DNA of 64,000 nt from Escherichia coli. Lineage in GTDB: Bacteria; Pseudomonadota; Gammaproteobacteria; Enterobacterales; Enterobacteriaceae. Positions within the stretch are counted from its first letter, which is position 1. Each line of letters begins with the position of its first letter. The notes under the pieces are model-generated. The model saw only the letters and a list, made by a program, of their open reading frames with translations, did no database searches and had not been told where the DNA came from. The position numbers were made by a program, and so were the translations under genes. This document shows positions 1 to 64,000 of this stretch, piece by piece. The stretch lies in assembly GCF_003991155.1 (NCBI RefSeq), contig NZ_CP031293.1; one strand, written 5' to 3'.

Positions 1-729
1 GCGGCGCTTGTCGGCGGTCAGCAGGTCAGGTAAATCGAGGGTCAGAATGAGCCCGTTCAGCGGCTGACGGGCGCGCTTCTCTACCAGCCAGCCCAGGGCA
101 TGTTCCCATAACCGGCGGTGCAAAACATTTGCATCCGGCTGTTCACAGAGCGAGCCATCAATATCGAATATCACCGCCTGTTGCCCGACATGCGGGATGA
201 GATACAGGCGCGGCTCCGCCCCACGCACCGCTTCGGGGATATAAATTATGTCAGACGGAAAACCCTCGCGCAGCAGTGTCGTTTTGCCACTGCCCGCCGG
301 ACCGATAACCATATACCAGGGCAACTGCCACAGGTAGCGGCGGTTGTCGAGATGGCGTTGCAGGCGCAGTAACCAGCGGTCGAGGTAACGCTGCTGGGCG
401 TTCAGCTCCACGCTGAGCGGATCAACGGCCTCTTCGCGCTGCTGTTTTTGCTGTTTTTCAAGCTGTTGCAGGCGCTTCATTACCCGGACAGTAAGCCACA
501 CCAGGGCAATAATCCCCCATGCTGCCGTTGCCAGCCAGCGGTTAGCCAGTGGTTTGAGCCACTGTTCTTCATACAGCGTCCACGTCGGGCCTTTCCACCA
601 GATCCACACCAGCAGGAAAATCCACGCCAGTATCAGCAGCCAGAATGCAGAAACCTTAAACCGGGGCATCGCCGGGCGCAGGGCTGATTTGAGTCCGCTG
701 AATAGTCGGGGTGTTGGTAATCTGAACAC
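1..729 (-). CDS. tssM: TssM/IcmF-like T6SS membrane subunit, N-terminal part (continues beyond window start)
   Basis: Minus-strand frame open from GTG at 729 (GGAG 5 nt upstream) to position 1; translation contains Walker A GPAGSGKTT and an N-terminal hydrophobic segment. Absent from the ORF track because it has no stop in the window. Alternative ATG start at 669. Confidence 0.75.
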   Translation of the reverse strand, partial: MFRLPTPRLFSGLKSALRPAMPRFKVSAFWLLILAWIFLLVWIWWKGPTWTLYEEQWLKPLANRWLATAAWGIIALVWLTVRVMKRLQQLEKQQKQQREEAVDPLSVELNAQQRYLDRWLLRLQRHLDNRRYLWQLPWYMVIGPAGSGKTTLLREGFPSDIIYIPEAVRGAEPRLYLIPHVGQQAVIFDIDGSLCEQPDANVLHRRLWEHALGWLVEKRARQPLNGLILTLDLPDLLTADKRR

Positions 730-747
730 AAAAACTCCTGTTCTCTT

Positions 748-2176
748 TTATTGTTCTGCCGTGAATTTTTGTTCAAGCTGTTCAAGTAACGATGGCTCCC
801 AGTCGGCCACCATCATTTGCAACCCCATCCTGAACAACATCCGGTACTGCTGCTGCGCAAGCTGTACCAGCCCCGCCTCTTCCGTCAACTGGGCGGCAAG
901 GTACTGGCGGTGAAACTGATCGCGGGGATCGCCTTCGGGTAGCATGTCCAGATACCGCAGCGCCGCCTCCAGCCCCTGCTCAGCAAAACAGGCCCTGGCC
1001 GCCTGCGATTCCTCACCGGCCTGCGCAACCGGTGCCACTTTGCAGTCGGGCGAAGCGGACAGCCATTGTTTCGTCTGCTCACTGATAAACGGTGTGCGGT
1101 CATTAAACAGCAGCCCGGTAAGCTGGGGCAGGCGCTCAAGGAAGCGGGTGACCTCATCGCGGATGGCGTCTGCCACCTGTTTGTAACCCAGGCGCAGTGC
1201 CGTCTGTGCAGAAAGGCAGTGACCGTCCAGCCAGTAAGGAGCCAGCAGTACGCTTTTCTCCACCTGCTGCCACAGCGCCATATCCGCGCTGGCAAGCCGG
1301 GACTGGTAATCCGCCACCATATCGGCAGAAACCGCAGCCAGCGGGGTGCGTCCATCGCTTTCCACCTGGGGTGTACTGGTGATGTTCTGCCACAGCGCAT
1401 GGCGGCGCAGACGGTAGCCCTGCGGTGAGTCCGGCTGGCGTTCACATAAAATGGCCGCCACTTTTAACAGCGTGTCACGCCAGGCTTTGTCGTCGTGACT
1501 GTCAACCGTAACCTGGGGGGCCGGGACGGCAGGCGCCGTACTGGCGTTTTGCGAAGCAGCGGATACGGGAGCAGCAACGGTTTGCGCCAGTGTGCCGGTA
1601 TTTGCCGGAGAGGCCGGTGACACGGGCGCAGTACCATTAAACGCGCGCTGGTACAGGGCAAAAAGATCATCCGTCGCCTGTGCCAGTTCCGGGACGTTAT
1701 GCGACTGCCAGCACTGCGCCAGCTTTGCCAGTTCCCCCAGCAGCGCATCGCGCTGTGCCGTGGCTGCACTTTCCGCAAAAGACGTGACGCCCGCCTCAAA
1801 ACGTTTTATCACCTGACTGGCAAAGCGTTTTTTATGCGCCATATTCTGCGGCGCGGCCACCGCCCAGTAATGCTCCACATACAGCGCCAGCAGGCGCAAG
1901 GCCAGGAGCGGATCACCGGCATGTTGCAGGGTTCTCAGCAGATGCGCCAGCAGGCGAAAATCCTTACTCTCCGAAGCCAGAAGGACCAGCCCCCGGTGCT
2001 GGAGTTCAGGGATATCCAGCTGGCTGTGCGCCAGCGATCCCAGCTTGACAATCCCACCGTCGATATACTCCCAGTCCGGGTTATCGTCCTTCAGCGCTGA
2101 TGCCAGTTTCTCTTCCGGCAGGTTTTCCAGCAGGTGCGATACCCAGACATTCGGATCGCGTAAGTCCATTGCCATA
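748..2176 (-). CDS. tssA: TssA (ImpA N-terminal domain) T6SS protein
   Basis: ORF 748..2241; likely start MAMDLRDP at 2176 with GGAGA upstream; ImpA_N-like N-terminus; sits in the T6SS operon. Confidence 0.8.
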
Positions 2177-2179
2177 TTT

Positions 2180-2923
2180 TTATTCTCCCGCCCAGTGGCA
2201 GGCATCGCGCAGGGGTGCAATCGCCCCTGCCAGCCCGTCAATGTTAAAGGTCAGCTTTCCGGCGGCGTTGTCTGCGCCGGTATCCACCGTCAGCGTTTTT
2301 GCGCCAAATAACTGTTTAATTTCATCAATACCGGATAACCCCCGGCTGGACTCCAGCAGGGTGCCGTTCTCGCGTACAAACCAGTGGCTGCGTAATGCCC
2401 GGCTGTCAGCATTCAGGGTAACGGCGATATCATGGACATCCAGAGGGTGCATCAGCGCCACCTGCATCCGGGTAATATTGTCCACGCAACTGAACATCAG
2501 CACCGGGCGCGGCGGAACATGGCCGATAGCCGGGGTGGTTATCACCACCGTCGGGCGTTCCCCCGGCACCTGCGTCACCAGCAGCTCCGTGGTGTTGCCC
2601 TGGCGGCGTTTTTCCTGCTCTGTGGCGCGGGTCCAGGCTTCGCCCACAAAACCAGCTTTGACCAGCGCCCCGTCAAACCCTGACGGGGACAGCGGTTCCA
2701 GCAGGCGGTCATAGCAGTCAAGCCGCTCCAGCGCCGCAGACTCCCGCCGACAGGACTGCATGGCCTGTAACGTGGCTGTCGCATCCGGCGGTGTCGCTGT
2801 GGCGACAGCTACTGCCACACCGGCCATTGACGATGTTTCTGCGGGCGCGGCACTGGCGGGTAAGCCCGCCATCAGGCCCGCGATAAACCATCCTGTCTGC
2901 CGGAAAACGCGCAACCTGCTCAT
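2180..2923 (-). CDS. T6SS-associated secreted/periplasmic protein, VasI-like
   Basis: 247 aa with N-terminal signal peptide (hydrophobic stretch ending ASAAPA); start overlaps clpV stop; operon context. Confidence 0.5.
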   Translation of the reverse strand: MSRLRVFRQTGWFIAGLMAGLPASAAPAETSSMAGVAVAVATATPPDATATLQAMQSCRRESAALERLDCYDRLLEPLSPSGFDGALVKAGFVGEAWTRATEQEKRRQGNTTELLVTQVPGERPTVVITTPAIGHVPPRPVLMFSCVDNITRMQVALMHPLDVHDIAVTLNADSRALRSHWFVRENGTLLESSRGLSGIDEIKQLFGAKTLTVDTGADNAAGKLTFNIDGLAGAIAPLRDACHWAGE

Positions 2924-5658
2924 AAAACCGTTTCATCCTCTGTGACGGACTCGTCGTCCAGAGCATCTTCCACATCTGCTGTGAACGCGCCGTCTGCCGC
3001 CGACAGCCGAATCCGGGCAATCGCCGTGTTGGCTGCCATCTTCTGCAACAGCAGCAGGGAGAGCGGCGGCAGCATGTCGCCGTCAATGACCGATTCGAGC
3101 ATCCTCGCGCCGTTTTCCGCTCGGGTGACGCGGCTCATGATTTCGTCCGTCACTTCCGGTTCAATAATCACTTCTGCGCTAAAGCGGCTGCGCAGCACGT
3201 TATCCAGGCGGGTGAGTTTCCCGGCAATGATGGTGGCGAGTGTCTCTTTCGACAGCGGCAGGTACGGCACCACTTCCATACGCGCCAGCAGGGCAGGTTT
3301 AAAGAAGTCCGCCAGCACCGGATACAGGGCTTCCTGCATGGTTTCCGGGTCATCGGCATGTTCGACAATCACCTGGTAGCCGAGGTTGGAGGTGAGGAAG
3401 AAGACGATATTTTTGCAGTCAATCAGGCGGCCCTCACCGTCGGCCATCTCACCCTTGTCAAATGCCTGGTAGAACAGGTTGAGCACATCCGGGTGCGCTT
3501 TTTCCACTTCGTCGAGAAGTACCACCGAGTACGGTTTCTGGCGGATCGCTTCGGTCAGCACGCCGCCTTCGCCATAGCCGACATAGCCCGGAGGAGAACC
3601 AATCAGCCGCGAAACGGTGTGTTTTTCCTGAAACTCGGACATATTGATGGTGGTGAGGTACTGGCGACCGCCGTAGAGCAGCTCCGCCAGTTGCAGGACG
3701 GTTTCGGTTTTACCCACGCCGCTGGGGCCAGCCAGCAGGAACGCGCCAAGCGGACGTCCCGGACGGCGCAGGTCGGCGCGCGCGGTCAGCAGGTGTTTAT
3801 GCAGGCTGGCAATCGCCAGGTCCTGGCCTTTGATGGTGTCGCCCAGCCATACCGGCAGGTCGGTGATGACTGACATCTCATTCTGCGACAGGCGGTTAAG
3901 CGGCACACCGGTCCATTCGGCAATCACCGCCGCAATCTGTTTTTTATCGACATGCGGGGAAACCAGCAACCGGTCGTTATGCAGGGCGTCCAGTTCGGCA
4001 GTGAGCTGTGCCAGCCGCTGCACCGGGGAAACTGTTTCAGCGGTCTCTTCCGGCTGTACACTGCCAGCTTCATCAGCCGGTGTGGCACCGGTATTATCCT
4101 GCTCTGAATCTGGCGGCGTATCCACTACGACATCTGTGTCCTCTGCCACGCCCAGTAACTTCTGACGCAGCGCGATAATCTCCTGTACCAGCGTCTGTTG
4201 CTGATGCCAGGCGGCCTCCAGTTCATCCAGCGCCGTCAGCGTTTCATCATACTGCACCAGCACTTCGGTCATCCGTGTGGTGTCGGTACGCAGCCCGATG
4301 CGAAGCTCGCGCTCAAGCTGGCGAATTTCCGCCTCCTGCTGGTGGCTCAGGGTGGTCAGCGCCGAGATTTGCTTCGGTGGCGATGACAGGTTGATTGCCA
4401 CACGGGCGCAGGCGGTATCCAGCACATCAATGGCTTTGTCCGGCAACTGACGCCCGGAGAGATAACGCTCACTTAATGTCGCAGCGGCCTGCAAGGCGTC
4501 ATCATCAATCAGCACGCCGTGAGACTGTTCATAGACCGAAGAGAGGCCGCGCAGAATAATGGTGGCTTCGGCGGCACTGGGTTCGCTGACCTTCACCAAC
4601 TGGAAGCGGCGCGACAGGGCGGCATCTTTCTCAAAGTATTTTTTGTATTCGCTCCAGGTTGTGGCGGCGATGGTTTTCAGTTCGCCACGCGCCAGCGCCG
4701 GTTTGAGCAGGTTGGATATATCCAGCCCGCCCTGCTGGTTGCCCGCGCCAATCAGGGTGTGCGCTTCGTCAATAAACAGAATGACCGGCTCCGGGGACGA
4801 TATGACTTCCGCCATCAGCCCCTTGAAGCGTTTTTCAAACTCACCTTTCACCGACGCACCAGCCTGCAATGCGCCCAGGTCAAGGGTCATAATATCGGTG
4901 TTTTTCAGCTTGTCCGGCACCTGGCCTGTCACAATACGCAGCGCCAGCCCTTCAATCAGCGCGCTTTTTCCCACGCCTGCTTCGCCCACCACAACCGGGT
5001 TGTTTTTACGGCGGCGGCAGAGAATGTCGATCATCAGGTCAATTTCATGATCGCGGCACAGCACCGGGTCGAGCCTGCCGTTACGGGCATCTTCGGTCAT
5101 GTTTTTGGCGTAGCGGGCAAGCAGGGTGTCCCCTGTATCCACCACAACACTGACGGCCTTTTCGTCGACCCCCTGCATCGCGGTTTCTGCCGACTCGCGC
5201 GTCCACTGCGCAAAGTCCTGTTGCAGACGATCGCGGTTAATGCCGGTCAGCAGACGTGCGGCCACGCCGGGGACATAACGCAGTGGTGAATGCAGCAGGG
5301 CCAGCAGCAGTACACCGCCACGCAGTTCGCTGTGCTGCATCTCTGCGGAGGCCAGCAGCCCCCCCTCTTTCAGCCACTCGACCAGCATCGGGGAAAATGC
5401 CGGGTAATTGTCTGCTGTGCGCGACGTGGCGTAGTTCTCCACCGTCAGCGCCCGGCGAAGCTCATTCAGGTCGATGTCGGCCCGCTCAGAGATCACCCTT
5501 AAGTCGCTGCGCACTGATGCCAACATCTGCAACAGAACATGCGCCACCGTAATTTCCGATGCCTGCTGACTCATGCACTCCGCTGCCGCCGCTTCCAGCG
5601 CCTGGCGGGAAAACGGATTAAGATGTTTAACCAGTGAGGCCAGATTAATCTGGATCAT
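2920..5658 (-). CDS. clpV: ClpV/TssH AAA+ ATPase
   Basis: 912 aa; two AAA+ modules with Walker A GEAGVGKSA and GPSGVGKTE; Clp N-domain-like N-terminus. Confidence 0.9.
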   Translation of the reverse strand: MIQINLASLVKHLNPFSRQALEAAAAECMSQQASEITVAHVLLQMLASVRSDLRVISERADIDLNELRRALTVENYATSRTADNYPAFSPMLVEWLKEGGLLASAEMQHSELRGGVLLLALLHSPLRYVPGVAARLLTGINRDRLQQDFAQWTRESAETAMQGVDEKAVSVVVDTGDTLLARYAKNMTEDARNGRLDPVLCRDHEIDLMIDILCRRRKNNPVVVGEAGVGKSALIEGLALRIVTGQVPDKLKNTDIMTLDLGALQAGASVKGEFEKRFKGLMAEVISSPEPVILFIDEAHTLIGAGNQQGGLDISNLLKPALARGELKTIAATTWSEYKKYFEKDAALSRRFQLVKVSEPSAAEATIILRGLSSVYEQSHGVLIDDDALQAAATLSERYLSGRQLPDKAIDVLDTACARVAINLSSPPKQISALTTLSHQQEAEIRQLERELRIGLRTDTTRMTEVLVQYDETLTALDELEAAWHQQQTLVQEIIALRQKLLGVAEDTDVVVDTPPDSEQDNTGATPADEAGSVQPEETAETVSPVQRLAQLTAELDALHNDRLLVSPHVDKKQIAAVIAEWTGVPLNRLSQNEMSVITDLPVWLGDTIKGQDLAIASLHKHLLTARADLRRPGRPLGAFLLAGPSGVGKTETVLQLAELLYGGRQYLTTINMSEFQEKHTVSRLIGSPPGYVGYGEGGVLTEAIRQKPYSVVLLDEVEKAHPDVLNLFYQAFDKGEMADGEGRLIDCKNIVFFLTSNLGYQVIVEHADDPETMQEALYPVLADFFKPALLARMEVVPYLPLSKETLATIIAGKLTRLDNVLRSRFSAEVIIEPEVTDEIMSRVTRAENGARMLESVIDGDMLPPLSLLLLQKMAANTAIARIRLSAADGAFTADVEDALDDESVTEDETVL

Positions 5659-5669
5659 ATATTGTGTCC

Positions 5670-6488
5670 TTACCTGGCGAGCAGCCGGTTCAGTTGATGC
5701 AGAATATCCTGCGTCTGACTGTCCAGACGCAGCATGTAGAACAGATAAAACAATGCCAGTACCACCACGCCCCCCATCAGAACATGCTTTATGGTCAGGC
5801 GTTTCATTAACTGATAGCGCCCGCCCTGGGTCTTTTTGTCCTGGTGCAGTAATGGGAAGGGGGCATCGCCACGCAACGTATGCAGGACGTGGTGCAGACG
5901 GCGGTAGATCCGCTCAAACTCCCCCTGATCCTGGACGGCCACTTTGTAGCGCCCGCGAAATCCCAGCGAAAAACAGATAAAGATAAACTCCAGCAGATCC
6001 TGGTAGCGTTTTGGCTCACGGATCAGGCGCTCCAGCAGGATGAAGACCTTCTCCCCCCCCCAGGCTTCATTGTGGAAATGGACCAGCAGCGACTGTTTGA
6101 TCCACTCATTCTTGTTCGACCAGCCGTTACCCAGCGCAGCCTCATCGATAAAAGTGCACAGAACATAGCGAAAAGAGACGATCACGCCAGGCTCATAGCC
6201 CTGCTCCTGGAGTAACTGCTCCACTGCCTGAACGTCGGTCACAACCTGTGCAAAAAGATGTTCCGGCATGGTCTGACTGTTCATCCCGTCCAGGCGCATC
6301 ACCATCCCCAGTAACGGCGTGGCGGCATCGATCATCGGGTTCAGACTGTTACCGCGCAGGGGCAACCGGTACTGGCGGCTGGAAATATCGCCATCGCTGT
6401 CCGGCACCACGGTACTCTGCCTCTCCGGTATATTCCCCATAGCCAGATATTCATTTTCACCGGCTGGCAGGATGAACGGATCGTTCAT
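5670..6488 (-). CDS. tssL: TssL/DotU-family T6SS membrane protein
   Basis: 272 aa, C-terminal transmembrane helix (VLALFYLFYML), operon position between clpV and tssK. Confidence 0.8.
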   Translation of the reverse strand: MNDPFILPAGENEYLAMGNIPERQSTVVPDSDGDISSRQYRLPLRGNSLNPMIDAATPLLGMVMRLDGMNSQTMPEHLFAQVVTDVQAVEQLLQEQGYEPGVIVSFRYVLCTFIDEAALGNGWSNKNEWIKQSLLVHFHNEAWGGEKVFILLERLIREPKRYQDLLEFIFICFSLGFRGRYKVAVQDQGEFERIYRRLHHVLHTLRGDAPFPLLHQDKKTQGGRYQLMKRLTIKHVLMGGVVVLALFYLFYMLRLDSQTQDILHQLNRLLAR

Positions 6489-6492
6489 GGCC

Positions 6493-7836
6493 TTAACCTC
6501 TTATTGCCCACAGTTGTACCCCCAGATCCGGGAAAGTGCCGGAAATATGCAGCGCCAGTGCCCCGGCTTTCATCACGTCCTGCCAGGCAGCTACGCCCTT
6601 GTCGAGTTCGAAGTAAACATAACCGTCGTGATAGGGTAACTGGCGCGGCGCGGCGGTCCGTGGCGTCAGCGGCACGCCCGGCACCTGGACGCTGACCATA
6701 TCGCGGATTTTGTTGGTGGCGGCAATTTTTGACTGCTGGGTAAACTGGTGGATAAGCTGGCTGTGAGGCATTCGCGCACGCACCGCCAGAATAAAGGTGC
6801 CGGACTGCAACAGTGTAGGATCGTTAACGGTGGCGACATAAAACCCATCCGAGAAGACCAGCGGCAGGTTCTGCGCACGCGGCATCAGTACAGTATTGAG
6901 CGCCCGGCGCAGTTCCGGGATCACGGTACTGAATGAGTGGGTCAGATCGCGGTGACTGTACACCTCCACCGGACAGGGAAGACGGCTGTCCTCCGTGAAG
7001 GTCATCAGTTCACCCAGCAGGCGAACAAGATCCAGATAAAAGGTTTCCGGATGCAGGGTATGCAGGTGCGTGCGGTGAGTGAAGTGCATCTGGCTGCGGT
7101 TAAGCATCTGCAACATCATAAACTCGGCCACATCGGCAATGCCACTTTGCTCTGGCGAGCCAATACGCTTTGCCAGTTCGCTGGCGCGGTTGCTGATAAG
7201 CCCCTGCACATCACCGGCAAACCCGCTGAGTACCGGACTGACCCGGATGGCCTGACAGGTGGGAATAAAACTGTCGTCCAGCACCAGCGCGCCATTAGCC
7301 AGCTTGTCACGGATACGGCACAGCGGCAGCGTCACCATTGCGCTGAGATCATCCGCACCGCTGACAATTTTGGGTGCAAGTTGCCCGAGGACAATTTGCT
7401 GAACATCGCCATCATCAGAGTGCAAATCACGGACATCAGCACGGGCCAGGCGGTAACGCTCCGTCCCCTGCCCTGCGCTCTGACGTCCCTCAATTTCACA
7501 GGTAATATCGCTGATGACAGGCAGCGCCAGATAAATGTCATGGCTTCCGGGTTTTGAGAGATCAAGCGGCTGATACGGGACAGGAAGCTGATCCTGCTCC
7601 GGAATGCTGAACACCGTACCATCCGGCATACAGCCTGCTGCGTTGTCGAGCATGAGTTTTCCCTGGGCCAGCAGCTCGGTGTTAATCGACAATGACGTGA
7701 AGCCCCAGGCAAAATCATCCTGTGCGCTGATACGCTGGTTCAGCAAATACTCCTGGTTCCGCTGCTGTTGCTGAAAATGCTGCGGCAGGGCAAACAACCC
7801 TTCCTGCCAGATCACCCTGTTTTTCATGGTCGCCAT
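6493..7836 (-). CDS. tssK: TssK baseplate protein
   Basis: ORF 6493..7938; probable start MATMKNRVIWQEG at 7836 directly after tssJ stop. Confidence 0.8.
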   Translation of the reverse strand: MATMKNRVIWQEGLFALPQHFQQQQRNQEYLLNQRISAQDDFAWGFTSLSINTELLAQGKLMLDNAAGCMPDGTVFSIPEQDQLPVPYQPLDLSKPGSHDIYLALPVISDITCEIEGRQSAGQGTERYRLARADVRDLHSDDGDVQQIVLGQLAPKIVSGADDLSAMVTLPLCRIRDKLANGALVLDDSFIPTCQAIRVSPVLSGFAGDVQGLISNRASELAKRIGSPEQSGIADVAEFMMLQMLNRSQMHFTHRTHLHTLHPETFYLDLVRLLGELMTFTEDSRLPCPVEVYSHRDLTHSFSTVIPELRRALNTVLMPRAQNLPLVFSDGFYVATVNDPTLLQSGTFILAVRARMPHSQLIHQFTQQSKIAATNKIRDMVSVQVPGVPLTPRTAAPRQLPYHDGYVYFELDKGVAAWQDVMKAGALALHISGTFPDLGVQLWAIRG

Positions 7837-7838
7837 TG

Positions 7839-8372
7839 TCAGTTTTCCTCTTTTTTCATTTCGATACTGCTTTGCCTTACATGCACCAGCAAACGGTAGT
7901 GATGGCCTGTACCTTCCACCGCTTCGATTTGTTTCCATTCGGTCGCCTGGTCATCGGAGAAGTAGGCCACGACACCGATAAACTGCGTTTTCTCATCCAG
8001 CTTTACCGGCGGCAGGGTTTTAATGGTGTCCGGCAGCAGGTTAAAGTCCTGGTGGTCGATATAGTTTTTACCCAGCACATCCGGCAGCGGCGTACTGGCG
8101 ATCTGGTCATAGTCGGCTGCCTGCAACTTAGAGTCGTCGCTCATATAAATCAGTTGCACATCAACTGCCGCCGCCTCACCTTCTGCATTAATATTTGTGT
8201 CCGGCTCGGTCAGCAACGTGACCGTCACCTCTGAGGCCTGATCCGCCAGTTTCCCGACCTGAATATCCGGATTCTTGATCACCTGGCCGAGCTTTTTCAC
8301 TGTTTCGCAGCCTGTCAGGGTGAGGCTGAACAGCACCACCATCGTGCAGACGCGAAAGAAGCGCGCGGTCAT
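7839..8372 (-). CDS. tssJ: TssJ outer-membrane lipoprotein
   Basis: 177 aa; signal peptide with lipobox LTGC; T6SS context. Confidence 0.8.
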   Translation of the reverse strand: MTARFFRVCTMVVLFSLTLTGCETVKKLGQVIKNPDIQVGKLADQASEVTVTLLTEPDTNINAEGEAAAVDVQLIYMSDDSKLQAADYDQIASTPLPDVLGKNYIDHQDFNLLPDTIKTLPPVKLDEKTQFIGVVAYFSDDQATEWKQIEAVEGTGHHYRLLVHVRQSSIEMKKEEN

Positions 8373-9667
8373 GCTTCCGGCTCCCGCTGTTTCTCACGCA
8401 GTACCCGGTCATAGACCTGGGCATAGACTTCGTTAAACAGCATTTCAAATCCCTGCTGGCGATCGGACGCCAGTTCTTCGTAATAATGGCTGTACATCTG
8501 CCAGGCTCCGGCGGCGTCCAGCGGCTGGCGAAGTTCATGGCTGCGGCGGTACTGCACAAAACGGCGCATCAGGCTCTGTGGTGAAAACGCATCCAGCAGC
8601 ACGCGGAGCGACTCCACAATCGCCGCCCGGTTGGCCTCTTCGTGATGGCGGATATTGCGCAGGCTTTCGCTGACGGCGGCAGGGGCCGCCAGATGTACCG
8701 GGCTTTTGCCCTCTGCAAACATCACATCAAGCGCGGTGGCGTAATCCATGTTCAGCCGCAGCGGGTTATCTTCCAGCGGGCGCAAATGTTTATCCGACAG
8801 GCTGTTACGGTGCTGTTGTAGATCGAGTAACCCTTTTATTGCCGCCTGTAGGGTTCGTCCGGCCTCTTCGAGAAAACCATCCGCATCCTGCGAGTTGCGT
8901 ACAGCCAGGGTACTACCCAGCCCACGCAGTAGCGGGGTAACAGCAAGATGGAGTTGGGCGATGTCAGTCGGATTAACGGAATCATCATGCTTCTCCTGCG
9001 GATCGGGATACACCGGAGGCAGATCCATAAACGGTTTGTCGATCACACCATCCCTGACGGGAGCCGAAGAGCGGGTTGGGACGATCCCGGAGAGAGGATC
9101 ACCCGCCACCGTCAAACTTTCTGCCTGAAGCGCCTGCAACGGATCGGCTGAAAAACTGTTGGCCACGGTATCTGCAAGCTGGTGTCGCTGGGGCATACCT
9201 GGATATGCAGGCTGGCCGTCCGTTGTCAGCAATGAGTCCGCCAGACGATCACGGTTAGTGACGATAGTTTCAGGTGCTGCCATCTGTTCGCTGTAAGTGA
9301 TCAGTTTTCCTGTGTGGATAAACACCTTCAGCGCCAGTGCCCCCAGCACGATCTCGTCCCCCTGTCGCAGACGTACCAGCCCGGCATCCAGGGCAACCGG
9401 AGCCAGGTTAATCATCAGTCCTGTACCCAGACTCTTCAGACAAAATGCGCCGTCATGCACCACCACCTGGCAGGCACGACCGGCAACGGAACCGGCCCTG
9501 TCCTGTACCGGCCAGTGGCACTCAGGCAGGTTACCGATATCCCCGCCATCAGCAGTAAAGAGGCATTTTGCGGCACGTCCGCTCTCCAGTTCATTACCGT
9601 TCATCACCTGTAATGTCATTGAGAGCCGGGAGGACTGCGTTTTTTCTTCAGCCATATGCGATTCCAT
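8369..9667 (-). CDS. tagH: FHA-domain T6SS protein (TagH-like)
   Basis: ORF 8369..9841; probable start MESHMAEEK at 9667 just after tssG stop; forkhead-associated-like N-terminal region, Pro-rich linker. Confidence 0.65.
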   Translation of the reverse strand: MESHMAEEKTQSSRLSMTLQVMNGNELESGRAAKCLFTADGGDIGNLPECHWPVQDRAGSVAGRACQVVVHDGAFCLKSLGTGLMINLAPVALDAGLVRLRQGDEIVLGALALKVFIHTGKLITYSEQMAAPETIVTNRDRLADSLLTTDGQPAYPGMPQRHQLADTVANSFSADPLQALQAESLTVAGDPLSGIVPTRSSAPVRDGVIDKPFMDLPPVYPDPQEKHDDSVNPTDIAQLHLAVTPLLRGLGSTLAVRNSQDADGFLEEAGRTLQAAIKGLLDLQQHRNSLSDKHLRPLEDNPLRLNMDYATALDVMFAEGKSPVHLAAPAAVSESLRNIRHHEEANRAAIVESLRVLLDAFSPQSLMRRFVQYRRSHELRQPLDAAGAWQMYSHYYEELASDRQQGFEMLFNEVYAQVYDRVLREKQREPEA

Positions 9668-9671
9668 AAAA

Positions 9672-10715
9672 TTAATCCCTGATGTGAAGGGTGACGGAGG
9701 GCGGCGTTTTGGGCTGACCAATAAACGCCGTGCGTCCGATGCAGGAGCGGGAACGATCACCCAGCAGCATTCCTTTTGCCTGTTCCGGAGCCAGATCCAG
9801 CCGGAGATCCCAGGCAAACTGATCGCGCAACAGAAAGGCAATAAACATGGTCAGCGCCTGGTGGTTTTCGCCTTCCGGTAAAAACGAGAGATAGCACGCC
9901 ATGGAAAGATTACTTAACCGCAGCAGAAATTTTCCGCTGCGATCAGGTACTCTGGCACCCAGCGTAAAATTAACGCCAATGACGGAGCGCCCTGGTACGT
10001 ATCCGGCGGTTTTCTTTTTAGCATTACGCACGCCCAGCCGGTTCTGCTGGTCAGGCGCAATGACCACCTTTCGTAACTGCCAGCTTTCAATACTGACATC
10101 CGGCAGATCAAAGCAGTGGCTGACCAGGTTGCACACCACATCCGGCGAGCGCCCCGGCGTTGCCAGAATTCCGGCATACGCGAGCATTTTGCTGTGGTTG
10201 ATGGCAAGCCTGTCACGCACACTCTGGTTGCCCAGCCCAACCAGCGCATACATTCGCTGTGAAAAGACATCCGTCCCACCGTTGCGAAAACAGATGTAAT
10301 AGCGGTACTTACGCCAGGCATGGTAGGCAAATTGCGTCCAGCGGTGGCTGAACAGATCAAGAAATGCTTTCAGCCCTTCTTCATTCTGTGCGGATTCCCG
10401 CGCCATCCGATCCAGGTAATAACCGGGTAGCGGAGACTGGCCGCCGGAGAAACCGAGAAATTTTGTGGTCAGGGTAAACTGCCCGGAATCCCTGCGCTCA
10501 AGCGTGCTCAGGTCGCTACAGGGAAAGGCAATACTGGCGTCAGATTTAAACAGCGCCACTTCCTTTTCTGGCTCGGTGCGCAGGGACGGATCCTGATTCG
10601 GTGCACCATATCGGCGGTACAGTGATTCCATCAGCACATAAAAATTTATCCCGCGCACATCCGGGAGTATTCCCGTTCCCTCTATATCAGGGCGTGCTGG
10701 CCCGTATGTTGCCAT
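9672..10715 (-). CDS. tssG: TssG baseplate protein
   Basis: 347 aa, overlaps tssF 3' end, conserved operon position. Confidence 0.8.
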   Translation of the reverse strand: MATYGPARPDIEGTGILPDVRGINFYVLMESLYRRYGAPNQDPSLRTEPEKEVALFKSDASIAFPCSDLSTLERRDSGQFTLTTKFLGFSGGQSPLPGYYLDRMARESAQNEEGLKAFLDLFSHRWTQFAYHAWRKYRYYICFRNGGTDVFSQRMYALVGLGNQSVRDRLAINHSKMLAYAGILATPGRSPDVVCNLVSHCFDLPDVSIESWQLRKVVIAPDQQNRLGVRNAKKKTAGYVPGRSVIGVNFTLGARVPDRSGKFLLRLSNLSMACYLSFLPEGENHQALTMFIAFLLRDQFAWDLRLDLAPEQAKGMLLGDRSRSCIGRTAFIGQPKTPPSVTLHIRD

Positions 10716-12505
10716 TCCCAGGACTCCTGACTTTCCGTGTTAATAATTTTGAGGCAGTGAAATGAGTTGATGCTGGCATAAAGGGCAAAGAAGTATGAGA
10801 GCACCGTCCCCAGGAAATAGATCTCCCCCTCACAGACAAAGGGTGCGGGGTTAATCCACAGCGTGGTGGAGAGACCGCGGACCGGTATGCCTTTAAACAG
10901 GCGATCGACGGGACGGGATTCCATTTTTTCGATGGCATCCAGCTTCTGGGAGGAAAGCCGGGCCTGCTGCGGGTGATGAATGCCTGGTAAATCAAAAGTA
11001 CGCAGTACCTGAACCAGTGCTTCCCTGTCCAGCAGCGAGAGGTAGTTCAGGTTCATGCTTGAAATCAGCGACCAGTGCATATCACCATCCGTCACCGGGT
11101 ATAACGGGCGGGTTGGCCGGGTGACATTGCTGAAGGAAGCCACTGCCGGGTTTTTATTCACGGCTTCACAGATATCACCCACATGCAGTGACGCGGGCAA
11201 CATCCGGTTGGTGCATACCAGCGAGGCCGTGAACACTTCTCCGTCCAGTAGGGCCTGCTCCGGCAGGCTGCCATCAGCATGGACAAAGGCAATGGAATGA
11301 TCCAGTCCCCGGTGAAACAGTGACGTTTTTGTGCGGTGATGCCAGTAAACGACTTCACGCTGACGGCTGTACTCGATCTGGTGCTGAAAACCCTCAAATT
11401 CAGGCCAAAGGCGATACTTTTCCCCTTTGCTGACCGTTGGAAGTTTGCTGGAAACAGATTTTATCTGAAAAATATCATAGAACTCTGGATACTGTTGGCT
11501 GGCCGTTAATGGGTACTGTGGCGCACTGTCATCGGGCCTCACGGGTTCAGAATGATGGACAAACAGGTTCACTGCTGGTGTGCAATATGGACGAAGTGAA
11601 GCCTTACGCAGCTTAACATCCACCGGAAGAGGCAGATTAAAGTGCAGTCGTAGTGTAAAAGCATGGAGCGGGAAGCCTTTCGGCAACGGTGCAGCCTCCC
11701 GCAGATGAAAGAAGAAAAAGCTCTCCGGATAACAGAAATACTCCTGAAGTACACGGTAGCCATTATGTACGTTTTTCGGCCACGGCAGCAGCGCATCCTC
11801 CCGCTCAAATCCCGCAGCCTCAAGCCACAGATCCGGCAGCGCCACACGGTGATCTCCGGCTACCAGTTCCGCATCCATCAGACGCTCACTAAACCACAGA
11901 TAGAGTTGATGGCGGGTATAATCATCCTCATTTCCCAGCCAGAAGGAGAGCTTATTCAGATCCAGTTCACCGGGAGAAACGTTTCCCTCAGTGAAAAAAT
12001 CTATCTCAATGACACCTTCTTTGAGGGTACTGGTATTCCGTACATCCCTTACCATCAGGGGTTGTAGCCAGATATCACGCGCCAGTGTGAAATAGCAGTT
12101 CGGCAGTGCGGCTTTGTTATCATCATCGGTTAACGCCCCCCGAGCATAAGTTCGCATACTGCTGCCTGTCTGCGTTTTTATCAGCTCGTCGCGGTGTACC
12201 TGGACGGATGATTTCAGTTCCTTACGGGGTTGGTATTCAATCACTGCCATTGCCGGAACCGGGCGTAAATAGTTAGGCCACAACATATTAATCAGGCTAT
12301 GCGTAAATTCCGGGAATTCATCCTCCAGCTTTTGTCGCAAACCGCCCGAGAGAAACGCAAACGCCTCCATCAGGCGTTCCACATCAGGATCACCTTCCTT
12401 TTCAGCCAGAAAGCGGGCCAGATAAGGTTTCTCCTGTGACAGCAGCTTGCCAAGCTGACGTAGATAATCAAGCTCTTCTCGATAGTAACGTTCTTCGAAG
12501 GCCAT
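10682..12505 (-). CDS. tssF: TssF baseplate protein
   Basis: ORF 10682..12577; probable start MAFEERYYREELDYLRQLG at 12505 right after tssE stop. Confidence 0.85.
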   Translation of the reverse strand: MAFEERYYREELDYLRQLGKLLSQEKPYLARFLAEKEGDPDVERLMEAFAFLSGGLRQKLEDEFPEFTHSLINMLWPNYLRPVPAMAVIEYQPRKELKSSVQVHRDELIKTQTGSSMRTYARGALTDDDNKAALPNCYFTLARDIWLQPLMVRDVRNTSTLKEGVIEIDFFTEGNVSPGELDLNKLSFWLGNEDDYTRHQLYLWFSERLMDAELVAGDHRVALPDLWLEAAGFEREDALLPWPKNVHNGYRVLQEYFCYPESFFFFHLREAAPLPKGFPLHAFTLRLHFNLPLPVDVKLRKASLRPYCTPAVNLFVHHSEPVRPDDSAPQYPLTASQQYPEFYDIFQIKSVSSKLPTVSKGEKYRLWPEFEGFQHQIEYSRQREVVYWHHRTKTSLFHRGLDHSIAFVHADGSLPEQALLDGEVFTASLVCTNRMLPASLHVGDICEAVNKNPAVASFSNVTRPTRPLYPVTDGDMHWSLISSMNLNYLSLLDREALVQVLRTFDLPGIHHPQQARLSSQKLDAIEKMESRPVDRLFKGIPVRGLSTTLWINPAPFVCEGEIYFLGTVLSYFFALYASINSFHCLKIINTESQESWEWQHTGQHALI

Positions 12506-12509
12506 CAGA

Positions 12510-12938
12510 TTACTCCACACACCAATGCTGGTGGTTATCCAGCAAAATATCAAATTCCAGAACATCCTGTCGGTCACTGAAATCTATGTACGCTACAATA
12601 TGAAAACCTAGCTCCAGTGGCGCGTGCATTTCCTCTTCGGCAGCACTAACCACCACATCAGAAATGCGGGGTTCGTAACGCAGAATGCTATTTTTAATAG
12701 CCAGAATCATCCAGTCCCGGATGTTCATGGAGTCAGGGGAGCCATCATTAAAATCTACAATCCCAAGCTCCGGAGAACCGTGGCAACTACCAGAACGGGT
12801 GTTGAGTATATTGCGCAGGTTATTGCGAACAGAATGCAACAACGCCACCTTTGGACGTTGACGCGAAGAGGGATTTACCGCCTCACCAATACGCTCAAAC
12901 AAACTTCCTCCCGACTCCCGTTCCGTTACCATGCTCAC
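12510..12938 (-). CDS. tssE: TssE (gp25-like) baseplate protein
   Basis: 142 aa; ATGA overlap with tssC stop; gp25-like size and position. Confidence 0.8.
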   Translation of the reverse strand: MSMVTERESGGSLFERIGEAVNPSSRQRPKVALLHSVRNNLRNILNTRSGSCHGSPELGIVDFNDGSPDSMNIRDWMILAIKNSILRYEPRISDVVVSAAEEEMHAPLELGFHIVAYIDFSDRQDVLEFDILLDNHQHWCVE

Positions 12939-14419
12939 TCCTTGTCCAGACGTCCGACCAGGGATAATTCAAATGAAGCCCCCATGTATTTGAAGTGCGG
13001 ACGTACTGCGATATTGACCTGATACCAGCCCGGTTCACCTTCAACATCAGCAACTTCAATTTTTGCCTGGCGTAATGGCTTGCGGCTGCGAACTTCTGAA
13101 GGCGGGTTTTCCTGGTCAGCCACATACTGACGAATCCAGGTGTTTAACTCGCGTTCAAGATCTCCACGCTCTTTCCATGAACCCAACTGTTCACGCTGAA
13201 GCACTTTAATGTAATGCGCCAGCCTGTTGATAATGAACAGATAAGGAAGCTGAGTGCCCAGTTTGTAGTTAGTCTCGGCTTCTTTTCCTTCCGGCGTATT
13301 GGGGAATACTTTCGGCTTCTGTACTGAATTGGCGGAGAAAAATGCTGCATTGTCAGAGCCTTTACGCATAGTCAGAGTGATGAAACCCTGCTCTGCCAGC
13401 TCATACTCCCGTCTGTCGGTAATGAGAATTTCCGTCGGGACTTTAGCCTGAAGCTGGCCCATAGCCTCATATAAATGCACGGGCAAATCTTTTACAGCAC
13501 CACCACTTTGTGGACCGACAATATTCGGGCACCAGCGCGTTGACATGAAACTCTCAGCCATGTTTGCTGCCAGCAGAAACGCGGTGTTACCCCACAAATA
13601 GTGTTCGTGGTTTTTGCTGACATTTTCATGATAATTAAAGCTTTTCACCGGATTCTCATCAGGCGCATAAGGGTGACGCAACAGGAAACGCGGTGCTGTC
13701 AGACCGAGATTTCGGGAGTCTTCTGACTCACGCAGTGAACGCCATTTGGTGTAAGCCGGGCCTTCGAAAATGGCGGCAACATCCTTGATACCAGGAAGTT
13801 CGGTAAACGAATCCAGGCCAAAGAAATCAGGGGAAACGGAAGACAGGAACGGGCAGTGAGCCATCGCGCTGACTGCGCTGATATATTTCAGCAGCTTCAT
13901 ATCGGCGGCGGTATTATCGAAAGCGTAATTACCAATAACAGCGGCAACTGGCTCCCCACCAAACTGGCCGAAACCACTGGAATAAACATGCCGGTAGTAT
14001 CCTGACTGGGTAATTTCCGGAGCAAATTCAAAATCATCCAGCAGTTCTTCTTTGGTAGCATGCATCAGATGAATTTTGATGTTTTCGCGCGGATCGGCAT
14101 GGTCAACCAGCAGTTTCAGTGAACGCAGGAACGATTCCAGCTCCTGAAACTCCGGGGCATGGAGAATCAAATCCATTTGACGCCCCATGCGCTCATCGAT
14201 GTCAGCAATCATGCCATTGACGGCAAGAATATCGACGGACTCCGCCTCTTCATCACTTTGTAACAGCGCAGTGATAAAAGCAGTCACGCCCTGACGGGCA
14301 ATATCGTAGCTTTCTGATTCCGGTTTAAAACGAGTCTGCGCCATGATTTCATCCAGCAGGGTGGGCGCGGAGACCGGTGCAGCGGAAGCAGATACTTCCG
14401 GTAAGGTAGTTTCTGACAT
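12935..14419 (-). CDS. tssC: TssC/VipB contractile sheath large subunit
   Basis: ORF 12935..14470; probable start MSETTLPEV at 14419 with AAGGA RBS; ~494 aa. Confidence 0.9.
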   Translation of the reverse strand: MSETTLPEVSASAAPVSAPTLLDEIMAQTRFKPESESYDIARQGVTAFITALLQSDEEAESVDILAVNGMIADIDERMGRQMDLILHAPEFQELESFLRSLKLLVDHADPRENIKIHLMHATKEELLDDFEFAPEITQSGYYRHVYSSGFGQFGGEPVAAVIGNYAFDNTAADMKLLKYISAVSAMAHCPFLSSVSPDFFGLDSFTELPGIKDVAAIFEGPAYTKWRSLRESEDSRNLGLTAPRFLLRHPYAPDENPVKSFNYHENVSKNHEHYLWGNTAFLLAANMAESFMSTRWCPNIVGPQSGGAVKDLPVHLYEAMGQLQAKVPTEILITDRREYELAEQGFITLTMRKGSDNAAFFSANSVQKPKVFPNTPEGKEAETNYKLGTQLPYLFIINRLAHYIKVLQREQLGSWKERGDLERELNTWIRQYVADQENPPSEVRSRKPLRQAKIEVADVEGEPGWYQVNIAVRPHFKYMGASFELSLVGRLDKE

Positions 14420-14438
14420 ACTGAAGTCCTTGTACAAG

Positions 14439-14945
14439 TTATTTCCGGCCTGCGAGGCCCAGCTCTGCAATCAGTTGCTCACGGCTCTTTTCGTCATCAA
14501 GCAATGCCTGAAGTTGTGCACGGAACGCAGGGATATTGCCCATTGGCCCCCGAAGCGCCACCAATGCTTCGCGTAGTTCCAGCATTTTGCGCATCTCCGG
14601 CACCTGGGAGGCAATGTTGTCCGGAGAAAGATCGGCCAGCGAGCTGATTTTCAGATTTACGCTCATGCGCGTATCAGGCGTTTCGCTGAGAGCAGACGGA
14701 ACGGTGAAATCACGACCAATCCCTGCCTGATCCAGCACTGCGTTAAAGTTGTTGCGGTTGATGGCAACGGGCTGGCGCTCATCCAGTGGCGTGTTATCTG
14801 CATCACCTGTCAAATTGCCAGTAACCAACAGATTTAGCGGTAATTCCACTTCTGCTGTCTGATTCCCCGTTTTTGGCTTAAATTTAATATTTACTCTTTC
14901 TTTTGGGGCAATACTGCCACCACCGTCATTTCTTCTGCTGCTCAT
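14439..14945 (-). CDS. tssB: TssB/VipA sheath small subunit
   Basis: ORF 14439..15026; probable start MSSRRNDGGGS at 14945 (168 aa). Confidence 0.8.
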   Translation of the reverse strand: MSSRRNDGGGSIAPKERVNIKFKPKTGNQTAEVELPLNLLVTGNLTGDADNTPLDERQPVAINRNNFNAVLDQAGIGRDFTVPSALSETPDTRMSVNLKISSLADLSPDNIASQVPEMRKMLELREALVALRGPMGNIPAFRAQLQALLDDEKSREQLIAELGLAGRK

Positions 14946-15232
14946 AAGAATAATCCATAAGGTTATCATCCAGGCCATGAGCGCAGCATGTTCTGCATTT
15001 AAAAAATACAGCAAATACCAGCCCAATGGCAGTAAAAAAATAAAATTCTACACATTCATAGCGTCACATTCTACGCGCAGAAAAGCATTTGAAAAGAAAA
15101 TTTTCAAGGGGTATCCTTCCACGAAACAATAGGAACAACAAAAGACAAAGAAGCCTGAAACCATGCATGCCAAGCACGCAATGCCCAATAGTGAATTATG
15201 TAACTCATTGATTTTAGATCTTTGATCAAGAA

Positions 15233-15312
15233 ACATAAGGATTTCTTATGACTTACAGAATATATATAAATTCCGTGATTATAATTTGAAATAAAATAAG
15301 GATATCCTTATT
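15233..15312. promoter_or_regulatory. Divergent tssB/hcp promoter region with two ATAAGGAT-centred palindromes
   Basis: CATAAGGATTTCTTATG (15233..15249) and perfect 18-bp palindrome AATAAGGATATCCTTATT (15295..15312) in an AT-rich ~570 bp intergenic region. Confidence 0.35.
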
Positions 15313-15627
15313 TTTATCAAAGTGACAATTAAGAACAACAGAATATAATATATATTCATGATAAAGCCATGCCTTTTATAGATGGTGATTGAAAAACATT
15401 TACCAACCACTAGCGATCATCCACTCGTTGATTAAAGTTTAACTAAACAGAAAGTTTAAAATTTGTAAAAACAATTATTACGACAAGCGTTAATTCGCAT
15501 TGTCTGTAAATCAAGCACAGAGAAATGGTGTGGTTCTAGGCATGGACCGTATCGTTATCTGCCTGCCAGGGATTAATGGCAGGTCATCAGCAAGTTGTTG
15601 TTAAGAACATTCACAAGGAGTTTACAA

Positions 15628-16146
15628 ATGCCAACACCGTGTTATATCTCAATTACTGGTCAGACCCAGGGAAACATCACCGCAGGTGCATTTACTGCTG
15701 ATTCCGTCGGCAATATCTACGTGCAGGGCCATGAAGATGAAATGCTGGTGCAGGAATTCCTGCATAACGTCACCGTCCCGACGGACCCACAATCTGGCCA
15801 GCCAGCCGGACAGCGCGCTCACAAGCCATTTATCTTCACTGTGGCGCTGAACAAAGCAGTCCCCCTGCTGTACAACGCGCTGGCCTCCGGTGAAATGCTG
15901 CCTACCACTGAACTGCACTGGTGGCGTACCTCTGTGGAAGGCAAACAGGAACATTACTTCACTACCCGCCTGACAGACTCGACAATTGTTGATATGAAGT
16001 TGCATATGCCGCACTGCCAGGACCCGGCAAAACGCGAGTTCACCCAGTTACTCGAAGTTTCGCTGGCCTACCGCAAAATCGAGTGGGAACACGTTAAGTC
16101 AGGCACTTCTGGCGCTGACGACTGGCGTGCACCGCTGGAAGCATAA
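15628..16146 (+). CDS. hcp: Hcp (TssD) T6SS tube protein
   Basis: Start MPTPCYISITGQTQG at 15628 with AAGGAG RBS; 172 aa. Confidence 0.9.
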   Translation: MPTPCYISITGQTQGNITAGAFTADSVGNIYVQGHEDEMLVQEFLHNVTVPTDPQSGQPAGQRAHKPFIFTVALNKAVPLLYNALASGEMLPTTELHWWRTSVEGKQEHYFTTRLTDSTIVDMKLHMPHCQDPAKREFTQLLEVSLAYRKIEWEHVKSGTSGADDWRAPLEA

Positions 16147-16156
16147 GTTAAGACAA

Positions 16157-16190
16157 CAGCATCCGACCGTCTGGCCGGGTGCTGTTTTTG
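16157..16190 (+). terminator. Rho-independent terminator after hcp
   Basis: GC-rich hairpin (CAGCATCCG ... CGGGTGCTG) followed by TTTTTG. Confidence 0.5.
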
Positions 16191-16359
16191 TATTACACCG
16201 CAGGAAAAAAGGTTGTCAGTAAGGGGTTACGTTTTTACGGGAGATGGCGGATGCCGGATACTTCGGCGGTAGCGTGCCTGAAATCCAGCGTAACACTGTA
16301 CTGTCACAGCAACTGAACTGTGGAGTGTGTGTTTTCCTGTAAGCATCAGGGAGGTCTAA

Positions 16360-18348
16360 ATGTCATTAAAAGGATTGCGTTTTACGCTGAAAGTGGACGG
16401 CCAAAATGCGGACACCTTCGCCGTGGTAAATTTCTGGCTGATGCAGAATTTCTCGTTTCCATTTGTTATGGATGTAGATGTCGCCAGCAAGGAGTTTGGT
16501 ATTCAAGCAAATAGCTTGCTGGAAAAAAAAGCCACGCTGATCATCTGGCAGGGCCCCAAGGCGCTGCGTTATGTATCGGGTGTAATTGCCAGTTTCGGAA
16601 TGAAAGAAAACAATAACTGGCAGATGCAGTACCGCCTTCGTATCCAGCCACCTCTGTGGCGTAGCGGCCTACGCCAGAATTTCCGTATTTTTCAACAGCA
16701 AGATATTGCAACTATTTCAGCCACCTTACTGGATGAGAATGGTGTAACAGACTGGGAGCCATCCTTAAACAGTGAGCACCCTACTCGCGAGTTCTGCGTA
16801 CAGTATGGCGAAACGGACCTGGCATTTCTGTCACGGCTATGGGCAGAAGAAGGCATTTATTTTTATGATAAGTTAGCCCCGAACGGCCCGGATCAGAAAC
16901 TGACATTATGTGATGATGCAGCAGGTTTGTCGCCAATAGGAACCATTACCTTCAACCCAAATACCCGAACTGAAGCCGACAAGGAGTGCATCAATGCGTT
17001 TCATTACGAAGCTAATGTTCGTCCTTCATCAATACTGAGCAAAGACTACACCTTTAAAACCCCCGGCTGGGAAGGCAAATATATCCGACAGGGCGAGAAT
17101 CTGAACAACCAGTTTGAACAGTATGAAATCTATGACTACCCAGGACGTTTCAAGGATGAACAGCACGGGCAGGATTTTACCCGTTATCAGATGGATGGGT
17201 TGCGTAATGATGCGGAATTAGGCAGCGGTAGCAGCAATTCGCCGAGGCTATGGCCAGGAACCCGTTTCAAACTGGAGAACCATCCACAGAAAACCCTGAA
17301 CCGGGAATGGCAAGTGATCGGTAGCACACTAACGGGCGAACAGCCGCAGGCATTACATGGTAGCCAGGGTTACGGAACCTCGATGCATAACCAGTTTACT
17401 GTTATCCCGGCAGACCGTACCTGGCGTCCACAGCCAATGATGAAGCCAAAGGTAGATGGTCCACAAAGTGCCATTGTCACCGGTCCGGCTGGCGAGGAAA
17501 TTTTCTGCGATGAACATGGCCGGGTACGGGTGAAGTTTCACTGGGACAGAACCAAAACCAAAGATGAGAATAACTCCTGTTGGGTACGAGTGTCACAAGC
17601 CTGGGCTGGAGCCGGATTCGGCAACCTTGCCATTCCGCGTATAGACCAGGAAGTGATTGTCGATTTTCTTAACGGCGATCCCGACCAGCCCATCATCATG
17701 GGACGTACTTATCACCAGGATAACCGCTCTCCCGGTGGTCTGCCTGGCACCAAAACGCAGATGACTATCCGTTCAAAAACCTACAAAGGTGAGGGTTTTA
17801 ACGAACTACGTTTTGAGGATGCGACCAGTAACGAACAGCTTTATATGCACGCCCAGAAGGACATGGTGACAGAGGTACTGCATGACCGGACGACAACAGT
17901 GGATCACGACCATACCGAAACAGTGAAGAATAACCAGACGGTCACAGTAGTTGTTGGTCAGACGGTCAATGTGGGCAGTAAAAAAGAAGGCGGACACGAC
18001 CAGAAAGTGACGGTTGCCCACGACCAGACAGTCACGGTTCAGAACAACCAGACGCTGAATGTCACAGAAAAGCGTGAAAAAAATGTGGGTGGAGACCAGA
18101 AGGTCACTATCACTGGCGGCGATGATGAAACTGTCATGAAGTCGCAAAAGGTAACAGTAAAAGAAAACTATACGCTTGATGTCACCAAAGAAACGAAGAT
18201 TATTTCCGGCGAGTCGATTGAGCTTATCTGTGGCTCCTGCTCCCTGAAAATGGAAAAAGGTGGCAAGGTAACAATCTCCGGCTCAGAGTTTGATTTTACT
18301 GCTGGTGGCCTTGTGCATATCAACGGTAAAGACGTATTTATCAACTGA
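16360..18348 (+). CDS. vgrG: VgrG (TssI) spike protein, no C-terminal extension
   Basis: 662 aa; gp27/gp5-like; C-terminal beta-helical repeats (VTVAHDQTVTVQNNQTLNVTEKREKNVGGDQKVTITGGDDETV). Confidence 0.9.
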   Translation: MSLKGLRFTLKVDGQNADTFAVVNFWLMQNFSFPFVMDVDVASKEFGIQANSLLEKKATLIIWQGPKALRYVSGVIASFGMKENNNWQMQYRLRIQPPLWRSGLRQNFRIFQQQDIATISATLLDENGVTDWEPSLNSEHPTREFCVQYGETDLAFLSRLWAEEGIYFYDKLAPNGPDQKLTLCDDAAGLSPIGTITFNPNTRTEADKECINAFHYEANVRPSSILSKDYTFKTPGWEGKYIRQGENLNNQFEQYEIYDYPGRFKDEQHGQDFTRYQMDGLRNDAELGSGSSNSPRLWPGTRFKLENHPQKTLNREWQVIGSTLTGEQPQALHGSQGYGTSMHNQFTVIPADRTWRPQPMMKPKVDGPQSAIVTGPAGEEIFCDEHGRVRVKFHWDRTKTKDENNSCWVRVSQAWAGAGFGNLAIPRIDQEVIVDFLNGDPDQPIIMGRTYHQDNRSPGGLPGTKTQMTIRSKTYKGEGFNELRFEDATSNEQLYMHAQKDMVTEVLHDRTTTVDHDHTETVKNNQTVTVVVGQTVNVGSKKEGGHDQKVTVAHDQTVTVQNNQTLNVTEKREKNVGGDQKVTITGGDDETVMKSQKVTVKENYTLDVTKETKIISGESIELICGSCSLKMEKGGKVTISGSEFDFTAGGLVHINGKDVFIN

Positions 18349-18358
18349 GGCGTGAAAA

Positions 18359-19540
18359 ATGGAATTTCGTAATCTTACGCCGTTTTCAGTAATGCAATAT
18401 GCAATGGACGACAAACACAACGAGCGTCATTGTGTGGTCGCCATGAAAACCGGCTTCCGGCTGAAGCAGGACGAGAATGGTCAGTGGCAGGCACAACTGA
18501 TGGAAAACCCGCCATTGCCGCTCTGTGTGGAGGATGAGTATGCCGGGGAGATGAACACCTCTCCGGTACTGCGTGAAAGTGACCTTGCTCCTCTGAAACC
18601 CGCCTGTGACATCATCATCAACGGAACAGCTTATACGCCGGGAGGCGCTGCCGTGCCAGAAATGACGGCAGGCGTTCTTATGCTCTCATCGACAGGTGAG
18701 GTGCTGACAGACAAAAAACTGCGGATAACAGGCCAGCGTTTCTACAGGTACCAGCCGTTAATCCGCCAGTGGTATGAAACTGAACCGGAACCCTTCACCT
18801 CCCTGCCGCTTGACTACCGTTACGCTTTCGGCGGCGAATGCCGCGTGGAGGCAGGCAGCGAATATGCCAGCCGCGTCCCCGAAGAATATCGCCTGACCGA
18901 AGACCAGCGTCGGGAACACCCAAACCAGGAGAATCCACCACTGGCGCATATGGCCTGTCCGGTCAATCCACTCGGATTAGGCTATATGCAGCAGTGGTAT
19001 CTGCGGGCCTGTCAGGTTCAGCAGGTTGAAGCGCCCCGCATCATCGCCGTGGACAGCCCATTCACACTCAAACAGTTCACAGACTGTCTCGAAGGGAAAG
19101 CAGACTGGTTTGCCCCCGAATTTCAGCCAGCCGGTTTTGGCTGTATCGGGCGCGCCTGGCTGCCACGGTTATCTCTTGCTGGCACCTATGACCAGGAGTG
19201 GCTGGAAACACAACACCCCGACCTGCCGGATGATTTTGATTTTAACTACTGGAACTGCGCCCCGGATGACCAGCGCATCCCTTTTCCTCTGCCAGGACTG
19301 GGATTTGTACTGACGGGTTTTCGCCCGGAGGGCGATATCCGGTTCACCCTGCCCGCACATGAAGGACGCCTTCTGTTGCGCGCCATGAGCGGGCATCGAA
19401 TGCCATTACCCATGTTGCTGGATACGGTGGAAATCAATACTGACACCCTGACCGTGGCGCTGACCTGGCGCTTTCTGCTGCCCAACAGCACACCACCGGT
19501 GCGGGTACTGGAAGCCCGCTACAGAACAAGGAGCGCCTAA
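18359..19540 (+). CDS. DUF2169-family adaptor protein
   Basis: 393 aa between vgrG and PAAR-Rhs, the typical position for this adaptor family. Confidence 0.65.
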   Translation: MEFRNLTPFSVMQYAMDDKHNERHCVVAMKTGFRLKQDENGQWQAQLMENPPLPLCVEDEYAGEMNTSPVLRESDLAPLKPACDIIINGTAYTPGGAAVPEMTAGVLMLSSTGEVLTDKKLRITGQRFYRYQPLIRQWYETEPEPFTSLPLDYRYAFGGECRVEAGSEYASRVPEEYRLTEDQRREHPNQENPPLAHMACPVNPLGLGYMQQWYLRACQVQQVEAPRIIAVDSPFTLKQFTDCLEGKADWFAPEFQPAGFGCIGRAWLPRLSLAGTYDQEWLETQHPDLPDDFDFNYWNCAPDDQRIPFPLPGLGFVLTGFRPEGDIRFTLPAHEGRLLLRAMSGHRMPLPMLLDTVEINTDTLTVALTWRFLLPNSTPPVRVLEARYRTRSA

Positions 19541-19542
19541 GG

Positions 19543-22500
19543 ATGGCCGACAACTTTACAGCCCGTAAGCACGGACAATGGAAAGTCATCAGCACCAAAC
19601 CGGATGTCTGTAAAACACCACGCGGAGATTCCACACCGCCTGTCCCCTACCCTGTCACAGCCAATATGGCTGAAGCAGTGATGGTGGTGCAGTCGGTGAA
19701 GCTGAACGGCTGCCCGGCAGTGGTCCTAAACCAGAGCACCATCCCTCAGACAAAGGGCGATGCCGCAGGTGCGGCAAAAGGTGTCAGCAGCGGTACAGTG
19801 GGTGATGTCTGCGAGCCGCTGGACCACAGCGAGACAGTATTTTTTGGCGGCAAGCCGATACTGCGTCACCACGATGAGTTCTGGATGAACAGCCGTAACA
19901 CCATCGGCCTAATCGTGGGCCAGCCGCCACCGGCAGGCGTGCCTGCGGAAGAAGCGGACCCGCCGGATGAACCGGAGACGGAAGAAGAGGAAGAAAAGAG
20001 CAGCTGGCTGGACTGGGTGCAGACAGGACTGGATATTGCCGGGTTTGCACCGGGCTTTGGTTTTTTTGCCGATATGCTGAATGCGGGTATCAGCCTGGCG
20101 CGTGGTAATTATGCTGACGCGTTTATGTCTGTGGCGGCCTCACTTCCGGGGATAGGTGATGCGGCAGCGGCTGGCAGGATGGCAGTTAAAGGACGAAAAG
20201 CAGCAAAGGCGGCTAAAGAAGCCGCCGAACGAGCCGCAAAGAAAAAGCTGGAGAAGGAGGCGGCAATGCGCTCCCGTGCGCTGAGAAAAGCCCAGAAGAA
20301 AGCGGCAGCTAAAAAGAAAGGGGGTATCGTTAAGGGGAAAGCGAAAAATAACAAAGGCAAAGGTAAGGGTGCGGAAAGCAGTGATTGTACCAAACCCGGC
20401 GAACCCGTGGACGCCGGAACCGGCGACTTTCTCCAGCACTTCAGCGTTCTTTCCCTTCCCGGCTCACTTCCTCTCACGCTTTCCCGGTTTTACCGTTCTC
20501 AGGCACAACATGGCGGCATCTTTGGTCCCAAATGGACCGATGAATGGTCCGTATCCCTGAAGGTACACACTGACGGCAACCTGCACTTCACTGACGGTGA
20601 AGGGGTGGAACTGTACTACCCCATTCCGCAGGACGGCATTTTTGAGGGTGCAGCGAACTCCCGCCAGGCACACTACCGGCTGACGGGCGACATGAGCGGA
20701 GAACTGTCGTTGTCCGACCGCCGCACACAGCAGACACAGATTTTTTCTCAGGCAGGCACAGGTACTTATTTGCTGTCTGCCCTTCATGACAATTACGGCA
20801 ACCGGATTGATTTTATCCGCACGGACGGCCTGCTGACAGAAATCCGCCACAGCGACGGCTACACGCTCGCGCTTGCCTGGCTACAGCAGCAACTAATGAG
20901 CATTGACCTGGCAACACCGCGGCGTCAGCGCCTTGTCACCTGTCAGTACGATGATAATGGTTATCTGGCAGAGTGCGATACTTTCCAGTTTTCTCATCTG
21001 TGGCATGAATACACGACTGAAGGGTTTATGACCCGCTGGCGGGATACGGATAAAACCTGCGTGGATATCCGTTACGACCCGCAGGGGCGCGCCATCAGCA
21101 CCCTGTCAACCGAAGGCTATTACGACGACCGTTTTATCTATAACGATGAAGAGCACTGTACCACCTACGTGGATGCAGAAGGCGGCGAAACCCGTTACTG
21201 GTATAACGAAGACGGCCTGGTCACCCACAGCACCGACCCGCTGGGCCGTGAAGAGATTACAGTATGGGAAAACACGCAACTTCAGTCGCGCACCGACGCG
21301 CTGGGGCGTAAAACAGCGTATGAATATAACGATGAGGGCGATATCTGGCATGTTGCCCTGCCGGGCGGCTACAGCCTCTATTACGACTACAACGACGCCG
21401 GGCAGTTAACCCGCCTGACCCTGCCGGGCGACCAGGTATGGCTGTGGGACTACGACGATAAGGGCAGCATGGTCTGCCTGACCGACCCGCAGGGCCGGAA
21501 ACAGCAGTTCAGCTACAGCCAACAGGGTGATTTACTGGCGCGGATTATGCCGGGCGGAGCCACCTGGCGCTGGAGCCATGACGCCCTGCACCAGGTGCGC
21601 GAGACCACTGCGCCGGACGGCGGCGTCACGCAGACTGAACAGGATATGCTGGGCCGCCTGCTGAGTGTGAAAGACCCGCTGGGCTTCACCACGCAGTTCC
21701 GCCACAGCAAAACCCACGCTGGGCCGCTGGGCAGCGTGGAAGAAATTAACCGCCCGGATGGCGTGCGGGAACTGATGCGCCAGAACAGTGAAAAGCTGCC
21801 GGAGAGCTTCACCGATGGCGAAGGCAAAACCACCCGCTACGAATATGGTGCATTTGACCTGTTAACGGCAGTTATCCGCCCGGATGGTGAACGGCTGGAG
21901 TGCCGCTACGACAAGCTGACCCGCCTGACCGAAATCACCAACGCGGAAGGTGAGCACTACCGTCTGGAATATGATAAAGCCGGGCAGCTTATCGCGGAAA
22001 CCGACTTCACCGGGCGCACACTGACCTACAGCTACGATGCGGCAGGCCGCTGTACCCGCACCACCTTCCCGGACGGCACTCACCTGAACCGCCGCTACAA
22101 CGTGACCGACCAGGTAACGGACGAGGAAGTCACCCAGGGCGACAGCAACCGTACCCTGAGCGCCACCACCTTCCTCTATGACACGCTGTGCCGCCTGGTG
22201 GAGGCGAAAAACGATGATGCCATCGTTACGTATGAATATGACAGTGCCAGCAGGGTTGTGGCCGAGACAATCAACGGCAGGCGTACAGAATACAGTTACG
22301 ACAATAATCTCGACACAGTTTCACAGCGCACCACCGCAGGCATCACAGAGCACTTCACCCGCAACCTGATGGGCTATCTGACCACCTGGCAGATAGCCGA
22401 CCATGCCCCGCTGACATTTGAACATGACCTGCGCGGCATGGAAACGTCCCGACGCAGCGAGGCCGGGTTTTACCAGACGCTGGCTTACACCCGCACAGGA

Positions 22501-23961
22501 ATGCCAACGAAGCAGAATGCCGGGGACCACCGGGCCGGCTCGGATGAGCGGAATAAAAGCCTGAAGCGCCAGTGGCTGTATGACAAAGCGTATAATCTGA
22601 CCGCAATCGCCGACTCGCTGCGCGGCTCCATGTTCAACACCATCACGGCGAACGACCAGATAAGCCACGCCACCTGGACGGGTGATTCCAGTCAGTTTCC
22701 GCTGTGTGAGGAACTGTTCACTTACGACAAAAACCTGAACATCACCCGCCGCCAGACCCGGGTGAATGACATACTGGAAAGCGAAACGCACCAGCAGAAC
22801 CGGCATGGACGGGTGATATCAAGTGAGCATGAAGGCTGGCGGCACTCAACGCACCGCATCAATCCGCAGACAGGAAAACCGGAAGAAGGGAAATTTGTCC
22901 GGGTGGTGAACGCCCATAACGTCACCTGGAAATACGATGTTAACGGCAGGCTGATACAGAAGCTGGTCGATAAAGGCGGTTACCGACCGCTGGAATGGCG
23001 CTACAGATGGGACGCGCGCAGCCAGCTAACCGGGCTGGAAACCCCGGATGGTGAACGCTGGGAATACAAATACGACCCCTTCGGCAGGCGCATCAGCAAG
23101 CGCTGCACCAACCGCGACAAACCCGGTATGGATTTTCACTGGAATGGCGACCAGTTGACGGAGGAAATTCCGGTCGGCGCTGACAGTAGTCCTGATACTG
23201 AAAACAGCATCCGCTGGATATATGAGCCGGGAAGTTTTACACCGATTGCGCGTTATGAGAAGGGGCAACTGCATTATGCAGTGACGAACACGGTTGGCCG
23301 CGTACAGGAACTGCTGACAGAAAACGGCCTGATAGTCTGGAAAGGCAAGCAGCAGCTATGGGGCCGTGAGGAAGGCAGAAATAAGAAAGATGCGCCCACA
23401 TGCCGGTTACGTTTTCCGGGGCAGTACGAGGATGTGGAATCAGGGTTGTACTATAACCGGTTCCGGTACTATGATTGCGAGACAGGACAATATCTGTGTG
23501 CTGATCCGTCAGGATTGGACGGAGGGATTAATCCATATGGGTATGTGCATAATCCATTAGGGTGGGCAGACCCTTTTGGGCTAGCCAAAAAGAACGCTCA
23601 GAATACAGTTTTCAGATATCTGAGTGCAGACGATCGTATTCGATATGAGAATGGTCAAAGTTTATTACCTAAAGGTGAGTTTGGTTCAATAGTTGAACAT
23701 GTTGATGGAAAAAATACAGGACATATTTCTGCATCGCTTACCAAGTGTGCAGCTAAAATATTTGATTCGGGCAATGGGTATATAGAAATTGATGTTCAAA
23801 AAATTATCGACAGTGGTATATCATTTATTGATCACAAGAATGTTATGCAAGCGGTTCGTCGTAGCGGCTCTTTAACTAACAGGAGAGATGCCGAAAGAGC
23901 ACTAGAAGTTCTCTTCAAAGGTGAAATTCCCTTTGATGCAATTATTCGTCATGTTATATAA
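19543..23961 (+). CDS. rhs: PAAR-like/Rhs repeat effector with variable C-terminal toxin domain
   Basis: 1472 aa; N-terminal PAAR-like region, Lys/Ala-rich linker, YD repeats, core ending in DPSGLDGGINPYGYVHNPLGWADPFGL, then ~125 aa unique C-terminus. Confidence 0.9.
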   Translation: MADNFTARKHGQWKVISTKPDVCKTPRGDSTPPVPYPVTANMAEAVMVVQSVKLNGCPAVVLNQSTIPQTKGDAAGAAKGVSSGTVGDVCEPLDHSETVFFGGKPILRHHDEFWMNSRNTIGLIVGQPPPAGVPAEEADPPDEPETEEEEEKSSWLDWVQTGLDIAGFAPGFGFFADMLNAGISLARGNYADAFMSVAASLPGIGDAAAAGRMAVKGRKAAKAAKEAAERAAKKKLEKEAAMRSRALRKAQKKAAAKKKGGIVKGKAKNNKGKGKGAESSDCTKPGEPVDAGTGDFLQHFSVLSLPGSLPLTLSRFYRSQAQHGGIFGPKWTDEWSVSLKVHTDGNLHFTDGEGVELYYPIPQDGIFEGAANSRQAHYRLTGDMSGELSLSDRRTQQTQIFSQAGTGTYLLSALHDNYGNRIDFIRTDGLLTEIRHSDGYTLALAWLQQQLMSIDLATPRRQRLVTCQYDDNGYLAECDTFQFSHLWHEYTTEGFMTRWRDTDKTCVDIRYDPQGRAISTLSTEGYYDDRFIYNDEEHCTTYVDAEGGETRYWYNEDGLVTHSTDPLGREEITVWENTQLQSRTDALGRKTAYEYNDEGDIWHVALPGGYSLYYDYNDAGQLTRLTLPGDQVWLWDYDDKGSMVCLTDPQGRKQQFSYSQQGDLLARIMPGGATWRWSHDALHQVRETTAPDGGVTQTEQDMLGRLLSVKDPLGFTTQFRHSKTHAGPLGSVEEINRPDGVRELMRQNSEKLPESFTDGEGKTTRYEYGAFDLLTAVIRPDGERLECRYDKLTRLTEITNAEGEHYRLEYDKAGQLIAETDFTGRTLTYSYDAAGRCTRTTFPDGTHLNRRYNVTDQVTDEEVTQGDSNRTLSATTFLYDTLCRLVEAKNDDAIVTYEYDSASRVVAETINGRRTEYSYDNNLDTVSQRTTAGITEHFTRNLMGYLTTWQIADHAPLTFEHDLRGMETSRRSEAGFYQTLAYTRTGMPTKQNAGDHRAGSDERNKSLKRQWLYDKAYNLTAIADSLRGSMFNTITANDQISHATWTGDSSQFPLCEELFTYDKNLNITRRQTRVNDILESETHQQNRHGRVISSEHEGWRHSTHRINPQTGKPEEGKFVRVVNAHNVTWKYDVNGRLIQKLVDKGGYRPLEWRYRWDARSQLTGLETPDGERWEYKYDPFGRRISKRCTNRDKPGMDFHWNGDQLTEEIPVGADSSPDTENSIRWIYEPGSFTPIARYEKGQLHYAVTNTVGRVQELLTENGLIVWKGKQQLWGREEGRNKKDAPTCRLRFPGQYEDVESGLYYNRFRYYDCETGQYLCADPSGLDGGINPYGYVHNPLGWADPFGLAKKNAQNTVFRYLSADDRIRYENGQSLLPKGEFGSIVEHVDGKNTGHISASLTKCAAKIFDSGNGYIEIDVQKIIDSGISFIDHKNVMQAVRRSGSLTNRRDAERALEVLFKGEIPFDAIIRHVI

Positions 23962-23980
23962 AATAGGAAGGAGTGGAATA

Positions 23981-24274
23981 ATGCCTGCACTATCTGAGTA
24001 CTCGAATGTACACAACACTGTTTTTAATATTTTGATTTGTAAAGGATATCGATTGTGGCATGAAAAAAAACAAGAAAGATATTATGCCGAAAAAGATGGT
24101 TGGGATTTTGTAGCCAATAGCCCGTGTGCTCTCTTGGGGCTCATTGCTATTTATGAATATAAAAAACCCGATCATTATTATGAGTACTGGTGGAAAGATG
24201 AAGGATTACATTTAGAAAAAAACATTAGTGAAATCGCTCCTGAATATAACTCAATCATTTTAAAAAATAATTAG
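23981..24274 (+). CDS. Putative immunity protein for Rhs C-terminal toxin
   Basis: Start MPALSEYS at 23981 with AGGAAGGAG RBS, immediately after rhs stop; AT-rich small ORF. Confidence 0.5.
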   Translation: MPALSEYSNVHNTVFNILICKGYRLWHEKKQERYYAEKDGWDFVANSPCALLGLIAIYEYKKPDHYYEYWWKDEGLHLEKNISEIAPEYNSIILKNN

Positions 24275-24289
24275 TTGTATACTACTATG

Positions 24290-26030
24290 ATGATGACTCG
24301 GTAATAATAACAAACGAAACCCTCAACGGCAGACGGACGGAATATGGCCACGACGCAGAACAGGATTATGTCACCCGGCGCACCACCGCAGGCATTACGG
24401 AACGTTTCACCCGCGGGTTGATGGGTGAGCTGACATCGTGGCAGATAGCCGACCATGCGCCGCTGGCATTTGAATATGACCTGCGCGGCCAGGAAACATC
24501 CAGACAAAGCGAGGCCGGATTTTACCAGACGCAGGGCTACACGCAGACAGGAATGCTGACAACGCAGCGTTCGGGAAGCCAGGCAGAGCCGGAGGCGAAG
24601 AATAAAGACCTGCAACGCCAGTGGCTGTACGACCATGCGTATAACCTGACGATGATATCGGACACGCTGCGCGGGACGATGGTCAACAGCGTGACAGCGA
24701 ACGACCAGATAAGCCATGCCACCTGGACGGGCAGCAGTAATATGCCGATGAGTGAGGAACGCTTCCTCTACGACAAAAACCTGAATATCACCGCCGCCAG
24801 ACCTGGGTGAACGAGGTACTGGAGAGCGAGACACATCAGCAGCAACAGCATGGCCGGGTGGCGTCGCGTGGACACAAAGAATGGCGACACTCAACGCACC
24901 GGATTAACCCGGACACTGGCAAGCCGGAGGAAGGGAAATTTGTCCGGGTGGTCAACGCGCACGGTATCACCTGGAAGTACGATATTAACGGTCGTCTGGT
25001 GGAGAAGCTGGTCGATAAAGGTGGCTATCGCCCTCTCCAGTGGCGTTACAAATGGGATTCACGCAGCCAGTTGACCGGGCTGGAAACACCGGATGGTGAA
25101 CGCTGGGAGTATAAATACGACCCGTTCGGCAGGCGCATCAGCAAACGCTGTACCAGCCACGATAAACCCGGTATGGATTTTCACTGGAACGGCGACCAGT
25201 TGACGGAGGAAATTCCGGTTGGTGTGGATGGCAAACCGGAAGACGAAAACGCCATCCGCTGGATATACGAGCCGGGAGATTTCACGCCGTTTGCGCGTTA
25301 TGAGAAGGGGCAACTGAATTATGCGGTGACGGACACGGTTGGACGAGTACAGGAACTGCTGACCGAAGACGGCCTGATTGTCTGGAAAGGCAAGCAGCAG
25401 CTATGGGGACGTGAGGAAGGCATCAATAAGGGCGATGCACCCACCTGTCGGTTACGTTTTCCGGGGCAGTATGAGGACACAGAATCGGGACTGTACTATA
25501 ACCGGTTCCGGTACTATGATTGCGGGACGGGGCAGTATATCTCTTCAGATCCGATTGGGCTGAGAGGGGGAATAAAACCATATGGCTATGTTCATAGTCC
25601 ATTAAATTATATTGACCCATTAGGTTTAGCTAACGCTAAAGTTATAGATAATGTTTTGCATATTGTGGATAAATTTGGAGTAAATGGGGCTGCTCCTGAT
25701 ACTGCAGCATCCAGAGAATTGGCTGAGTTTGTAAAAAGATGGAACGAGCAGATAGTGGCGAATGGTGGTTCAATGGCCAGACGTTCTGTTTGTAAAGAAG
25801 TCAGAAAAGCAGCAAGTGAAGCCGCCGCTGCTGAGAGAAAACTTAACCCAAGTTTATATGCTAATGGTGAAGTGGCGGGGCATATTCCAGATGTTGGATG
25901 GGGTGGAAAAATTGATGGTCCGTTTATGCCGTTAAGTCCAAAAGTAAATTCTTATATTGGTGGGTTAACTCAAGCAGTGCCTGTTGGTACAACTTATACA
26001 TCGGTAAGAATAGTGGACATTATACTATGA
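24290..26030 (+). CDS. Orphan rhs C-terminal cassette 1 (core fragment + distinct toxin tip), frameshifted near 24793
   Basis: Nucleotide and protein similarity to 22270..23580 of the main rhs; 1-bp deletion (atcaccgccgccagac vs atcacccgccgccagac) breaks the frame; ORF 24807..26030 carries DPLGL followed by a different C-terminus. Confidence 0.75.
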
Positions 26031-26554
26031 AAAAATTAAAAGAATTGATTAACGATATTTTGGTTGATTTAAAAATAAATATAACGGAATTACCTGTCAC
26101 TTTACACAGCCATGATAAAGTACCCACGCTAAAAAAAGATTACTATAGAAATCTTAGCCCTATGCTAAAGGTTAGATTTGGTATGTTCTCTAGTTGGAAG
26201 AATGCAACACATGGGGATTGGCTTTCAATAGAAGAGATGATGGAAATTTGGCGTGATGATTTGGTAATAAATGACCGATTGTGGCGAATTAAGGAGAATC
26301 AGATAGCTGCTCGTAATAATTGGGACAATGATGCTTCTTCGCTTTTCAAAAATAATAGATTATCACTTTTTGCTGGAAGTGAGTCTACCTATGAACGAAT
26401 ATATCTGCTTTGGTTAGATAGTGAAATTGAACCTGAGATATGGGTATATGACTGCAATGGTGAATCGAGATATAAAAATCTAGAGTCTTATTTAAATGCA
26501 TATATAAATGACGATGTTAGTGCTAGTAATGAGTCATGGAGAGCCAAATACTGA
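26027..26554 (+). CDS. Putative immunity protein for orphan toxin 1
   Basis: 175 aa, ATGA overlap with toxin stop, AT-rich. Confidence 0.5.
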   Translation: MKKLKELINDILVDLKINITELPVTLHSHDKVPTLKKDYYRNLSPMLKVRFGMFSSWKNATHGDWLSIEEMMEIWRDDLVINDRLWRIKENQIAARNNWDNDASSLFKNNRLSLFAGSESTYERIYLLWLDSEIEPEIWVYDCNGESRYKNLESYLNAYINDDVSASNESWRAKY

Positions 26555-26704
26555 CGCAGCGACAGTCACCCAGTTAGAGTGAGAGCATGAAAAATATGTT
26601 TTTATACAATATTTTATCGCTATATTTTTGTCATCTGTTTTTGCGCGAAAATCACTCGACAATTTGCATGATATAACCAATTACTCATTAAATTTACCTG
26701 CAGC

Positions 26705-28310
26705 CTAGTAGGGCTGTCTGACCACCTGGCAGATAGCGGACCATGCCCCGCTGACATTTGAGCATGACCTGCGCGGCATGGAAACCTCCCGACGCAGCGG
26801 GGCCGGATTTTACCAGACGCTGGCTTACACGCGCACAGGGATGCCAGCGAAGCAGAATGCCGGGGACCACCAGGCCGGGCCGCATGAGCGAAATAAAAGC
26901 CTGGAGCGGGAATGGCTTTACGACAAAGCGTATAACCTGACCGCAATCGCCGACTCGCTGCGCGGCTCCATGTTCAACACCATCACGGCAAACGACCAGA
27001 TAAGCCACGCCACCTGGACGGGTGATTCCAGCCAGTTTCCGCTGTGCGAGGAGCTGTTCACTTACGATAAAAACCTGAACATCACCCGCCGCCAGACCCG
27101 TGTGAATAACGTCCTGGAAAGCGAAACGCACCAGCAACAGCAGCATGGCCGGGTGATATCCAGTGAGCATGAAGGCTGGCGGCACTCAACGCACCGCATC
27201 AATCCGCAGACAGGAAAACCGGAAGAAGGGAAATTTGTCCGGGTGGTGAATGCCCATAACATCACCTGGAAATACGATGTTAACGGCAGGCTGGTACAGA
27301 AGCTGGTCGATAAAGGTGGCTACCGCCCTCTCGAATGGCGCTACAGATGGGATGCAAGAAGCCAGCTAACCGGACTGGAAACCCCGGATGGCGAACGCTG
27401 GGAATATAAATACGACCCGTTTGGCAGGCGCATCAGCAAACGCTGCACCAACCGCGACAAACCCGGCATGGATTTTCACTGGAACGGCGACCAGCTAACG
27501 GAGGAAATTCCGGTTGGCGTTAACGGTAAACCGGAAGACGAAAACGCCATCCGCTGGATATACGAGCCGGGAGATTTCACGCCGTTTGCGCGTTATGAGA
27601 AGGGGCAACTGAATTATGCGGTGACGGACACGGTTGGACGAGTACAGGAACTGCTGACCGAAGACGGCCTGATTGTCTGGAAAGGCAAGCAGCAGCTATG
27701 GGGACGTGAGGAAGGCATCAATAAGGGCGATGCACCCACCTGTCGGTTACGTTTTCCGGGGCAGTATGAGGACACAGAATCGGGACTGTACTATAACCGG
27801 TTCCGGTACTATGATTGCGAGACGGGGCAGTATATCTCTTCAGATCCCATAGGATTACTTGGGGGGATAAATCCTTATGGATATGTTCGTAACTCGCTGG
27901 AATTGATTGACCCTTGGGGGCTAGACAGTAAACGCGCTCGACTCCTCAAACAAAAAGGATTCCAAGAACATCATATTATCAGCGATAAAAACAGCTTAAC
28001 CAAAAACCATCCATTGTTGAAGGCCGCGGCATACGACCTACAGAAAATGAAAAACAAGATTTTCTTACCTACAAAATGTGAACTTCATGCAACTCGATCC
28101 ATTCATAAAGGGAGGCATCAAAAAAAGGTAAGTGAAAACCTGGCAAATGAAATGGACAAAGTGTTAGAACACGGGAGAAAACATGGGTGGACGCAAAAAC
28201 AATACAGTGACGCACTTGACGAAATAGTTGCTAAAGAAAGAGCCCTCTTGAAATCTGGCCATAGAGCTTTAAATAAAAACAGACGTGCATGGTCTGTTTT
28301 ACTAACTTAA
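26705..28310 (+). CDS. Orphan rhs C-terminal cassette 2 with HNH/AHH-like nuclease tip
   Basis: Similarity to main rhs from ~22380 onward; core ends DPWGL; C-terminus has EHHIIS ... H ... H pattern resembling the AHH-type HNH nuclease toxin domain. Confidence 0.7.
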
Positions 28311-28322
28311 CAGAGAAAATAT

Positions 28323-28880
28323 ATGTATAGATGGACAATCCCAGAACAATATGCCAATAAGTATATTGGAGAATATCAATATGAATCTTTTGATTACTTA
28401 CTTTTTTCTCATAGCACACCAATTGAAAGAGTTGAGAATATCAATCCAGTCATTATCTACGCGATGCCCGATGAAATGATAAATAAATATGATTGCTTGC
28501 CAAATAGTTCATTGATCCCCGTAGTTAATGAACGACTAAAGGACTTCCTGGAAACACATGCCAAAGGTAATGTTGAGTTTCATAAAATAGACCTTCACAC
28601 GAACAATGGACTCAAAGATGGTTTTTATCTTTTGAATACACTCACAAAACTACCGTTAATTGATATGCAGCACTCTCATTGCCAGTATATTCCCGGAACA
28701 ACAGCGATCATGGGGTTTGAACAGGTTTTTTTTATTGAAGAGCCTCCGGAAGATTTTTGCATTGCACGATGCGCAGAATATTCATCTTATCTTATGTTAT
28801 CTGATTCATTAGTAAAAAAAATGAAAAAAGAAAAATTTAAAGGAATTTCATATTCGAAAGTTCCTGTTCACCGAGGTTAA
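28323..28880 (+). CDS. Putative immunity protein for orphan toxin 2
   Basis: 185 aa ORF 13 nt after the toxin stop; AT-rich. Confidence 0.5.
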   Translation: MYRWTIPEQYANKYIGEYQYESFDYLLFSHSTPIERVENINPVIIYAMPDEMINKYDCLPNSSLIPVVNERLKDFLETHAKGNVEFHKIDLHTNNGLKDGFYLLNTLTKLPLIDMQHSHCQYIPGTTAIMGFEQVFFIEEPPEDFCIARCAEYSSYLMLSDSLVKKMKKEKFKGISYSKVPVHRG

Positions 28881-28966
28881 AATAATTGGACATATAACAA
28901 ATATATTAAATCGGTAGCATCTCCAGGGAAGGATCATCGTATTCGTATGCCGTAGGCACGCCGTAA

Positions 28967-29360
28967 TCTGGTATAACGAAGACGGCCTGCTCACCCGCAG
29001 CACCGACCCGCTCGGTCGGGAAGAGATTACGGTATGGGAGAACACGCAACTCCAGTCACGCACCGATGCACTGGGGCGTAAAACAGCGTATGAATACAAC
29101 GATGAGGGCGATATCTGGCACGTCGCCCTGCCGGGTGGTTACAGTCTGTACTATGACTACAACGACGCCGGACAGTTAACCCGCCTGACCCTGCCGGGCG
29201 ACCAGGTATGGCAGTGGGATTACGACGATAAGGGCAGCATGGTCTGCCTGACCGACCCGCAGGGCCGGAAACAGCAGTTCAGCTACTGCGCACAGGGGGA
29301 TTTACTGGCGCGGATTATGCCGGGCGGAGCCACCTGGCGCTGGAGCCATGACGCCCCAGG
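28967..29360 (+). pseudogene. Internal rhs core fragment
   Basis: Translation WYNEDGLLTRSTDPLGREEITVWENTQLQSRTDALGRKTAYEYNDEGDIWHVALPGG matches the main rhs at ~21185..21585; no start or stop context. Confidence 0.8.
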
Positions 29361-29384
29361 GAACAGGGAAAGATCACGTAACGC

Positions 29385-30658
29385 TGCTTTTTTGTACTAA
29401 ATAATTCGCATTTTATGTTTAAAAATTGAGATATTCCTCATTACCTAAAGCTTTTTTTTATTGCTTATACATGATCAAATACTCCTTACATAATTAAGGA
29501 GAACAAAATGGAACTTAAAAAATTGATGGAACATATTTCTATTATCCCCGATTACAGACAAGCCTGGAAAGTGGAACATAAATTATCGGATATTCTACTG
29601 TTGACTATTTGTGCCGTTATTTCGGGTGCAGAAGGCTGGGAAGATATAGAGGATTTTGGGGAAACACATCTCGATTTTTTGAAGCAATATGGTGATTTTG
29701 ATAATGGTATTCCTGTTCACGATACCATTGCCAGAGTTGTATCCTGTATCAGTCCTGCAAAATTTCACGAGTGCTTTATTAACTGGATGCGTGACTGCCA
29801 TTCTTCAGATGATAAAGACGTCATTGCAATTGATGGAAAAACACTCCGGCATTCTTATGACAAGAGTCGCCGCAAGGGTGCGATTCATGTCATTAGTGCG
29901 TTCTCAACAATGCACAGTCTGGTCATCGGACAGATCAGGACGGATGAGAAATCCAATGAAATTACAGCTATCCCTGAACTTCTTAACATGCTGGATATTA
30001 AAGGAAAAATCATCACAACTGATGCGATGGGTTGCCAGAAAGATATTGCAGAGAAGATACAAAAACAGGGCGGTGATTATTTATTCGCTGTAAAAGGAAA
30101 TCAGGGGCTGCTTAATAAAGCCTTTGAGGAAAAATTTCCACTGAAAGAATTAAATAATCCAGAGCATGACAGTTACGCCATTAGTGAAAAGAGTCACGGC
30201 AGAGAAGAAATCCGTCTTCATATTGTTTGCGATGTCCCTGATGAACTTATTGATTTCACGTTTGAATGGAAAGGACTGAAGAAATTATGCGTGGCAGTCT
30301 CCTTTCGGTCAATAATAGCAGAACAAAAGAAAGAGCCAGAAATGACGGTCAGATATTATATCAGTTCTGCTGATTTAACCGCAGAGAAGTTCGCCACAGC
30401 AATCCGAAACCACTGGCACGTGGAGAATAAGCTGCACTGGCGTCTGGACGTGGTAATGAATGAAGACGACTGCAAAATAAGAAGAGGAAACGCAGCAGAA
30501 TTATTTTCAGGGATACGGCACATTGCTATTAATATTTTGACGAATGATAAGGTATTCAAGGCAGGGTTAAGACGTAAGATGCGAAAAGCAGCCATGGACA
30601 GAAACTATCTCGCGTCAGTCCTTGCGGGGAGCGGGCTTTCGTAATCTTGCCCTGGGGT
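29385..30658 (+). mobile_element. ISAs1-family (H-repeat) insertion sequence, copy 1
   Basis: Near-identical ~120 bp leader and 3' end shared with copy 2; contains intact transposase ORF; boundaries approximate. Confidence 0.7.
29508..30644 (+). CDS. ISAs1-family transposase (H-repeat-associated protein)
   Basis: 378 aa, recognisable H-rpt/ISAs1 transposase sequence ([18 protein letters not shown]...). Confidence 0.85.
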
Positions 30659-30813
30659 TTTGGGCTAACGAAATGGAAAATTTAACATAAATTTAATTCA
30701 TGCTCTTGCCCTGATTTCGGGCTGACATAATAGTGAAGATTTTAACACAAATTTAATTCATGTCCTCATCCCAGTATAGACTTTAATTTTATTTTTTTGA
30801 TAAGGTACTACAT

Positions 30814-31647
30814 ATGGCTTTCGTTTCTGCGTTAGTTAATTTGCGTTATGATTTAAACAAATATATTGTAGAGTTACGACGCATTTCAAATCTTGCCGCG
30901 ACATTTCTTATGGAAGATGATTTTATTAAGAATTTCTATCTTAATGAAGTTGAAATAAGCATAAATAATTATAATTTTAGATTCAATAACGAGCGAAACC
31001 CATTCAAGCAAAGGGAAATAGTTTTTGAACTTAAAGAAGAAGTTGAGTTGGAAAAAAAAGAATATGATATATTAAGAATGAAAGATCATGTTACTTATAT
31101 GGTAACTGATATGTTTGAAGAACAAGGCGTGTTAAAATATGTAAAAATATTTGGAGGGGTTGCTACAGGAGGAATAGAACTTTTCACTGCCTATGGGTAT
31201 TATCAATTGGGTAAAACATTACACCTTAGAAGATTACGTGGGATAGCAATTGTTTTTGCTTCTTATGGCGTTGATAATATATGGGAGTCAGTCTCTCCTT
31301 TGATTTTTGAAGAAGCGAATGCAGGGCCTCTTAGACGTGTTATTCGGGGAATTGCTGGTGAGTTTGGAATAAGTGAAGATGATTCTGATTTAGGGTATAG
31401 TTTTGTTGAATTTTCATTGTCCTTATATAATACTTTTAATGCAAGAAAATTGTTTCCGAATGAAAATAGGTTAGTTATAGGTGTGGGAAGAAAAAGGCCA
31501 GGGACTGGTAGGCTTTTTAATAATGTAAGCTGGGATTATGCATCTAAATGGTCAAAAATGAATACAAATATGAAGATTTGGAATTTAGGGTATAGCGCTT
31601 ATAAAGCCAAACTGGAATTTTATGATGAGAAATATAAATTTAAATAA
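30814..31647 (+). CDS. Hypothetical protein, AT-rich, between the two ISAs1 copies
   Basis: 277 aa ORF with two hydrophobic segments (YVKIFGGVATGGIELFTAYGYY; GIAIVFASYGV); no family recognised. Confidence 0.4.
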   Translation: MAFVSALVNLRYDLNKYIVELRRISNLAATFLMEDDFIKNFYLNEVEISINNYNFRFNNERNPFKQREIVFELKEEVELEKKEYDILRMKDHVTYMVTDMFEEQGVLKYVKIFGGVATGGIELFTAYGYYQLGKTLHLRRLRGIAIVFASYGVDNIWESVSPLIFEEANAGPLRRVIRGIAGEFGISEDDSDLGYSFVEFSLSLYNTFNARKLFPNENRLVIGVGRKRPGTGRLFNNVSWDYASKWSKMNTNMKIWNLGYSAYKAKLEFYDEKYKFK

Positions 31648-31723
31648 TATTTCACATTACGTACTTTTAAAAAAGTATAATTATTAGCCGGTTAATTCAA
31701 TTATATAACACAGCCTCATTGCG

Positions 31724-31966
31724 CTAAAATAAAATTCGTATACCAAGTTTTATCAGCTTTAACTGAGTGATGATCTTTACATTATTGTTTTTTGCATCTG
31801 AGCATAAAATCATGACACTAAATATTGAAAACACAGCAGACATAAAGAAAAAAGCGGCCCCTCTTTCCAAGAGGATTCCGAGAATGAAAGCAAAAAATGC
31901 CACTGCCGGAAACCATAGCGACAAAGCGTCTTTTGCAGAGTCATATATCACATCTATTAGTGTCAA
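31724..31966 (-). CDS. Hypothetical small membrane protein
   Basis: 80 aa ORF with two predicted transmembrane helices; coding status uncertain. Confidence 0.25.
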   Translation of the reverse strand: MTLIDVIYDSAKDALSLWFPAVAFFAFILGILLERGAAFFFMSAVFSIFSVMILCSDAKNNNVKIITQLKLIKLGIRILF

Positions 31967-32169
31967 ATCTTTAGTTAAATTTGGATGAAGAGTTTTTTAA
32001 TATTTTTAAAATTATGCCTAAGACTGAATAACTCGTTATATTTAAAACCGTTAGTAATAATTTTACGCCTTACTTTTTCCAGTTTCATTTATTATCACTC
32101 CTTGAGATCTTTAAATTATTATAGTGTATTTTTTAAGTGAGTCAATGCATCAGAGAAAGATCATCAGAA

Positions 32170-33445
32170 GAACTCTTTTTGTACTAAATAATTCGCATTT
32201 TATGTTTAAAAATTGAGATATTCCTCATTGTCTGAAGCTGTTTTTTATTGCTTATACATGATCAAATACTCCTTACATAATTAAGGAGAACAAAATGGAA
32301 CTTAAAAAATTGATGGAACATATTTCTATTATTCCCGATTACAGACAAGTCTGGAAAGTGGAACATAAATTGTCTGATATTCTACTGCTGACTATTTGTG
32401 CCGTTATTTCGGGTGCAGAAGGTTGGGAAGATATAGAGGATTTTGGGGAAACACATCTCGATTTTTTAAAACAATACGGTGATTTTGAAAATGGTATTCC
32501 TGTTCACGATACCATTGCCAGAGTTGTATCCTGTATCAGTCCTGCAAAATTTCACGAGTGCTTTATTAACTGGATGCGTGACTGCCATTCTTCAGATGAT
32601 AAAGACGTCATCGTAATTGATGGAAAAACACTCTGGCATTATTATGACAAGAGTCGCCGCAAGGGAGCGATTCATGTCATTAGTGCGTTCTCAACAATGC
32701 ACAGTCTGGTCATCGGACAGATCAAGACGGATGAGAAATCCAATGAGATTACAGCTATCCCAGAACTTCTTAACATGCTGGATATTAAAGGAAAAATCAT
32801 CACAACTGATGCGATGGGTTGCCAGAAAGATATTGCAGAGAAGATACAAAACAGGGAGGTGATTATTTATTCGCTGTAAAAGGAAACCAGGGGCGGCTAA
32901 ATAAAGCCTTCGAGGAAAAATTTCCGCTGAAAGAATTAAATAATCCAGAGCATGACAGTTACGCAATGAGTGAAAAGAGTCACGGCAGAGAAGAAATCCG
33001 TCTTCACATTGTTTGCGATGTCCCTGATGAACTTATTGATTTCACGTTTGAATGGAAAGGTCTGAAGAAATTATGCGTGGCAGTCTCCTTTCGGTCAATA
33101 ATAGCAGAACAAAAGAAAGAGCCAGAAATGACGGTCAGATATTATATCAGTTCTGCTGATTTAACCGCAGAGAAGTTCGCCACAGCAATCCGAAACCACT
33201 GGCACGTGGAGAATAAGCTGCACTGGCGTCTGGACGTGGTAATGAATGAAGACGACTGCAAAATAAGAAGAGGAAACGCCGCAGAATTATTTTCAGGGAT
33301 ACGGCACATCGCTATTAATATTTTAACGAATGATAAGGTATTCAAGGCAGGGTTAAGACGTAAGATGCGAAAAGCTGCCATGGACAGAAACTATCTCGCG
33401 TCAGTCCTTGCGGGGAGCGGGCTTTCGTAATCTTTCCCTGGAGTG
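32170..33445 (+). mobile_element. ISAs1-family insertion sequence, copy 2 (transposase frameshifted)
   Basis: Same leader and ends as copy 1; direct orientation; boundaries approximate. Confidence 0.7.
32295..33430 (+). pseudogene. ISAs1-family transposase, frameshifted
   Basis: Split into ORFs 32295..32879 and 32819..33430; 1-bp deletion in an A-run near 32850 relative to copy 1 (acaaaaacagggcgg vs acaaaacagggagg). Confidence 0.8.
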
Positions 33446-35448
33446 AGTATTTTGATTTACTGAAATATCTTATTAGAAACGGATATATTGATGAAACATA
33501 TAATGACTATATAACATATTTCTATGAAAACAGTTTAAACCGGAGTGACAAAGCTTTTTTAAGAAGTATTTCCGATAAAAAAGGGAAAGATTTTTCTTAT
33601 GCTTTGAATAACCCCTCATTAATAGCAAGTCGATTACAACTTTATGATTATAGCCAGCAAGAAACGTTAAATTTTGATTTGTTGGATCACCTCTTGGATT
33701 CATTGACTCAACATACAACACAACTTAAGACATTTATATCTCAACTGAAAAAAGATAAAAATCTCCGATTTATTAAAGAGTACATGGACACTGAACGTAA
33801 TATTTCAAGGTTAATCCCTTTATTAAATCAGCAGTGGAGTGATTTTTTTCAATTGATGTTGAATGAAAAATTATATACACAACAACAAATAAAATCATAT
33901 TCCCTGGACAGTCTTTATTTTTCAAATCAAGACACTTTATTAAAAGTCAACCATAATGGCTGTCTATCACAGTATATATCTGAACATAAAACATATCTAA
34001 ATATAGAACAGCCTCAAATTCAAATGCTAATAGATAAGTTTAAATGTTTAGATATTTTATTTAAGAATTTATCATATAACAACTCAGAAGCATCTTTATT
34101 TTCAGCCGTATATAAAGAGTCACTTTATGAACTTAATTATCATAATTTAAAAGAGCTTATTTGCTATGAATACAAATGTGCAGACGAAGATAAAATCAAA
34201 CACCAAAACTTCACCATATTACTAAGCAATGCATCAACATATCTTTATAAAAAGATAGATAAAAATATCGAAAAATATATAGCTATAGTTCTCGAAAATT
34301 GTGAGAATAGTATAGCTGATGCTGAAAATGCAGTTGTTGTAATTATTAATAAATCAGGAATTGATGAGGAAATAAAAAAATCATACATAGCAAAACTCAA
34401 TAATAGATTGAGTGACTTAAGTAAAATAGATGAATCAAATATGTGGTCTTACTTATTAGACCAACGAAAAATAGAGTATACTGCTGAGAATATTATTTTT
34501 TATTTTTCTCAGCATAGTGAATTAGATGAAACAATAATTAAATTTATAGATAGCGAAAAATCTATTACACTAGACTATTATAGTGGGTTTACAGACGATA
34601 TCAAAGAGAGATTTTTCGACAAGGTCATCATTTGTGAACAAATTAGCGATAACAAATACTTCGAGATATTATCTTCATTAGACTATTGCTATGAATCATT
34701 TGATATATCCGGTTTGCAGGATGCGAAGATAAAAGTACTTATCGACACTAATATAATTCGAATGTCCATTCTGAATCTAGAGTTTCTAAGAACTACATAT
34801 CCTAATAACCTTATGCATTATATAAATAAAAATATAATCGACTATATTAAACTACAGACAGGTGAATCTGCTGTTAGTGACACAAATGAAATTTTGAACG
34901 TCTTAGAATTAGATATTGATGATTCACAAAAAGAAAAGCTATCAATGATAGTAGATACTCCAATCTCTATTCAAAATAATAAATACTCAACTCTCTTTAA
35001 GAAACACATCCTCACAAATAAATTAGATATAAATGACATCCCTTATCTCATAGAAAATTATGGCACATTAGTAGCACTTCAATCGACAATTCTAATCATT
35101 TTAAGTGGTCACGTCAATGAGGTAAAAGATCATGCTGATAAATTATCGATTAACTTGTTAGAGGTCTTAATAAAGGATGCTCATTTTATCCATGATGATA
35201 ATGTAGAATTATTTGTAAAGCAGATAACTAACATGAATAAAATACAAATCAAGAAGTTTCTAAAACTGATTAATTCTTCTGAGTTAACTATCTTATTAGA
35301 TAAAAAATTGGCATCGATAAAAATAAGCTCGTCTAATGAAAAAATACTTAAGAGTTTCATAACAAATGGATTAATAAAATCCTACAGCCAAAGTACTGAA
35401 GATCCTGAATCATACATAATAGATTTCCCTGAGGAGTTTCTTGATTAA
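33439..35448 (+). CDS. AT-rich hypothetical protein, probably 5'-truncated at the ISAs1 end
   Basis: Frame open from the IS junction (33439) to 35448 (669 codons); no in-frame ATG in the first ~110 codons; Asn/Lys/Ile/Tyr-rich; no family recognised. Confidence 0.5.
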   Translation, partial: WSEYFDLLKYLIRNGYIDETYNDYITYFYENSLNRSDKAFLRSISDKKGKDFSYALNNPSLIASRLQLYDYSQQETLNFDLLDHLLDSLTQHTTQLKTFISQLKKDKNLRFIKEYMDTERNISRLIPLLNQQWSDFFQLMLNEKLYTQQQIKSYSLDSLYFSNQDTLLKVNHNGCLSQYISEHKTYLNIEQPQIQMLIDKFKCLDILFKNLSYNNSEASLFSAVYKESLYELNYHNLKELICYEYKCADEDKIKHQNFTILLSNASTYLYKKIDKNIEKYIAIVLENCENSIADAENAVVVIINKSGIDEEIKKSYIAKLNNRLSDLSKIDESNMWSYLLDQRKIEYTAENIIFYFSQHSELDETIIKFIDSEKSITLDYYSGFTDDIKERFFDKVIICEQISDNKYFEILSSLDYCYESFDISGLQDAKIKVLIDTNIIRMSILNLEFLRTTYPNNLMHYINKNIIDYIKLQTGESAVSDTNEILNVLELDIDDSQKEKLSMIVDTPISIQNNKYSTLFKKHILTNKLDINDIPYLIENYGTLVALQSTILIILSGHVNEVKDHADKLSINLLEVLIKDAHFIHDDNVELFVKQITNMNKIQIKKFLKLINSSELTILLDKKLASIKISSSNEKILKSFITNGLIKSYSQSTEDPESYIIDFPEEFLD

Positions 35449-35493
35449 TGCTAATCTTTAACAAGATGTCATAAATACACTTCAACAAAGAAA

Positions 35494-35526
35494 AAACCAC
35501 CAGCATCTCAATTGCTGGTGGTTTTT
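35494..35526 (+). terminator. Rho-independent terminator
   Basis: AAAAAACCACCAGCA-loop-TGCTGGTGGTTTTTC hairpin with T-tract. Confidence 0.6.
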
Positions 35527-35582
35527 CTTCTCCTAATTATCAGGAATCACCTCACGTAGCGGTCGGATGCAGTAGAAAAATT

Positions 35583-35676
35583 GGTGGTCATTCTGGTGGT
35601 CTTGACAATCTCGATTTTTTGTTTTAGCTTACCAATCAGCCAGTTAATGGCTACGGCGATCCCAGTCAGAGGAGCC
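35583..35676 (+). repeat. Island-end repeat copy 1, ending in the tRNA-Asn 3'-terminal 15-mer
   Basis: ~94 bp near-identical to 48837..48930 and to the reverse complement of 63231..63325; ends CCAGTCAGAGGAGCC, matching the tRNA-Asn acceptor/T-arm 3' end. Confidence 0.8.
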
Positions 35677-35682
35677 CAATTT

Positions 35683-35714
35683 CTGAAAAACCCGCTTTTA
35701 TAGCGGGCTTTTCG
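35683..35714 (-). terminator. Terminator downstream of cbl
   Basis: GCCCGCT-ATAAAAG-AGCGGGT hairpin followed by T-run on the minus strand. Confidence 0.5.
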
Positions 35715-36665
35715 CTATATCTGATAATCAATTTCCTCTTCACTGTTTTCCATCACCTGGCGCTTGATATCCTCAACTGACAGTCCTGCATTACAAAGTT
35801 CCAGAAAGCGCCAGACATAGTTACGTTGAAGTTGCCCTCGCTTCAGTCCCAACCAGACAGTATTAGCATCGAAAAGATGCCTCGTATCCAGACGGATTAA
35901 ATTCTTTTCCTCTTGTTCACCACTGGATTGTTCGGCAACTAATCCGATCCCCAGCCCAAGAGCAACATAGGTTTTAATGACATCAGAATCCTGCGCACTT
36001 AATACAATATCTGCCAGCAAACCTTTGCGGGCAAATGCGTCATCAATACGTGAGCGCCCCGTAATCCCCTGTCGGTAAGTAATTAACGGCCACTTCGCTA
36101 TTGATTCCAGCGTCAACGGTGTAATTTGCGTCAAGGGATGATCGAGTGGAACAAGCAAACTATGGTGCCAACGAAACCACGGGAAGGCGACGAGCTGCGG
36201 GTCATTACTCAAACGCTCGCTGGCGATACCAATATCAGCTTCGCCATTTTGCAACAACGTCGCAATTTCCTGTGGTGTACCCTGGATTAGCTCCAGCCGA
36301 ACCTCCGGGAAAAGTTCGCGAAAAGCTTTAATGACCTCAGGCAAGCTATAACGTGCCTGAGTATGCGTCGTTGCAATAGTGAGAACGCCAGACGTATCGT
36401 TGGTAAACAGGTCTGCAAGCCGACGAACATTACTGGCTTCATTCAGAATACGTTCTGCAATGACCAGTAATGCTTTGCCCGGTTCAGTCATGCCCAGCAG
36501 TCGCTTACCTCGTCGAACAAATATTTCGATGCCAAGTTCATCCTCCAGTTCCCGAATATGACGGCTAACGCCTGACTGTGAGGTAAAAAGCATATTCGCA
36601 ACCTCTGTCAGGTTGTAATCCTGACGTGCAGCCTCGCGGATTATCTTTAGTTGTTGGAAATTCAC
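35715..36665 (-). CDS. cbl: LysR-family regulator Cbl (CysB-like)
   Basis: 316 aa; sequence recognised as E. coli Cbl (MNFQQLKIIREAARQDYNLTEVANMLFTSQSGVSRHIRELE...). Confidence 0.9.
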   Translation of the reverse strand: MNFQQLKIIREAARQDYNLTEVANMLFTSQSGVSRHIRELEDELGIEIFVRRGKRLLGMTEPGKALLVIAERILNEASNVRRLADLFTNDTSGVLTIATTHTQARYSLPEVIKAFRELFPEVRLELIQGTPQEIATLLQNGEADIGIASERLSNDPQLVAFPWFRWHHSLLVPLDHPLTQITPLTLESIAKWPLITYRQGITGRSRIDDAFARKGLLADIVLSAQDSDVIKTYVALGLGIGLVAEQSSGEQEEKNLIRLDTRHLFDANTVWLGLKRGQLQRNYVWRFLELCNAGLSVEDIKRQVMENSEEEIDYQI

Positions 36666-36766
36666 GGTAAACTCCGGGCAGTTCAGATATCCCGTTATTG
36701 TTAAAGTCTAATGCCCGGCATAACAAATAATAAAAACCCGCATCTTATTCCATCCCGATATAACGC

Positions 36767-37684
36767 TTAGCTCACCAATTGCCACTGCCTTTTTTCCATC
36801 ACTGGAGAATTCATCACTGACATTAACAACTCTTTCACTGCTTGCGCCTGTGGTGATAAGTTCGCTCTGGCGGGTAAATTTAATGACAAAGAGAGACTCA
36901 TGGAAGGAGTGGTAATGCGTGACATCCAACCATTTACTGCGCCACATAACGAACGCGCGGCCGATTCGGGTAATACTGCAACGCCCATGCCGCTGGCAAT
37001 CGCTGCGGTAAGCGTGGCAATAGACTCAATTTCACCAATGACTTTTGCCGTGAGTCGCCGTAGGGAAAAAGCCTCATCAACACGAAGTCTAATAGCACTG
37101 TAATCACTTGGGAGAAAAAGGTTCATTTGCGCAATAGCATTAACATCAACGCTTTGCCCCGGGCAATCTTGAGTTCCTACCAGAAAAAGATCTTCTTTCA
37201 GTAAAGCCTGACTGGATACACCAGCCACAGGGGAATGCTCATAAATCACCGCCATATCGAGTTGGTGATTTATCAGTTTTTCGTTAAGTACTGCACCGCT
37301 ATTTTCATGAAGATAAATAACGACCTCCGGGAATTCAGCGCGAACCGCCTGTAATAAGGGCATGGTGATGGATGACGCAGCGGTTCCTGGCGCAAAGCCA
37401 ATCGAGACTTGCCCCGATAATGCCTGACCAACGTTATGCACCGCCAGTTGGGCCTGCTCACACTGACGTAAAATGGCCCGCGCATGGGTATAGAGAATTT
37501 TTCCGGCGTCAGTTGGCGTAACACCCCGTTTTGTGCGAATCAAAAGTTGTTGATTTAACTCACCTTCCAGTGTGGCAACCTGCTGACTGAGCGCTGGTTG
37601 TGCGATATGCAATACTTCAGCAGCCTGGGTCAGGCTACCAATATCTACAATTTTTACGAAGTATTTCAGGCGTCTGAAGTTCAT
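36767..37684 (-). CDS. nac: LysR-family nitrogen assimilation control protein Nac
   Basis: Start MNFRRLKYFVKIVDIGSLTQAAEVLHIAQPALSQQ at 37684 (305 aa); recognised as Nac. Confidence 0.9.
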   Translation of the reverse strand: MNFRRLKYFVKIVDIGSLTQAAEVLHIAQPALSQQVATLEGELNQQLLIRTKRGVTPTDAGKILYTHARAILRQCEQAQLAVHNVGQALSGQVSIGFAPGTAASSITMPLLQAVRAEFPEVVIYLHENSGAVLNEKLINHQLDMAVIYEHSPVAGVSSQALLKEDLFLVGTQDCPGQSVDVNAIAQMNLFLPSDYSAIRLRVDEAFSLRRLTAKVIGEIESIATLTAAIASGMGVAVLPESAARSLCGAVNGWMSRITTPSMSLSLSLNLPARANLSPQAQAVKELLMSVMNSPVMEKRQWQLVS

Positions 37685-37738
37685 GTTGCCTCCGGTTTTT
37701 AAGAATCGGCCCAAGTGCCGCCATTACTTACAACCAGA

Positions 37739-37754
37739 TTGCAAGATGCTTGCC
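37739..37754 (-). promoter_or_regulatory. sigma54 (-24/-12) promoter for nac
   Basis: Minus-strand TGGCAAGCATCTTGCA matches TGGCAC-N5-TTGCA with correct GG-to-GC spacing, ~55 nt upstream of the nac start. Confidence 0.6.
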
Positions 37755-37870
37755 AGTTTTATTTTGGCGTTGATGTACAAGCTAACCAACTGTCAAATAA
37801 GAGATTATGATAGTTTTGTCACTCGATCTTTTTATTAGAACTCGCGTTCTCTGCCCCAAGACATAAAGGT

Positions 37871-37887
37871 ATGCACCACGATGGTTC
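37871..37887. promoter_or_regulatory. Putative NtrC enhancer half-palindrome upstream of nac
   Basis: TGCACCACGATGGTTCA resembles the TGCACC-N5-GGTGCA NtrC site consensus. Confidence 0.3.
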
Positions 37888-38008
37888 ATTACCAAAAAGA
37901 TTGAAAGCTCACCATTTTGTCGAAATTGGCAGCAAACAAACAAAAAAATGCATTTCACCCTTTGACATCACCATGCACTGCCATTAATATGCGCCCCGTT
38001 CACACGAT

Positions 38009-38084
38009 TCCTCTGTAGTTCAGTCGGTAGAACGGCGGACTGTTAATCCGTATGTCACTGGTTCGAGTCCAGTCAGAGGAGCCA
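38009..38084 (+). tRNA. asnV: tRNA-Asn (anticodon GTT)
   Basis: 76 nt TCCTCTGTAGTTCAGTCGGTAGAACGGCGGACTGTTAATCCGTATGTCACTGGTTCGAGTCCAGTCAGAGGAGCCA; cloverleaf consistent, anticodon GTT at 38042..38044; gene symbol inferred from position next to nac. Confidence 0.9.
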
Positions 38085-38250
38085 AATTTTAGTCTTGAGA
38101 CATCTCTATAAGTCTCAGGATAGTTAAAAAACAAGAACTTATCTTTACCCGGTTGTCTCGCAAGAGGCTGCTGGGTTTCTTGACATCCATAGTTTTTAGG
38201 GGCCTAATCAGGGGCCTCACGGTTCGGTGAGCAAACGGAGCCCCCACGCT

Positions 38251-39513
38251 ATGGCATTAACAGACACCGCTATTCGCAAGACTAAACCCTCTGACAAACC
38301 CTTCAAAATGACGGACAGTTCTGGACTGTACCTGTTGATCAAACCTAACGGCTCAAAACTCTGGTATATGAAGTACCGCATCGACGGCAAAGAGAAGAAA
38401 CTGGCCTTTGGCCCCTACCCGGAGATCTCCCTGTTGCAGGCTCGCCGCCTGCGCGAAACAGCACGCAATAACATTCATGCAGGCGTCGATCCGGCTGCGG
38501 TGAAGCAAACCGAGAAACAGAAGAGGAAAAACGGGCAGACGTTCAGCCAGATCGCCATCAACTGGCATAGCGAGCATAAACGCTGGTCTGAGCATTACGC
38601 GAAAACGGTTATGCGCAGGCTGGAAATGTACGTTTTCCCGGATATCGGGGATCGCCTTATCGAGGAGATCGAAACGGAGGATTTGTTATTCACGTTGCGC
38701 AAGGTAGAGAGTAAAGGCTTTCTGGAAATCACCGCGCGGCTGAAAAACTACGTCACCGATATCATGCACTACGCGATGAAAAAGAAACTGCTCAAAGCGA
38801 ACCCGGCGCTGTATCTGGACGGTGAGTTTGCCGCGCCAGAAACCAGTCACTACCCGGCCCTGTCGCTGGACAAATTGCCTGAGCTTTTAACCCGGACGGA
38901 TAGCTACTGCGGCAGGCTGCTGACAAAATACGCGCTTAAGCTGTCGCTGATTTTTTTTGTGCGCTCCAGCGAACTACGCTTTGCGCGCTGGAGTGAGATC
39001 GACTGGCAGCAGAAGTTATGGATAATCCCGGAAGAGCGCGAACAGATCGAAAACGTGCGCTTCTCTTACCGGGGGTCGAAAATGAAAATCCAGCACATTG
39101 TGCCGCTGTCGGATCAGGCGATTGCGATACTGAAACAGATCGAGGCCCTCTCCGGGCATCTGGCCTTTATTTTTCCCGGCGAATACGACCAGGACAAGTG
39201 CATGAGCGACAACACCGTCAACAAGGCGCTGCGCGTGATGGGTTACGACACCAAAAAGGATATCTGCGGGCATGGCTTCCGGGCAATGGCCTGTAGTGCG
39301 CTGAGCGAATCGGGATTATGGAGCAAAGAAGCCATTGAAAAGCAGATGAGCCACCAGGAAAGAAACAGCGTCCGTGCTGCCTATATTCACAAGGCTGAAT
39401 ATCTGGAGGAACGGATCGAGATGATGCAGTGGTGGTCAGATTATCTTGATGCAAACAGTGACGGGTATGTCTCGGCTTACCAGTATGCCCGCCGCCTAAA
39501 ACAGGCGTCGTAA
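38251..39513 (+). CDS. int: P4-like tyrosine integrase
   Basis: ORF 38227..39513; probable start MALTDTAIRKTKP at 38251; phage-integrase family features; lies directly 3' of the tRNA. Confidence 0.85.
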   Translation: MALTDTAIRKTKPSDKPFKMTDSSGLYLLIKPNGSKLWYMKYRIDGKEKKLAFGPYPEISLLQARRLRETARNNIHAGVDPAAVKQTEKQKRKNGQTFSQIAINWHSEHKRWSEHYAKTVMRRLEMYVFPDIGDRLIEEIETEDLLFTLRKVESKGFLEITARLKNYVTDIMHYAMKKKLLKANPALYLDGEFAAPETSHYPALSLDKLPELLTRTDSYCGRLLTKYALKLSLIFFVRSSELRFARWSEIDWQQKLWIIPEEREQIENVRFSYRGSKMKIQHIVPLSDQAIAILKQIEALSGHLAFIFPGEYDQDKCMSDNTVNKALRVMGYDTKKDICGHGFRAMACSALSESGLWSKEAIEKQMSHQERNSVRAAYIHKAEYLEERIEMMQWWSDYLDANSDGYVSAYQYARRLKQAS

Positions 39514-39636
39514 GTTAACAAAGCATCAGAGGGGGAAAAGGTATATTCCCCCTTTGTGCGTTTCAAATGTCGATGCTGACTGTAGCTTTTAAACTAAATT
39601 ACTGGATAAAAAGTAGCTTTTAAGCTACTATCTTTT

Positions 39637-39954
39637 ATGAAAACGATAAAGACCTACATAACTGCCGACGGGCGAGATCTGTATGCAGAGTTTTTTAAAG
39701 GGTTACGCGACCCCATCGCGAAGGCAAAGATCGCTTCCCGGATCAACCGGATGGCTTCGGACAATTTTGGCGACCATAAGCCCTGCCGGGAAGGTGTCTG
39801 GGAACTCAGGATAGATCAAGGGGCTGGGTATCGGGTTTATTACAGCCTGGTGGATGGAGAAGTCGTCCTGTTGATTCTGGCTGGCGACAAGCGTACGCAG
39901 GATGCAGATATAGATGAGGCTATTCGCTGCCTCAAAGACTATTTGAAGAGGTGA
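39637..39954 (+). CDS. RelE/ParE-superfamily toxin, HigB-like
   Basis: 105 aa; 3 nt before the antitoxin-like gene; toxin-first order typical of HigBA. Confidence 0.6.
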   Translation: MKTIKTYITADGRDLYAEFFKGLRDPIAKAKIASRINRMASDNFGDHKPCREGVWELRIDQGAGYRVYYSLVDGEVVLLILAGDKRTQDADIDEAIRCLKDYLKR

Positions 39955-39957
39955 TGT

Positions 39958-40266
39958 ATGGCGAAAGAACGTTTATATGATGATGTCATGGTGGAAGCGC
40001 TCCGGGAAGATCCTGCTTTTGCTCAGGCCTATCTGCATCAGGCATTTCTGGATATGGATGAAGATGGCGGTCAGGAAGCTTTTTTACTCGCGTTACGCCA
40101 TGTTGTTGAAGCGCGGGGAGGAATGGCGACGGTTGCCCAGAAAGCCGGTGTATCGCGTGAATCACTGTACCGCACGCTCTCCCCGACCGGCAACCCGACA
40201 CTGAAAACACTCCGCAGCGTCGTCCACGCCGCAGGTTTTCAGTTCTCTGCGCTGGCAAGTGCCTGA
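39958..40266 (+). CDS. HigA-like antitoxin (HTH)
   Basis: 102 aa; sequence resembles addiction-module antidote proteins (GVSRESLYRTLSPTGNPTLKTL helix-turn-helix region). Confidence 0.6.
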   Translation: MAKERLYDDVMVEALREDPAFAQAYLHQAFLDMDEDGGQEAFLLALRHVVEARGGMATVAQKAGVSRESLYRTLSPTGNPTLKTLRSVVHAAGFQFSALASA

Positions 40267-40388
40267 GTAGTTTTACATTTTGCAGCGATAATATAAATTG
40301 TAAATCATAATCCCTCCGTTGCTCTGTTCTGAGCAACGGATTACTTTGCATATTATCTGCTTTGCTAATCCATCAATTTTTAATTACC

Positions 40389-40682
40389 TTACATGGAAGC
40401 AACATACTCCATTAAATTATCTAATAAAAAATCAACCTTACTTATACCTTCATTTACATTATCGGCATAGATAAGTTCTACGAGCTTCATCCAACTTAAA
40501 TTGGAACGTACATTGTATTGTAAAAGGAGCCACTCTCTAAATCCCTCTAACATTTTACCGTCAAAGGAAAAATCCATCCCTAGTATAAAAGCCACAGTGT
40601 TTTCATAGTTATTTTCAAGTAGATACATATCGATATGCTTCTTAAAAAAAACAATTTTTTTTAGGAGGATATTTTTATTCAT
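40389..40682 (-). CDS. Putative immunity protein for orphan rhs toxin
   Basis: 97 aa, start 3 nt after the toxin stop, AT-rich. Confidence 0.5.
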   Translation of the reverse strand: MNKNILLKKIVFFKKHIDMYLLENNYENTVAFILGMDFSFDGKMLEGFREWLLLQYNVRSNLSWMKLVELIYADNVNEGISKVDFLLDNLMEYVASM

Positions 40683-40684
40683 AA

Positions 40685-41400
40685 TTAAAATCCAAAATTG
40701 ATTGCATCAGGATATTGCCATAACTCTTTATATTCTTGTAATGGTAAACCGTCTGAGCCAGTAAAGGCATCATAAACCCGACCATCTTTTACTACAACGT
40801 CGTGATATGCCCAACCGGGATTCGTGCCTCTGTATTTACCTAATGAAGGAGCTCCGAAATCAGGTCTAATTCTTGCAATATCACCACCGATTTTCTTTTG
40901 TACCCACAATGCAAAATCTTCACAACCATTCCAGTTCTCAGAATTTTTAATATCCGCAGCCTTCCATACACAATCAGCGTTAAGGCCTAATGGATCAATC
41001 CAATTTAACGGATCTTTGACGTAACTGTATGGATTAATACCTCCCAACACCCCGGTTGGATCTGCCGAAATATACTGCGCAGTATCAGGATCATAGTACC
41101 GGAACCGGTTATAGTACAGTCCTGATTCGGCATCTTCATACTGCCCCGGAAAACGCAGGCGGCAGTCAGGTGCATCATCCCTGTTCCTGCCTTCTTCCCG
41201 GCCCCAGAGCTGTTGTTTTCCCCGCCAGACAATGGTGCCGCCCTCGGTCAGCAGTTCCTGGACACGGCCGACCGTATCCGTCACCGCGTAATGCAACAAG
41301 CCTTTCTCATAACGCGCCAGCGGTGTAAAACTTCCCGGTTCGTATATCCAGCGGATGGCGTTTTCATCATCTGGCTTGCCGTCCTGGCTGACCGGAATTT
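40685..41400 (-). CDS. Orphan rhs C-terminal cassette with Cys/His/Asp-containing toxin tip
   Basis: ORF 40685..41299, rhs-core similarity extends to ~41400; DPLGL motif then a unique ~95 aa C-terminus. Confidence 0.7.
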
Positions 41401-41442
41401 CTTGGTTAGATGACCGTCAGTTAAATGGATATTATCATTCCA

Positions 41443-41784
41443 TTAAAAATCGGAATGATCCATATATTCTATATGCTCATCAGAAAGTCCATCTGGATAT
41501 AACTCTCTTGGATAATCACTATCTAAAATTGCTAGGAAGTTATTTATAGTATTTTCCAATGCCTCATCTACTGTTTTTCCCCAGCCAATAGCACCTTCGG
41601 GACAATCATCAAATTTCCGTTTAATCATTACATTTGTAATCCCCATGTAACTCCCATCCTGAGACTCTCGTATTTTTATTTTTACTTTTGCGCTAGGGAT
41701 AACACCAAACATCCAAATTACAAACTCGGCTTCAACTTTCTCTACTTTAGATACACTGCGTATTTTCATTTGATGCCAGCCCAT
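41443..41784 (-). CDS. Putative immunity protein for Rhs2 toxin
   Basis: ATG start MGWHQMKIRSV at 41784 with AGAGGA RBS, 11 nt after the Rhs2 stop. Confidence 0.5.
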   Translation of the reverse strand: MGWHQMKIRSVSKVEKVEAEFVIWMFGVIPSAKVKIKIRESQDGSYMGITNVMIKRKFDDCPEGAIGWGKTVDEALENTINNFLAILDSDYPRELYPDGLSDEHIEYMDHSDF

Positions 41785-41794
41785 ATCTTTTCCT

Positions 41795-44700
41795 CTATAA
41801 ACGACCAAAAGAGACAATTTCCCCTGTATCTACCGCAACATCAATATATCTTCCGTTCTTTCTATATCTCCACACATTTTCAGTATAACCAGAAACTTTG
41901 GTTGGTTTTATTCTTCTCAAGTTCTCAGAAAAAACCTTAGCTTTATTTAGATATTGCTCTACCGTTTCTGCACCAACTTCACGACCATGTTTTCTGAAGT
42001 GCTCCAGTAATGACTCTGCCGGAGTATCCCAACTTCCTTTACTCCATAGTTTTTTACAATTTACTTCTTGCAGGAATGCAAATAATGCCGATAAACCTAA
42101 AGGGTCAATATAACTAAATGGGTTCTGTACATATGAATATGGATTTAATCCCCCAAGTAACCCAATGGGATCTGCCGAAATATACTGCGCCGTATCAGGA
42201 TCATAGTACCTGAACCGGTTATAGTACAGTCCTGATTCCGTATCTTCGTACTGCCCCGGAAAACGCAGGCGGCAGTCAGGCGCATCATCCTTGTTTCTGC
42301 CTTCTTCCCGGCCCCAAAGTTGCTGTTTTCCCCGCCAGACAATCGTGCCGTCTTCGGTCAGCAACTCCTGGACACGACCGACCGTATCCGTCACCGCGTA
42401 ATGCAGCAAGCCTTTCTCATAACGTGCCAGCGGTGTAAAACTTCCCGGTTCATATATCCAGCGAATGGCATTTTCATATTCTGGTTTGCCATCAGTACCA
42501 ACAGGAATTTCTTCGGTTAACTGATCGCCATTCCAGTGGAAATCCATTCCGGACTTATCACGGTTGGTACACCGTTTGCTGATGCGCCTGCCAAACGGGT
42601 CGTATTTATACTCCCAGCGTTCCCCCTCCGGCGTTTCAAGCCCGGTAAGCTGACTTCTGGCATCCCAGCGATAGCGCCATTCGAGCGGACGATAGCCGCC
42701 TTTATCGACCAGTTTCTCCACCAGGCGACCATTAGCATCGTACGTCCAGGTAATATTGTGCTCATTCACCACCCGGACAAATTTTCCCTCTTCCGGCTTT
42801 CCTGTGTCCGGGTTGATGCGGTGTGTCTGATGCCGCCAGCCTTTGTGCTCTCTGGAAACAACTCTTCCATGCCGCAACTGCTGGTGTGTCTCGCTTTCCA
42901 GCACCTCATTTACCCATGTCTGGCGGCGGGCAATATTCAGGTTTTTGTCATAAGTGAACAGTTCCTCACACAGCGGAAACTCCCGGGAATCGCCCGTCCA
43001 GGTGGCATGGCTTACCTGGTCGTTAACCGTCATATTGTTGAAGGCTGATCCCCGCAGCGAGTCTGATATTACCGTCAGGTTGTACGCCTTGTCATACAGC
43101 CACTGGCGCTCCAGGCTTTTGTTCCGTTCGTACGGCCCGGCCTGGTGGTCCCCGGCATTCTGCTTCGCTGGCATCCCTGTGCGCGTGTATGCCAGCGTCT
43201 GGTAAAACCCGGCCTCGCTCCGCCTGGACGTTTCCAGGCCGCGCAGGTCGTGCTCAAATGTCAGCGGGGCATGGTCCGCTATCTGCCAGGATGCCAGATG
43301 CCCCATCAGGTTTCGGGTAAAGCGTTCTGTGATACCTGCTGTGGTGCGCTGTGTGACCGTATCCAGGTCAGGGTCGTAACGGTATTCTGTGCGCCTGCCG
43401 TTCAGCGTTTCGGCAACAATCTGGTTTGCATCGTTATATTCAAATGTAACGGTGGCATCGTCATTCTTCGCTTCCACCAGACGACGCTGCGTGTCGTAAC
43501 GAAATGTGGTGACACTCAGAGTTCGGTCACTGTTGCCCTGTGTGACTTCCTCGTCCGTCACCTGGTCATTCACGTTGTAGCGGCGGTTAAGGTGAGTGCC
43601 GTCCGGGAAGCTGGTGCGAATACAACGCCCGACGGCATCGTAGGTGTAGTTCAGCGTGCGTCCGGTGAAGTCTGTTTCTGCTACAAGCTGCCCGGCTTTA
43701 TCATATTTAAGACGGTAGCGCTCGCCTTCGGCGTTGGTAATTTCGGTCAGGCGGGTCAGTTTATCGTAGCGACACGCCAGCCGCTCGCCGTCAGGACGCA
43801 CCAGAGCCGTGAGCAGATCGAATGCACCGTATTCGTAACGGGTGGTTTTGCCCTCGCCATCGGTAAAGCTTTCCGGTAGCTTTTCGCTGTTCTGGCGCAT
43901 CAGTTCCCGCACGCCGTCCGGGCGCTGGATTTCTTCCACGCAGCCCTGTGGCCCGGCGTGGATTTTGCTGTGACGAAACTGCGTGGTGAAGCCAAGTGGG
44001 TCTTTCACACTTAACAGTCGGCCCAGCATATCCTGTTCGGTCTGCGTGATGCCGCCGTCTGGCGCAACAGTCTCGCGCACCTGATGCAGGGCGTCATGAC
44101 TCCAGCACCAGGTGGCCCCGCCCGGCAGAATCCGTGCAAGCAAATCACCCTGTTCACTGTAGCTGAACTGCTGTTTCCGGCCCTGAGGGTCGATCAGGCT
44201 GATTATGCTGCCCCGATCATCATAGACCCATTGCCACGCCTGATTATCAGTTGTCGACAGCCGGGTTAACTGACCGGTATCATTATACTCGTAGAACAGG
44301 CCATAGCCGCCCGGCAGGGCAACCTGGATAACCTCACCTTCCCGGTTATAGCGGTACGCCGTGGTACGCCCCAGCGCATCGGTGCGTGACTGAAGCCGGG
44401 CATTATTCCAGACGGTAATTTCTTCCCGCCCCAGCGGATCGATACAGCGGGTGACCAGGCCGTCCTCGTTATACCAGTAACGGGTTTCGCCCCCTTCTGC
44501 ATCCAGGTAGGTGGTGCATTTTTCATCATCGTTATAGATAAAGCGGTCATCGAAGTAGCCTTCCGTTGACAGTGTGCTGACAGCGCGCCCCTGCGGATCA
44601 TAGCGGATATCCACACAGGTTTTGTCCGTATCCCGCCAGCGGGTCATAAAGCCTTCTGATGTGTACTCATGCCATAAATGCGAGAACTGGAAGGTATCGC

Positions 44701-45985
44701 ATTCTGCCATAAAACCATTGTCATCATACTGGCAGGTCACAAGACGCTGACGCTGCGGCGTTGCCAGGTCAATGCTCATCAGCTGAGCCTGTTGCCAGGC
44801 AAGGGCGAGCATATAGCCATCGCTGTGACGGATTTCTGTCAGCAGACCATCAGTGCGGATAAAATCAATCCGGTTGCCATAATTATCGAAGACAGCGGAC
44901 AACCGCCAGACGCCATTGCCTGCCGGGGAAAAGAGCTGTGTCTGCTGCGAACGGCGATCGAAAACGCTCACGCCATCGCGCAGGCTTCCCGTCAGCCGGT
45001 AGTACGCCTGGCGTGAGTTCACTGCACCGCGAAAGATACCGTCCTGCGGCAGGCGGTAATACAGTACAACGCCTTCACTGTCGGTAAAATGCAGCCGGTT
45101 ACCCTGTATCGTCAGCGACGCTGACCACTCATCGGTCCATTTCGGGCCGAAAATCCCGGTCCCCCTGGCCTGTGAGCGGTAAAAACGCGAGAGCGTCAGC
45201 GGCAGGGAACCCGGCAGCGAAAGCACGCTGAAATGCTGGAGAAAATCGCCGGTGCCAATATCCACAGGCTCACCGGGTTTGGTGCACAACTGAGCACCAA
45301 CACATTTACTCTGATCACCAGTTCCCTCGGTTTCACCTTTAATATTTGCGCCATCCTGGCCTTCGGGTATGACATCATCCGCCAACTTTTCTGCGTCACT
45401 GACAACATCGTCTGCTTTGTTTACCTTCAGCAGATCGGCGGTGAATTTCCCCGCCGCTGCTTCTTCTCGTGCCAGTTTACTGGCAGTCCGCATCGCTCTA
45501 AGACCCACGAACCCGCCTCGGGCCAGACCATATCCTCCCAGCGCCAGCGAGCCATGGTCATAAATCATGCCGCCAATTTCCTGGTTCCTGTTGCTCATTT
45601 CCAGACGGTACATGTCCAGATTGAAATCTCCCGCATGCTCCCGGAGATCTCCGCCCATGTTGTACATATCCTCGCCAATATCATCCATGCCCATCGCAGA
45701 AAGCATGGCGCCGTTCATCTGCATTTCTCCGGCATACTGCATGGTGGCCCCCTGGCCTATCATCGTCGCCATATCCGGGAACTGGTTCCAGAATGCTTTG
45801 GCAGCACCAATAGCCAAATCAAGCTGGACTGCCGAAGCTTCAATTTTCGCCCGACTTTCATCCATCTGGATCATCAACATCATGTCCCAGATACTTTGCT
45901 CTTCTTTTGTTTCTGGCTCTGGCGCAGGGTCAGCTTCGCTGGCGGAAATAGCGGCTTCAGGGGGCTGACCGATAATTAAACCCGT
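41795..45985 (-). CDS. rhs: Rhs repeat effector 2, 5'-truncated by the IS3-family element
   Basis: ORF 41795..45883; frame stays open upstream to the IS end (~45985) and encodes ...GLIIGQPPEAAISASEADPAPEPETKEE, matching the linker after the PAAR domain of Rhs1; YD repeats; DPIGLLGGLNPYSYVQNPFSYIDPLGL then a unique C-terminus. Confidence 0.85.
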   Translation of the reverse strand, partial: TGLIIGQPPEAAISASEADPAPEPETKEEQSIWDMMLMIQMDESRAKIEASAVQLDLAIGAAKAFWNQFPDMATMIGQGATMQYAGEMQMNGAMLSAMGMDDIGEDMYNMGGDLREHAGDFNLDMYRLEMSNRNQEIGGMIYDHGSLALGGYGLARGGFVGLRAMRTASKLAREEAAAGKFTADLLKVNKADDVVSDAEKLADDVIPEGQDGANIKGETEGTGDQSKCVGAQLCTKPGEPVDIGTGDFLQHFSVLSLPGSLPLTLSRFYRSQARGTGIFGPKWTDEWSASLTIQGNRLHFTDSEGVVLYYRLPQDGIFRGAVNSRQAYYRLTGSLRDGVSVFDRRSQQTQLFSPAGNGVWRLSAVFDNYGNRIDFIRTDGLLTEIRHSDGYMLALAWQQAQLMSIDLATPQRQRLVTCQYDDNGFMAECDTFQFSHLWHEYTSEGFMTRWRDTDKTCVDIRYDPQGRAVSTLSTEGYFDDRFIYNDDEKCTTYLDAEGGETRYWYNEDGLVTRCIDPLGREEITVWNNARLQSRTDALGRTTAYRYNREGEVIQVALPGGYGLFYEYNDTGQLTRLSTTDNQAWQWVYDDRGSIISLIDPQGRKQQFSYSEQGDLLARILPGGATWCWSHDALHQVRETVAPDGGITQTEQDMLGRLLSVKDPLGFTTQFRHSKIHAGPQGCVEEIQRPDGVRELMRQNSEKLPESFTDGEGKTTRYEYGAFDLLTALVRPDGERLACRYDKLTRLTEITNAEGERYRLKYDKAGQLVAETDFTGRTLNYTYDAVGRCIRTSFPDGTHLNRRYNVNDQVTDEEVTQGNSDRTLSVTTFRYDTQRRLVEAKNDDATVTFEYNDANQIVAETLNGRRTEYRYDPDLDTVTQRTTAGITERFTRNLMGHLASWQIADHAPLTFEHDLRGLETSRRSEAGFYQTLAYTRTGMPAKQNAGDHQAGPYERNKSLERQWLYDKAYNLTVISDSLRGSAFNNMTVNDQVSHATWTGDSREFPLCEELFTYDKNLNIARRQTWVNEVLESETHQQLRHGRVVSREHKGWRHQTHRINPDTGKPEEGKFVRVVNEHNITWTYDANGRLVEKLVDKGGYRPLEWRYRWDARSQLTGLETPEGERWEYKYDPFGRRISKRCTNRDKSGMDFHWNGDQLTEEIPVGTDGKPEYENAIRWIYEPGSFTPLARYEKGLLHYAVTDTVGRVQELLTEDGTIVWRGKQQLWGREEGRNKDDAPDCRLRFPGQYEDTESGLYYNRFRYYDPDTAQYISADPIGLLGGLNPYSYVQNPFSYIDPLGLSALFAFLQEVNCKKLWSKGSWDTPAESLLEHFRKHGREVGAETVEQYLNKAKVFSENLRRIKPTKVSGYTENVWRYRKNGRYIDVAVDTGEIVSFGRL

Positions 45986-45992
45986 CGTATTA

Positions 45993-47244
<1,252 letters not shown>

Positions 47245-47493
47245 CCACTACACATAGCAAGGGGAAAAGGTGGATGGGAGCCAACTAAGTTACAAAATTT
47301 TGATCCTGAATTTGGCAGAAAACTACAAGCAATAAATAACGCGTTAAGGAATGGACGGATAGAATTTGCTCATGCACAGGTTTTTTTACGCAATGATGGC
47401 TCTGTTAATGCTGCAGTAGGCATTGGTAGCGGAATACAGTGGAATACCTGGTAATAATAGTATGTGTATATAACGAATAAAGGAGTCCATTTT

Positions 47494-48426
47494 ATGGCAG
47501 CAAGCAAAACAAAAAACAGACTGGAAAAAATGCTTCCTCGCGTTTATAGCTGGGCACAGAGCGGCAGCCAATCAGTAACCGCCCCTGAGTTTAACTATAT
47601 GGAACAATATATTAATGGTCAATCTGAACTTTTCATGGCATTAATTCATTTATATGGACTTGGCATGAGTGAAGCTGCATTAAGCTTACTGGAAGCCAAA
47701 CAGTCTATGGCTTCTTCTGTTATCCATATGAGTTATGGATTCTCTCGAATGCTTCATTCTGATGGCATTAATATATTGAGTTTAAAAGAAAGCAAGGCAA
47801 CTATTACTTCAGGCTTGGATTTCGTCACACATAGTATGCTTGGAGCAATTGCGCTGGGTATGCCCGCTCTGACGAAAAAATTTCACCAGATTGTTTTTAC
47901 TGCTCTTGAGAAAGGGTATGGCATTGTAAATGCGCATGAAGATCCTGGCCCAGAAACTTTACGCTATGCTGCTATGGGACTTTCCATCATTAATGACTGG
48001 CTACAGATCCCCCTGGATTTAGATAAGCTGGGACTGCCACGCGATCCGGCCTGGGGGCTTCTGGTCAAACACTGGAATAACCCTGATCCCGTTAAATTAC
48101 AATCGGTTCTGTATGATGCCTGTGATATCCATATAGAACGTATCGCGTTAACAGAACGTGAAGTTTATACCGGTAACTTTGAATTTGGCTCTCCGTTTGA
48201 AGCCGTTCACCCAACAGAGATTCTGGCGGTATTGCGCCTGAGAGACATGCTGAATCTGCCCAATCCGACATTAGACCATCCGCTGATGAACACACCTTAT
48301 GCCCAAATCACCACCACTCCGGGCCAGGTCACTCAGCCGGACAGTCTGCTAGAAACCTTTCTGGCTAAGGCCCGTGAACGGGATCCAGAGGTCATGGCCG
48401 AATGGGATCGGGTTCAGGTGGATTAA
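47494..48426 (+). CDS. Hypothetical protein (possible immunity or adaptor)
   Basis: ORF 47464..48426; probable start MAASKTKNRLEK at 47494 with AAAGGAG RBS; no family recognised. Confidence 0.5.
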   Translation: MAASKTKNRLEKMLPRVYSWAQSGSQSVTAPEFNYMEQYINGQSELFMALIHLYGLGMSEAALSLLEAKQSMASSVIHMSYGFSRMLHSDGINILSLKESKATITSGLDFVTHSMLGAIALGMPALTKKFHQIVFTALEKGYGIVNAHEDPGPETLRYAAMGLSIINDWLQIPLDLDKLGLPRDPAWGLLVKHWNNPDPVKLQSVLYDACDIHIERIALTEREVYTGNFEFGSPFEAVHPTEILAVLRLRDMLNLPNPTLDHPLMNTPYAQITTTPGQVTQPDSLLETFLAKARERDPEVMAEWDRVQVD

Positions 48427-48453
48427 TTTGGTACTGGATACAAAGGATAGATA

Positions 48454-48717
48454 ATGAAACCATTAATAACGCTTGGGGATAAAACATCTCATGGTGGTGT
48501 TGTAATTAGTGCCAGTGCAAATTTTTTGCATGAGGGACAGCCTGTCGCCTGTGATGGTGACCAGGTAACTTGTCCGATAGAAGGCCATGGGCCAGCAAAA
48601 ATCATAGCATCTGGACAGGGGTTTTCTATAAATGGGAAACAGGCTGCACATGATGGCGATAAAACAACCTGTGGGGCAACGCTGATAGCCAGTCATTTTA
48701 TTGTGCGTCATAAGTAA
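48454..48717 (+). CDS. Stand-alone PAAR-domain protein
   Basis: 87 aa with three PAAR-like motifs (LGDKTSHGG; CDGDQVTC; HDGDKTTCG). Confidence 0.8.
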   Translation: MKPLITLGDKTSHGGVVISASANFLHEGQPVACDGDQVTCPIEGHGPAKIIASGQGFSINGKQAAHDGDKTTCGATLIASHFIVRHK

Positions 48718-48836
48718 CTAATACCAAAATAACTCTATGATTAAAAAGGCTGATATATATGCTGGAAGTAGACAGACTACCGGAAACAGTACGACGGTGA
48801 CAGGGTGAACCAAAGGGTTAGGCGCATTTTAAAAAG

Positions 48837-48930
48837 GTGGTCATTCTGGTGGTCTTGACAAACTCGATTTTTTGTTTTAGCTTATCAATCAGCCTGTTAA
48901 AGGCTAAGGCGATCCCAGTCAGAGGAGCAA
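48837..48930 (+). repeat. Island-end repeat copy 2 with tRNA-Asn 3'-end 14-mer (probable attR of the asnV island)
   Basis: Near-identical to 35583..35676; ends CCAGTCAGAGGAGC (one mismatch to the tRNA 3' end after that). Confidence 0.8.
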
Positions 48931-49243
48931 AATTCTAAAAATTCGCTTTTTTAGCGCAATATCACTGACCTTAGTTGAGCATTGCTTTTTAATGGATAGC
49001 GGGTTTTTGACATCTTAAGCGCCCTCGACCTTTATGGTTGAGGGCGTTTTGCTATGAACGCCATCACCATTTTCCCCTCGATTATAAAACTTGAGTAATT
49101 CAGTAGTCTCCCCTCTTGCAACTCACACCCAAAACTGCTTAACGAAAAGTTATTAATTTTCAATCATATTGCTATCAGGATTTATATTTTTTCGCTGTGC
49201 TAGAAAGGGCGCATTTATGTTAGCTCGTTCAGGGAAGGTAAGC

Positions 49244-57223
<7,980 letters not shown>

Positions 57224-57244
57224 TTTTCCGCTATAATTTCTTAA

Positions 57245-57273
57245 AGAGTGCTCCATTCGGGGCACTCTTTTTT
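57245..57273 (+). terminator. Rho-independent terminator after yeeJ
   Basis: AGAGTGCTCC-ATTC-GGGGCACTCT followed by TTTTT. Confidence 0.7.
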
Positions 57274-57483
57274 ACATTCCCTCTACAGAACTTGCCCTTC
57301 TCTCACAGAAAATGAATAAATAAAAATGCGATACCGCCAGATTCGCGTTCGGTGTGACTATGGTTGTATCCGGTGAGTACAGCTTTGATCCAAAGGCTGG
57401 CTTCTGTGATGATTAACCAGCCTCAGGGTATTGATGACACCACCGTTCATAACAGATCGGCATTACTTTGCATACGTACTGCT

Positions 57484-58536
57484 TCATATTCTCGCCAAAA
57501 CACTTTTTAATGCCTTTGCGAATTCATCCAGACTTATATTGTCAATTTTTTGCCCAACGACGACTGACTCCGAAACATCGGCCATTGCTGGCCATCGCGT
57601 TTTGTAATCAGCATAAATTGCAACAACGGGGGTATTATAGGCACTTGCCATATGTAATATTGAGGTGTCAGGAGTTATTGCGATATAAGCATCTTTTATG
57701 ATTGCTGCTGAACGTTTAATCGAGGGTGATAAGGATAAACGGTAGACATTATTATAACAATCCACTAACACCCTGGCTTTTTCTTCCCCTTTTGGTCCAT
57801 GAACGATCACTATTGGTATATCTGTTTCACTTTGAATTTTTTCTATTATATTTTCTGCAATCGATAATAAAAATGTACGTTCCTGCGAGCTACCTTCTAA
57901 ATTAAGCGCAATGTAAGATCCTAACGATCGCATTTCCTCGCGCACCTCATCGAGTACATCCTTACTTAGTGGCAATTCATATATTGGCCTGACTGCTGGA
58001 AAACCCGCCTCACGCATCATAAATGCCCATGTCATGGGCACAGGAGCCCGGAGATTCTGATCCATCCGGGACGCGCTCTTACACAAAGGGGAATAGCACT
58101 TCATGGTTAAACCAACAACCTGAAAATTCGTTTTTGCTTTCAACTGACTGATAAATATCATCGTTTTCAGGTTCTTTTTACGCATCGCCTCTATACAAAG
58201 ATCCGGCGTACCGTATTGCTGTGTTATGTTCTTCGCTAAATCTTTTATTTCTTTTAATGTTGCGTGATCCTGCATAGTCATTGTGACTAATGTTAATTTA
58301 GTCTGTTCAAGTTTGAGCGCGTTAAAGACTTCTAAATTAATTGTCGACGTAACAATTAAAAGATGCTTAATTTTATGCAATTCAAGCGCCCTAATAACTG
58401 GAAAGATGGCCATAGCATCGCCAATCTGATCGGGAATATGGATAACAACAAACTCTGTTTTTTCAATATTGAAATTAAAAGCTTTATAATCGTAGTAACT
58501 AAATGCAATACGTCTCAACAATGATGCTAAAAACAT
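57484..58536 (-). CDS. yeeL: Glycosyltransferase family 9 (heptosyltransferase-like) protein, YeeL
   Basis: ORF 57484..58599, probable start MFLASLLRRIAF at 58536; uninterrupted. Confidence 0.7.
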   Translation of the reverse strand: MFLASLLRRIAFSYYDYKAFNFNIEKTEFVVIHIPDQIGDAMAIFPVIRALELHKIKHLLIVTSTINLEVFNALKLEQTKLTLVTMTMQDHATLKEIKDLAKNITQQYGTPDLCIEAMRKKNLKTMIFISQLKAKTNFQVVGLTMKCYSPLCKSASRMDQNLRAPVPMTWAFMMREAGFPAVRPIYELPLSKDVLDEVREEMRSLGSYIALNLEGSSQERTFLLSIAENIIEKIQSETDIPIVIVHGPKGEEKARVLVDCYNNVYRLSLSPSIKRSAAIIKDAYIAITPDTSILHMASAYNTPVVAIYADYKTRWPAMADVSESVVVGQKIDNISLDEFAKALKSVLARI

Positions 58537-58850
58537 AACTAACCCCGCTTCCCTACTGGTTATAATGCAATGCAGTTTATCAGACTCATCAGGGCGCAAT
58601 TTTGTGCATATGCGGACTTTTATGTTTCATATCTCGAATCTGTGGATCCTCTGCTTAATCCTTAAACAACACCAGCAACTCCTGCGCTTTCATCTACCAT
58701 CGAATTTTTCATGTTGCCGTTAATCAGCCATAAAATCATTTGCAGATGCGCTCTGTCGAGGTAGTCTCATAAGGTTCGTTTATAGATCGACGGCAATGTG
58801 AGTTACCTTTTCCATACTAATTATAAAAAGACAGTACAAACAGGATCATT

Positions 58851-60167
58851 ATGGACTCCACGCTCATCTCCACTCGTCCCGATGAAGGGACGCTTTCGTT
58901 AAGTCGCGCCCGACGAGCTGCGTTAGGCAGTTTCGCTGGTGCCGTCGTCGACTGGTATGATTTTTTACTCTATGGCATTACCGCCGCACTGGTGTTTAAT
59001 CGCGAGTTTTTCCCGCAAGTAAGCCCGGCTATGGGAACGCTCGCCGCATTTGCCACCTTTGGTGTCGGATTCCTGTTCCGTCCGCTCGGCGGTGTCATTT
59101 TCGGTCACTTTGGCGACCGACTGGGACGTAAGCGCATGTTAATGCTGACCGTCTGGATGATGGGTATCGCGACAGCCTTGATTGGTATTCTTCCTTCATT
59201 CTCGACTATTGGGTGGTGGGCCCCCATTTTACTGGTGACGCTGCGTGCCATTCAGGGATTTGCCGTCGGCGGCGAATGGGGAGGCGCGGCGTTACTTTCC
59301 GTTGAAAGTGCACCGAAAAATAAAAAAGCCTTTTACAGTAGCGGTGTACAAGTTGGCTACGGAGTAGGTTTACTGCTTTCGACAGGACTGGTTTCATTGA
59401 TCAGTATGATGACGACTGACGAACAGTTTTTAAGCTGGGGCTGGCGGATTCCTTTCCTGTTTAGCATCGTACTGGTACTGGGGGCATTGTGGGTGCGTAA
59501 TGGCATGGAGGAGTCCGCGGAATTTGAACAACAGCAACATAATCAAGCGGCCGCGAAAAAACGCATCCCGGTTATCGAAGCACTATTACGACATCCCGGT
59601 GCTTTCCTGAAGATTATTGCGCTACGACTGTGCGAGTTGCTGACGATGTACATCGTTACCGCCTTTGCACTTAATTATTCAACCCAGAATATGGGGTTAC
59701 CGCGCGAACTTTTCCTTAATATTGGTTTGCTGGTCGGTGGATTAAGCTGCCTGACAATTCCCTGTTTTGCCTGGCTTGCCGATCGTTTTGGTCGCCGCAG
59801 GGTTTATATCACAGGCGCGTTGATCGGAACGTTGAGCGCATTTCCTTTCTTTATGGCGCTTGAAGCACAATCTATTTTCTGGATAGTTTTCTTCTCCATA
59901 ATGCTGGCAAACATTGCGCATGACATGGTGGTGTGCGTGCAACAACCGATGTTTACCGAAATGTTTGGTGCCAGTTATCGCTATAGTGGCGCTGGAGTCG
60001 GATATCAGGTTGCCAGTGTGGTTGGCGGTGGATTTACACCTTTTATTGCCGCTGCACTCATCACTTACTTTGCCGGGAACTGGCATAGCGTCGCTATTTA
60101 TTTGCTGGCTGGATGCCTGATTTCCGCAATGACCGCTTTGTTGATGAAAGACAATCAACGCGCTTAA
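58851..60167 (+). CDS. shiA: Shikimate transporter (MFS)
   Basis: 438 aa, 12-TM major facilitator; recognised as ShiA. Confidence 0.9.
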   Translation: MDSTLISTRPDEGTLSLSRARRAALGSFAGAVVDWYDFLLYGITAALVFNREFFPQVSPAMGTLAAFATFGVGFLFRPLGGVIFGHFGDRLGRKRMLMLTVWMMGIATALIGILPSFSTIGWWAPILLVTLRAIQGFAVGGEWGGAALLSVESAPKNKKAFYSSGVQVGYGVGLLLSTGLVSLISMMTTDEQFLSWGWRIPFLFSIVLVLGALWVRNGMEESAEFEQQQHNQAAAKKRIPVIEALLRHPGAFLKIIALRLCELLTMYIVTAFALNYSTQNMGLPRELFLNIGLLVGGLSCLTIPCFAWLADRFGRRRVYITGALIGTLSAFPFFMALEAQSIFWIVFFSIMLANIAHDMVVCVQQPMFTEMFGASYRYSGAGVGYQVASVVGGGFTPFIAAALITYFAGNWHSVAIYLLAGCLISAMTALLMKDNQRA

Positions 60168-60268
60168 TAGCCTGGCGAAGATCATCCGATCTTCGCCTTA
60201 CACTTTTGTTTCACATTCCTGTGACATACTATCGGAAGTGCGGTAATTGTATGGAACAGGAGACACAC

Positions 60269-61723
60269 ATGAATAATAAGGGCTCCGGTCTGACCCCAGC
60301 TCAGGCACTGGATAAACTCGACGCGCTGTATGAGCAATCTGTAGTCGCATTACGCAACGCCATTGGCAAATATATTAGAAGTGGCGAATTACCTGATGAA
60401 AACGCCCGCAAACAAGGTCTTTTTGTCTATCCATCACTGACCGTAACCTGGGACGGTAGCACAACCAATCCCCCCAAAACGCGCGCATTTGGTCGTTTTA
60501 CTCACGCAGGCAGCTACACCACCACGATTACTCGCCCTACTCTCTTTCGTTCGTATCTTAATGAACAACTTACGTTGCTGTATCAGGATTATGGTGCGCA
60601 TATCTCGGTGCAACCCTCGCAGCATGAAATCCCTTATCCTTATGTCATCGATGGCTCTGAATTGACACTTGATCGCTCAATGAGCGCTGGGTTAACTCGC
60701 TACTTCCCGACAACAGAACTGGCGCAAATTGGCGATGAAACTGCAGACGGCATTTATCATCCAACTGAATTCTCCCCGCTATCGCATTTTGATGCGCGCC
60801 GCGTCGATTTTTCCCTCGCGCGGTTGCGCCATTATACCGGTACGCCAGTTGAACATTTTCAGCCGTTCGTCTTGTTTACCAACTACACACGTTATGTGGA
60901 TGAATTCGTTCGTTGGGGATGCAGCCAGATCCTCGATCCTGATAGTCCCTACATTGCCCTTTCTTGTGCTGGCGGGAACTGGATCACCGCCGAAACCGAA
61001 GCGCCAGAAGAAGCCATTTCCGACCTTGCATGGAAAAAACACCAGATGCCAGCATGGCATTTAATTACCGCCGATGGTCAGGGTATTACTCTGGTGAATA
61101 TTGGCGTGGGACCGTCAAATGCTAAAACCATCTGCGATCATCTGGCGGTGCTACGCCCGGATGTCTGGTTGATGATTGGTCACTGTGGTGGCTTACGTGA
61201 AAGCCAGGCCATTGGAGATTATGTACTTGCACACGCTTATTTACGCGATGACCACGTTCTTGATGCGGTACTGCCGCCCGATATTCCTATTCCGAGCATT
61301 GCTGAAGTGCAACGTGCGCTTTATGACGCTACCAAGTTAGTCAGCGGCAGGCCCGGAGAGGAAGTTAAACAGAGGCTACGTACTGGCACTGTGGTAACCA
61401 CAGATGACAGGAACTGGGAATTACGTTACTCAGCTTCTGCACTTCGTTTTAACTTAAGCCGGGCCGTAGCAATTGATATGGAAAGTGCAACCATTGCCGC
61501 GCAAGGATATCGTTTCCGCGTGCCATACGGGACACTACTGTGTGTTTCAGATAAACCGTTGCATGGTGAGATTAAACTTCCCGGTCAGGCTAACCGTTTT
61601 TATGAAGGCGCTATTTCCGAACACCTGCAAATTGGCATTCGGGCGATCGATTTGCTGCGCGCAGAAGGCGACCGACTGCATTCACGTAAATTACGAACCT
61701 TTAATGAACCGCCGTTCCGGTAA
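60269..61723 (+). CDS. amn: AMP nucleosidase
   Basis: Start MNNKGSGLTPAQALDKLDALYEQ at 60269 with AGGAG RBS (484 aa); recognised as Amn. Confidence 0.9.
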   Translation: MNNKGSGLTPAQALDKLDALYEQSVVALRNAIGKYIRSGELPDENARKQGLFVYPSLTVTWDGSTTNPPKTRAFGRFTHAGSYTTTITRPTLFRSYLNEQLTLLYQDYGAHISVQPSQHEIPYPYVIDGSELTLDRSMSAGLTRYFPTTELAQIGDETADGIYHPTEFSPLSHFDARRVDFSLARLRHYTGTPVEHFQPFVLFTNYTRYVDEFVRWGCSQILDPDSPYIALSCAGGNWITAETEAPEEAISDLAWKKHQMPAWHLITADGQGITLVNIGVGPSNAKTICDHLAVLRPDVWLMIGHCGGLRESQAIGDYVLAHAYLRDDHVLDAVLPPDIPIPSIAEVQRALYDATKLVSGRPGEEVKQRLRTGTVVTTDDRNWELRYSASALRFNLSRAVAIDMESATIAAQGYRFRVPYGTLLCVSDKPLHGEIKLPGQANRFYEGAISEHLQIGIRAIDLLRAEGDRLHSRKLRTFNEPPFR

Positions 61724-61782
61724 TAAGTTCTGTTCCTTTTTATCAGGAATAGATGTGAAGGATTTAGTAAGTCATCCAGCAA

Positions 61783-61808
61783 ATAGCCTGCAATAAAGCA
61801 GGCTGTTT
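61783..61808 (+). terminator. Rho-independent terminator after amn
   Basis: AGCCTGC-AATAAA-GCAGGCT hairpin followed by T-rich tail. Confidence 0.6.
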
Positions 61809-62064
61809 GCTTCCTGGGGCGGATACGAGTTTTATTATAGCCTTAATGATTTCCATATATTAAAAGCAAGTATGCTTTCAAAACACAATTATAAAAAAAT
61901 CCGCCAACGACATTAGTTTTTATGAGATTAAATATAATATTATGGCTTTAGAATATTTTTATTTCTAATAGACGAGATTTTTCCTGTTATGATATAATAT
62001 GCCGAATTAACACATGTTAACGATTTACCAGTAATGTAAATAAATTTTCGAGGAGATCATTCCA

Positions 62065-62781
62065 GTGGGACGTAAATGGGCCAATATTGTTGCTAAAAAA
62101 ACGGCTAAAGACGGTGCAACGTCTAAAATTTATGCAAAATTCGGTGTAGAAATCTATGCTGCTGCTAAACAAGGTGAACCCGATCCAGAATTAAACACAT
62201 CTTTAAAATTCGTTATTGAACGAGCAAAGCAGGCACAAGTTCCAAAGCATGTTATTGATAAAGCAATTGATAAAGCCAAAGGCGGCGGAGATGAAACGTT
62301 CGTGCAGGGCCGTTATGAAGGCTTTGGTCCTAATGGCTCAATGATTATCGCCGAGACCTTGACTTCAAATGTTAACCGTACGATTGCTAACGTTCGCACA
62401 ATTTTCAATAAAAAAGGCGGCAATATCGGAGCGGCAGGTTCTGTCAGCTATATGTTTGACAATACGGGTGTGATTGTATTTAAAGGAACAGACCCTGACC
62501 ATATTTTTGAAATTTTACTTGAAGCTGAAGTTGATGTTCGTGATGTGACTGAAGAAGAAGGTAATATTGTTATTTATACTGAACCTACTGACCTTCATAA
62601 AGGAATCGCGGCTCTAAAAGCAGCTGGAATCACTGAGTTCTCAACAACAGAATTAGAAATGATTGCTCAATCTGAAGTTGAGCTTTCCCCAGAAGATTTA
62701 GAAATCTTTGAAGGGCTTGTTGATGCCCTTGAAGATGACGACGATGTTCAAAAAGTTTATCATAACGTCGCAAATCTCTAA
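62065..62781 (+). CDS. yeeN: YebC/PmpR-family transcriptional regulator YeeN
   Basis: 238 aa; GTG start with GAGGAG RBS; recognised as YeeN. Confidence 0.85.
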
Positions 62782-62793
62782 TTATATTTTAAA

Positions 62794-62823
62794 GAAATCT
62801 GTCTTTATGGCAGATTTCTTTAA
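62794..62823 (+). terminator. Rho-independent terminator after yeeN
   Basis: AGAAATCTG-loop-CAGATTTCT followed by TTTAAT. Confidence 0.6.
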
Positions 62824-62839
62824 TCTCATATAATTCTTA

Positions 62840-63130
62840 TAAAGAATATAATATCCAGCTCGTCATATTGATTATAAAACCCACGCTCCCAGAGAAATAA
62901 TATTTATTAAAATTCCAGGCCTTCTTTTTCTGATTACAGAAGGCAAAGTGGCAATTACGTATAGTTTCCCGATAAAGACGTGACAGCAACATCCCGCATA
63001 AGGCATTTTTCTCTTTATCTTTGTACGGTGCTTCATGGAACAGAGTTTTTGACCTTGCGAATCGTGATGTCTGTTGGGGGGCAATTTGCTCACTGAAGCG
63101 TGAGACTCGATTAAGCACACGAAACACAGA
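62840..63130 (-). pseudogene. Decayed integrase 5' remnant next to the tRNA-flank sequence
   Basis: Reverse complement of 62990..63228 resembles the asnV-to-int leader and the first int codons (ttcagtgagcaaattgcccccca / acagacatcacgattcgcaaggtc vs ttcggtgagcaaacggagccccca / acagacaccgctattcgcaagact); frame broken. Confidence 0.4.
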
Positions 63131-63230
63131 AATCAAAAAACCCGGTCACTTTTTTACAAGGTAACCGGGTAAAAATGATTTTATTTTTTAACTGTCTTGA
63201 GACTCATAGAGATGTCTCAAAACTAAAATT

Positions 63231-63325
63231 TGGCTCCTCTGACTGGGATCGCCGTAGCCTTTAACAGGCTGATTGATAAGCTAAAACAAAAAATCGAGTT
63301 TGTCAAGACCACCAGACTGACCACC
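63231..63325 (-). repeat. Island-end repeat copy 3 with truncated tRNA-Asn 3' end (pseudo-tRNA / attR)
   Basis: Reverse complement matches copies 1 and 2; 63231..63246 is the tRNA 3' 16-mer; it is followed on the minus strand by the same flank that follows asnV (aattttagt[c/t]ttgagacatctc). Confidence 0.8.
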
Positions 63326-63496
63326 ATTTTTATTAGCGTATATTTTCGCTATGGGCATACTGTCTATTCATTTAACACATGCACGTCTTATTAGAGCGAA
63401 AAGTGTACATTTCAAAAATGCTTTAATAGGATTTCTAGCTATGATGCTAAAGTATCACTACTTTTATGGATATAAACTAGACAGGAATGATGTGTT

Positions 63497-64000
63497 ATGA
63501 AGTCCAGATTTGGACCAAATGGGGTGCATTTATTCGACCGAAATACAGGTCTGAACGTCCTCCTGGAGGAGTTACGCCCAAAGGAATCTGTTTGGTCCAT
63601 TTCTCCACGCCAGGTCTCGATTGCACTTACCAATCTTTGTGACCTTCGCTGCGCACATTGTTTTGCGCCCAAGCATAAGGCATTGCTACATACTGACCAA
63701 GTGCTTACTTGGTTAAAAGAACTGGATACTGAAGGATGCCTCGGTATCGGATTTGGTGGTGGAGAACCAACACTGCATCCTGATTTCGTCGAAATATGTA
63801 AACGGGCTGCTGGGGAAACTCATCTTGCAGTCACATTTACGACTCATGGTCACCGTCTGACCCAGCCATTGGTTAAAAAACTCAAAGGCTCGATCCACTT
63901 TGCGCGCATTAGCGTTGACGGGATAGGTCATACCTACGAAGAACAACGTGGAAGGCAGTTTTCAAGTTTACTCAGAGGCATTGAGTCGATCGCGAAATTG
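63497..64000 (+). CDS. Radical SAM domain protein, N-terminal part (continues beyond window end)
   Basis: ATG at 63497; frame open to the window end; CDLRCAHC (CxxxCxxC) cluster motif and GGGEP glycine-rich motif. Confidence 0.65.
   Translation, partial: MKSRFGPNGVHLFDRNTGLNVLLEELRPKESVWSISPRQVSIALTNLCDLRCAHCFAPKHKALLHTDQVLTWLKELDTEGCLGIGFGGGEPTLHPDFVEICKRAAGETHLAVTFTTHGHRLTQPLVKKLKGSIHFARISVDGIGHTYEEQRGRQFSSLLRGIESIAKL

Follow-up and report, generated by a model that had tools for sequence, protein, structure and literature searches.

Recombination between identical genes at scattered sites, such as rrn operons, IS elements or tRNA genes, gives rise to chromosomal rearrangements. The rearrangement described here, found in a lineage of Escherichia coli with two members published as ST457, shares with these cases breakpoints in identical repeats, the presence of all reciprocal junctions and the absence of sequence loss. 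It differs in that its repeats are very short (76 nt), unless integrase modules took part. These tRNA-Asn repeats are also targets of site-specific recombination, so that two mechanisms compete.

The locus lies in a known recombination hotspot, and similar events at these tRNA genes have already been published. HPI and pks islands are not tied to a single asn tRNA gene but can attach at any of several (PMC8209727). The three islands of the ST457 lineage resemble them in their tRNA-Asn, the adjacent P4-type integrase and the right-end repeat of the tRNA 3' end, and the last bases of their conserved arm before the core (GGCGATC) are those of the HPI right end (PMC2801613 Table 1). Their cargo, however, consists of a T6SS cluster, Rhs toxins and toxin-antitoxin genes instead of siderophore or polyketide genes, and whereas for HPI and pks the issue is the choice of insertion site, the feature here is reshuffled core segments.

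In pks-positive B2 E. coli, the asnW-asnU-asnV region with yeeO, cbl and nac is inverted (Auvray et al. 2021, PMC8209727). As in the ST457 lineage, that event concerns the same four tRNA-Asn genes and small core modules, has its breakpoints at tRNA genes, involves a P4-type integrase island and is lineage-specific. There, however, 4.3 kb between tRNA genes of opposite orientation were inverted, whereas in the ST457 lineage a segment moved among three same-direction tRNA genes with its orientation kept, and a 45-kb island travels along or flanks it. In the integration hotspot of Enterobacter hormaechei, asn tRNA genes are separated by islands and by 'genomic modules' (EhGM3-5), EhGM3 comprising one regulator of LysR type and one for nitrogen assimilation, and EhGM5 a MATE transporter (Paauw et al. 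2010, PMC2801613). Its 17-bp att core is the same, and its circles of an island plus the adjacent regulator module are the intermediate that we propose for the ST457 lineage. There, transient circles were detected by PCR and co-transfer was inferred, with no fixed relocation to another tRNA shown; in the ST457 lineage the relocated state is fixed, but no intermediate was seen.

Gene order and island ends in the window

The window, the whole stretch of 64,000 nt analysed here, has the order [T6SS island]-R1-cbl-nac-tRNA-Asn-[integrase/Rhs island]-R2-yeeJ-yeeL-shiA-amn-yeeN-R3, R1 to R3 being repeats. In K-12 the order is mtfA-asnT-yeeJ-yeeL-shiA-amn-yeeN-asnW(-)-yeeO(-)-asnU-cbl-nac-asnV-ldtA. 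A sequence-only reading had given the K-12 order correctly, as the K-12 map confirmed. Its view that the window departs from this order is borne out by the maps of the window lineage and K-12, and the three att-like repeats that it placed at the segment boundaries are real and lie exactly there. The absence of yeeO that it reported holds for the window but not for the genome: in every matching genome, yeeO adjoins asnW about 17.4 kb beyond the window end. The lineage has lost none of the core genes yeeO, cbl, nac, ldtA and yeeJ to yeeN. Gene positions below were taken from the RefSeq annotation of P19_598, which is 5 SNPs from the window.

1-35577, plus strand: island 1 (genomic island of T6SS/VgrG/Rhs type), the 35.6 kb at its right
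35578-35676, plus: R1, attR of island 1; arm 35578-35661 and core CCAGTCAGAGGAGCC (35662-35676), the tRNA-Asn 3' end
35677-38008, minus: cbl-nac module with native flanks; asnU-type downstream flank, cbl, nac, and asnV-type upstream region/promoter (37685-38008)
35715-36665, minus: cbl
36767-37684, minus: nac
38009-38084, plus: intact tRNA-Asn(GUU), the single tRNA-Asn in the window (ARAGORN); upstream flank of K-12 asnV type (nac side), downstream island 2, elsewhere found at asnT
38085-48830, plus: island 2
38251-39513, plus: P4-type integrase of island 2
39637-39954: relE/parE
39958-40266: antitoxin
40685-41296, minus: orphan Rhs tip
41795-45883, minus: Rhs
45995-47252: IS3 copy; a hypothetical gene lies between it and PAAR
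48454-48717: PAAR
48831-48928, plus: R2, attR of island 2; arm 48831-48914 and core CCAGTCAGAGGAGC (48915-48928)
48929-63232, plus: yeeJ-yeeL-shiA-amn-yeeN module in K-12 orientation, ending in asnW-type downstream flank
49244-57223, plus: yeeJ-like
57484-58536, minus: yeeL-like
58851-60167: shiA
60269-61723: amn
62065-62781: yeeN
63233-63331, minus: R3, attR of island 3; core 63233-63246 and arm 63247-63331
63332-64000, plus: start of island 3, radical-SAM gene from 63497

Each of the three islands adjoins an intact asn tRNA gene, whose 3' end meets the left end of the island. The two tRNAs concerned in the rearrangement (at islands 1 and 2) each have an intact integrase gene as neighbour. 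The island 2 integrase adjoins tRNA-Asn in the same reading direction; its 420 aa match NCBIfam NF007246 (PRK09692, integrase domain) over the full length (E 4.7e-75), with 252.7 bits, under the curated cut-off of 434, and RefSeq names it tyrosine-type recombinase / arm-type DNA-binding integrase. The left end of island 1 (mtfA-tRNA-Asn-integrase-relE'-IS3) is located about 10 kb left of the window. Past the window, island 3 continues with a degenerate fourth arm, Rhs fragments, IS3, an integrase pseudogene and asnW(-), followed by yeeO(-), a hybrid tRNA-Asn and ldtA. Judged by left end, integrase and right-end repeat, the islands appear to fit the tRNA-Asn-integrating P4-type integrase class (HPI / pks / ICEKp type). 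The T6SS island measures about 45 kb. Of 5,426 genomes, just 28 have this version of it; after these, the closest match is the common E. coli T6SS cluster by yafT/ykfM (85%). Island 2 was found at 100% identity in strain CS6L, directly between mtfA-asnT and yeeJ.

The three repeats (35578-35700 and 48831-48953 on the plus strand, 63224-63331 on the minus strand) are 85-95% identical over 107-123 nt, far above chance. They are the right-end junctions (attR) of the islands, at the other island end from the intact tRNA-Asn genes, and consist of a conserved arm of about 85 nt, the last 14-17 nt of tRNA-Asn and then K-12 downstream flank. The tRNA 3'-end direct repeat (17-bp attO CCAGTCAGAGGAGCCAA, published as the att core common to the HPI/ICE family; PMC2801613 Table 1) spans 15 nt in R1, 14 nt in R2 and at least 17 nt in R3. 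Comparison with K-12 identified the sequence after R1 as the asnU downstream flank/terminator leading into cbl, that after R2 as the asnT downstream flank leading into yeeJ, and the flank at R3 as that of asnW; the intact asnW is located about 18 kb right of R3, outside the window.

Exchanged upstream partners of the tRNA-Asn genes

When the sequences on either side of the four tRNA genes and the three attR sites were compared with K-12, every switch of genomic context mapped to a tRNA-Asn gene. The mtfA side, upstream of asnT in K-12, leads into island 1 and the asnU downstream flank (cbl); the nac side, upstream of asnV, leads into island 2 and the asnT downstream flank (yeeJ); the yeeO side, upstream of asnU, leads into the asnV downstream flank (ldtA). 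The fourth tRNA-Asn, just outside the window, is accordingly a hybrid with an asnU flank upstream and an asnV flank downstream, followed by ldtA. Compared with the K-12 order, there has been a cyclic swap of upstream partners among asnT, asnU and asnV, which share one direction. That it was the upstream partner of intact tRNA-Asn genes that was exchanged, and not the att-like repeats, is proved by the reciprocal hybrid junction yeeO-(asnU upstream)-tRNA-(asnV downstream)-ldtA. Recombination among repeated tRNA-Asn/island sequences, as put forward in the sequence-only reading, is an explanation of the right kind, but the three att-like repeats, which kept their native downstream flanks, were not its exchange points. 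All reciprocal junctions (mtfA-asn, nac-asn and yeeO-asn-ldtA) were found, and they fit a reciprocal three-way swap. The four tRNA-Asn genes, known landing sites for virulence islands (HPI, pks), also act as joints that permute core-gene blocks within a species. The tRNA-Asn copies were identical in all eight compared, four from K-12 and four from the lineage. A length of 76-80 nt is a short substrate for RecA.

The rearrangement might instead have been driven by IS-IS recombination or adjacent deletion at three IS3 copies, which lie left of the window, at 45995-47252 and in island 3. The copies are 99.9-100% identical to one another and all lack matching target-site duplications, and the gene bordering on each is truncated (relE', a DUF2169 fragment, an Rhs fragment), so IS-mediated deletions have occurred; in strain 980-2, the T6SS core was removed by IS3. 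The context switches relative to K-12, however, map to the tRNA genes and not to IS3 ends, CS6L with its K-12 order already has the IS3 copy of island 2, flanked as in the window, and neither inversion nor deletion between IS3 copies can turn one order into the other. The junction anatomy largely refutes this explanation, which we regard as very improbable.

Distribution among E. coli and other genera

Distribution and polarity within E. coli could be observed directly in a sample of 5,426 complete E. coli genomes. About 30 of these, from many laboratories and including two published as ST457, have the order of the window in common; the junction of island end, R1 and cbl was present in 30, and the reciprocal yeeO-asn-ldtA junction in 34, 29 of them at 99.9% identity or more to the lineage. 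The K-12-type junctions yeeO-asnU-cbl and nac-asnV-ldtA occurred in 5,179 (95%) and 4,664 genomes, respectively, and the phylogroup F reference strain IAI39 has the K-12 order.

Mis-assembly across repeated tRNA/att sequences, the other suggestion of the sequence-only reading, could draw on the repeats of 76-1,822 bp at the junctions. A 25-kb stretch over two junctions, however, is a single 100% match in at least 17 complete genomes from different countries and laboratories, and all junctions recur in 28-30 independent complete genomes; one reference-guided scaffold behind all these assemblies is implausible given their different sources. Since the same order is present in about 30 genomes from many laboratories, it is not a chimera, and we attach practically no probability to this explanation. 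The rearrangement is real and fixed in one E. coli lineage. ST457 is an emerging multidrug-resistant lineage and offers a concrete strain background for comparing RecA and island integrase in the reshuffling of core genes. The gene order from asnT to asnV should not be assumed in HPI/pks site typing or in K-12-based scaffolding.

The yeeO-asn-ldtA junction was also found in four other natural genomes; the three of these inspected each contain just three tRNA-Asn genes and lack cbl-nac in the vicinity. Recombination between asnU and asnV thus occurs independently. From ten genomes, nac is missing altogether. In the window lineage, cbl and nac are 97-98% identical to those of other E. coli (2-3% apart), as are neighbouring core genes, and thus look native.

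The lineage order is that of Citrobacter, Pseudocitrobacter, Enterobacter and other genera, and it probably re-creates an ancestral arrangement. Nothing might have moved at all if the older order had been kept, or imported from an unsampled Escherichia lineage, as a backbone mtfA-asn-cbl-nac-asn-shiA/amn-asn(-)-yeeO-asn-ldtA, with three of its four tRNA-Asn genes then simply receiving islands 1, 2 and 3 by integration in place. Order and orientation of this backbone are identical to those in Pseudocitrobacter faecalis, and on this basis ordinary integration accounts for each attR flank. The cbl-asn-mtfA junction occurs in 32 of 58 informative species from at least 15 genera and cbl-asn-yeeO only in Escherichia loci, and nac, cbl and the left-flank core genes of the lineage are at least about 1.9-2.1% away from every other genome of the collection. 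However, the K-12 order is present in four other species-level Escherichia loci as well as in IAI39 and 95% of E. coli, and an island-free mtfA-asn-cbl junction was found in no genome of the E. coli collection. Lineage Nac is 97-98% identical to Escherichia proteins and about 85% to those of Citrobacter, cbl and nac are no more divergent than neighbouring genes, and retention requires a polymorphism older than the species. We therefore hold this explanation to be improbable, if less so than one based on IS3.

Proposed path and catalyst

The best explanation, to which we give about an even chance, is a real rearrangement in which the asnU-asnV block moved to asnT by general homologous recombination. 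Two 76-nt tRNA-Asn genes of identical sequence would have recombined and released the asnU-asnV interval (T6SS island, attR, cbl-nac and one tRNA; 48,067 bp) as a loop, and the 48-kb block would have been re-inserted at asnT. Alternatively, a tandem duplication resolved via different tRNA copies may have led to the same product. Candidate substrates are the tRNA genes, which are identical, and the tRNA-integrase-relE modules of islands 1 and 2, which are nearly so over 1.8 kb. The lineage would then be a fixed natural example of two core regulators, cbl and nac, that reached another tRNA in an island-sized block. Neither presumed precursor, the K-12 order with the T6SS island at asnU or a tandem of islands 1 and 2 at asnT, occurred in the genome collection, and we therefore infer the path, as we do the order of events, the prior place of island 1 and RecA instead of an integrase as catalyst. 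With perfect identity over about 80-100 nt around them, the crossovers have no defined position relative to the integrase core site, and the sequence by itself is compatible with RecA as well as with integrase.

The main rival is the same three-way exchange catalysed by one or more P4-type island integrases, which is possible, though we lean against it. In one version, island 1 was excised too far with asnV as surrogate right-hand site, took cbl-nac with it and re-integrated at asnT. In the other, islands 1 and 2 stood in tandem at asnT, and the attP-like junction between them (attR arm, core and integrase arm) captured a 2.4-kb cbl-nac-tRNA circle with the tRNA as attB; this canonical attP x attB reaction yields precisely the sequence that is observed. 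The breakpoints are without exception tRNA-Asn genes, whose final 14-17 nt make up the att core shared with the HPI/ICE family, and an intact integrase gene stands beside each of the two tRNAs involved. HPI encodes an asn-tRNA integrase, and HPI yersiniabactin genes were present upstream of yeeJ in all three natural cbl-nac deletion strains inspected, the HPI integrase end lying outside the stretches examined. The E. hormaechei circles of an asn-tRNA island and a LysR/nac module with the 17-bp att site (PMC2801613) are compatible with this rival. As PCR products, however, they fit either integrase or RecA, and the tandem precursor of islands 1 and 2 was not found in the genome collection. Furthermore, the first step in both versions joins sites without the full arm set (attL x attB or attB x attB), a reaction that tyrosine integrases of this type are not known to carry out. 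Mobilisation of the core regulators cbl-nac by the T6SS island integrase, through over-long excision or mini-circle capture between tandem islands, seems rather unlikely. If true, it would make chromosomal genes between paralogous tRNA genes passengers of genomic islands, and would account for genus-to-genus differences in tRNA-Asn-bounded module order across Enterobacteriaceae.

Homologous exchange as catalyst is favoured by another observation, made on the left-end tRNA-integrase-relE modules of islands 1 and 2. These modules of 1,822 bp are identical over the first 886 bp, and 30 of their 32 mismatches fall in one 323-bp patch. The patch marks a gene-conversion mosaic in the integrase genes, and homologous exchange between both modules has therefore occurred; this shows such exchange to be active at this locus and counts against the integrase rival. 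The allele of the 323-bp patch was found only in genomes with the T6SS island.

Gene order and partner swap at the tRNA-Asn genes

The gene order in the window was confirmed to differ from that of E. coli K-12, and the K-12 order given in the sequence-only reading proved correct on the K-12 map. Gene positions follow the RefSeq annotation of E. coli P19_598 (NZ_CP067241.1, 2968092-3032091), which is 5 SNPs apart from the window.

Features of the window (RefSeq annotation of P19_598; the only tRNA-Asn found by ARAGORN and Rfam)
1 to about 35.5 kb: T6SS/VgrG/Rhs island (island 1)
35578-35700, plus strand: repeat R1
35715-36665, minus strand: cbl
36767-37684, minus strand: nac
38009-38084, plus strand: tRNA-Asn(GUU)
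38251-39513: tyrosine integrase of island 2 (integrase 2)
after the integrase, in island 2: relE/parE-antitoxin pair, Rhs genes, IS3, PAAR gene
48831-48953, plus strand: repeat R2
49244-57223: yeeJ-like gene
between yeeJ-like and yeeN: yeeL-like gene, shiA, amn
62065-62781: yeeN
63224-63331, minus strand: repeat R3
right of yeeN, at the window end: first gene of island 3

The whole locus, read from the flanks in P19_598 and MRY15-117, runs serU - mtfA - tRNA-Asn - integrase 1 - relE' - IS3 - (T6SS island) - R1 - cbl - nac - tRNA-Asn - integrase 2 - (island 2) - R2 - yeeJ..yeeN - R3 - (island 3, about 18 kb) - integrase pseudogene - asnW(-) - yeeO(-) - tRNA-Asn - ldtA - cobTSU. The K-12 order is mtfA-asnT-yeeJ-yeeL-shiA-amn-yeeN-asnW(-)-yeeO(-)-asnU-cbl-nac-asnV-ldtA. 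The gene yeeO, first noted as absent, is indeed missing from the window but present in the genome, 17.4 kb past the window end. In the lineage, some 30 E. coli genomes with the rearranged order, the four tRNA-Asn copies are identical to the four of K-12. At 7,980 nt, against 7,020 nt in K-12, the yeeJ-like inverse autotransporter gene is longer by about 1 kb, and it carries 609-bp tandem Ig-domain repeats at 52260-53777; the yeeL homologue, a pseudogene in K-12, is intact.

The att-like repeats reported from the sequence are real and mark, in three copies, the right ends of islands. They measure 107-123 nt, share 85-95% pairwise identity and consist of a conserved arm of ~85 nt, with a doubled GGTGGTC motif and GGCGATC at its end, followed by a core, CCAGTCAGAGGAGC(C), made up of the final 14-17 nt of tRNA-Asn. 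The same core was published as the 17-bp att site of the HPI and of related islands that use asn tRNA genes (PMC2801613). Beyond it, R1 continues into the K-12 downstream flank of asnU, R2 into that of asnT and R3 into that of asnW; R1, R2 and R3 are therefore attR, the right-end junctions of three tRNA-Asn/P4-integrase-type islands. The integrase matched NCBIfam PRK09692 with an E value of 4.7e-75, at a score under the curated cut-off. Just after the tRNA, islands 1 and 2 start on the left with a sequence (38064-38134) about 90% identical to the asnW downstream flank (63181-63251), ordinary chromosomal DNA found in K-12 too; either this flank goes back to an old island or the island family took up asnW flank DNA in the past.

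The tRNA-Asn in the window has an asnV-type upstream side, towards nac, and is followed by island 2 and then the downstream flank of asnT. Beside mtfA, an asnT-type upstream side precedes island 1 and the downstream flank of asnU, and beside ldtA, an asnU-type upstream side, towards yeeO, is joined to an asnV-type downstream flank. The difference from K-12 is a cyclic three-way swap among three same-direction tRNA genes, equivalent to taking 48,067 bp (one tRNA, island 1, R1 and cbl-nac) out of the stretch between asnU and asnV and placing them at asnT. The reciprocal junction yeeO-asn-ldtA was predicted by the swap model in advance and then found. Island 2 belongs at asnT; strain CS6L has mtfA-asnT-island 2-yeeJ at 100% identity, with K-12 order elsewhere. 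A single-base difference upstream of asnT was uninformative as a crossover marker, the same base being present in CS6L. An IS3-driven rearrangement was also rejected: a comparison of all three IS3 copies for swapped target duplications in their flanks gave a lone 3-bp match, judged a chance match because CS6L has the same IS3 flanks in K-12 order.

Distribution among E. coli genomes

A chimeric assembly, the artefact considered in the sequence-only reading, is ruled out by the recurrence of the junctions across independent complete genomes of many countries. A 25-kb stretch over two junctions gave a single 100% match in at least 17 complete genomes, from Switzerland, Korea, the USA, Hong Kong, China, Thailand and elsewhere, and MRY15-117 from Japan has the rearranged order too, at 99.6% identity. 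Two lineage members, CREC-544 (PMC9860340) and AR13438 (PMC10100771), were published as ST457.

Junctions and island among 5,426 complete E. coli genomes
yeeO-asn-ldtA: 34 genomes, 29 of them at 99.9% identity or more to the lineage
island 1 end-R1-cbl: 30 genomes
T6SS island version of the window: 28 genomes
yeeO-asnU-cbl (K-12 type): 5,179 genomes
nac-asnV-ldtA (K-12 type): 4,664 genomes
mtfA-asn-cbl without island: 0 genomes

Given these counts and the K-12 gene order of IAI39, the phylogroup F reference strain, the rearranged order is rare and derived within E. coli. In a search of all 5,426 genomes, this version of the T6SS island was found at asnU or any other site in none beyond the same 28, which leaves no precursor arrangement to inspect.

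The genomic backgrounds were mosaic. In the left-flank core genes dgcQ-zinT, 28 rearranged genomes match CS6L, TL20 and CM192843.1 at 100% identity; none of these last three was among the 45 best right-flank matches. TL20 and CM192843.1 carry the K-12-type tRNA-cbl junction, the TL20 match taking in yeeO too. CS6L is 100% identical to the lineage on its left side (flank, mtfA, island 2, yeeJ-yeeN), and from yeeO rightward its alleles resemble those of K-12 and the K-12-order strains 94-3024 and MLI106K1; its nac is 99.8% identical to K-12 as against 97.0% to the lineage. With these alleles and a right flank unlike ST457, CS6L was rejected as a direct ancestor and is a recombinant instead. Lineage junctions and the lineage nac allele also occur in 980-2, which has the complete rearranged order and a T6SS core deleted by an IS3, and in UID2309220003, on left flanks just 98.2% identical to that of the lineage. 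The right flank of UID2309220003 reaches 98.4%, 980-2 falls outside the 45 best matches for the right flank, and strain 1517k is close to the lineage on that flank. Because left- and right-flank affinities disagree with junction content, the region appears to have been swapped between backgrounds through large recombination events, which are typical near the his/O-antigen region.

Outside the lineage, yeeO-asn-ldtA was present in four natural genomes (MEI3O-23, AH20K059, Esc20 and CNR20180903), where it apparently arose by asnU x asnV recombination. The three inspected (loci L007, L008 and L012) have three tRNA-Asn genes and carry HPI genes, and in all three cbl-nac was absent from the stretch covered near this junction; nac is missing in ten genomes of the 5,426. 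Recombination between asnU and asnV is thus a recurring event, which bears on the catalyst of the swap. SL112, another of the 34 genomes with the junction, was discarded as a tRNA-tRNA event: it kept four tRNA-Asn genes, and its cbl-nac deletion is internal to asnU-asnV.

Probably older order in other genera and possible routes of exchange

A Nac-anchored scan of species-representative genomes yielded 80 loci on which marker genes and tRNA-Asn were mapped, 58 species having a marker reachable beyond cbl. The lineage's junction, cbl-asn-mtfA, was found in 32 of these 58, from at least 15 genera; cbl-asn-yeeO in K-12 orientation occurred among them only in the four Escherichia loci. Three Citrobacter loci have the cbl-asn-yeeO adjacency with yeeO inverted, and Klebsiella and Raoultella have cbl-ldtA. 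Pseudocitrobacter faecalis (mtfA-asn-cbl-nac-asn-yeeL-shiA-amn-asn(-)-yeeO(-)-asn-ldtA-cobT-cobS) agrees with the lineage backbone in order and orientation. Almost all tRNA-Asn copies mapped were 100% identical, one Leclercia copy being at 99%. From the genus-level counts and the P. faecalis map, the K-12 order looks like an Escherichia novelty and the lineage like a return to the commoner, probably older order.

This match with the commoner, probably older order of other genera would also be expected if the old order had been retained or imported and the islands then integrated in place. We consider this improbable: the K-12 order is found in four other Escherichia species-level loci, in IAI39 and in 95% of E. 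coli, lineage Nac is 97-98% identical to Escherichia proteins as against about 85% to Citrobacter, and lineage cbl and nac are no more diverged than adjacent genes. A foreign origin of cbl-nac was rejected likewise, its alleles being unique to the lineage, yet shiA, amn and ldtA diverge at least as much.

Two further arrangements were noted in the scan. L015-L017, two "E. coli" records and E. whittamii, lack yeeN and have mtfA-tRNA-Asn inverted with respect to shiA-amn; in L015 and L016 the tRNA-Asn of the inverted mtfA leads into a yeeL-like gene. This is a further rearrangement of the neighbourhood, with at least one breakpoint away from tRNA-Asn; the two "E. coli" records, whose MtfA and CobT are about 90% identical to those of K-12, are possibly cryptic-clade Escherichia. 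L068, labelled Chryseobacterium sp. 18061, holds an enterobacterial mtfA-asn-cbl-nac-asn-amn locus (Nac 81% identity) and is probably mislabelled or contaminated.

For the swap itself, three routes each yield precisely the observed product. In route A, asnU x asnV recombination would loop out island 1 and cbl-nac as a 48-kb circle, which would go back in at asnT. Route B would be a tandem duplication from asnT to asnV followed by deletions via other tRNA copies. In route C, islands 1 and 2 would initially lie in tandem at asnT, and the attP-like junction between them would capture a 2.4-kb cbl-nac-tRNA circle. RecA and integrase are not separable by sequence, because every crossover lies within identical sequence. 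We favour homologous recombination over integrase catalysis, giving it about an even chance. A three-way exchange catalysed by the integrase seems rather doubtful, as the opening reaction would have to join sites without the full set of arms, and tyrosine integrases of this type are not known to do this.

Islands 1 and 2 begin on the left with modules (tRNA, integrase and start of relE; L002 8009-9830 versus window 37985-39806) that bear on homologous exchange. Over 1,822 bp, their first 886 bp are identical, and 30 of the 32 mismatches fall within one 323-bp patch of the integrase gene, about 9% divergent. The variant patch allele is restricted to genomes with the T6SS island, and no donor for the island 1 patch was found at the other loci compared or in other lineages. 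By this pattern, the modules are a gene-conversion mosaic, which means that homologous exchange between them has taken place. Modules so nearly identical are a good substrate for re-insertion.

The rearrangement is real, and events at these tRNA genes are already published: the asnW-asnU-asnV segment is inverted in pks-positive B2 strains (PMC8209727), and E. hormaechei has a modular 'integration hotspot' (PMC2801613). The E. hormaechei circles, which join an island to its adjacent regulator module (PMC2801613), equal the intermediate of route A and are compatible with either catalyst. No account of the cbl-nac/island relocation, or of the agreement with other genera, was found in the open-access full-text literature.

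Insertion sequences and island contents

Two ISEc1/ISAs1-type copies (29389-30655 and 32176-33441) are 97% identical, and Rhs core repeats lie in both orientations at 19.5-29.4 kb and 40.7-45.9 kb, the longest being 3.1 kb at 81% (20389-23475 versus 42200-45283). Both are extra rearrangement substrates within and between islands. Rfam gave a full-length match to the isrC sRNA at 46063-46185 (145 bits), in the 5' end of an IS3-family element (45995-47252) with three copies in the region. This match region had zero blastn similarity to the K-12 stretch compared, which holds the annotated isrC gene, and the family model apparently picks up IS-derived sequence.

Island 1 (window 1-35577 and about 10 kb leftward; L002 8033-50000) holds a complete second T6SS cluster on a tRNA-Asn island, with tssA-M, two hcp, vgrG, DUF2169 and PAAR-Rhs genes with orphan toxin/immunity cassettes. 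Its GC content reaches 61%, and its nearest relative, the common T6SS cluster adjoining yafT/ykfM, is only 85% identical. The last gene (33604-35448) encodes 614 aa with no NCBIfam match and is the only island 1 gene with relatives outside the 28 genomes, in 94-3024 and 13 others, where it ends at the same attR arm. It is a shortened relative of a gene that is annotated at 3.7 kb (about 1,240 aa) in 94-3024 and bears the name YobI-family P-loop NTPase in certain other records. In 94-3024, the one inspected, the gene lies within a tandem island array at asnU, beside AAA ATPase and HNH genes.

Island 3 at asnW (63497-64000 onward; L001 31589-49433) is likewise a tandem array, in which a fourth, degenerate attR arm, some 6.7 kb past the end of the window, separates two parts. 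Genes for a radical-SAM protein, a DUF6375 protein and a hypothetical protein of 1,352 aa lie in the outer part; the inner one holds fragments of Rhs genes, an IS3, a truncated DUF2169 gene and the integrase pseudogene.

Follow-up and report, generated by a model that had tools for sequence, protein, structure and literature searches.

What drives the nac gene in this stretch of Escherichia coli DNA, and is the answer a promoter that we should already recognise? We think that the answer to the second part is yes, and would put the probability at about 94% that the region upstream of nac is its known enhancer-dependent sigma-54 promoter, with a sigma-54 element, an upstream NtrC enhancer and control by nitrogen starvation. 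As promoters go, it is an already known and ordinary one, and the original prediction was right to offer it as a sanity check on the annotation rather than as a novelty.

The region in question, positions 37685-38008 of the 64,000 nucleotides that were analysed (the window), is exactly the nac-asnV intergenic spacer of the E. coli chromosome. The nac coding sequence occupies 36767-37684 on the minus strand and encodes a LysR-type regulator of 305 amino acids, an assignment that comes from the list of open reading frames, from a match to NF008410, the NCBIfam equivalog of the nitrogen assimilation regulator NAC (599 bits, where 309 is the cut-off; E = 1.5e-180), and from the RefSeq annotation of identical DNA. 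The A of its ATG stands at 37684, and from there the minus-strand spacer reaches to the 5' end of the tRNA-Asn(GTT) gene asnV (38009-38084, plus strand), which is divergent from nac and is the sole tRNA that ARAGORN finds in the window; the next open reading frame downstream of nac is Cbl. The DNA is that of E. coli: a 1.6-kb query was matched in 5,424 of 5,426 complete genomes, the 100%-identical ones being annotated with nac, tRNA-Asn and an integrase. An Rfam scan of 37550-38150 returned nothing beyond the tRNA. The known system for comparison is nacp of E. coli K-12 (Muse & Bender 1998, cited in PMC4591121), which belongs to the same gene, with cbl downstream and asnV divergent upstream. 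There the gene order is cbl, nac, asnV, ldtA, whereas in the window an integrase-bearing island follows asnV in the place of ldtA.

At the centre of the argument is a sigma-54 -24/-12 element, CTGGCAAGCATCTTGCA, at 37740-37756 on the minus strand, pointing towards nac. Its GG lies at 37754-37753 and its GC at 37742-37741, which is the canonical spacing of TGGCAC-N5-TTGCW and bears out the exact spacing that had been claimed. The core motif TGGCAAGCATCTTGCA, originally placed at 37739..37754 on the minus strand, does occur, and only once in the window, but its true position is 37740-37755, one base away. From the 3' end of the element to the A of the nac ATG we count 56 nt, in good agreement with the 'about 55 nt' first given. 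A position weight matrix scan, one of the checks proposed at the outset, was run with a matrix trained on ChIP-seq data in Table 1 of PMC4591121, namely on its 41 intergenic sense sites other than nac; it ranks CTGGCAAGCATCTTGCA first of the 127,968 positions scored in the window, with 17.5 bits as against a median of 15.8 for the training sites. A consensus scan of 37600-38250 for sigma-70-like promoters found none on the nac strand, the only sites being on the plus strand, the asnV promoter among them. We also considered and rejected a terminator-like hairpin at 37741-37753 (plus strand), which is a partial dyad inside the sigma-54 element itself and of which 0.8 such matches are expected by chance.

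The matrix brought up some other matches that deserve a mention in their own right. The second best in the window, CTGGCGTGCCATTTGCA at 55801-55817 on the minus strand (17.1 bits), runs antisense within an adhesin-like open reading frame of 2,684 amino acids (49169-57223, plus strand). This reading frame presumably resembles yeeJ. The main text of PMC4591121 holds neither yeeJ nor b1978 nor CTGGCGTGCCATTTGCA. Among the weaker matches, CTGGCGCGGATTATGCC appears twice as identical 17-mers (21535-21551 and 29305-29321, plus strand), which points to repeated sequence in the Rhs region.

Where might transcription begin? The rule used in PMC4591121, which counts 19 bp downstream from the motif centre to the start, gives a predicted +1 at 37729 on the minus strand, 45 nt before the ATG, and this is the very distance that the table of that paper has for nac.

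The published data concern K-12, with which the window is identical over the sigma-54 17-mer, the NtrC palindrome and the Nac-type box, and likewise over the leader and the start codon. PMC2831329 includes nac among the known sigma-54 promoters, with aaacTGGCAAGCATCTTGCAATctgg between -71 and -54 relative to the start codon; these offsets translate into 37755..37738 of the window, where the match is exact; the comparison with the published nac promoter, which had also been proposed as a check, thus finds the same element at the same offset. In the same study, nac expression was 4.2-fold lower in an rpoN deletion. Sigma-54 itself occupies the K-12 sequence: the ChIP-seq peak OS19 of PMC4591121 is CTGGCAAGCATCTTGCA, stands 24-fold above threshold, is confirmed experimentally according to EcoCyc, served the authors as a positive control and has a predicted start 45 nt before the gene. 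Expression of nac is induced on nitrogen limitation (PMC4591121, PMC10657418), and gSELEX peaks of both RpoN-holoenzyme and NtrC fall in the nac/asnV spacer (PMC8743547), at a resolution too coarse for choosing one NtrC site within it. Among the rows listed of the table in PMC4066584, the NtrC ChIP-seq enrichment of 59.6 at nac-cbl is the highest, and the interval given there corresponds to about 37668-37748 of the window; it covers the promoter and the start of nac and lies some 130 bp from the palindrome, so that it backs the locus and not an individual NtrC site. Taken with the identity of the 17-mer to K-12, its standing as a known promoter and its ChIP-seq peak, this binding of NtrC at the level of the locus agrees with the earlier view that the region fits known nac regulation.

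Which sequence, then, would NtrC recognise? The obvious candidate is the palindrome TGCACCACGATGGTTCA, which lies at 37872-37888 with its centre at 37880, about -151 from the predicted start and 132 bp upstream of the sigma-54 centre. It differs from TGCACC-N5-GGTGCA by one mismatch and occurs once in the window, and the resemblance to an NtrC enhancer that had been proposed for it is strengthened by its identity to K-12 and by a position that is conserved across genera; what did not stand is the placement at 37871..37887, again one base off. Within Escherichia the left half of the palindrome varies and may read TGAACC or TGTTCC. From its sequence and position, the palindrome is probably a high-affinity NtrC enhancer site, with contacts that we infer from the match to the consensus.

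How well are these elements kept outside E. coli? A scan of one genome per species gave 80 orthologous nac loci of other Enterobacteriaceae (Escherichia, Citrobacter, Enterobacter, Lelliottia, Leclercia, Kosakonia, Kluyvera, Klebsiella, Raoultella, Siccibacter and others), and the comparisons run over 82 sequences. Every one of the 82 orthologous upstream regions has a sigma-54 element. The best matrix match scores 14.6-18.6 bits, and its centre precedes the ATG by 62-68 nt, except in two Pseudocitrobacter, where the distance is 55 nt; every one also has an NtrC-type dyad with at most three mismatches. In 73 of the 82 sequences, 131-134 bp separate the dyad centre from the sigma-54 centre downstream of it; in the two Pseudocitrobacter sequences (L053, L055) the distance is 121-122 bp, about 11 bp shorter, and in seven sequences of the Kluyvera group (L036, L047-L049, L058, L060, L063) it is 111-112 bp, about 21-22 bp shorter. 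Departures from the common spacing are thus whole helical turns only, roughly one or roughly two. These steps fit the face-of-the-helix dependence that Feng et al. reportedly described in 1995 for the nac promoter of Klebsiella aerogenes. Two oddities came out of the same survey: the Kluyvera-group deletion seemingly takes out most of the region of the Nac-type box, and one record labelled 'Chryseobacterium sp. 18061' (L056, CACSKA010000001.1) holds an enterobacterial nac locus with 81% protein identity, the same sigma-54 element and an NtrC dyad, which suggests a mislabelled record or a contaminated assembly.

Could the motifs be chance matches that have no promoter function in this strain? 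Loose consensus patterns are indeed found in the window at chance frequency: TGGC-N7-TTGCW has three matches against 2.0 expected, which is not beyond chance, and the NtrC consensus with up to two mismatches has two against 3.1 expected. The NtrC site scan that had been proposed thus gives a divided answer, the window-wide count being at chance and the individual site being rare, since shuffling the 420-nt upstream region 20,000 times yielded a dyad with at most one mismatch on only 12 occasions. The top matrix rank, the identity to a K-12 site that sigma-54 is known to bind and the universal conservation all contradict a reading by chance, and we give it hardly any weight.

A subtler objection grants that the sigma-54 promoter is real and holds that the palindrome at 37872-37888 is not a functional enhancer, with NtrC acting either from solution or through a different site of the spacer. 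The NtrC ChIP-seq interval of PMC4066584, in the part of its table listed, is centred on the promoter and not on the palindrome, and gSELEX is too coarse to pick a site, both of which suit this objection; a looping activator is, however, expected to cross-link at the promoter too. The palindrome is moreover the only NtrC-type site in the spacer with two mismatches or fewer, its presence in all 82 orthologues at a fixed and helically phased distance argues for function, and so does its rarity in shuffled sequence. We therefore consider a non-functional palindrome very improbable, though it is the one alternative that we would retain, and keep to the reading in which it is the enhancer of nac.

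The enhancer may not consist of one site only. At 37852-37868 on the minus strand (centre about -131) lies a degenerate second NtrC-type site, which in other genera reads TACCCC-N4-GGGGCA; of its two halves, the promoter-proximal GGGGCA (37857-37852) alone survives in E. coli, the other being unrecognisable. Read as a 17-mer, this site has its centre 20 bp, about two turns, promoter-proximal of the first, and its GGGCA is invariant in a 20-genus alignment and lies 25-26 nt promoter-proximal of the palindrome centre in 75 of the 82 sequences. The half-site is probably a weak, low-affinity second NtrC site, a role that we infer from its sequence and place, and one that agrees with the 'weaker enhancer' attributed to nac in PMC10657418. 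The comparison with glnAp2 of E. coli is instructive here: it is likewise an NtrC-activated sigma-54 promoter that works through an upstream enhancer and DNA looping, but its enhancer comprises two NtrC sites of high affinity and it is switched on at lower NtrC~P, whereas nac, with its weaker enhancer, comes on later (PMC10657418, PMC3870243). The Klebsiella promoter offers a further comparison. The K. pneumoniae locus in our set (L076) has the same order and spacing of elements as the window; it keeps both halves of the second site, where E. coli has only the one, and differs in the bases of the sigma-54 spacer (GCAAATT against GCATCTT). Feng, Goss, Bender and Ninfa are said to have described in 1995, for nac of K. 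aerogenes/pneumoniae, a sigma-54 element with one good NtrC palindrome about 150 bp upstream and a weaker adjacent site.

The spacer is shared with asnV, and this raises the possibility that the palindrome and the conserved blocks near it serve the divergent tRNA promoter and not nac. That promoter, a near-consensus TTGACA-17-TAATAT at 37962-37990 on the plus strand, found by consensus scan, lies only about 75 bp past the palindrome, and there is a different conserved palindrome, at 37917-37936, whose position suits asnV better. Yet the asnV promoter is of the sigma-70 type, and NtrC is known only as an activator of sigma-54 promoters, which together argue against an NtrC dyad in the service of asnV; furthermore, a distance of whole helical turns to the sigma-54 element is expected of a nac enhancer and not of an element of a tRNA promoter. 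The notion that the palindrome belongs to asnV is accordingly one to which we assign almost no probability, and we continue to treat it as part of the nac promoter. As for asnV itself, a GC-rich discriminator, GCGCCCC, follows its promoter, and the mature tRNA begins about 10 nt further on. The palindrome at 37917-37936 is conserved across genera (TTGCTGACAATTTCAGCAA; TTGCTGCCAATTTCGACAA in the window) and lies about 71 bp upstream of the inferred asnV start. Its position and its G...C ends are reminiscent of the Fis sites at stable-RNA promoters.

The flanks of the locus are also worth a brief look. Directly after the 3' end of asnV comes a tyrosine recombinase gene (38227-39513, plus strand) with a weak match to the integrase domain PRK09692, followed by a RelE/ParE-type toxin-antitoxin pair at 39637-40266; a second copy of the tRNA-Asn 3' end that might delimit the island after asnV was not found in the window. 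To the left of cbl (about 16360-35450), where asnU and yeeO stand in K-12, NZ_CP029747.1, a 100% match, has type VI secretion VgrG, PAAR and Rhs genes as well as IS elements. On the right of asnV, at less than 18 kb, that same genome carries two more tRNA-Asn genes. There are none in the window, which therefore departs from NZ_CP029747.1 further downstream.

Between enhancer and promoter lies a third type of element, a Nac-type box, ATCATAATCTCTTAT, at 37797-37811 on the minus strand, centred at about -75. It reads ATC-N9-TAT and so agrees in five of six positions with ATA-N9-TAT, the Nac consensus that bioRxiv 10.1101/2023.07.10.548335 quotes. Within Escherichia the block does not vary; over the 82 sequences, AT-N10-TAT stands at -55..-57 from the sigma-54 centre in 60, and the strict pattern is missing in 22. 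In K. aerogenes, Nac binds between enhancer and promoter and represses its own promoter (PMC4740811, PMC11495319), and the place of the box fits autorepression from just such a position. We regard the box as a candidate site of negative autoregulation, probably bound by Nac through the bases that match its consensus.

The stretch between the enhancer and this box, 37812-37851, has low conservation in the 82-sequence profile and takes up nearly all of the differences between the window and K-12 and between Escherichia lineages, as one would expect of looping DNA. The leader of nac (37685-37728, minus strand) is another matter: it holds a Shine-Dalgarno GGAGG at 37689-37693, and GGAGGCA is kept across genera. 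A conserved hairpin in this leader (GCCAG-N8-CTGGC in many genera, CGGC-N6-GCCG in E. coli) was considered and rejected; RNAalifold gave no consensus structure for the leader, of the cells in the stem drawn by hand, 68% were paired, as against 64% after shuffling, and the E. coli leader folds no better than its shuffles (z = 0.54).

If so much of the promoter is conserved, what is particular to this strain? Over the 324-bp spacer the window diverges from K-12 by about 8%, the distance from palindrome to promoter being one base shorter in the window. Most of the differences are found at 37812-37870, packed into the looping DNA that separates the NtrC sites from the Nac-type box. This allele is rare: out of 5,418 E. 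coli records, just 30 reach an identity of 99% or more to it, and 5,385 share only 90-95%. Within 37812-37851 it has an A5 tract (AATAAAAAG), where K-12 has ATTAAAGG; the tract is present in most other genera and missing from the common E. coli allele.

How, then, might the promoter work? In the mechanism that we favour, sigma-54 RNA polymerase would sit on 37740-37756 (minus strand) in a closed complex that is unable to start alone. On nitrogen limitation, phosphorylated NtrC would bind the palindrome some 151 bp upstream of the predicted start, with help from the degenerate site 20 bp closer. NtrC would then oligomerise, loop the DNA to reach the polymerase and open the promoter with ATP, so that transcription would begin near 37729 and yield Nac, the link between the NtrC response and sigma-70 promoters. 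Nac, for its part, would probably damp its own synthesis by binding the box at about -75, which lies between enhancer and promoter.

For the annotation, the meaning is simple: nac is called correctly in the window, as to gene, orientation and start codon, and the region is useful only as a control. It does illustrate that a textbook enhancer-dependent promoter can be recovered from raw sequence alone. The comparative phasing and the rare spacer allele are minor additions to a known promoter. Across 80 species the enhancer distance has been held within a few bases or shifted by whole helical turns, a pattern that agrees with the reported helical-phase sensitivity of the weak nac enhancer. It is a long shot, though one that follows if loop geometry sets the NtrC~P threshold, that the rare allele could shift the degree of nitrogen starvation at which nac comes on; were that true, the helical-turn indels of Kluyvera and Pseudocitrobacter would be natural evidence that only phase is constrained.

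Follow-up and report, generated by a model that had tools for sequence, protein, structure and literature searches.

An asnT-integrated islet of Escherichia coli with a probably decayed T6SS cargo and an apparently secondary left junction

Islands at asn tRNA genes and the anatomy of the 10.9-kb element

Among the islands known at asn tRNA genes, the pks island is placed at asnW, and the Yersinia high-pathogenicity island (HPI) is bounded by a direct repeat of 17 bp. Both target the 3′ end of the tRNA gene, with a P4-family integrase adjoining and a short tRNA-derived repeat, and these traits are shared by the element described here, which was found in a window of 64,000 nucleotides (the whole stretch of DNA that was analyzed; E. 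coli assembly GCF_003991155.1, contig NZ_CP031293.1). The HPI sits at asnT (PMC10562709), and in strain Z1323HEC0477 it occupied the same mtfA-asnT-yeeJ site as the studied element, with fyuA next to yeeJ. However, the HPI and pks/colibactin islands reach 30-55 kb and harbor siderophore or polyketide synthesis genes, whereas the element studied here comprises 10.9 kb, lacks an excisionase gene and carries the debris of T6SS effectors. Regarding such effectors, main Rhs genes have been described as being followed by orphan rhs toxin/immunity arrays (Koskiniemi et al. 2014, PMC3967940).

A first-pass annotation, made from the sequence alone, had proposed a ~10.9-kb island between the tRNA-Asn 3′ end and a direct repeat, bearing a P4-like integrase, a HigBA-like pair, an orphan rhs-CT and a second Rhs, each with an immunity gene, an IS3-family element and a stand-alone PAAR gene, physically separate from the T6SS core. 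All of the listed genes were found at roughly the positions claimed, and the T6SS core was located in another island (window ~1..35675). The features, with their positions in the window, are as follows:

38009..38084 (+): tRNA-Asn(GTT), detected by ARAGORN with Rfam in agreement; 5′ flank of the asnV type (nac side)
38069..38088 (+): attL core, direct repeat copy 1, at the tRNA-Asn 3′ end, CCAGTCAGAGGAGCCAAATT
38251..39513 (+): P4-like tyrosine integrase, 420 aa, with motifs R238, H341xxR344 and Y377 intact
39637..39954 (+): RelE/ParE-superfamily toxin, first gene of the pair (TIGR02683, upstrm_HI1419; weak Pfam Gp49 match)
39958..40266 (+): antitoxin (TIGR02684 / PF21716, dnstrm_HI1420)
40389..40682 (−): 97-aa ORF (GC 0.30) without family match, candidate immunity gene for the orphan toxin tip
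40685..41401 (−): orphan rhs-CT, consisting of an Rhs core end (Rhs_assc_core, DPLGL) and a ~98-aa tip of a rare unclassified type
41443..41784 (−): 113-aa ORF (GC 0.36) without family match, candidate immunity gene for the tip of the main Rhs
41795..46009 (−): 5′-truncated main Rhs; annotated ORF 41795..45883 (1362 aa), with the frame running on to the IS end
45995..47252 (+): IS911-like IS3-family element, 1258 bp (transposase NF033516, E=2e-78)
47272..47451 (+): effector stub, all that is left of a T6SS effector of ~606 aa, namely its last 60 codons; 72% identity with residues 547-606 of the homologue in Salmonella
47494..48426 (+): 310-aa all-helical protein, putative orphaned immunity gene of the truncated effector, judged from module context
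48454..48717 (+): stand-alone PAAR, 87 aa (E=1.9e-22 against PF05488, matched over the full model, positions 1-70)
48831..48914 (+): island right end, putative attP arm, common to the ends of the window's two other asn islands and of a Citrobacter island
48915..48934 (+): attR core, direct repeat copy 2, CCAGTCAGAGGAGCAAAATT; next to it come the native 3′ flank of asnT and yeeJ

The 14-nt 3′ end of the tRNA-Asn gene (CCAGTCAGAGGAGC) was found again, without any mismatch, at 48915..48928, against a chance expectation of 0.01 matches, and the direct repeat as a whole comprises 20 nt with one mismatch. Further copies of this tRNA end, which had been overlooked in the first-pass annotation, occur in the window at 35662 (+) and 63233 (−). 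Every repeat copy outside a tRNA gene is preceded by a conserved island right end of ~100 nt, with 85-95% identity between copies, and the same right end is borne by the related Citrobacter island.

Occupancy of the site was assessed in 5426 complete E. coli genomes, using a synthetic mtfA-asnT-yeeJ junction as the empty-site query. This junction was unbroken, with precisely the 10.9 kb missing, in 2675 genomes, and the island was present (at least 80% coverage) in 32, the copies of which were 99.8-100% identical to one another. The island was found in one rare E. coli lineage; a variant of it was found at the same site in a second one.

The integrase shares 50.2% amino acid identity with P4 Int over 97% of the length (E=1e-135), and it has the domain architecture Arm-DNA-bind_3, Phage_int_M and Phage_integrase. 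Judging from the anatomy of the ends, this enzyme would have inserted the island between mtfA and yeeJ, into asnT, the end of which was thereby duplicated. The whole would represent a small integrative island, one of a family that spans genera and is aimed at the 3′ end of tRNA-Asn genes. The gene pair beside int resembles the HigBA-type type II toxin-antitoxin systems in its toxin-first order, its RelE/ParE-superfamily toxin and its small antitoxin of the DNA-binding type. However, it is a member of the HI1419/HI1420 family (TIGR02683/TIGR02684; Gp49, dnstrm_HI1420): the toxin scored 113.4 bits against TIGR02683 (cut-off 62.85), and TIGR02684 was likewise matched above its cut-off. The Pfam matches of the toxin were Gp49 (E=1.9e-4) and ParE_toxin (E=0.12), and the domain search reported none to the HigB family of Pfam, so that the HigBA-like designation holds for gene order and toxin type but not for the HigB family proper. 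This putative pair would probably stabilize the island.

Presumed remains of two T6SS effector modules

The cargo would correspond to the remains of two divergent T6SS effector modules. The first, on the minus strand, would have been composed of a DUF2169 chaperone, a PAAR-like(DUF4150)-Rhs, its immunity gene, an orphan rhs tip and the immunity gene of the latter; the second, on the plus strand, of VgrG, DUF4123, a 282-aa protein, the ~606-aa effector, its immunity gene and PAAR. The IS911-like element and IS-adjacent deletions would have taken the 5′ parts of both modules, thereby leaving an Rhs deprived of its VgrG-loading head and an effector reduced to 60 codons. This element lies between the two beheaded genes, its inverted repeats are TGTAGTGG.../...CCACTACA, its transposase includes a programmed frameshift in the RefSeq annotation, and it is 100% identical to a copy in the third island of the window. 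No target-site duplication was found around it, ATG being present on the left flank and CAT on the right, which is consistent with IS-adjacent deletions.

The main Rhs comprises DUF6531, the YD shell, the Rhs core, the DPLGL motif (residue 1302 in the extended 1405-codon frame) and a predicted BECR-fold RNase-like tip, with profile matches to TIGR01643, TIGR03696, NF041261 and DUF6531. Its first 113 codons, corresponding to a DUF4150 PAAR-like head, are missing: the match of the extended frame to P0122, a DUF4150 protein, is limited to aa 114-293 of that protein, and no PAAR domain was found by domain search in residues 1-365. In strain 980-2, the IS is placed 416 bp further out, the Rhs is intact (1517 aa) and retains the DUF4150 head, and a putative DUF2169 gene is reduced to its last 62 bp. 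The assignment of this remnant was made by analogy, because in Citrobacter, whose island with the same right end is organized as int ... DUF2169 - ToxPAAR-like Rhs, DUF2169 abuts the Rhs start. Thus, the second Rhs of the first-pass annotation and its accompanying small ORF do exist, but the Rhs is not intact. Since an in-frame ATG, a complete shell and a complete toxin are retained, the truncated Rhs may be in non-canonical use.

The tip of the main Rhs, for which sequence searches of Pfam and PDB gave no match, is common among polymorphic toxins as a C-terminal module and was found in 416 clusters. Its predicted fold (pLDDT 94.7) superposes on 8ey4_A (TM 0.64, rmsd 2.5 Å) and on colicin D (TM 0.57). 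The likeness to the tRNases CdiA-CT (E. coli O32:H37, NC101) and colicin D lies in the predicted BECR fold only, whereas sequence identity is just 11-16%.

In the orphan rhs-CT, homology to Rhs cores extends to 41401, past the annotated start at 41296, and Rhs_assc_core is found at aa 31-105 of the 203-aa ORF. Its core end (40986..41285) is 85% identical over 300 nt to that of the main Rhs (42096..42395), and the 97-aa ORF begins 2 nt downstream of it. As in the orphan rhs arrays, the fragment keeps the core end, followed by a distinct tip and a small low-GC ORF, and such fragments represent a substrate for tip replacement via homologous recombination. However, the 'main' Rhs of the island is itself beheaded, and therefore both toxin tips are orphans, the nearest intact recipient being the 81%-identical Rhs that the neighboring T6SS island carries on the opposite strand.

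The stub, the 310-aa gene and the PAAR gene are collinear with the VgrG-DUF4123(Tap/TEC)-effector-immunity-PAAR modules of Salmonella and Serratia, but in the island neither VgrG nor DUF4123 nor the 282-aa gene is present, and the effector has lost ~90% of its length. The PAAR is 92% identical to the one that ends the Salmonella module, and the 310-aa protein shares 77% amino acid identity with its Salmonella counterpart. Homologues of the latter sit downstream of a ~606-625-aa effector in Salmonella and Serratia; several paralogues per contig were found in Pseudomonas and Serratia, and three in tandem precede PAAR-attR-yeeJ in E. coli GCA_033744675.1, which belongs to the second lineage. Neither the 310-aa protein nor the ~606-aa effector family had a Pfam, NCBIfam or PDB match. 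From this context, we infer that the 310-aa ORF once served as immunity gene to the truncated effector and has been orphaned, and the immunity roles of all candidate genes are putative, being deduced from position, size, low GC and tandem paralogy. The stub at 47272..47451 and the immunity link of the 310-aa ORF had been missed in the first-pass annotation.

No VgrG, DUF2169/Eag chaperone or adaptor was found inside 38085..48914 by annotation and profile matches. What still looks intact are the three candidate immunity genes, the PAAR and the two toxin tips (one of them BECR RNase-like), which could at most provide kin protection or recombination spares for the intact Rhs of the T6SS island. 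The island had previously been regarded as a depot of T6SS accessory effectors on a mobile element; the T6SS-related gene list stands, but with a beheaded Rhs, an effector stub and no VgrG, adaptor or chaperone left, this label overstates the function.

A working mobile depot, in which both the 1362-aa Rhs and the orphan tip can be delivered as toxins, PAAR loads them on VgrG and the island spreads them, appears unlikely. The shell, core, DPLGL motif and toxin tip of the Rhs are indeed intact, as are the PAAR and the int motifs, and in 28 of the 32 genomes the island has a complete T6SS, VgrG and DUF2169 included, at a distance of ~20 kb. Nevertheless, the Rhs lacks the DUF4150 head that the intact allele possesses, its own DUF2169 and VgrG genes are lost, the PAAR stems from another module, whose effector was cut to 60 codons, and three genomes carry the island without the T6SS in question. 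The data do not support the label 'mobile' either: the copies are near-identical, the upstream neighborhood was alike in all four genomes checked, and no excisionase/RDF (xis/alpA-like) gene is annotated in the island or present among its ORFs. The cargo is mostly wreckage, and the element would therefore be an ordinary decaying genomic islet rather than a working weapons depot. We consider the account as a whole, namely an asnT-integrated islet with a decayed T6SS cargo and a secondary left junction, quite probable.

Left junction and proposed relocation of the cbl-nac block

The tRNA that now abuts the island belongs to a hybrid locus with a nac/asnV 5′ flank. At the left junction of the 10.9-kb island, the window has an inserted T6SS island, the int module of which is 98% identical, together with cbl, nac and an asn gene. 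Over the segment from the tRNA to the 5′ part of higB, the toxin gene (37985..39806), identity with this int module reaches 98.2%; the two int alleles differ at 32 nt, and 886 bp (37985..38870) are identical in both asn-int modules. The flank of attR1 matches that of asnU and the flank of attR2 that of asnT, cbl and nac belong to the core genome and have their native flanks, and the yeeO-asn-ldtA fusion is precisely the one expected from a deletion between asnU and asnV. In strains CS6L, TL20 and CRECJHTL34, the identical island was found as mtfA-asnT-island-yeeJ, in the K-12 gene order and with the T6SS island absent. Read from these arrangements, the present nac-asn-int left junction is secondary and other than the original integration junction.

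A ~48-kb segment, comprising the T6SS island, its attR, cbl, nac and the asn gene, would have been transferred from the asnU..asnV interval to the asnT/int junction. The likeliest route would be excision by asnU x asnV recombination, followed by homologous recombination across the 886-bp stretch shared by both modules. The crossover is not placeable, because both modules are identical over its presumed region, and the order and mechanism of the relocation are inferred from the end states; it may also have occurred in the reverse direction, or the block may have been imported via recombination from a donor.

It is quite improbable that cbl-nac-asn lay beside yeeJ first, in an island-free ancestor, and that both islands then entered separate asn genes by means of their integrases. 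Both elements have complete attL/attR-like ends, and the 32-nt difference between the int alleles could mean separate arrivals, but the island-free hybrid site nac-asn-yeeJ was found in none of the 5426 genomes, sister genomes with the same upstream neighborhood have this island in identical form at an asnT of normal setting, their cbl-nac being placed as in K-12, and another strain of K-12 gene order retains a remnant of a T6SS-type island at asnU. A single composite element of ~59 kb, stretching from an upstream tRNA-Asn beyond the window to the attR at 48915, with the 10.9 kb as its right-hand part, is more improbable still: the two islands and cbl-nac occur together at constant spacing in 28 genomes and its outer ends form a valid attL/attR pair, yet three genomes have the 10.9-kb unit by itself, bounded by an attL and an attR of its own, and cbl and nac are native to the core. 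That there is no island, the repeat having arisen in core sequence by chance or through misassembly, has only the shortness of the exact core (14 nt) in its favor and was refuted by the repeat statistics (0.01 matches expected by chance), by the recurrence of the sequence at 100% identity in at least 24 independent complete assemblies, and by the precise empty site in 2675 genomes.

Beyond the islet itself, we hold with slightly more doubt than belief that the asn/int modules acted as portable homology that relocated the cbl-nac block and that the 310-aa and ~606-aa proteins form an undescribed T6SS pair. If so, the T6SS island would have picked up cbl, nac and a tRNA gene and re-inserted a ~48-kb block at another asn locus, and islands that target multi-copy tRNA genes would reshuffle core gene order besides adding cargo. 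Likewise, the 310-aa/~606-aa pair would be widespread in Pseudomonas, Burkholderia, Pectobacterium, Serratia and Salmonella.

In PK12-type genomes, the yeeJ..yeeN segment was deleted by recombination between IS copies. An Rfam isrC match at 46063..46185 falls within the IS.

Boundaries and distribution of the island

The 10.9-kb segment at 38069-48930 is a genomic island. A single tRNA-Asn(GTT) was recognized at 38009..38084 by ARAGORN and Rfam, and its last 14 nt, CCAGTCAGAGGAGC, recurred as an exact second copy at 48915 (chance expectation, 0.01), which bears out the delimitation by the tRNA 3′ end and a direct repeat proposed in the first-pass annotation, a reading made from the sequence alone. 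With one mismatch allowed, the bounding repeat reaches 20 nt (38069..38088 versus 48915..48934). The window is E. coli chromosome, differing from NZ_CP048609.1 by only 3 differences at checked positions, and more than 20 complete genomes matched 38000..49200 at 100% identity.

The presence/absence comparison at tRNA-Asn that had been suggested with that annotation was carried out with a synthetic empty site, in which 300 nt of mtfA-asnT were joined to the 300 nt after 48930, against 5426 complete E. coli genomes. The site was found unbroken in 2675 of them, with identity up to 99.2%, and the island was carried by 32 (at least 80% coverage). Therefore, the sequence after 48930 corresponds to the native asnT 3′ flank.

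Further copies of CCAGTCAGAGGAGC, both absent from the first-pass annotation, were found at 35662 (+) and 63233 (−). A conserved block of ~100 nt, 85-95% identical among copies, lies directly before each of the three non-tRNA repeats, which thus mark three related islands at their right ends (attR); an outward promoter in this conserved right arm was unsupported by a consensus scan. The native asnW 3′ flank (63150..63232, −; ~44125..44233 in another genome) was also seen to be similar to the island left end over its initial ~70-90 nt. This likeness (90% over 71 nt) is present even where asnW is empty, and the flank appears to be the fossil attL arm of an older island, fixed in E. coli.

Truncated effector cargo

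The features of the island are listed below. The P4-like integrase, the orphan rhs-CT with immunity, the IS3-family element and the stand-alone PAAR gene had already been named in the first-pass annotation and were all recovered.

Features of the 10.9-kb island
38251..39513, integrase with Arm-DNA-bind_3 / Phage_int_M / Phage_integrase architecture
39637..39954 (toxin) and 39958..40266 (antitoxin), toxin-antitoxin (TA) pair, matching TIGR02683 and TIGR02684 above curated cut-offs
40685..41296, orphan rhs fragment, Rhs-associated core end and ~98-aa tip only, followed by a 97-aa ORF (putative immunity)
41795..45883 as annotated, main Rhs with DUF6531, YD repeats, Rhs core and DPLGL
45995..47252, IS911-like IS3 element of 1258 bp, inverted repeats TGTAGTGG...
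47272..47451, effector stub, C-terminal 60 residues (72% identical to the Salmonella homologue) of a protein of ~606 aa
47494..48426, 310-aa ORF, 77% identity to the 308-312-aa member of the Salmonella module
48454..48717, PAAR (PF05488, E=1.9e-22), 92% identity to the Salmonella PAAR

This cargo had been described as a depot of T6SS accessory effectors, a reading that holds only in part. As encoded, the cargo is predicted to be unable to fire, because the Rhs is without its VgrG-loading head and chaperone and only 60 codons are left of the other effector; VgrG, adaptor and chaperone are all missing from the 10.9-kb island. What survives comprises three putative immunity genes, one PAAR and two toxin tips.

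The frame of the main Rhs passes upstream of the annotated ATG as far as the IS end, and the extended frame corresponds to residues 114-293 of an E. coli DUF4150 (Tox-PAAR-like) protein with 96% identity; the first 113 residues, forming the PAAR-like head, were not found in the 10.9-kb island. A second Rhs with immunity, as claimed before, is thus present in its shell, core, DPLGL and following 113-aa ORF (GC 0.36), but without the 113-residue head. In strain 980-2, the Rhs gene is intact (1517 aa) and the same IS stands 416 bp further out, cutting a putative DUF2169 gene of which the last 62 bp are left, a remnant identified by analogy with Citrobacter. The window allele therefore results from an IS-adjacent 416-bp deletion, datable between sister genomes (980-2 versus the others). 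In RefSeq, the beheaded 1362-aa Rhs is labelled as an ordinary RHS protein, and effector inventories based on such labels would count it as a weapon.

The toxin tip of the main Rhs is a widespread C-terminal module (416 clusters at 50% identity). Its model (pLDDT 94.7) had CdiA-CT of E. coli O32:H37 as top structural match (TM 0.64), followed by CdiA-CT of NC101, the colicin D tRNase (TM 0.57) and then RelE/HigB; from this model we infer a BECR-fold RNase, probably a tRNase. At the orphan rhs fragment, similarity to Rhs cores extends to 41401, the GC of the 97-aa ORF is 0.30, and homologues of the tip number only 10, of which one follows a PT-HINT domain. Neither the two tips nor the two small immunity ORFs gave a match in Pfam, NCBIfam or PDB sequence searches.

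Two present uses are plausible for these remains. The putative immunity genes may protect against relatives still firing the cognate toxins, and the tips may act as spares for the intact Rhs of the neighbouring T6SS island through recombination, in keeping with the orphan-Rhs model of tip replacement (PMC3967940). The two Rhs share 81% identity across the core and lie on opposite strands. The locus is a one-place record of the decay of a T6SS arsenal, in which immunity genes and PAAR outlasted the effectors.

The stub, the 310-aa ORF and the PAAR follow a module found in Salmonella and Serratia in the order VgrG, DUF4123, 282 aa, ~606-625-aa effector, 308-312 aa and PAAR, whose 282-aa, 606-aa and 310-aa members have no family or structure assignment. 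The 310-aa protein and the Salmonella 606-aa effector gave no match in Pfam, NCBIfam or PDB sequence searches, and a Pfam match was obtained for none of 50 members of the 310-aa family checked; one homologue is labelled 'Immunity protein 49' in UniRef, a label that was set aside for want of Pfam backing. The 310-aa model was all-helical (pLDDT 86), and its fold search returned no credible PDB neighbour. The family has 175 detectable members, often several on one contig, and is widespread in Pseudomonas, Burkholderia, Pectobacterium and Serratia, where tandem paralogues are frequent; three such paralogues in tandem stand ahead of PAAR-attR-yeeJ in a draft genome from another E. coli lineage. 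Position and tandem paralogy point to the 310-aa ORF as an orphaned immunity gene, and the ~606-625-aa and 308-312-aa proteins are a candidate for an undescribed effector/immunity pair. Since the RefSeq label of the 310-aa gene is hypothetical, inventories built on such labels would overlook it.

The IS911-like element stands between two beheaded genes, the Rhs on its left and the effector stub on its right, and has no target duplication. Its flanks (45991..45994 and 47253..47256) read TATG and CATA, mutual reverse complements without direct duplication, and the ATG of the left flank is also found on the right of the IS copy in the third, inverted asn island (3265..3267 of that locus). The two flanks sharing ATG border non-contiguous sequence (codon 114 of the Rhs and codon ~111 of DUF2169). 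This match and the reverse complementarity were both taken as chance, though they could record an IS-mediated inversion or exchange. An Rfam match to isrC, an Hfq-binding sRNA (46063..46185, 145 bits), lies wholly within the 5′ end of the element; in this case at least, the isrC 'sRNA' belongs to an insertion sequence.

In five genomes (PK12 and four others), the sequence from 47253 onward is missing up to a point within the third island, yeeJ..yeeN included. The two identical IS copies recombined with each other, and the resulting ~19.8-kb deletion took out the 310-aa gene, PAAR, yeeJ, the GT9 gene, shiA, amn and yeeN, together with part of the third island. In the window, the yeeJ-like Ig-domain adhesin gene (2684 aa) is intact, with three 609-nt tandem repeats at 52260..53777 (64-79% identical), as is the adjoining GT9 (yeeL) gene.

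A family of asn-tRNA islands

Neighbouring islands
1..35675 plus ~10 kb upstream of the window (~45.7 kb in all, attR copy at 35662), T6SS island: complete T6SS (tssA-M), tagH, vasI/L, two hcp, vgrG, DUF2169 and ISAs1 elements
19543..23961, T6SS-island Rhs, PAAR-like and intact; orphan rhs tips with immunity genes are also present in this island
63224..63331 (−), end (attR, repeat 63233) of the third island, inverted and starting at asnW outside the window: radical SAM, DUF6375, 1352-aa hypothetical, rhs fragments, DUF2169 fragment and pseudogenised int

The T6SS island begins at an upstream tRNA-Asn adjoining mtfA, followed by int, with 98.2% identity to the 10.9-kb island over 1822 nt, from the tRNA to the 5′ part of the same toxin gene, there interrupted by another IS copy. 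Of 5426 complete E. coli genomes, only 28 have its tssBC, in every case at 100% identity. A 554-aa hypothetical ORF (33784..35448, GC 0.26-0.28) lies just inside its right end, downstream of two ISAs1 copies. In the third island, int has 74% nucleotide identity and the IS copy is 100% identical to that of the 10.9-kb island. Citrobacter sp. wls706 carries a 12.5-kb island at mtfA-asn (int 70% nucleotide identity, right end 92%) with DUF2169 and a ToxPAAR-like Rhs as cargo. The 10.9-kb island is thus a member of a cross-genus family of Rhs-bearing asn-tRNA islands. In strain Z1323HEC0477, with K-12 order, asnT holds the HPI, fyuA lying beside a decayed yeeJ, and asnU holds a stub of a T6SS-type island (int and ISAs1, both truncated, with int 98% identical, and the right end of ~100 nt); a single genome can therefore hold different family members at its several asn loci.

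Such an element is of a known kind (compare the HPI at asnT, PMC10562709), as are orphan rhs/immunity arrays and auxiliary VgrG modules, so that nothing here is new in kind. No paper describing the 10.9-kb island was found in literature searches; those on T6SS or Rhs islands at E. coli asn tRNA genes led to HPI and pks contexts only.

The integrase shares 50.2% identity with phage P4 Int across 97% of its length, and its R, HxxR and Y motifs were all found. This P4-family enzyme would insert the island into the asn tRNA 3′ end, a role backed by the anatomy and the presence/absence polymorphism, and the TA pair may stabilize it. By Pfam, the pair matched Gp49 (weakly) and dnstrm_HI1420; judged from sequence, it is a RelE/ParE-type pair whose toxin-first, HigBA-like layout agrees with the first-pass annotation, its family being HI1419/HI1420 instead. 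The int copies of the 10.9-kb and T6SS islands are identical over the first 886 nt, after which 28 differences cluster in ~200 nt (38871..39076) and are sparse thereafter, and the 980-2 int has a separate patch of 16 differences (38110..38695). These mosaic alleles suggest gene conversion between island copies.

The left junction and the position of cbl and nac

The tRNA at 38009 has the nac side (asnV) as its 5′ flank, and the island right flank is that of asnT; judged from these flanks, the left junction of the 10.9-kb island is secondary. In strains CS6L, TL20 and CRECJHTL34, which share the upstream neighbourhood, the identical island is arranged as mtfA-asnT-island-yeeJ; CS6L, in which a wider region was examined, has the K-12 order asnW, yeeO, asnU, cbl, nac, asnV, ldtA and no T6SS island. 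The order nac-asn-yeeJ without an island was found in none of the 5426 genomes. In the window lineage, the core regulators cbl and nac, together with one asn gene (35715..37714, with 35662 and 38009), stand between two islands, their place in K-12 order being between asnU and asnV; the sequence after the 35662 repeat is the asnU 3′ flank, and yeeO-asn-ldtA is fused, with exactly the 5′ spacing of asnU (160 bp) and the 3′ spacing of asnV (55 bp).

The position of cbl-nac suggests that ~48 kb were relocated when asn-tRNA/int repeats recombined. In the simplest history, whose direction and mechanism we infer, the T6SS island would first have been at asnU; recombination between asnU and asnV would then have released a block of asn, T6SS island, attR, cbl and nac, which could have entered the resident 10.9-kb island by recombination at its asnT-int module, the first 886 nt of which are identical to the block. 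The reverse order of events, or import from a donor, is a possible alternative. A capture of cbl-nac between tandem islands has no direct support, since no genome matched a synthetic junction of the end of island 1 with the start of island 2, and a four-inversion route was rejected, as it needs four events where two suffice. Release from asnU followed by recombination at asnT-int would make this locus a clean example of core genes relocated via recombination among four asn-tRNA loci bearing related islands.

Follow-up and report, generated by a model that had tools for sequence, protein, structure and literature searches.

What is the small gene pair that stands directly behind the integrase of an asn-tRNA island in Escherichia coli, and does it serve the island that carries it? 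The window analysed here is a stretch of 64 kb, and a sequence-only reading of it had described the pair as a HigB-like/HigA-like toxin-antitoxin (TA) module that probably stabilises the island by addiction. Based on profile searches, predicted structures and the comparison of homologous loci, we consider it likely that the pair is a promiscuous type II TA cassette of the Gp49 / HI1419-HI1420 type, with a HigB1-like mRNase, an XRE antitoxin, autorepression and a leaderless toxin mRNA. Stabilisation of the island is a less convincing part of the earlier description.

Layout of the locus

The pair and the ends of the island are arranged as follows.

38009-38084, + strand: tRNA-Asn (GTT), the integration site (ARAGORN; Rfam tRNA, 72.6 bits)
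38251-39513, + strand: P4-type tyrosine integrase (Pfam Arm-DNA-bind_3, Phage_int_M and Phage_integrase; tyrosine-type recombinase in L001)
39637-39954, + strand: toxin ORF, ATG start, 105 aa, intact
39958-40266, + strand: antitoxin ORF, ATG start, 102 aa, intact
48915-48930, + strand: attR-like copy of the tRNA-Asn 3' end (CCAGTCAGAGGAGCAA), with one mismatch

The order, sizes and spacing of the two ORFs, as first described, agree with the ORF coordinates and with the sequence itself: the toxin comes first, its stop codon TGA occupies 39952-39954, and a TGT separates it from the antitoxin ATG at 39958, a gap of 3 nt. The pair does follow the island integrase directly, with 123 nt between the end of the integrase ORF at 39513 and the toxin ORF; PGAP places the integrase start at 38251 and the longest ORF begins at a GTG at 38227. 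The last 16 nt of the tRNA gene (38069-38084) form the attL core, and they recur as exact attR copies that bound simpler islands in A30, E148 and A22. In the window the attR-like copy is the probable right boundary of a composite island of ~10.8 kb. A second copy of the toxin or the antitoxin gene is absent from the 64-kb window, and an Rfam search of 37900-41000 returned no family other than tRNA. In the megablast comparison the 'second place' of each genome lies outside both L001 and the window.

Are the two ORFs genuine genes? Against the 94%-identical copy in strain A30, the toxin gene shows 12 synonymous and 2 non-synonymous codons and the antitoxin gene 13 and 0, and both are under strong purifying selection. 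Because of this synonymous excess, and because both products give significant matches to curated HMMs, the ORFs are more than chance.

Family membership and naming

The toxin matches TIGR02683 with 113.4 bits (cut-off 62.85; model positions 2-95 of 95) and Pfam Gp49 (PF05973) with 27.3 bits, a modest margin over the cut-off of 23.9; PF05973 is also precomputed for most toxin homologues. The antitoxin reaches 61.7 bits with TIGR02684 (cut-off 53.7) and 55.1 bits with PF21716 (cut-off 27). With both proteins above curated cut-offs, a RelE fold in the one and an XRE-type helix-turn-helix (HTH) in the other, the original TA call is borne out. TIGR02683 and TIGR02684 are paired NCBIfam models (upstrm_HI1419, 'addiction module killer', and dnstrm_HI1420, 'antidote') of a family defined bioinformatically ('hypoth_equivalog'). 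The arrangement that they describe, a killer immediately 5' of an antidote on the same strand, is present in the window and is the same at all homologous loci inspected, where the genes are never separated. These matches place the pair in the Gp49 / HI1419-HI1420 branch; it resembles the TIGR02683/TIGR02684 pair in gene order, adjacency, protein sizes (~100 aa each) and PGAP names, and we found no difference between them.

The label HigB/HigA-like applies loosely, to a toxin-first operon with a RelE-fold toxin and an HTH antitoxin, and fails for the canonical models. The HMM check proposed with it returned Gp49, of the RelE/ParE superfamily, together with TIGR02683 and TIGR02684; neither protein has a Pfam or NCBIfam match at E <= 0.01 to canonical HigB (PF05015, PF09907), HigB-like or HigA models. 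The toxin families of canonical HigBA systems (PF05015 for HigB of Rts1 / Proteus, PF09907 for HigB of E. coli K-12, PF06296 for HigB2 of V. cholerae) are thus unmatched here. What such systems share with the window pair is the toxin-first operon, the RelE-fold toxin, the HTH antitoxin and autoregulation through promoter palindromes, the last predicted here. Members of the Gp49 / HI1419-HI1420 branch are nonetheless often named HigB in the literature (PMC11980606, PMC5906591).

The pair is already known by annotation, and its sequence is that of an ordinary two-gene TA cassette. The toxin is identical to WP_021550960.1 and the antitoxin to WP_016248851.1, and in 33 complete E. coli genomes the identical proteins already bear the names toxin and antidote in RefSeq/PGAP. 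The TIGR02683/TIGR02684 pair is probably the COG3657/COG3636 pair (RelE + HTH) of Makarova et al. 2009. COG3657(RelE)-COG3636(HTH) has figured among the listed TA systems from 2009 onwards (PMC2701414). A literature search for an experimentally characterised and confirmed member of TIGR02683/TIGR02684 found none. DhiTA was rejected as a match: DhiA (NF048016) covers the HTH half of the antitoxin only and scores 34.8 bits where its cut-off is 200, and DhiT is said to have no relation to known toxins. Two further candidates for a characterised relative were also set aside: ToxP/AntitoxP of Coxiella belongs to the V. cholerae HigB2 family, and ToxAvapA of NTHi is described only as a higBA homologue, without a link to TIGR02683/TIGR02684. 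The Y. pestis orthologue (80% identical) may be the reportedly toxic 'HigB2' of Goulard et al. 2010; the only grounds for equating it with HigB2/YPO1087 are where it lies in the genome (~1.2 Mb) and the missing annotation of the toxin in KIM.

A close parallel is offered by Tad-Ata (Paracoccus pAMI2; N15 gp49-gp48; SXT s045-s044), a TA system of DUF891/COG4679 and COG5606 that is likewise toxin-first, has an Xre-type HTH antitoxin and resides on plasmids, prophages and ICEs. Its toxin group gp49/DUF891 is that of Pfam Gp49, a likeness by description and not by sequence comparison, and it differs in being a separate COG pair in Makarova et al. (PMC2701414). Tad-Ata systems are reported to stabilise a heterologous plasmid (PMC2701414; PMC2654960).

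Toxin and antitoxin

The AF2 model of the toxin (pLDDT 94) has its strands and helices in the RelE order and ends in a long C-terminal helix. Its best Foldseek match is M. tuberculosis HigB1 (7nbu; E = 4e-5, TM 0.78, 24% identity); the Foldseek probability is 1.0 for HigB1, which ranks first, and for HigB2, RelE, RelK and YoeB; ParE ranks lower. V. cholerae HigB2 is the second-best fold match, and HigB of P. vulgaris reaches a TM of ~0.50 only. At the sequence level the likeness to HigB1 is marginal: the profile alignment covers toxin residues 10-104 with E = 0.017, and a PDB search with the single toxin sequence gave nothing useful (E >= 0.14).

Five residues, E56, R58, R66, K85 and Q88, are invariant in 44 toxin homologues. 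By profile, E66, R68 and R77 of HigB1 align with E56, R58 and R66, and HigB1 K58 aligns with K48, which is conserved in most of the 44 homologues, not all. The HMM register puts HigB1 K95 on A82 and not on K85, so the match of K85 and Q88 needs a 3-residue shift, with which toxin K85-x-x-Q88 would mirror HigB1 K95-x-x-Q98. For HigB1 N73 and F93 no toxin counterpart is assignable in the alignment. HigB1 (PDB 7nbu, 7awk) is a ribosome-dependent mRNase (PMC9098466), and Gp49-family toxins are described as ribosome-dependent mRNases encoded in toxin-first order (PMC11980606). By analogy, the window toxin is most likely a ribosome-dependent mRNA endonuclease of the RelE/ParE superfamily, Gp49 / HI1419-type.

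The analogy has limits. Like the window toxin, HigB1 (HigB-TAC, Rv1955) has the long C-terminal helix and is toxin-first; it is part of a TAC with a SecB-like chaperone, whereas the window pair consists of two genes and the chaperone gene is absent. The antitoxin of HigB1 is of another family than the PF21716 protein found here, and the HigB1 beta-4/alpha-3 loop is longer than in the toxin model.

The antitoxin model (AF2, pLDDT 93) starts with two helices and has an XRE helix-turn-helix at its C-terminal end. In the fold search the hits to the C-terminal half, over ~55-62 residues, are XRE HTH repressors and HipB antitoxins. For the N-terminal helices fold and profile searches matched no solved structure, and a PDB search with the single antitoxin sequence returned nothing; the profile search of the antitoxin brought up designed helical repeats only, which we take as spurious. 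In VcHigA2, too, a C-terminal HTH is joined to an N-terminal region, there a neutralising one (PMC5416850).

Predicted promoter, operators and terminators

The signals around the two genes are listed below.

39527-39556, + strand: hairpin after the integrase stop (inverted repeat I2; -22.7 kcal/mol, z = -5.3)
39582-39597, no strand: operator-like site O1 (GTAGCTTTTAAACTAA), direct repeat D2; the palindrome is copied here imperfectly, 31 bp away from O2
39603-39608, + strand: predicted -35, TGGATA (script scan; TGGACA in A30)
39612-39629, no strand: main operator O2, a perfect palindrome AGTAGCTT-TT-AAGCTACT in the promoter spacer, overlapping the -10
39626-39631, + strand: predicted -10, TACTAT, with 5 nt between its end and the toxin ATG
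39946-39951, + strand: antitoxin Shine-Dalgarno AAGAGG within AAGAGGTGA, read from the sequence, 6 nt before the ATG at 39958
40315-40340, + strand: G+C-rich hairpin of 10 pairs (6 G-C) with a 6-nt loop, followed by TTACTTTG

The first hairpin is likely the int terminator, separating int from the TA promoter. That promoter, TGGATA-17 nt-TACTAT, has 8/12 matches to the sigma-70 consensus, just short of the 9/12 threshold of a generic promoter scan, which did not call it. Within the 64-kb window the O1/O2 palindrome occurs at the TA promoter only; O1 is present in A30, and in Proteus, too, two sites stand about as far apart. E. coli, Yokenella, Y. pestis and Proteus all keep the GTAGC-N6-GCTAC core 7-9 nt ahead of the toxin ATG, in flanks that are unrelated, and the operator of this type in Y. 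pestis shows paired changes. A distant branch carries a different palindrome, TCGTTTATAAACGA, in the operator's place. We propose that the antitoxin (or the TA complex) probably binds the two palindromic operators and that the operon represses itself, since one operator overlaps the promoter -10. A palindromic operator inside a predicted sigma-70 promoter that adjoins the toxin ATG is the one feature of the cassette that is new, and only mildly so.

How is the toxin translated? In homologues 5-7 nt separate the end of a TACWAT or GATAAT from the toxin ATG. By a strict definition, a promoter abuts the start codon at 16/31 family loci and at 4/409 control ORFs; a toxin Shine-Dalgarno is found at 1/31 family loci, against 26% of controls, and the window toxin start has none. 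Because the -10 ends so close to the ATG and a Shine-Dalgarno is missing, the toxin mRNA is predicted to have no leader or almost none. The antitoxin Shine-Dalgarno is coded by the toxin's last codons, and six enterobacterial loci share it in the form A(A/C)GAGGT(A/G)A. We see about an even chance that the whole HI1419/HI1420-type family shares this design, a promoter fused to the toxin start, a leaderless toxin mRNA and an antitoxin with a strong internal Shine-Dalgarno.

The G+C-rich hairpin that had been noted behind the pair is real, and its coordinates move slightly, from 40317-40342 to 40315-40340. In a 56-nt context it has -18.8 kcal/mol compared with -5.7 +/- 1.9 for shuffles (z = -6.8), and it occurs a single time in the window. 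It is the probable intrinsic terminator of the TA operon but no part of the conserved cassette, as the sequence resembles A30 only up to 40280.

A model for the cassette

Taken with the operator and promoter layout, the predicted structures suggest how the cassette may work. The most likely action of the RelE-fold toxin, as HigB1 of M. tuberculosis suggests by analogy, is to enter the A site of the ribosome and cut mRNA there. The two N-terminal helices of the antitoxin would cover the toxin, while its C-terminal XRE helix-turn-helix would bind the two GTAGC-N6-GCTAC operators and so repress the operon. With the promoter abutting the toxin start codon, translation of the toxin from a leaderless mRNA is predicted to be inefficient, and the strong Shine-Dalgarno in the last toxin codons would help to keep antitoxin in excess although the toxin gene comes first. 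We envisage a self-preserving module of ~0.7 kb that came to rest in the asn-tRNA island, with the integrase on one side and the cargo on the other; any stabilisation of the island would then be a by-product of the addictive behaviour of the cassette and not an island-specific function.

What are the implications of such a cassette? Beyond correct annotation its importance is small, as TA pairs of this family are widespread and this one is routine. Given that we found no confirmed, characterised prototype, thousands of annotations would gain an anchor from one characterised member. A concrete model for the toxin:antitoxin ratio in the toxin-first operons of this family follows from the conserved layout of promoter, operator and predicted leaderless start: if true, the leaderless design would be a built-in translational way to keep the antitoxin in excess, and toxin synthesis could respond to conditions that favour leaderless translation.

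Alternative explanations and the island

Two other explanations concern the activity of the pair itself. The toxin might be a ParE-like gyrase poison and not an mRNase, given that RelE and ParE folds are alike, that ParE2 and ParDE structures are among the fold-search matches and that the toxin shows a weak resemblance to ParE_toxin (PF05016; 18.9 bits, E = 0.0023). That score lies under the 23-bit cut-off, however, and the ParE structures, ranked under HigB1, HigB2, RelE and RelK, reach a TM of 0.44-0.52 compared with 0.78 for HigB1; moreover, the invariant Arg and Glu residues and, with the 3-residue shift, Lys and Gln coincide with mRNA-contacting residues of HigB1, whose alpha-3 the long C-terminal helix resembles. 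We give gyrase poisoning hardly any chance. It is nearly as improbable that the pair does not work as a TA system any more and is a non-toxic relic or simply a small transcription-factor operon. Many chromosomal TA loci decay, and membership of the Gp49 family is no guarantee of toxicity: M. tuberculosis HigB2 and HigB3, placed among the GP49-domain toxins (PMC5906591), are non-toxic (PMC9098466). Here, on the other hand, both ORFs are intact and strongly selected, the catalytic-type residues are invariant, the operator, promoter and Shine-Dalgarno are conserved, and the identical toxin is found on 412 contigs and the identical antitoxin on 867.

Was the cassette selected to stabilise the island, in that cells losing it would be killed or arrested by the longer-lived toxin? 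The pair lies inside the island, 123 nt past the integrase; A30 has this int-TA left end too, joined to different cargo; and all 33 genomes with a ~100%-identical TA pair (33/33) also have a ~100%-identical integrase. There are precedents in mosAT, which stabilises SXT, one of the ICEs and islands for which TA systems have this effect (PMC2654960), in HipAB of Shewanella, which is reported to stabilise the island CGI48 (PMC8978831), and in the TA pairs, some of Gp49 type, that adjoin the recombination module of Tn3 transposons (PMC7157771). However, deletion of s044-s045 in SXT, which is similar to tad-ata of pAMI2, did not raise the loss of the ICE (PMC2654960), and related asn-tRNA islands with ~90%-identical integrases are mostly without the TA pair, which makes the cassette optional. 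Nor is integrase adjacency a property of the family, a notion that we discarded: close homologues stand solo in the core chromosome (Yokenella, Proteus, Photorhabdus), on plasmids or in prophages, and a related integrase lies within 3 kb at 1/74 viral-contig loci, as probed by tblastn with a single P4-type integrase that would miss unrelated recombinases. The island in the window is itself a decayed composite, with Rhs modules and an IS3, an imperfect attR-like repeat, and neither excision genes nor the three HTH genes found in related islands. Because the HTH genes are missing, the IS3 is present and attR is imperfect, excision is doubtful and there may be little to stabilise. An island-stabilising addiction module, as the sequence-only reading had it, is therefore not well supported by this context of promiscuous homologues, sister islands mostly devoid of the pair and a decayed host; we regard selection for stabilisation as possible but doubtful, and a TA pair beside an integrase should not be assumed to be an island-stabilising device. 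Still less probable, in our judgement, is a role in abortive infection, in which a phage cue would destabilise or sequester the antitoxin and the freed mRNase would stop translation before phage progeny appear. Abortive infection is mediated by one HigB toxin, from a TAC module of E. coli, that has been placed in the Gp49 family (PMC11980606); the variable distal cargo of the asn-tRNA island family is typical of defence and competition islands, and relatives of the pair adjoin type I R-M genes, cluster with MNT/HepT and AbiEii or are carried by prophages. On the other side, PADLOC (PADLOC-DB v2) gives no credible match, with none for the toxin and only a weak one to mad1 for the antitoxin (E = 0.009, 14.2 bits, no stretch passing alone); the adjoining cargo encodes Rhs toxin and immunity functions, for interbacterial competition and not phage defence; and the SecB-like chaperone gene of TAC is absent.

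A parallel to the setting of the cassette is offered by the Tn3-family TA pairs (PMC7157771). These are likewise toxin-first with a Gp49-type toxin and an HTH antitoxin, and stand beside a site-specific recombinase on a mobile element; the recombinase there is a resolvase and here the tyrosine integrase of a tRNA island, and the antitoxin there is HTH_37. Recombinase adjacency is not conserved across the homologues of the window pair. Homologues are found on 926 plasmid records, in one of them within a par/rep maintenance region.

Identity of the toxin–antitoxin pair

The sequence-only reading placed a HigB-like/HigA-like pair directly after the island integrase. ORF coordinates and the sequence bear out a two-ORF, toxin-first arrangement in which 3 nt separate the toxin TGA (39952-39954) from the antitoxin ATG (39958). 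The hairpin proposed to follow the pair also stands, placed at 40315-40340; it folds strongly compared with shuffles (-18.8 kcal/mol; z = -6.8) and is found once in the whole window.

Features of the locus
38009-38084, tRNA-Asn, preceding the integrase
end at 39513, P4-type tyrosine integrase, 5' of the pair (Arm-DNA-bind_3, Phage_int_M and Phage_integrase domains)
39527-39556, strong hairpin after the integrase stop (-22.7 kcal/mol)
39582-39597, upstream operator-like site, GTAGCTTTTAAACTAA
39612-39629, perfect palindrome, putative operator, AGTAGCTT-TT-AAGCTACT
39637-39954, plus, toxin ORF, 105 aa
39958-40266, plus, antitoxin ORF, 102 aa
40315-40340, hairpin after the antitoxin, 10 pairs, 6-nt loop, tail TTACTTTG

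In HMM searches both proteins pass the cut-offs of TA families: the toxin those of TIGR02683 (upstrm_HI1419; 113.4 bits, cut-off 62.85) and Pfam Gp49 PF05973 (27.3, cut-off 23.9), failing ParE_toxin PF05016 (18.9, cut-off 23), and the antitoxin those of TIGR02684 (61.7, cut-off 53.7) and PF21716 (55.1, cut-off 27). Neither protein matches the canonical HigB or HigA models. Judged by sequence, the pair belongs to the TIGR02683/TIGR02684 (Gp49 / HI1419-HI1420) family; it would work in a HigBA-like manner in the broad sense and lies outside the canonical HigB/HigA sequence families. By annotation it is already known. RefSeq names the identical proteins 'type II toxin-antitoxin system RelE/ParE family toxin' (WP_021550960.1) and 'addiction module antidote protein' (WP_016248851.1), and PHROGs matches are phrog_3445 'toxin' and phrog_4268 'transcriptional repressor'; a PADLOC search of both proteins gave no credible match. 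The TIGR02683/TIGR02684 family is probably what has been called the COG3657-COG3636 pair. A COG3657(RelE)-COG3636(HTH) pair was already in a 2009 TA listing (PMC2701414).

A large protein collection has the exact toxin sequence on 412 contigs and the exact antitoxin sequence on 867. Among 5,426 complete E. coli genomes, 34 carry the TA stretch; identity is ≥99% in 33 of them and 94% in the remaining one, strain A30. Between the window and A30 the changed codons are 12 synonymous and 2 non-synonymous in the toxin, 13 and 0 in the antitoxin and 89 and 19 in the integrase, a synonymous excess indicating that toxin and antitoxin genes are both kept as coding sequences.

Predicted activity of the two proteins

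AlphaFold models are confident (pLDDT 94 for the toxin, 93 for the antitoxin). The best structural match of the toxin model is HigB1, the M. tuberculosis HigB-TAC toxin and a ribosome-dependent mRNase, in complex with the ribosome and cspA mRNA (7nbu; E = 4e-5, TM 0.78); like the model, HigB1 ends in a long C-terminal helix. V. cholerae HigB2, RelK, RelE and YoeB come next, ahead of the ParE structures. In HigB1, a role in catalysis or mRNA contact has been proposed for K58, E66, R68, N73, R77, F93, K95, Q98 and K99 (PMC9098466). A toxin-family profile built from 44 homologues aligned residues 10-104 with HigB1 in a weak match (E = 0.017), which sets K48 opposite K58, and E56, R58 and R66, invariant across the family, opposite E66, R68 and R77. 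The invariant K85-x-x-Q88 has the spacing of HigB1 K95-x-x-Q98, with the HMM register off by three residues, and we infer that the two motifs are counterparts. From the HigB1-like fold and matching residues, the toxin most likely acts as a ribosome-dependent endonuclease on mRNA. Toxicity is not universal in this group: HigB2 and HigB3 of M. tuberculosis, placed among GP49-domain toxins (PMC5906591), are non-toxic (PMC9098466).

The antitoxin carries a five-helix XRE-type HTH at residues ~38-101 of its model, matching ClgR, DdrO, C.AhdI and HipB with probability ~1.0 over 55-62 residues. Its two N-terminal helices (residues 2-34) had no match in the structure search; comparison with other toxin-first antitoxins makes them the likely toxin-binding part.

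A predicted promoter abutting the toxin start codon

The hairpin after the integrase stop suggests that the pair is probably driven by its own promoter. The two related sites upstream of the toxin lie 31 bp apart, and the 64-kb window has no others of this kind. In E. coli, Yokenella, Y. pestis and Proteus, GTAGC-N6-GCTAC ends 7-9 nt 5' of the toxin ATG, while the flanking sequences are unrelated between genera. The Y. pestis version, GTAGCC-TAAA-GGCTAC, preserves symmetry through paired changes; Proteus has two copies and Photorhabdus one imperfect copy. Homologues at 50-60% identity have TCGTTTATAAACGA at the same position instead, the pattern expected with operator-repressor co-evolution. 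An Rfam match over this region, to Aggregatibacter sRNA 82 (39576-39637, minus; 25.5 bits against a gathering cut-off of 51.4, E = 0.68), falls below threshold and is almost certainly chance, produced by the palindromes.

The right palindrome arm overlaps a -10-like hexamer (TACTAT, TACAAT or GATAAT), with a TTGACA-like -35 located 16-18 nt 5' of it. Only 5-7 nt separate the end of the -10-like hexamer from the toxin ATG, and a Shine-Dalgarno is absent. A strict promoter (each hexamer ≥4/6 matches, spacer 16-18 nt, -10 end 4-9 nt before the start) abuts the start codon in 16 of 31 family upstream regions and in 4 of 409 other ORF starts (≥80 aa) from the same loci (binomial p ~2e-24, the family loci being phylogenetically non-independent). 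A Shine-Dalgarno is present in one of the 31, compared with 26% of the other starts. Before the antitoxin start, the last toxin codons form a conserved A(A/C)GAGGT(A/G)A. The predicted window promoter itself is weak (TGGATA-17-TACTAT, 8/12 matches), and a generic promoter scan made no call for it.

Taken together, the promoter abutting the ATG, the conserved antitoxin Shine-Dalgarno and the operator within the promoter suggest a model in which the toxin mRNA would be leaderless from its predicted start and poorly translated, the antitoxin would be well translated, and the pair would repress itself through the operator. Our literature search found no description of this layout. This predicted architecture, kept across the family, is the sole element meriting follow-up.

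Does the pair stabilize the island?

The sequence-only reading took the pair for an addiction module stabilizing the island. This is possible, and the pair would also penalize deletions removing it, but such a role is not specifically indicated, and the island here looks poorly mobile. The integrase occurs at ≥99% identity in 34 E. coli genomes and at 90-95% in 38 further ones, among which A30 alone carries the pair. In strains E148 and A22 the related islands run from the integrase through three HTH genes and a second integrase-like gene to variable cargo; their 16-nt att repeats are exact, and they lack the pair. A30 has this layout with the pair inserted directly after the integrase. The window island lacks the HTH genes, a set that may include excision functions; in it the pair is followed by orphan and full-length Rhs modules, IS3 and a 320-aa ORF, and the sole att copy downstream (48915-48930) carries a single mismatch.

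Toxin and antitoxin genes stay together in every context, in highly variable surroundings. These surroundings, and the sister islands lacking the pair, show that the cassette is an optional, promiscuous insert.

Surroundings of homologous pairs
Yokenella: solitary, with glyS on one side and an ABC-F ATPase gene on the other
Proteus: solitary, flanked by a LysE-family gene and the acpS-pdxJ-recO cluster
Photorhabdus: close to IS remnants
P. aeruginosa plasmid: flanked by partition genes and repA
Rouxiella plasmid: adjoining a type I R-M system
Limnohabitans: within a TA/Abi cluster
Various prophages: prophage-borne
Y. pestis (L006-L008, around 5001-5638): in a P4-like element, its integrase split by an IS21-family element

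Homologues appear in 926 plasmid records, and a related integrase lies within 3 kb in only 1 of 74 viral-contig loci. The Y. pestis element also carries AlpA, Ash, primase and Integrase_1, and its TA orthologue is 80% identical; this may be 'HigB2' (YPO1087), reportedly found toxic by Goulard et al. in 2010.

Literature precedent on island stabilization cuts both ways. mosAT stabilizes SXT, but SXT loss was unchanged after deletion of s044-s045, SXT genes that resemble pAMI2 tad-ata (PMC2654960). Gp49-type pairs adjoin resolvase genes in Tn3 transposons (PMC7157771), and HigB of an E. coli TAC module, assigned to the Gp49 family by a review, mediates abortive infection (PMC11980606).

Other features of the region

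The related asn-tRNA islands span 6-10 kb (L002, in A30, 10563-20315; L014, 8857-15400; L015, 8857-15159), with exact 16-nt repeats at their borders and an Integrase_1-like second integrase gene. Their distal cargo differs and may be defence genes: A30 has one hypothetical protein of 1210 aa, A22 has DUF4747 together with a hypothetical, and E148 has two hypotheticals.

Rhs region of the window (40389-45883)
40389-40682, minus, small ORF, no Pfam match
40685-41299, minus, orphan Rhs C-terminal fragment, RHS core motif only
41443-41817, minus, small ORF, no Pfam match
41795-45883, minus, full-length Rhs protein, 1362 aa

Both small ORFs are positioned like immunity genes. The 320-aa ORF (47464-48426, no Pfam match) lies between IS3 (46031-47252) and the attR-like repeat and is missing at the matching place in AR Bank #0349, which is 99.99% identical to the window only as far as the IS3 end (47252) and diverges beyond.

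Gene order at 35600-64000 is cbl-nac-asnV-[island]-yeeJ-yeeL-shiA-amn-yeeN, against yeeJ...yeeN-asnW-yeeO-asnU-cbl-nac-asnV-ldtA in A30, an order shared with K-12; the two orders differ as if a block had been translocated between identical asn-tRNA genes or att sites. An isolated 16-nt tRNA-Asn 3'-end copy with one mismatch (35662-35677) lies just 5' of cbl, the usual place of asnU, with a T6SS PAAR/Rhs island upstream, and an exact copy (63231-63246, minus) marks the end of similarity to the A30 asnW region. Each resembles an att scar left by a further island at one of the other asn-tRNA genes.

Follow-up and report, generated by a model that had tools for sequence, protein, structure and literature searches.

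A tRNA-Asn island of Escherichia coli with a probably silent orphan Rhs toxin/immunity cassette, the tip of which is a putative minimal papain-superfamily enzyme

The window, a stretch of 64,000 nucleotides from Escherichia coli that was analysed as a whole, begins with a complete T6SS cluster, downstream of which orphan rhs fragments, IS elements, cbl and nac are found (Table 1). Further rhs fragments with immunity genes occur at ~24.8-28.9 kb, one of the immunity proteins encoded there being of the imm11 family. The rhs cassette considered here lies farther along, beyond a tRNA-Asn gene, a tyrosine integrase and a toxin-antidote pair, and because of these three features we interpret the cassette region as an integrated island. 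Read on the minus strand, in the order of transcription, the island consists of a DUF2169 fragment, an IS3 element, an rhs gene of 1362 codons (the resident rhs), the immunity ORF of this resident gene and the orphan cassette. The cassette region is 100% identical to that of E. coli AR Bank #0349 and of many other strains.

Two observations concern the surroundings of the cassette. A hairpin with a 10-bp stem (40315-40340) is situated between the convergent toxin-antidote pair and the 97-aa immunity gene. Farther along, an inverse autotransporter adhesin is followed by a shikimate transporter, AMP nucleosidase and YebC-family genes; AR Bank #0349 differs in this stretch, where it has a second tRNA-Asn, yeeO and cob/pdu genes, so that the window stems from a genome akin to that strain but distinct from it.

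Table 1. Coordinates of the features in the window, counted from its first nucleotide.
Feature	Position	Strand	Remarks
Complete T6SS cluster	1-24000	-/+	tssM through tssB (-); hcp, vgrG, DUF2169 and 1472-aa PAAR-Rhs at 19543-23961 (+)
tRNA-Asn	38009-38084		
Tyrosine integrase	38227-39513		after tRNA-Asn
RelE/ParE-type toxin and antidote pair	39637-40266		
Immunity gene, 97 aa	40389-40682	-	first codon 3 nt downstream of the toxin stop codon
Toxin tip, 98 codons and stop	40685-40981	-	predicted minimal papain-fold domain with candidate triad
Codon of candidate Asp71	40769-40771	-	
Codon of candidate His60	40802-40804	-	
Codon of candidate Cys20	40922-40924	-	
Rhs core remnant, 145 codons	40982-41416	-	no start codon; ends in a boundary motif of the PxxxxDPxGL type
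Immunity-type ORF of the resident rhs tip	41443-41784	-	lies between the resident rhs and the orphan cassette
Resident rhs, 1362 aa	41795-45883	-	upstream of the orphan cassette; own unrelated C-terminal tip
Tip of the resident rhs, ~98 aa	41795-42095	-	…DPLGLSALFAFLQEVNCKKLW…VSFGRL
PAAR-Rhs linker remnant	within 45884-47600	-	…NTTGLIIGQPPEAA…; just upstream of the resident rhs
IS3	about 46067-47244		abuts the truncated DUF2169 adaptor gene
Inverse autotransporter adhesin, 2684 aa	49169-57223	+	IatC/intimin-like N-terminus, E=0

The orphan occupies a stop-free frame (40685-41416, minus strand) in which a remnant of an Rhs core (...YNRFRYYDPDTAQYISADP...NWIDPLGL) is joined to a tip of 98 residues (NADCVWKAADIKNSENWNGCEDFALWV...WAYHDVVVKDGRVYDAF...INFGF). 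Stop codons directly upstream of this frame (41417-41437) indicate that the orphan is 5'-truncated. The core remnant matches TIGR03696 (E 5e-25) and Pfam RHS, while the RHS core model NF041261 is matched only at positions 1158-1261 of 1261, which are its last 104. At the DNA level the remnant is ~85-87% identical to the resident rhs (42092-42550) over ~420-450 nt. The GC content is 53% in the core remnant and 55% in the resident rhs core, falling to 40% in the tip and to 30% in the immunity gene, and such a drop in GC on leaving the core is typical of Rhs loci. By its boundary motif, the missing N-terminal YD-repeat shell, its position, the shared core DNA and the AT-rich tip, the locus is an orphan Rhs C-terminal cassette, so that the earlier, sequence-only reading of an orphan rhs-CT with a tip after DPLGL holds.

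The resident rhs is 79% identical over its core to the PAAR-Rhs of the T6SS cluster and lacks the first ~280 residues of the latter. Its PAAR-like N-terminus has been lost to the insertion of IS3, and a remnant of the PAAR-Rhs linker is still found just upstream. Since the PAAR has been lost, IS3 is in place and the DUF2169 adaptor gene is truncated, the delivery module of the island is broken. The tip of the resident gene and the immunity-type ORF behind it, annotated as a hypothetical protein in an identical E. coli record, have no match to any NCBIfam family and represent a second uncharacterised toxin/immunity pair in the window.

Given that the neighbouring rhs is without PAAR and that promoter-like sites are not enriched (a promoter scan gave 6 such sites, with 5.4 expected from shuffled sequence), the orphan toxin is probably silent in this strain. 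Among 5426 complete E. coli genomes, the DNA of tip and immunity gene was found in 33, with at least 99% identity between copies, and in none of the 5426 is the tip attached to a full-length rhs. Where the context was sampled (AR Bank #0349, H27 and H28), the orphan sits at an unchanged place in this island. A homologue in Salmonella is likewise an orphan, with remnants of other toxin/immunity pairs arrayed around it. The immunity homologue is recorded on 78 Salmonella contigs and the toxin homologue on very few, where it is sometimes truncated to 56-74 aa; these counts are consistent with immunity genes outliving their toxins.

One may go a step further and regard the cassette in this strain as an evolutionary relic, whose toxin is never made and whose immunity gene alone, if anything, matters, namely against attackers that carry the same tip. 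We consider the arguments for and against this to be about evenly balanced. The Rhs frame without a start codon, promoter-like sites at the level of shuffled sequence, a neighbouring rhs that owes the loss of its PAAR to IS3, the orphan placement wherever the context was inspected in E. coli (33 carrier genomes) and the excess of immunity over toxin homologues in Salmonella all speak for a relic. However, the toxin ORF is intact and has all of its candidate catalytic residues, ~420 nt of core homology at ~85% identity are left for recombination, and in the PGAP annotation translation begins at an internal TTG, for a product of 204 aa in which the tip makes up residues 107-204. Moreover, the activation of orphan Rhs tips by recombination has been documented in Salmonella (Koskiniemi et al. 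2014, as cited in PMC12994826), and the resident rhs is a gene that could take up the orphan tip in this way. A relic would be compatible with the identity that we propose for the tip domain.

Relatives of the tip are numerous. A word-indexed search gave 17 of them, and an exhaustive profile search, clustered at 50% identity, gave 478 clusters. Among the 150 matches listed, nearly all have the domain at the extreme C-terminus, a few with short C-terminal tails, and the carriers include PT-HINT, RHS, YD-shell, TPS, SpvB/TcdB, PT-TG, ALF and ricin types. When the tip was scanned together with 62 long and 111 short family members (174 proteins) against Pfam-A and NCBIfam, only carrier domains were matched and no toxin family. 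A PADLOC search returned no match, the matches in PHROGs were short, weak and to families of unknown function, and literature searches found no experimental study of the toxin family. This is a large, widespread and experimentally uncharacterised polymorphic-toxin family that is invisible to Pfam-A and NCBIfam.

The 97-aa immunity protein, whose ORF had been noticed as immunity-like behind the E. coli tip, belongs to a family as well. In 23 of the 24 loci examined with a toxin homologue, a member of this immunity family is encoded directly downstream on the same strand. Immunity HMMs were built from 4 and then from 25 members, with 20 of the 23 positive loci being independent of the HMM. The loci come from Salmonella, Cellvibrio, an alphaproteobacterium, Polyangiaceae, Myxococcus, Sorangium and Planctomycetota as well as from Cellulomonas, Saccharothrix, Nonomuraea and several Streptomyces. 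BLASTP with the 97-aa immunity protein reaches distant members with E-values of 2e-9 and 1e-4, and the conserved core of the family reads ...AF[IV]xG[FY][DN]...GFREWL.... The immunity protein matches no family in Pfam or NCBIfam, and in the Pfam scan it was neither Imm35 nor Imm73. With a C-terminal toxin domain on diverse carriers and an immunity family conserved downstream of it, the pair is a polymorphic toxin/immunity system. In some actinobacterial loci (the Streptomyces loci L025 and L029) the toxin domain is encoded by two ORFs and/or the immunity family by a tandem of two to four, which suggests local duplication or immunity arrays.

An alignment of 111 homologues, 37-83% identical to the tip, points to a candidate catalytic triad. 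Cys20 is retained in 110 of the 111 homologues, His60 in all 111 and Asp71 in 109; exactly 40 residues lead from Cys20 to His60 and a further 11 to Asp71, while the second cysteine of the tip (residue 4) is not conserved. The family consensus around these positions is [NST]GCE ... WxYH[ED]VVV ... VYDAFTG. Judged from this alignment, the Cys/His/Asp pattern lies far beyond chance, so that the arrangement which had first been noticed in the single E. coli tip, a Cys followed after about 40 residues by a His with an Asp nearby, is borne out across the homologues.

The three residues fall into place in a structural model. AlphaFold2 was run on the 111-sequence alignment and returned a model of high predicted quality (pLDDT 96.5, pTM 0.87), in which a helix (residues 20-31) begins at Cys20 and is followed by strands at 34-40, at 60-65 with His60 as the first residue, and at 68-70, directly before Asp71, so that Cys20 caps the helix and the other two residues lie on the beta-hairpin behind it; an earlier, weaker model had given the same picture. 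This predicted arrangement is the canonical layout of the papain superfamily, and structural comparison shows that the model resembles solved papain-like superfamily members. With ~95 residues, the modelled domain is among the smallest complete papain-fold enzymes of the Cys-His-Asp type. Sequence profiles of the toxin family, when run against the PDB, gave chance matches only (ribosomal L13 and a Legionella effector).

In the structural comparison, deamidase- and transglutaminase-like folds outrank all matches to NlpC/P60. A published classification of papain-like folds places mostly deamidases and transglutaminases in its "cluster III", with NlpC/P60, CHAP and amidases in a different cluster (PMC10318531), and nearly all of the best structural matches of the tip fall in cluster III. 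According to the model, the tip thus sits in the deamidase/transglutaminase-like branch of the superfamily and not in the NlpC/P60 amidase branch. The sequence-only reading had called the spacing compatible with papain/NlpC-P60-like folds as used by T6SS amidase effectors, to be refuted by the prediction of a non-papain fold; its papain part agrees with the AlphaFold2 model, whereas the specific comparison with NlpC/P60-type T6SS amidases is not supported.

This bears on the place where the toxin would act. That the toxin is a peptidoglycan amidase of the NlpC/P60 or Tae kind, killing from the periplasm, appears very improbable to us. The NLPC_P60, CHAP and amidase models of Pfam match none of the 174 family proteins, in addition to the structural ranking given above. 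No signal peptide, lipobox or transmembrane segment was detected in any of the 25 immunity members, including those of Gram-positive actinobacteria, whereas immunity proteins of the Tai type are periplasmic. Characterised Rhs tips, too, act mostly in the cytoplasm. Immunity proteins without export signals, taken together with the cytoplasmic action of Rhs tips, point to a conserved target in the cytoplasm and speak against an amidase that would attack peptidoglycan in the periplasm.

The explanation that we favour, and consider probable, is that the tRNA-Asn island harbours a silent Rhs orphan together with its immunity gene, the tip being a putative minimal thiol enzyme of the papain superfamily. 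Recombination, for which the core remnant would provide a homology arm with a full-length rhs, would place the tip on a deliverable Rhs protein, for example the PAAR-Rhs of the T6SS cluster. The Rhs shell and the T6SS would then carry the tip into the cytoplasm of a neighbouring cell, where some conserved protein would be its substrate, an amide bond being hydrolysed either by deamidation of a Gln/Asn side chain or by cleavage of a peptide bond, and the 97-aa immunity protein, itself cytoplasmic, would block the tip by direct binding. Amide-bond hydrolysis in a conserved cytoplasmic protein is what we infer to be the most likely activity, the type of reaction and the target being part of this inference. 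An amidase or acyltransferase that depletes or modifies a metabolite, such as a gamma-glutamyl compound, an acyl-CoA or an acyl-ACP, we consider unlikely: matches to such small-molecule enzymes rank below those to protein-directed deamidases, the domain of ~95 aa is without obvious elements of a cofactor or ligand pocket, and a GyrB-like motif of the immunity family, described in the following, points to a protein substrate.

In most lineages, the N-terminus of the immunity protein contains the sequence ...[VL]LExV[RK][KR][RH]PGMY..., which resembles the GyrB/ParE signature LExVRKRPGMY; its counterpart in E. coli GyrB is found at residues 16-27 (LDAVRKRPGMYI). The motif is seen across the immunity homologues of loci L006-L010 and L014-L031 and is kept in Myxococcota, Planctomycetota and Actinobacteria. 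In the E. coli immunity protein it is degenerate (VFFKKHIDMYLL), residues 11-20 being VFFKKHIDMY with the core KKHIDMY, which in Salmonella is RTHIDMY.

A profile of the first 34 residues, made from 41 natural immunity proteins and searched against 177,635 distinct PDB sequences, gave 58 matches at E<=10, and 56 of these were GyrB/ParE (best database-wide E 0.002, for a segment picked only after the motif had been noticed). In the best alignment of this profile, 'LenVRkrPGMYg' is paired with 'LEAVRKRPGMYI'. When the immunity alignment was compared with residues 1-120 of E. coli GyrB by hhalign, 18 columns were aligned with a probability of 76% (E 2e-5). GyrB was not retrieved from the PDB by whole-length immunity profiles or single sequences, and with natural N-termini of 61 aa and 24 aa it was absent or not significant; for two natural 24-mers it was the top PDB match, at an E-value of about 1. 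A 23-mer that we composed ourselves matched only GyrB/ParE, and it is not counted as evidence because the choice of its residues was biased. Taken as a likeness between sequences, the similarity to GyrB/ParE is real and specific, yet short (12-18 residues) and selected post hoc.

The motif suggests gyrase/topoisomerase IV as a candidate target of the toxin. The idea is worth stating because there is a precedent in Cpe1, a papain-fold toxin that cleaves the ATPase domain of GyrB/ParE and whose immunity protein competes with the substrate (PMC12136450). By analogy, the toxin described here might attack the ATPase (N-terminal) region of GyrB/ParE by cleavage or deamidation, and the immunity protein might be a substrate decoy that carries a copy of the GyrB/ParE segment at its N-terminus. 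This would be a sharper form of the explanation favoured above and not an alternative to the fold assignment, and we put it forward tentatively. Beside the precedent, the profile and hhalign results and the persistence of the motif across three phyla argue for it. Against it stand the shortness of the likeness, which whole-length profiles and single sequences miss, the E-value of about 1 at which natural 24-mers reach GyrB, the choice of the segment after the fact and the degenerate copies in E. coli and Salmonella. As the motif contains no Gln or Asn, a deamidase would need to act elsewhere on the target. With the same reserve, and as a possibility that we judge to be rather doubtful, the immunity family may mimic the LExVRKRPGMY segment at the GyrB/ParE N-terminus or have captured it as a fragment, which would make the toxin a second papain-fold interbacterial lineage directed against type IIA topoisomerases, evolutionarily independent of Cpe1.

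Papain-fold tips on polymorphic toxins are already known and the fold itself is unsurprising. What deserves attention is the extent of the family, which spans Gram-negative and Gram-positive phyla with at least seven carrier types and 478 clusters, and the size of ~95 residues, which recommends the domain for studies of structure and mechanism. From the GyrB/ParE signature of the immunity family follows a concrete and cheaply testable hypothesis for the target. If it were true, unrelated thiol toxins would have converged repeatedly on the ATPase domains of gyrase and topoisomerase IV, and a decoy-type immunity protein would be a case of target mimicry.

Among known systems, the orphan rhs-CT/immunity modules described from Salmonella and E. 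coli (Koskiniemi et al. 2014) have the layout of the present cassette, which shares with them the core remnant ending in DPxGL, the AT-rich tip, the immunity gene and the position downstream of a full-length rhs. The architecture is identical and only the tip family is new.

In role and architecture, a C-terminal papain-fold toxin of the C/H/D type on RHS, HINT or TcdB carriers, the family resembles Tox-PL1 (PF15644, Gln_amidase) and Tox-PL-2 (PF15643), two papain-fold domains of polymorphic toxins (Zhang et al. 2012, PMC3482391). The published signatures, NC-H-DxQ for Tox-PL1 and C-NxxH-DN for Tox-PL-2, differ from the GCE...WxYH...YDAF of the present family, and neither PF15644 nor PF15643 matches any of the 174 family proteins even at E<=0.1, the precomputed Pfam annotations being empty as well. 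A Foldseek search of AFDB50 retrieved the toxin family itself, including two close homologues (A0A936MI11 and A0AAU4IVF3) that bear the automatic name 'Tox-PL domain-containing protein'. It also gave a weak structural neighbour (E 5e-3, TM 0.59) that is named as a protein with a Tox-PL-2 domain. A Polyangiaceae homologue of 276 aa (P0168), which is probably identical to a protein with the Tox-PL name, has no Pfam match even at E<=10. The Tox-PL names on the two close homologues remain a point against full novelty of the family.

The closest known systems further include the N-terminal glutamine amidohydrolase NTAQ1 (PDB 3c9q/4w79) and the bacterial protein-glutaminases (2zk9, 3a54 and 8z3i). 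Compared with these, the toxin is half the size, is placed at the C-terminus of secretion carriers and has a dedicated immunity protein. By eye, NTAQ1 echoes the toxin motifs at the three catalytic positions (C-E, W-x-Y-H-x-V and [IV]-Y-D). An hhalign comparison of the toxin family with NTAQ1 (PF09764) aligned 11 columns at a probability of 1.2%, and there is no Pfam match; in view of this value of about 1%, we propose a possible similarity at the level of the fold and not membership of the family.

The Tae1-4 and NlpC-P60 amidase effectors of T6SS share with the tip the papain superfamily, the small size and the association with T6SS. Cpe1-Cpi1, a C39-like system delivered by T6SS or CDI, is also similar: it is an interbacterial toxin of the papain superfamily that acts in the cytoplasm, is found on Rhs and CdiA carriers and is accompanied by a small cytoplasmic immunity protein. 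No C39/ComA-like peptidase domain of the Cpe1 type was found in the tip, and the two toxins are unrelated, Cpe1 belonging to a different, C39-like branch; even so, their target class may coincide if the motif on the immunity protein is meaningful.
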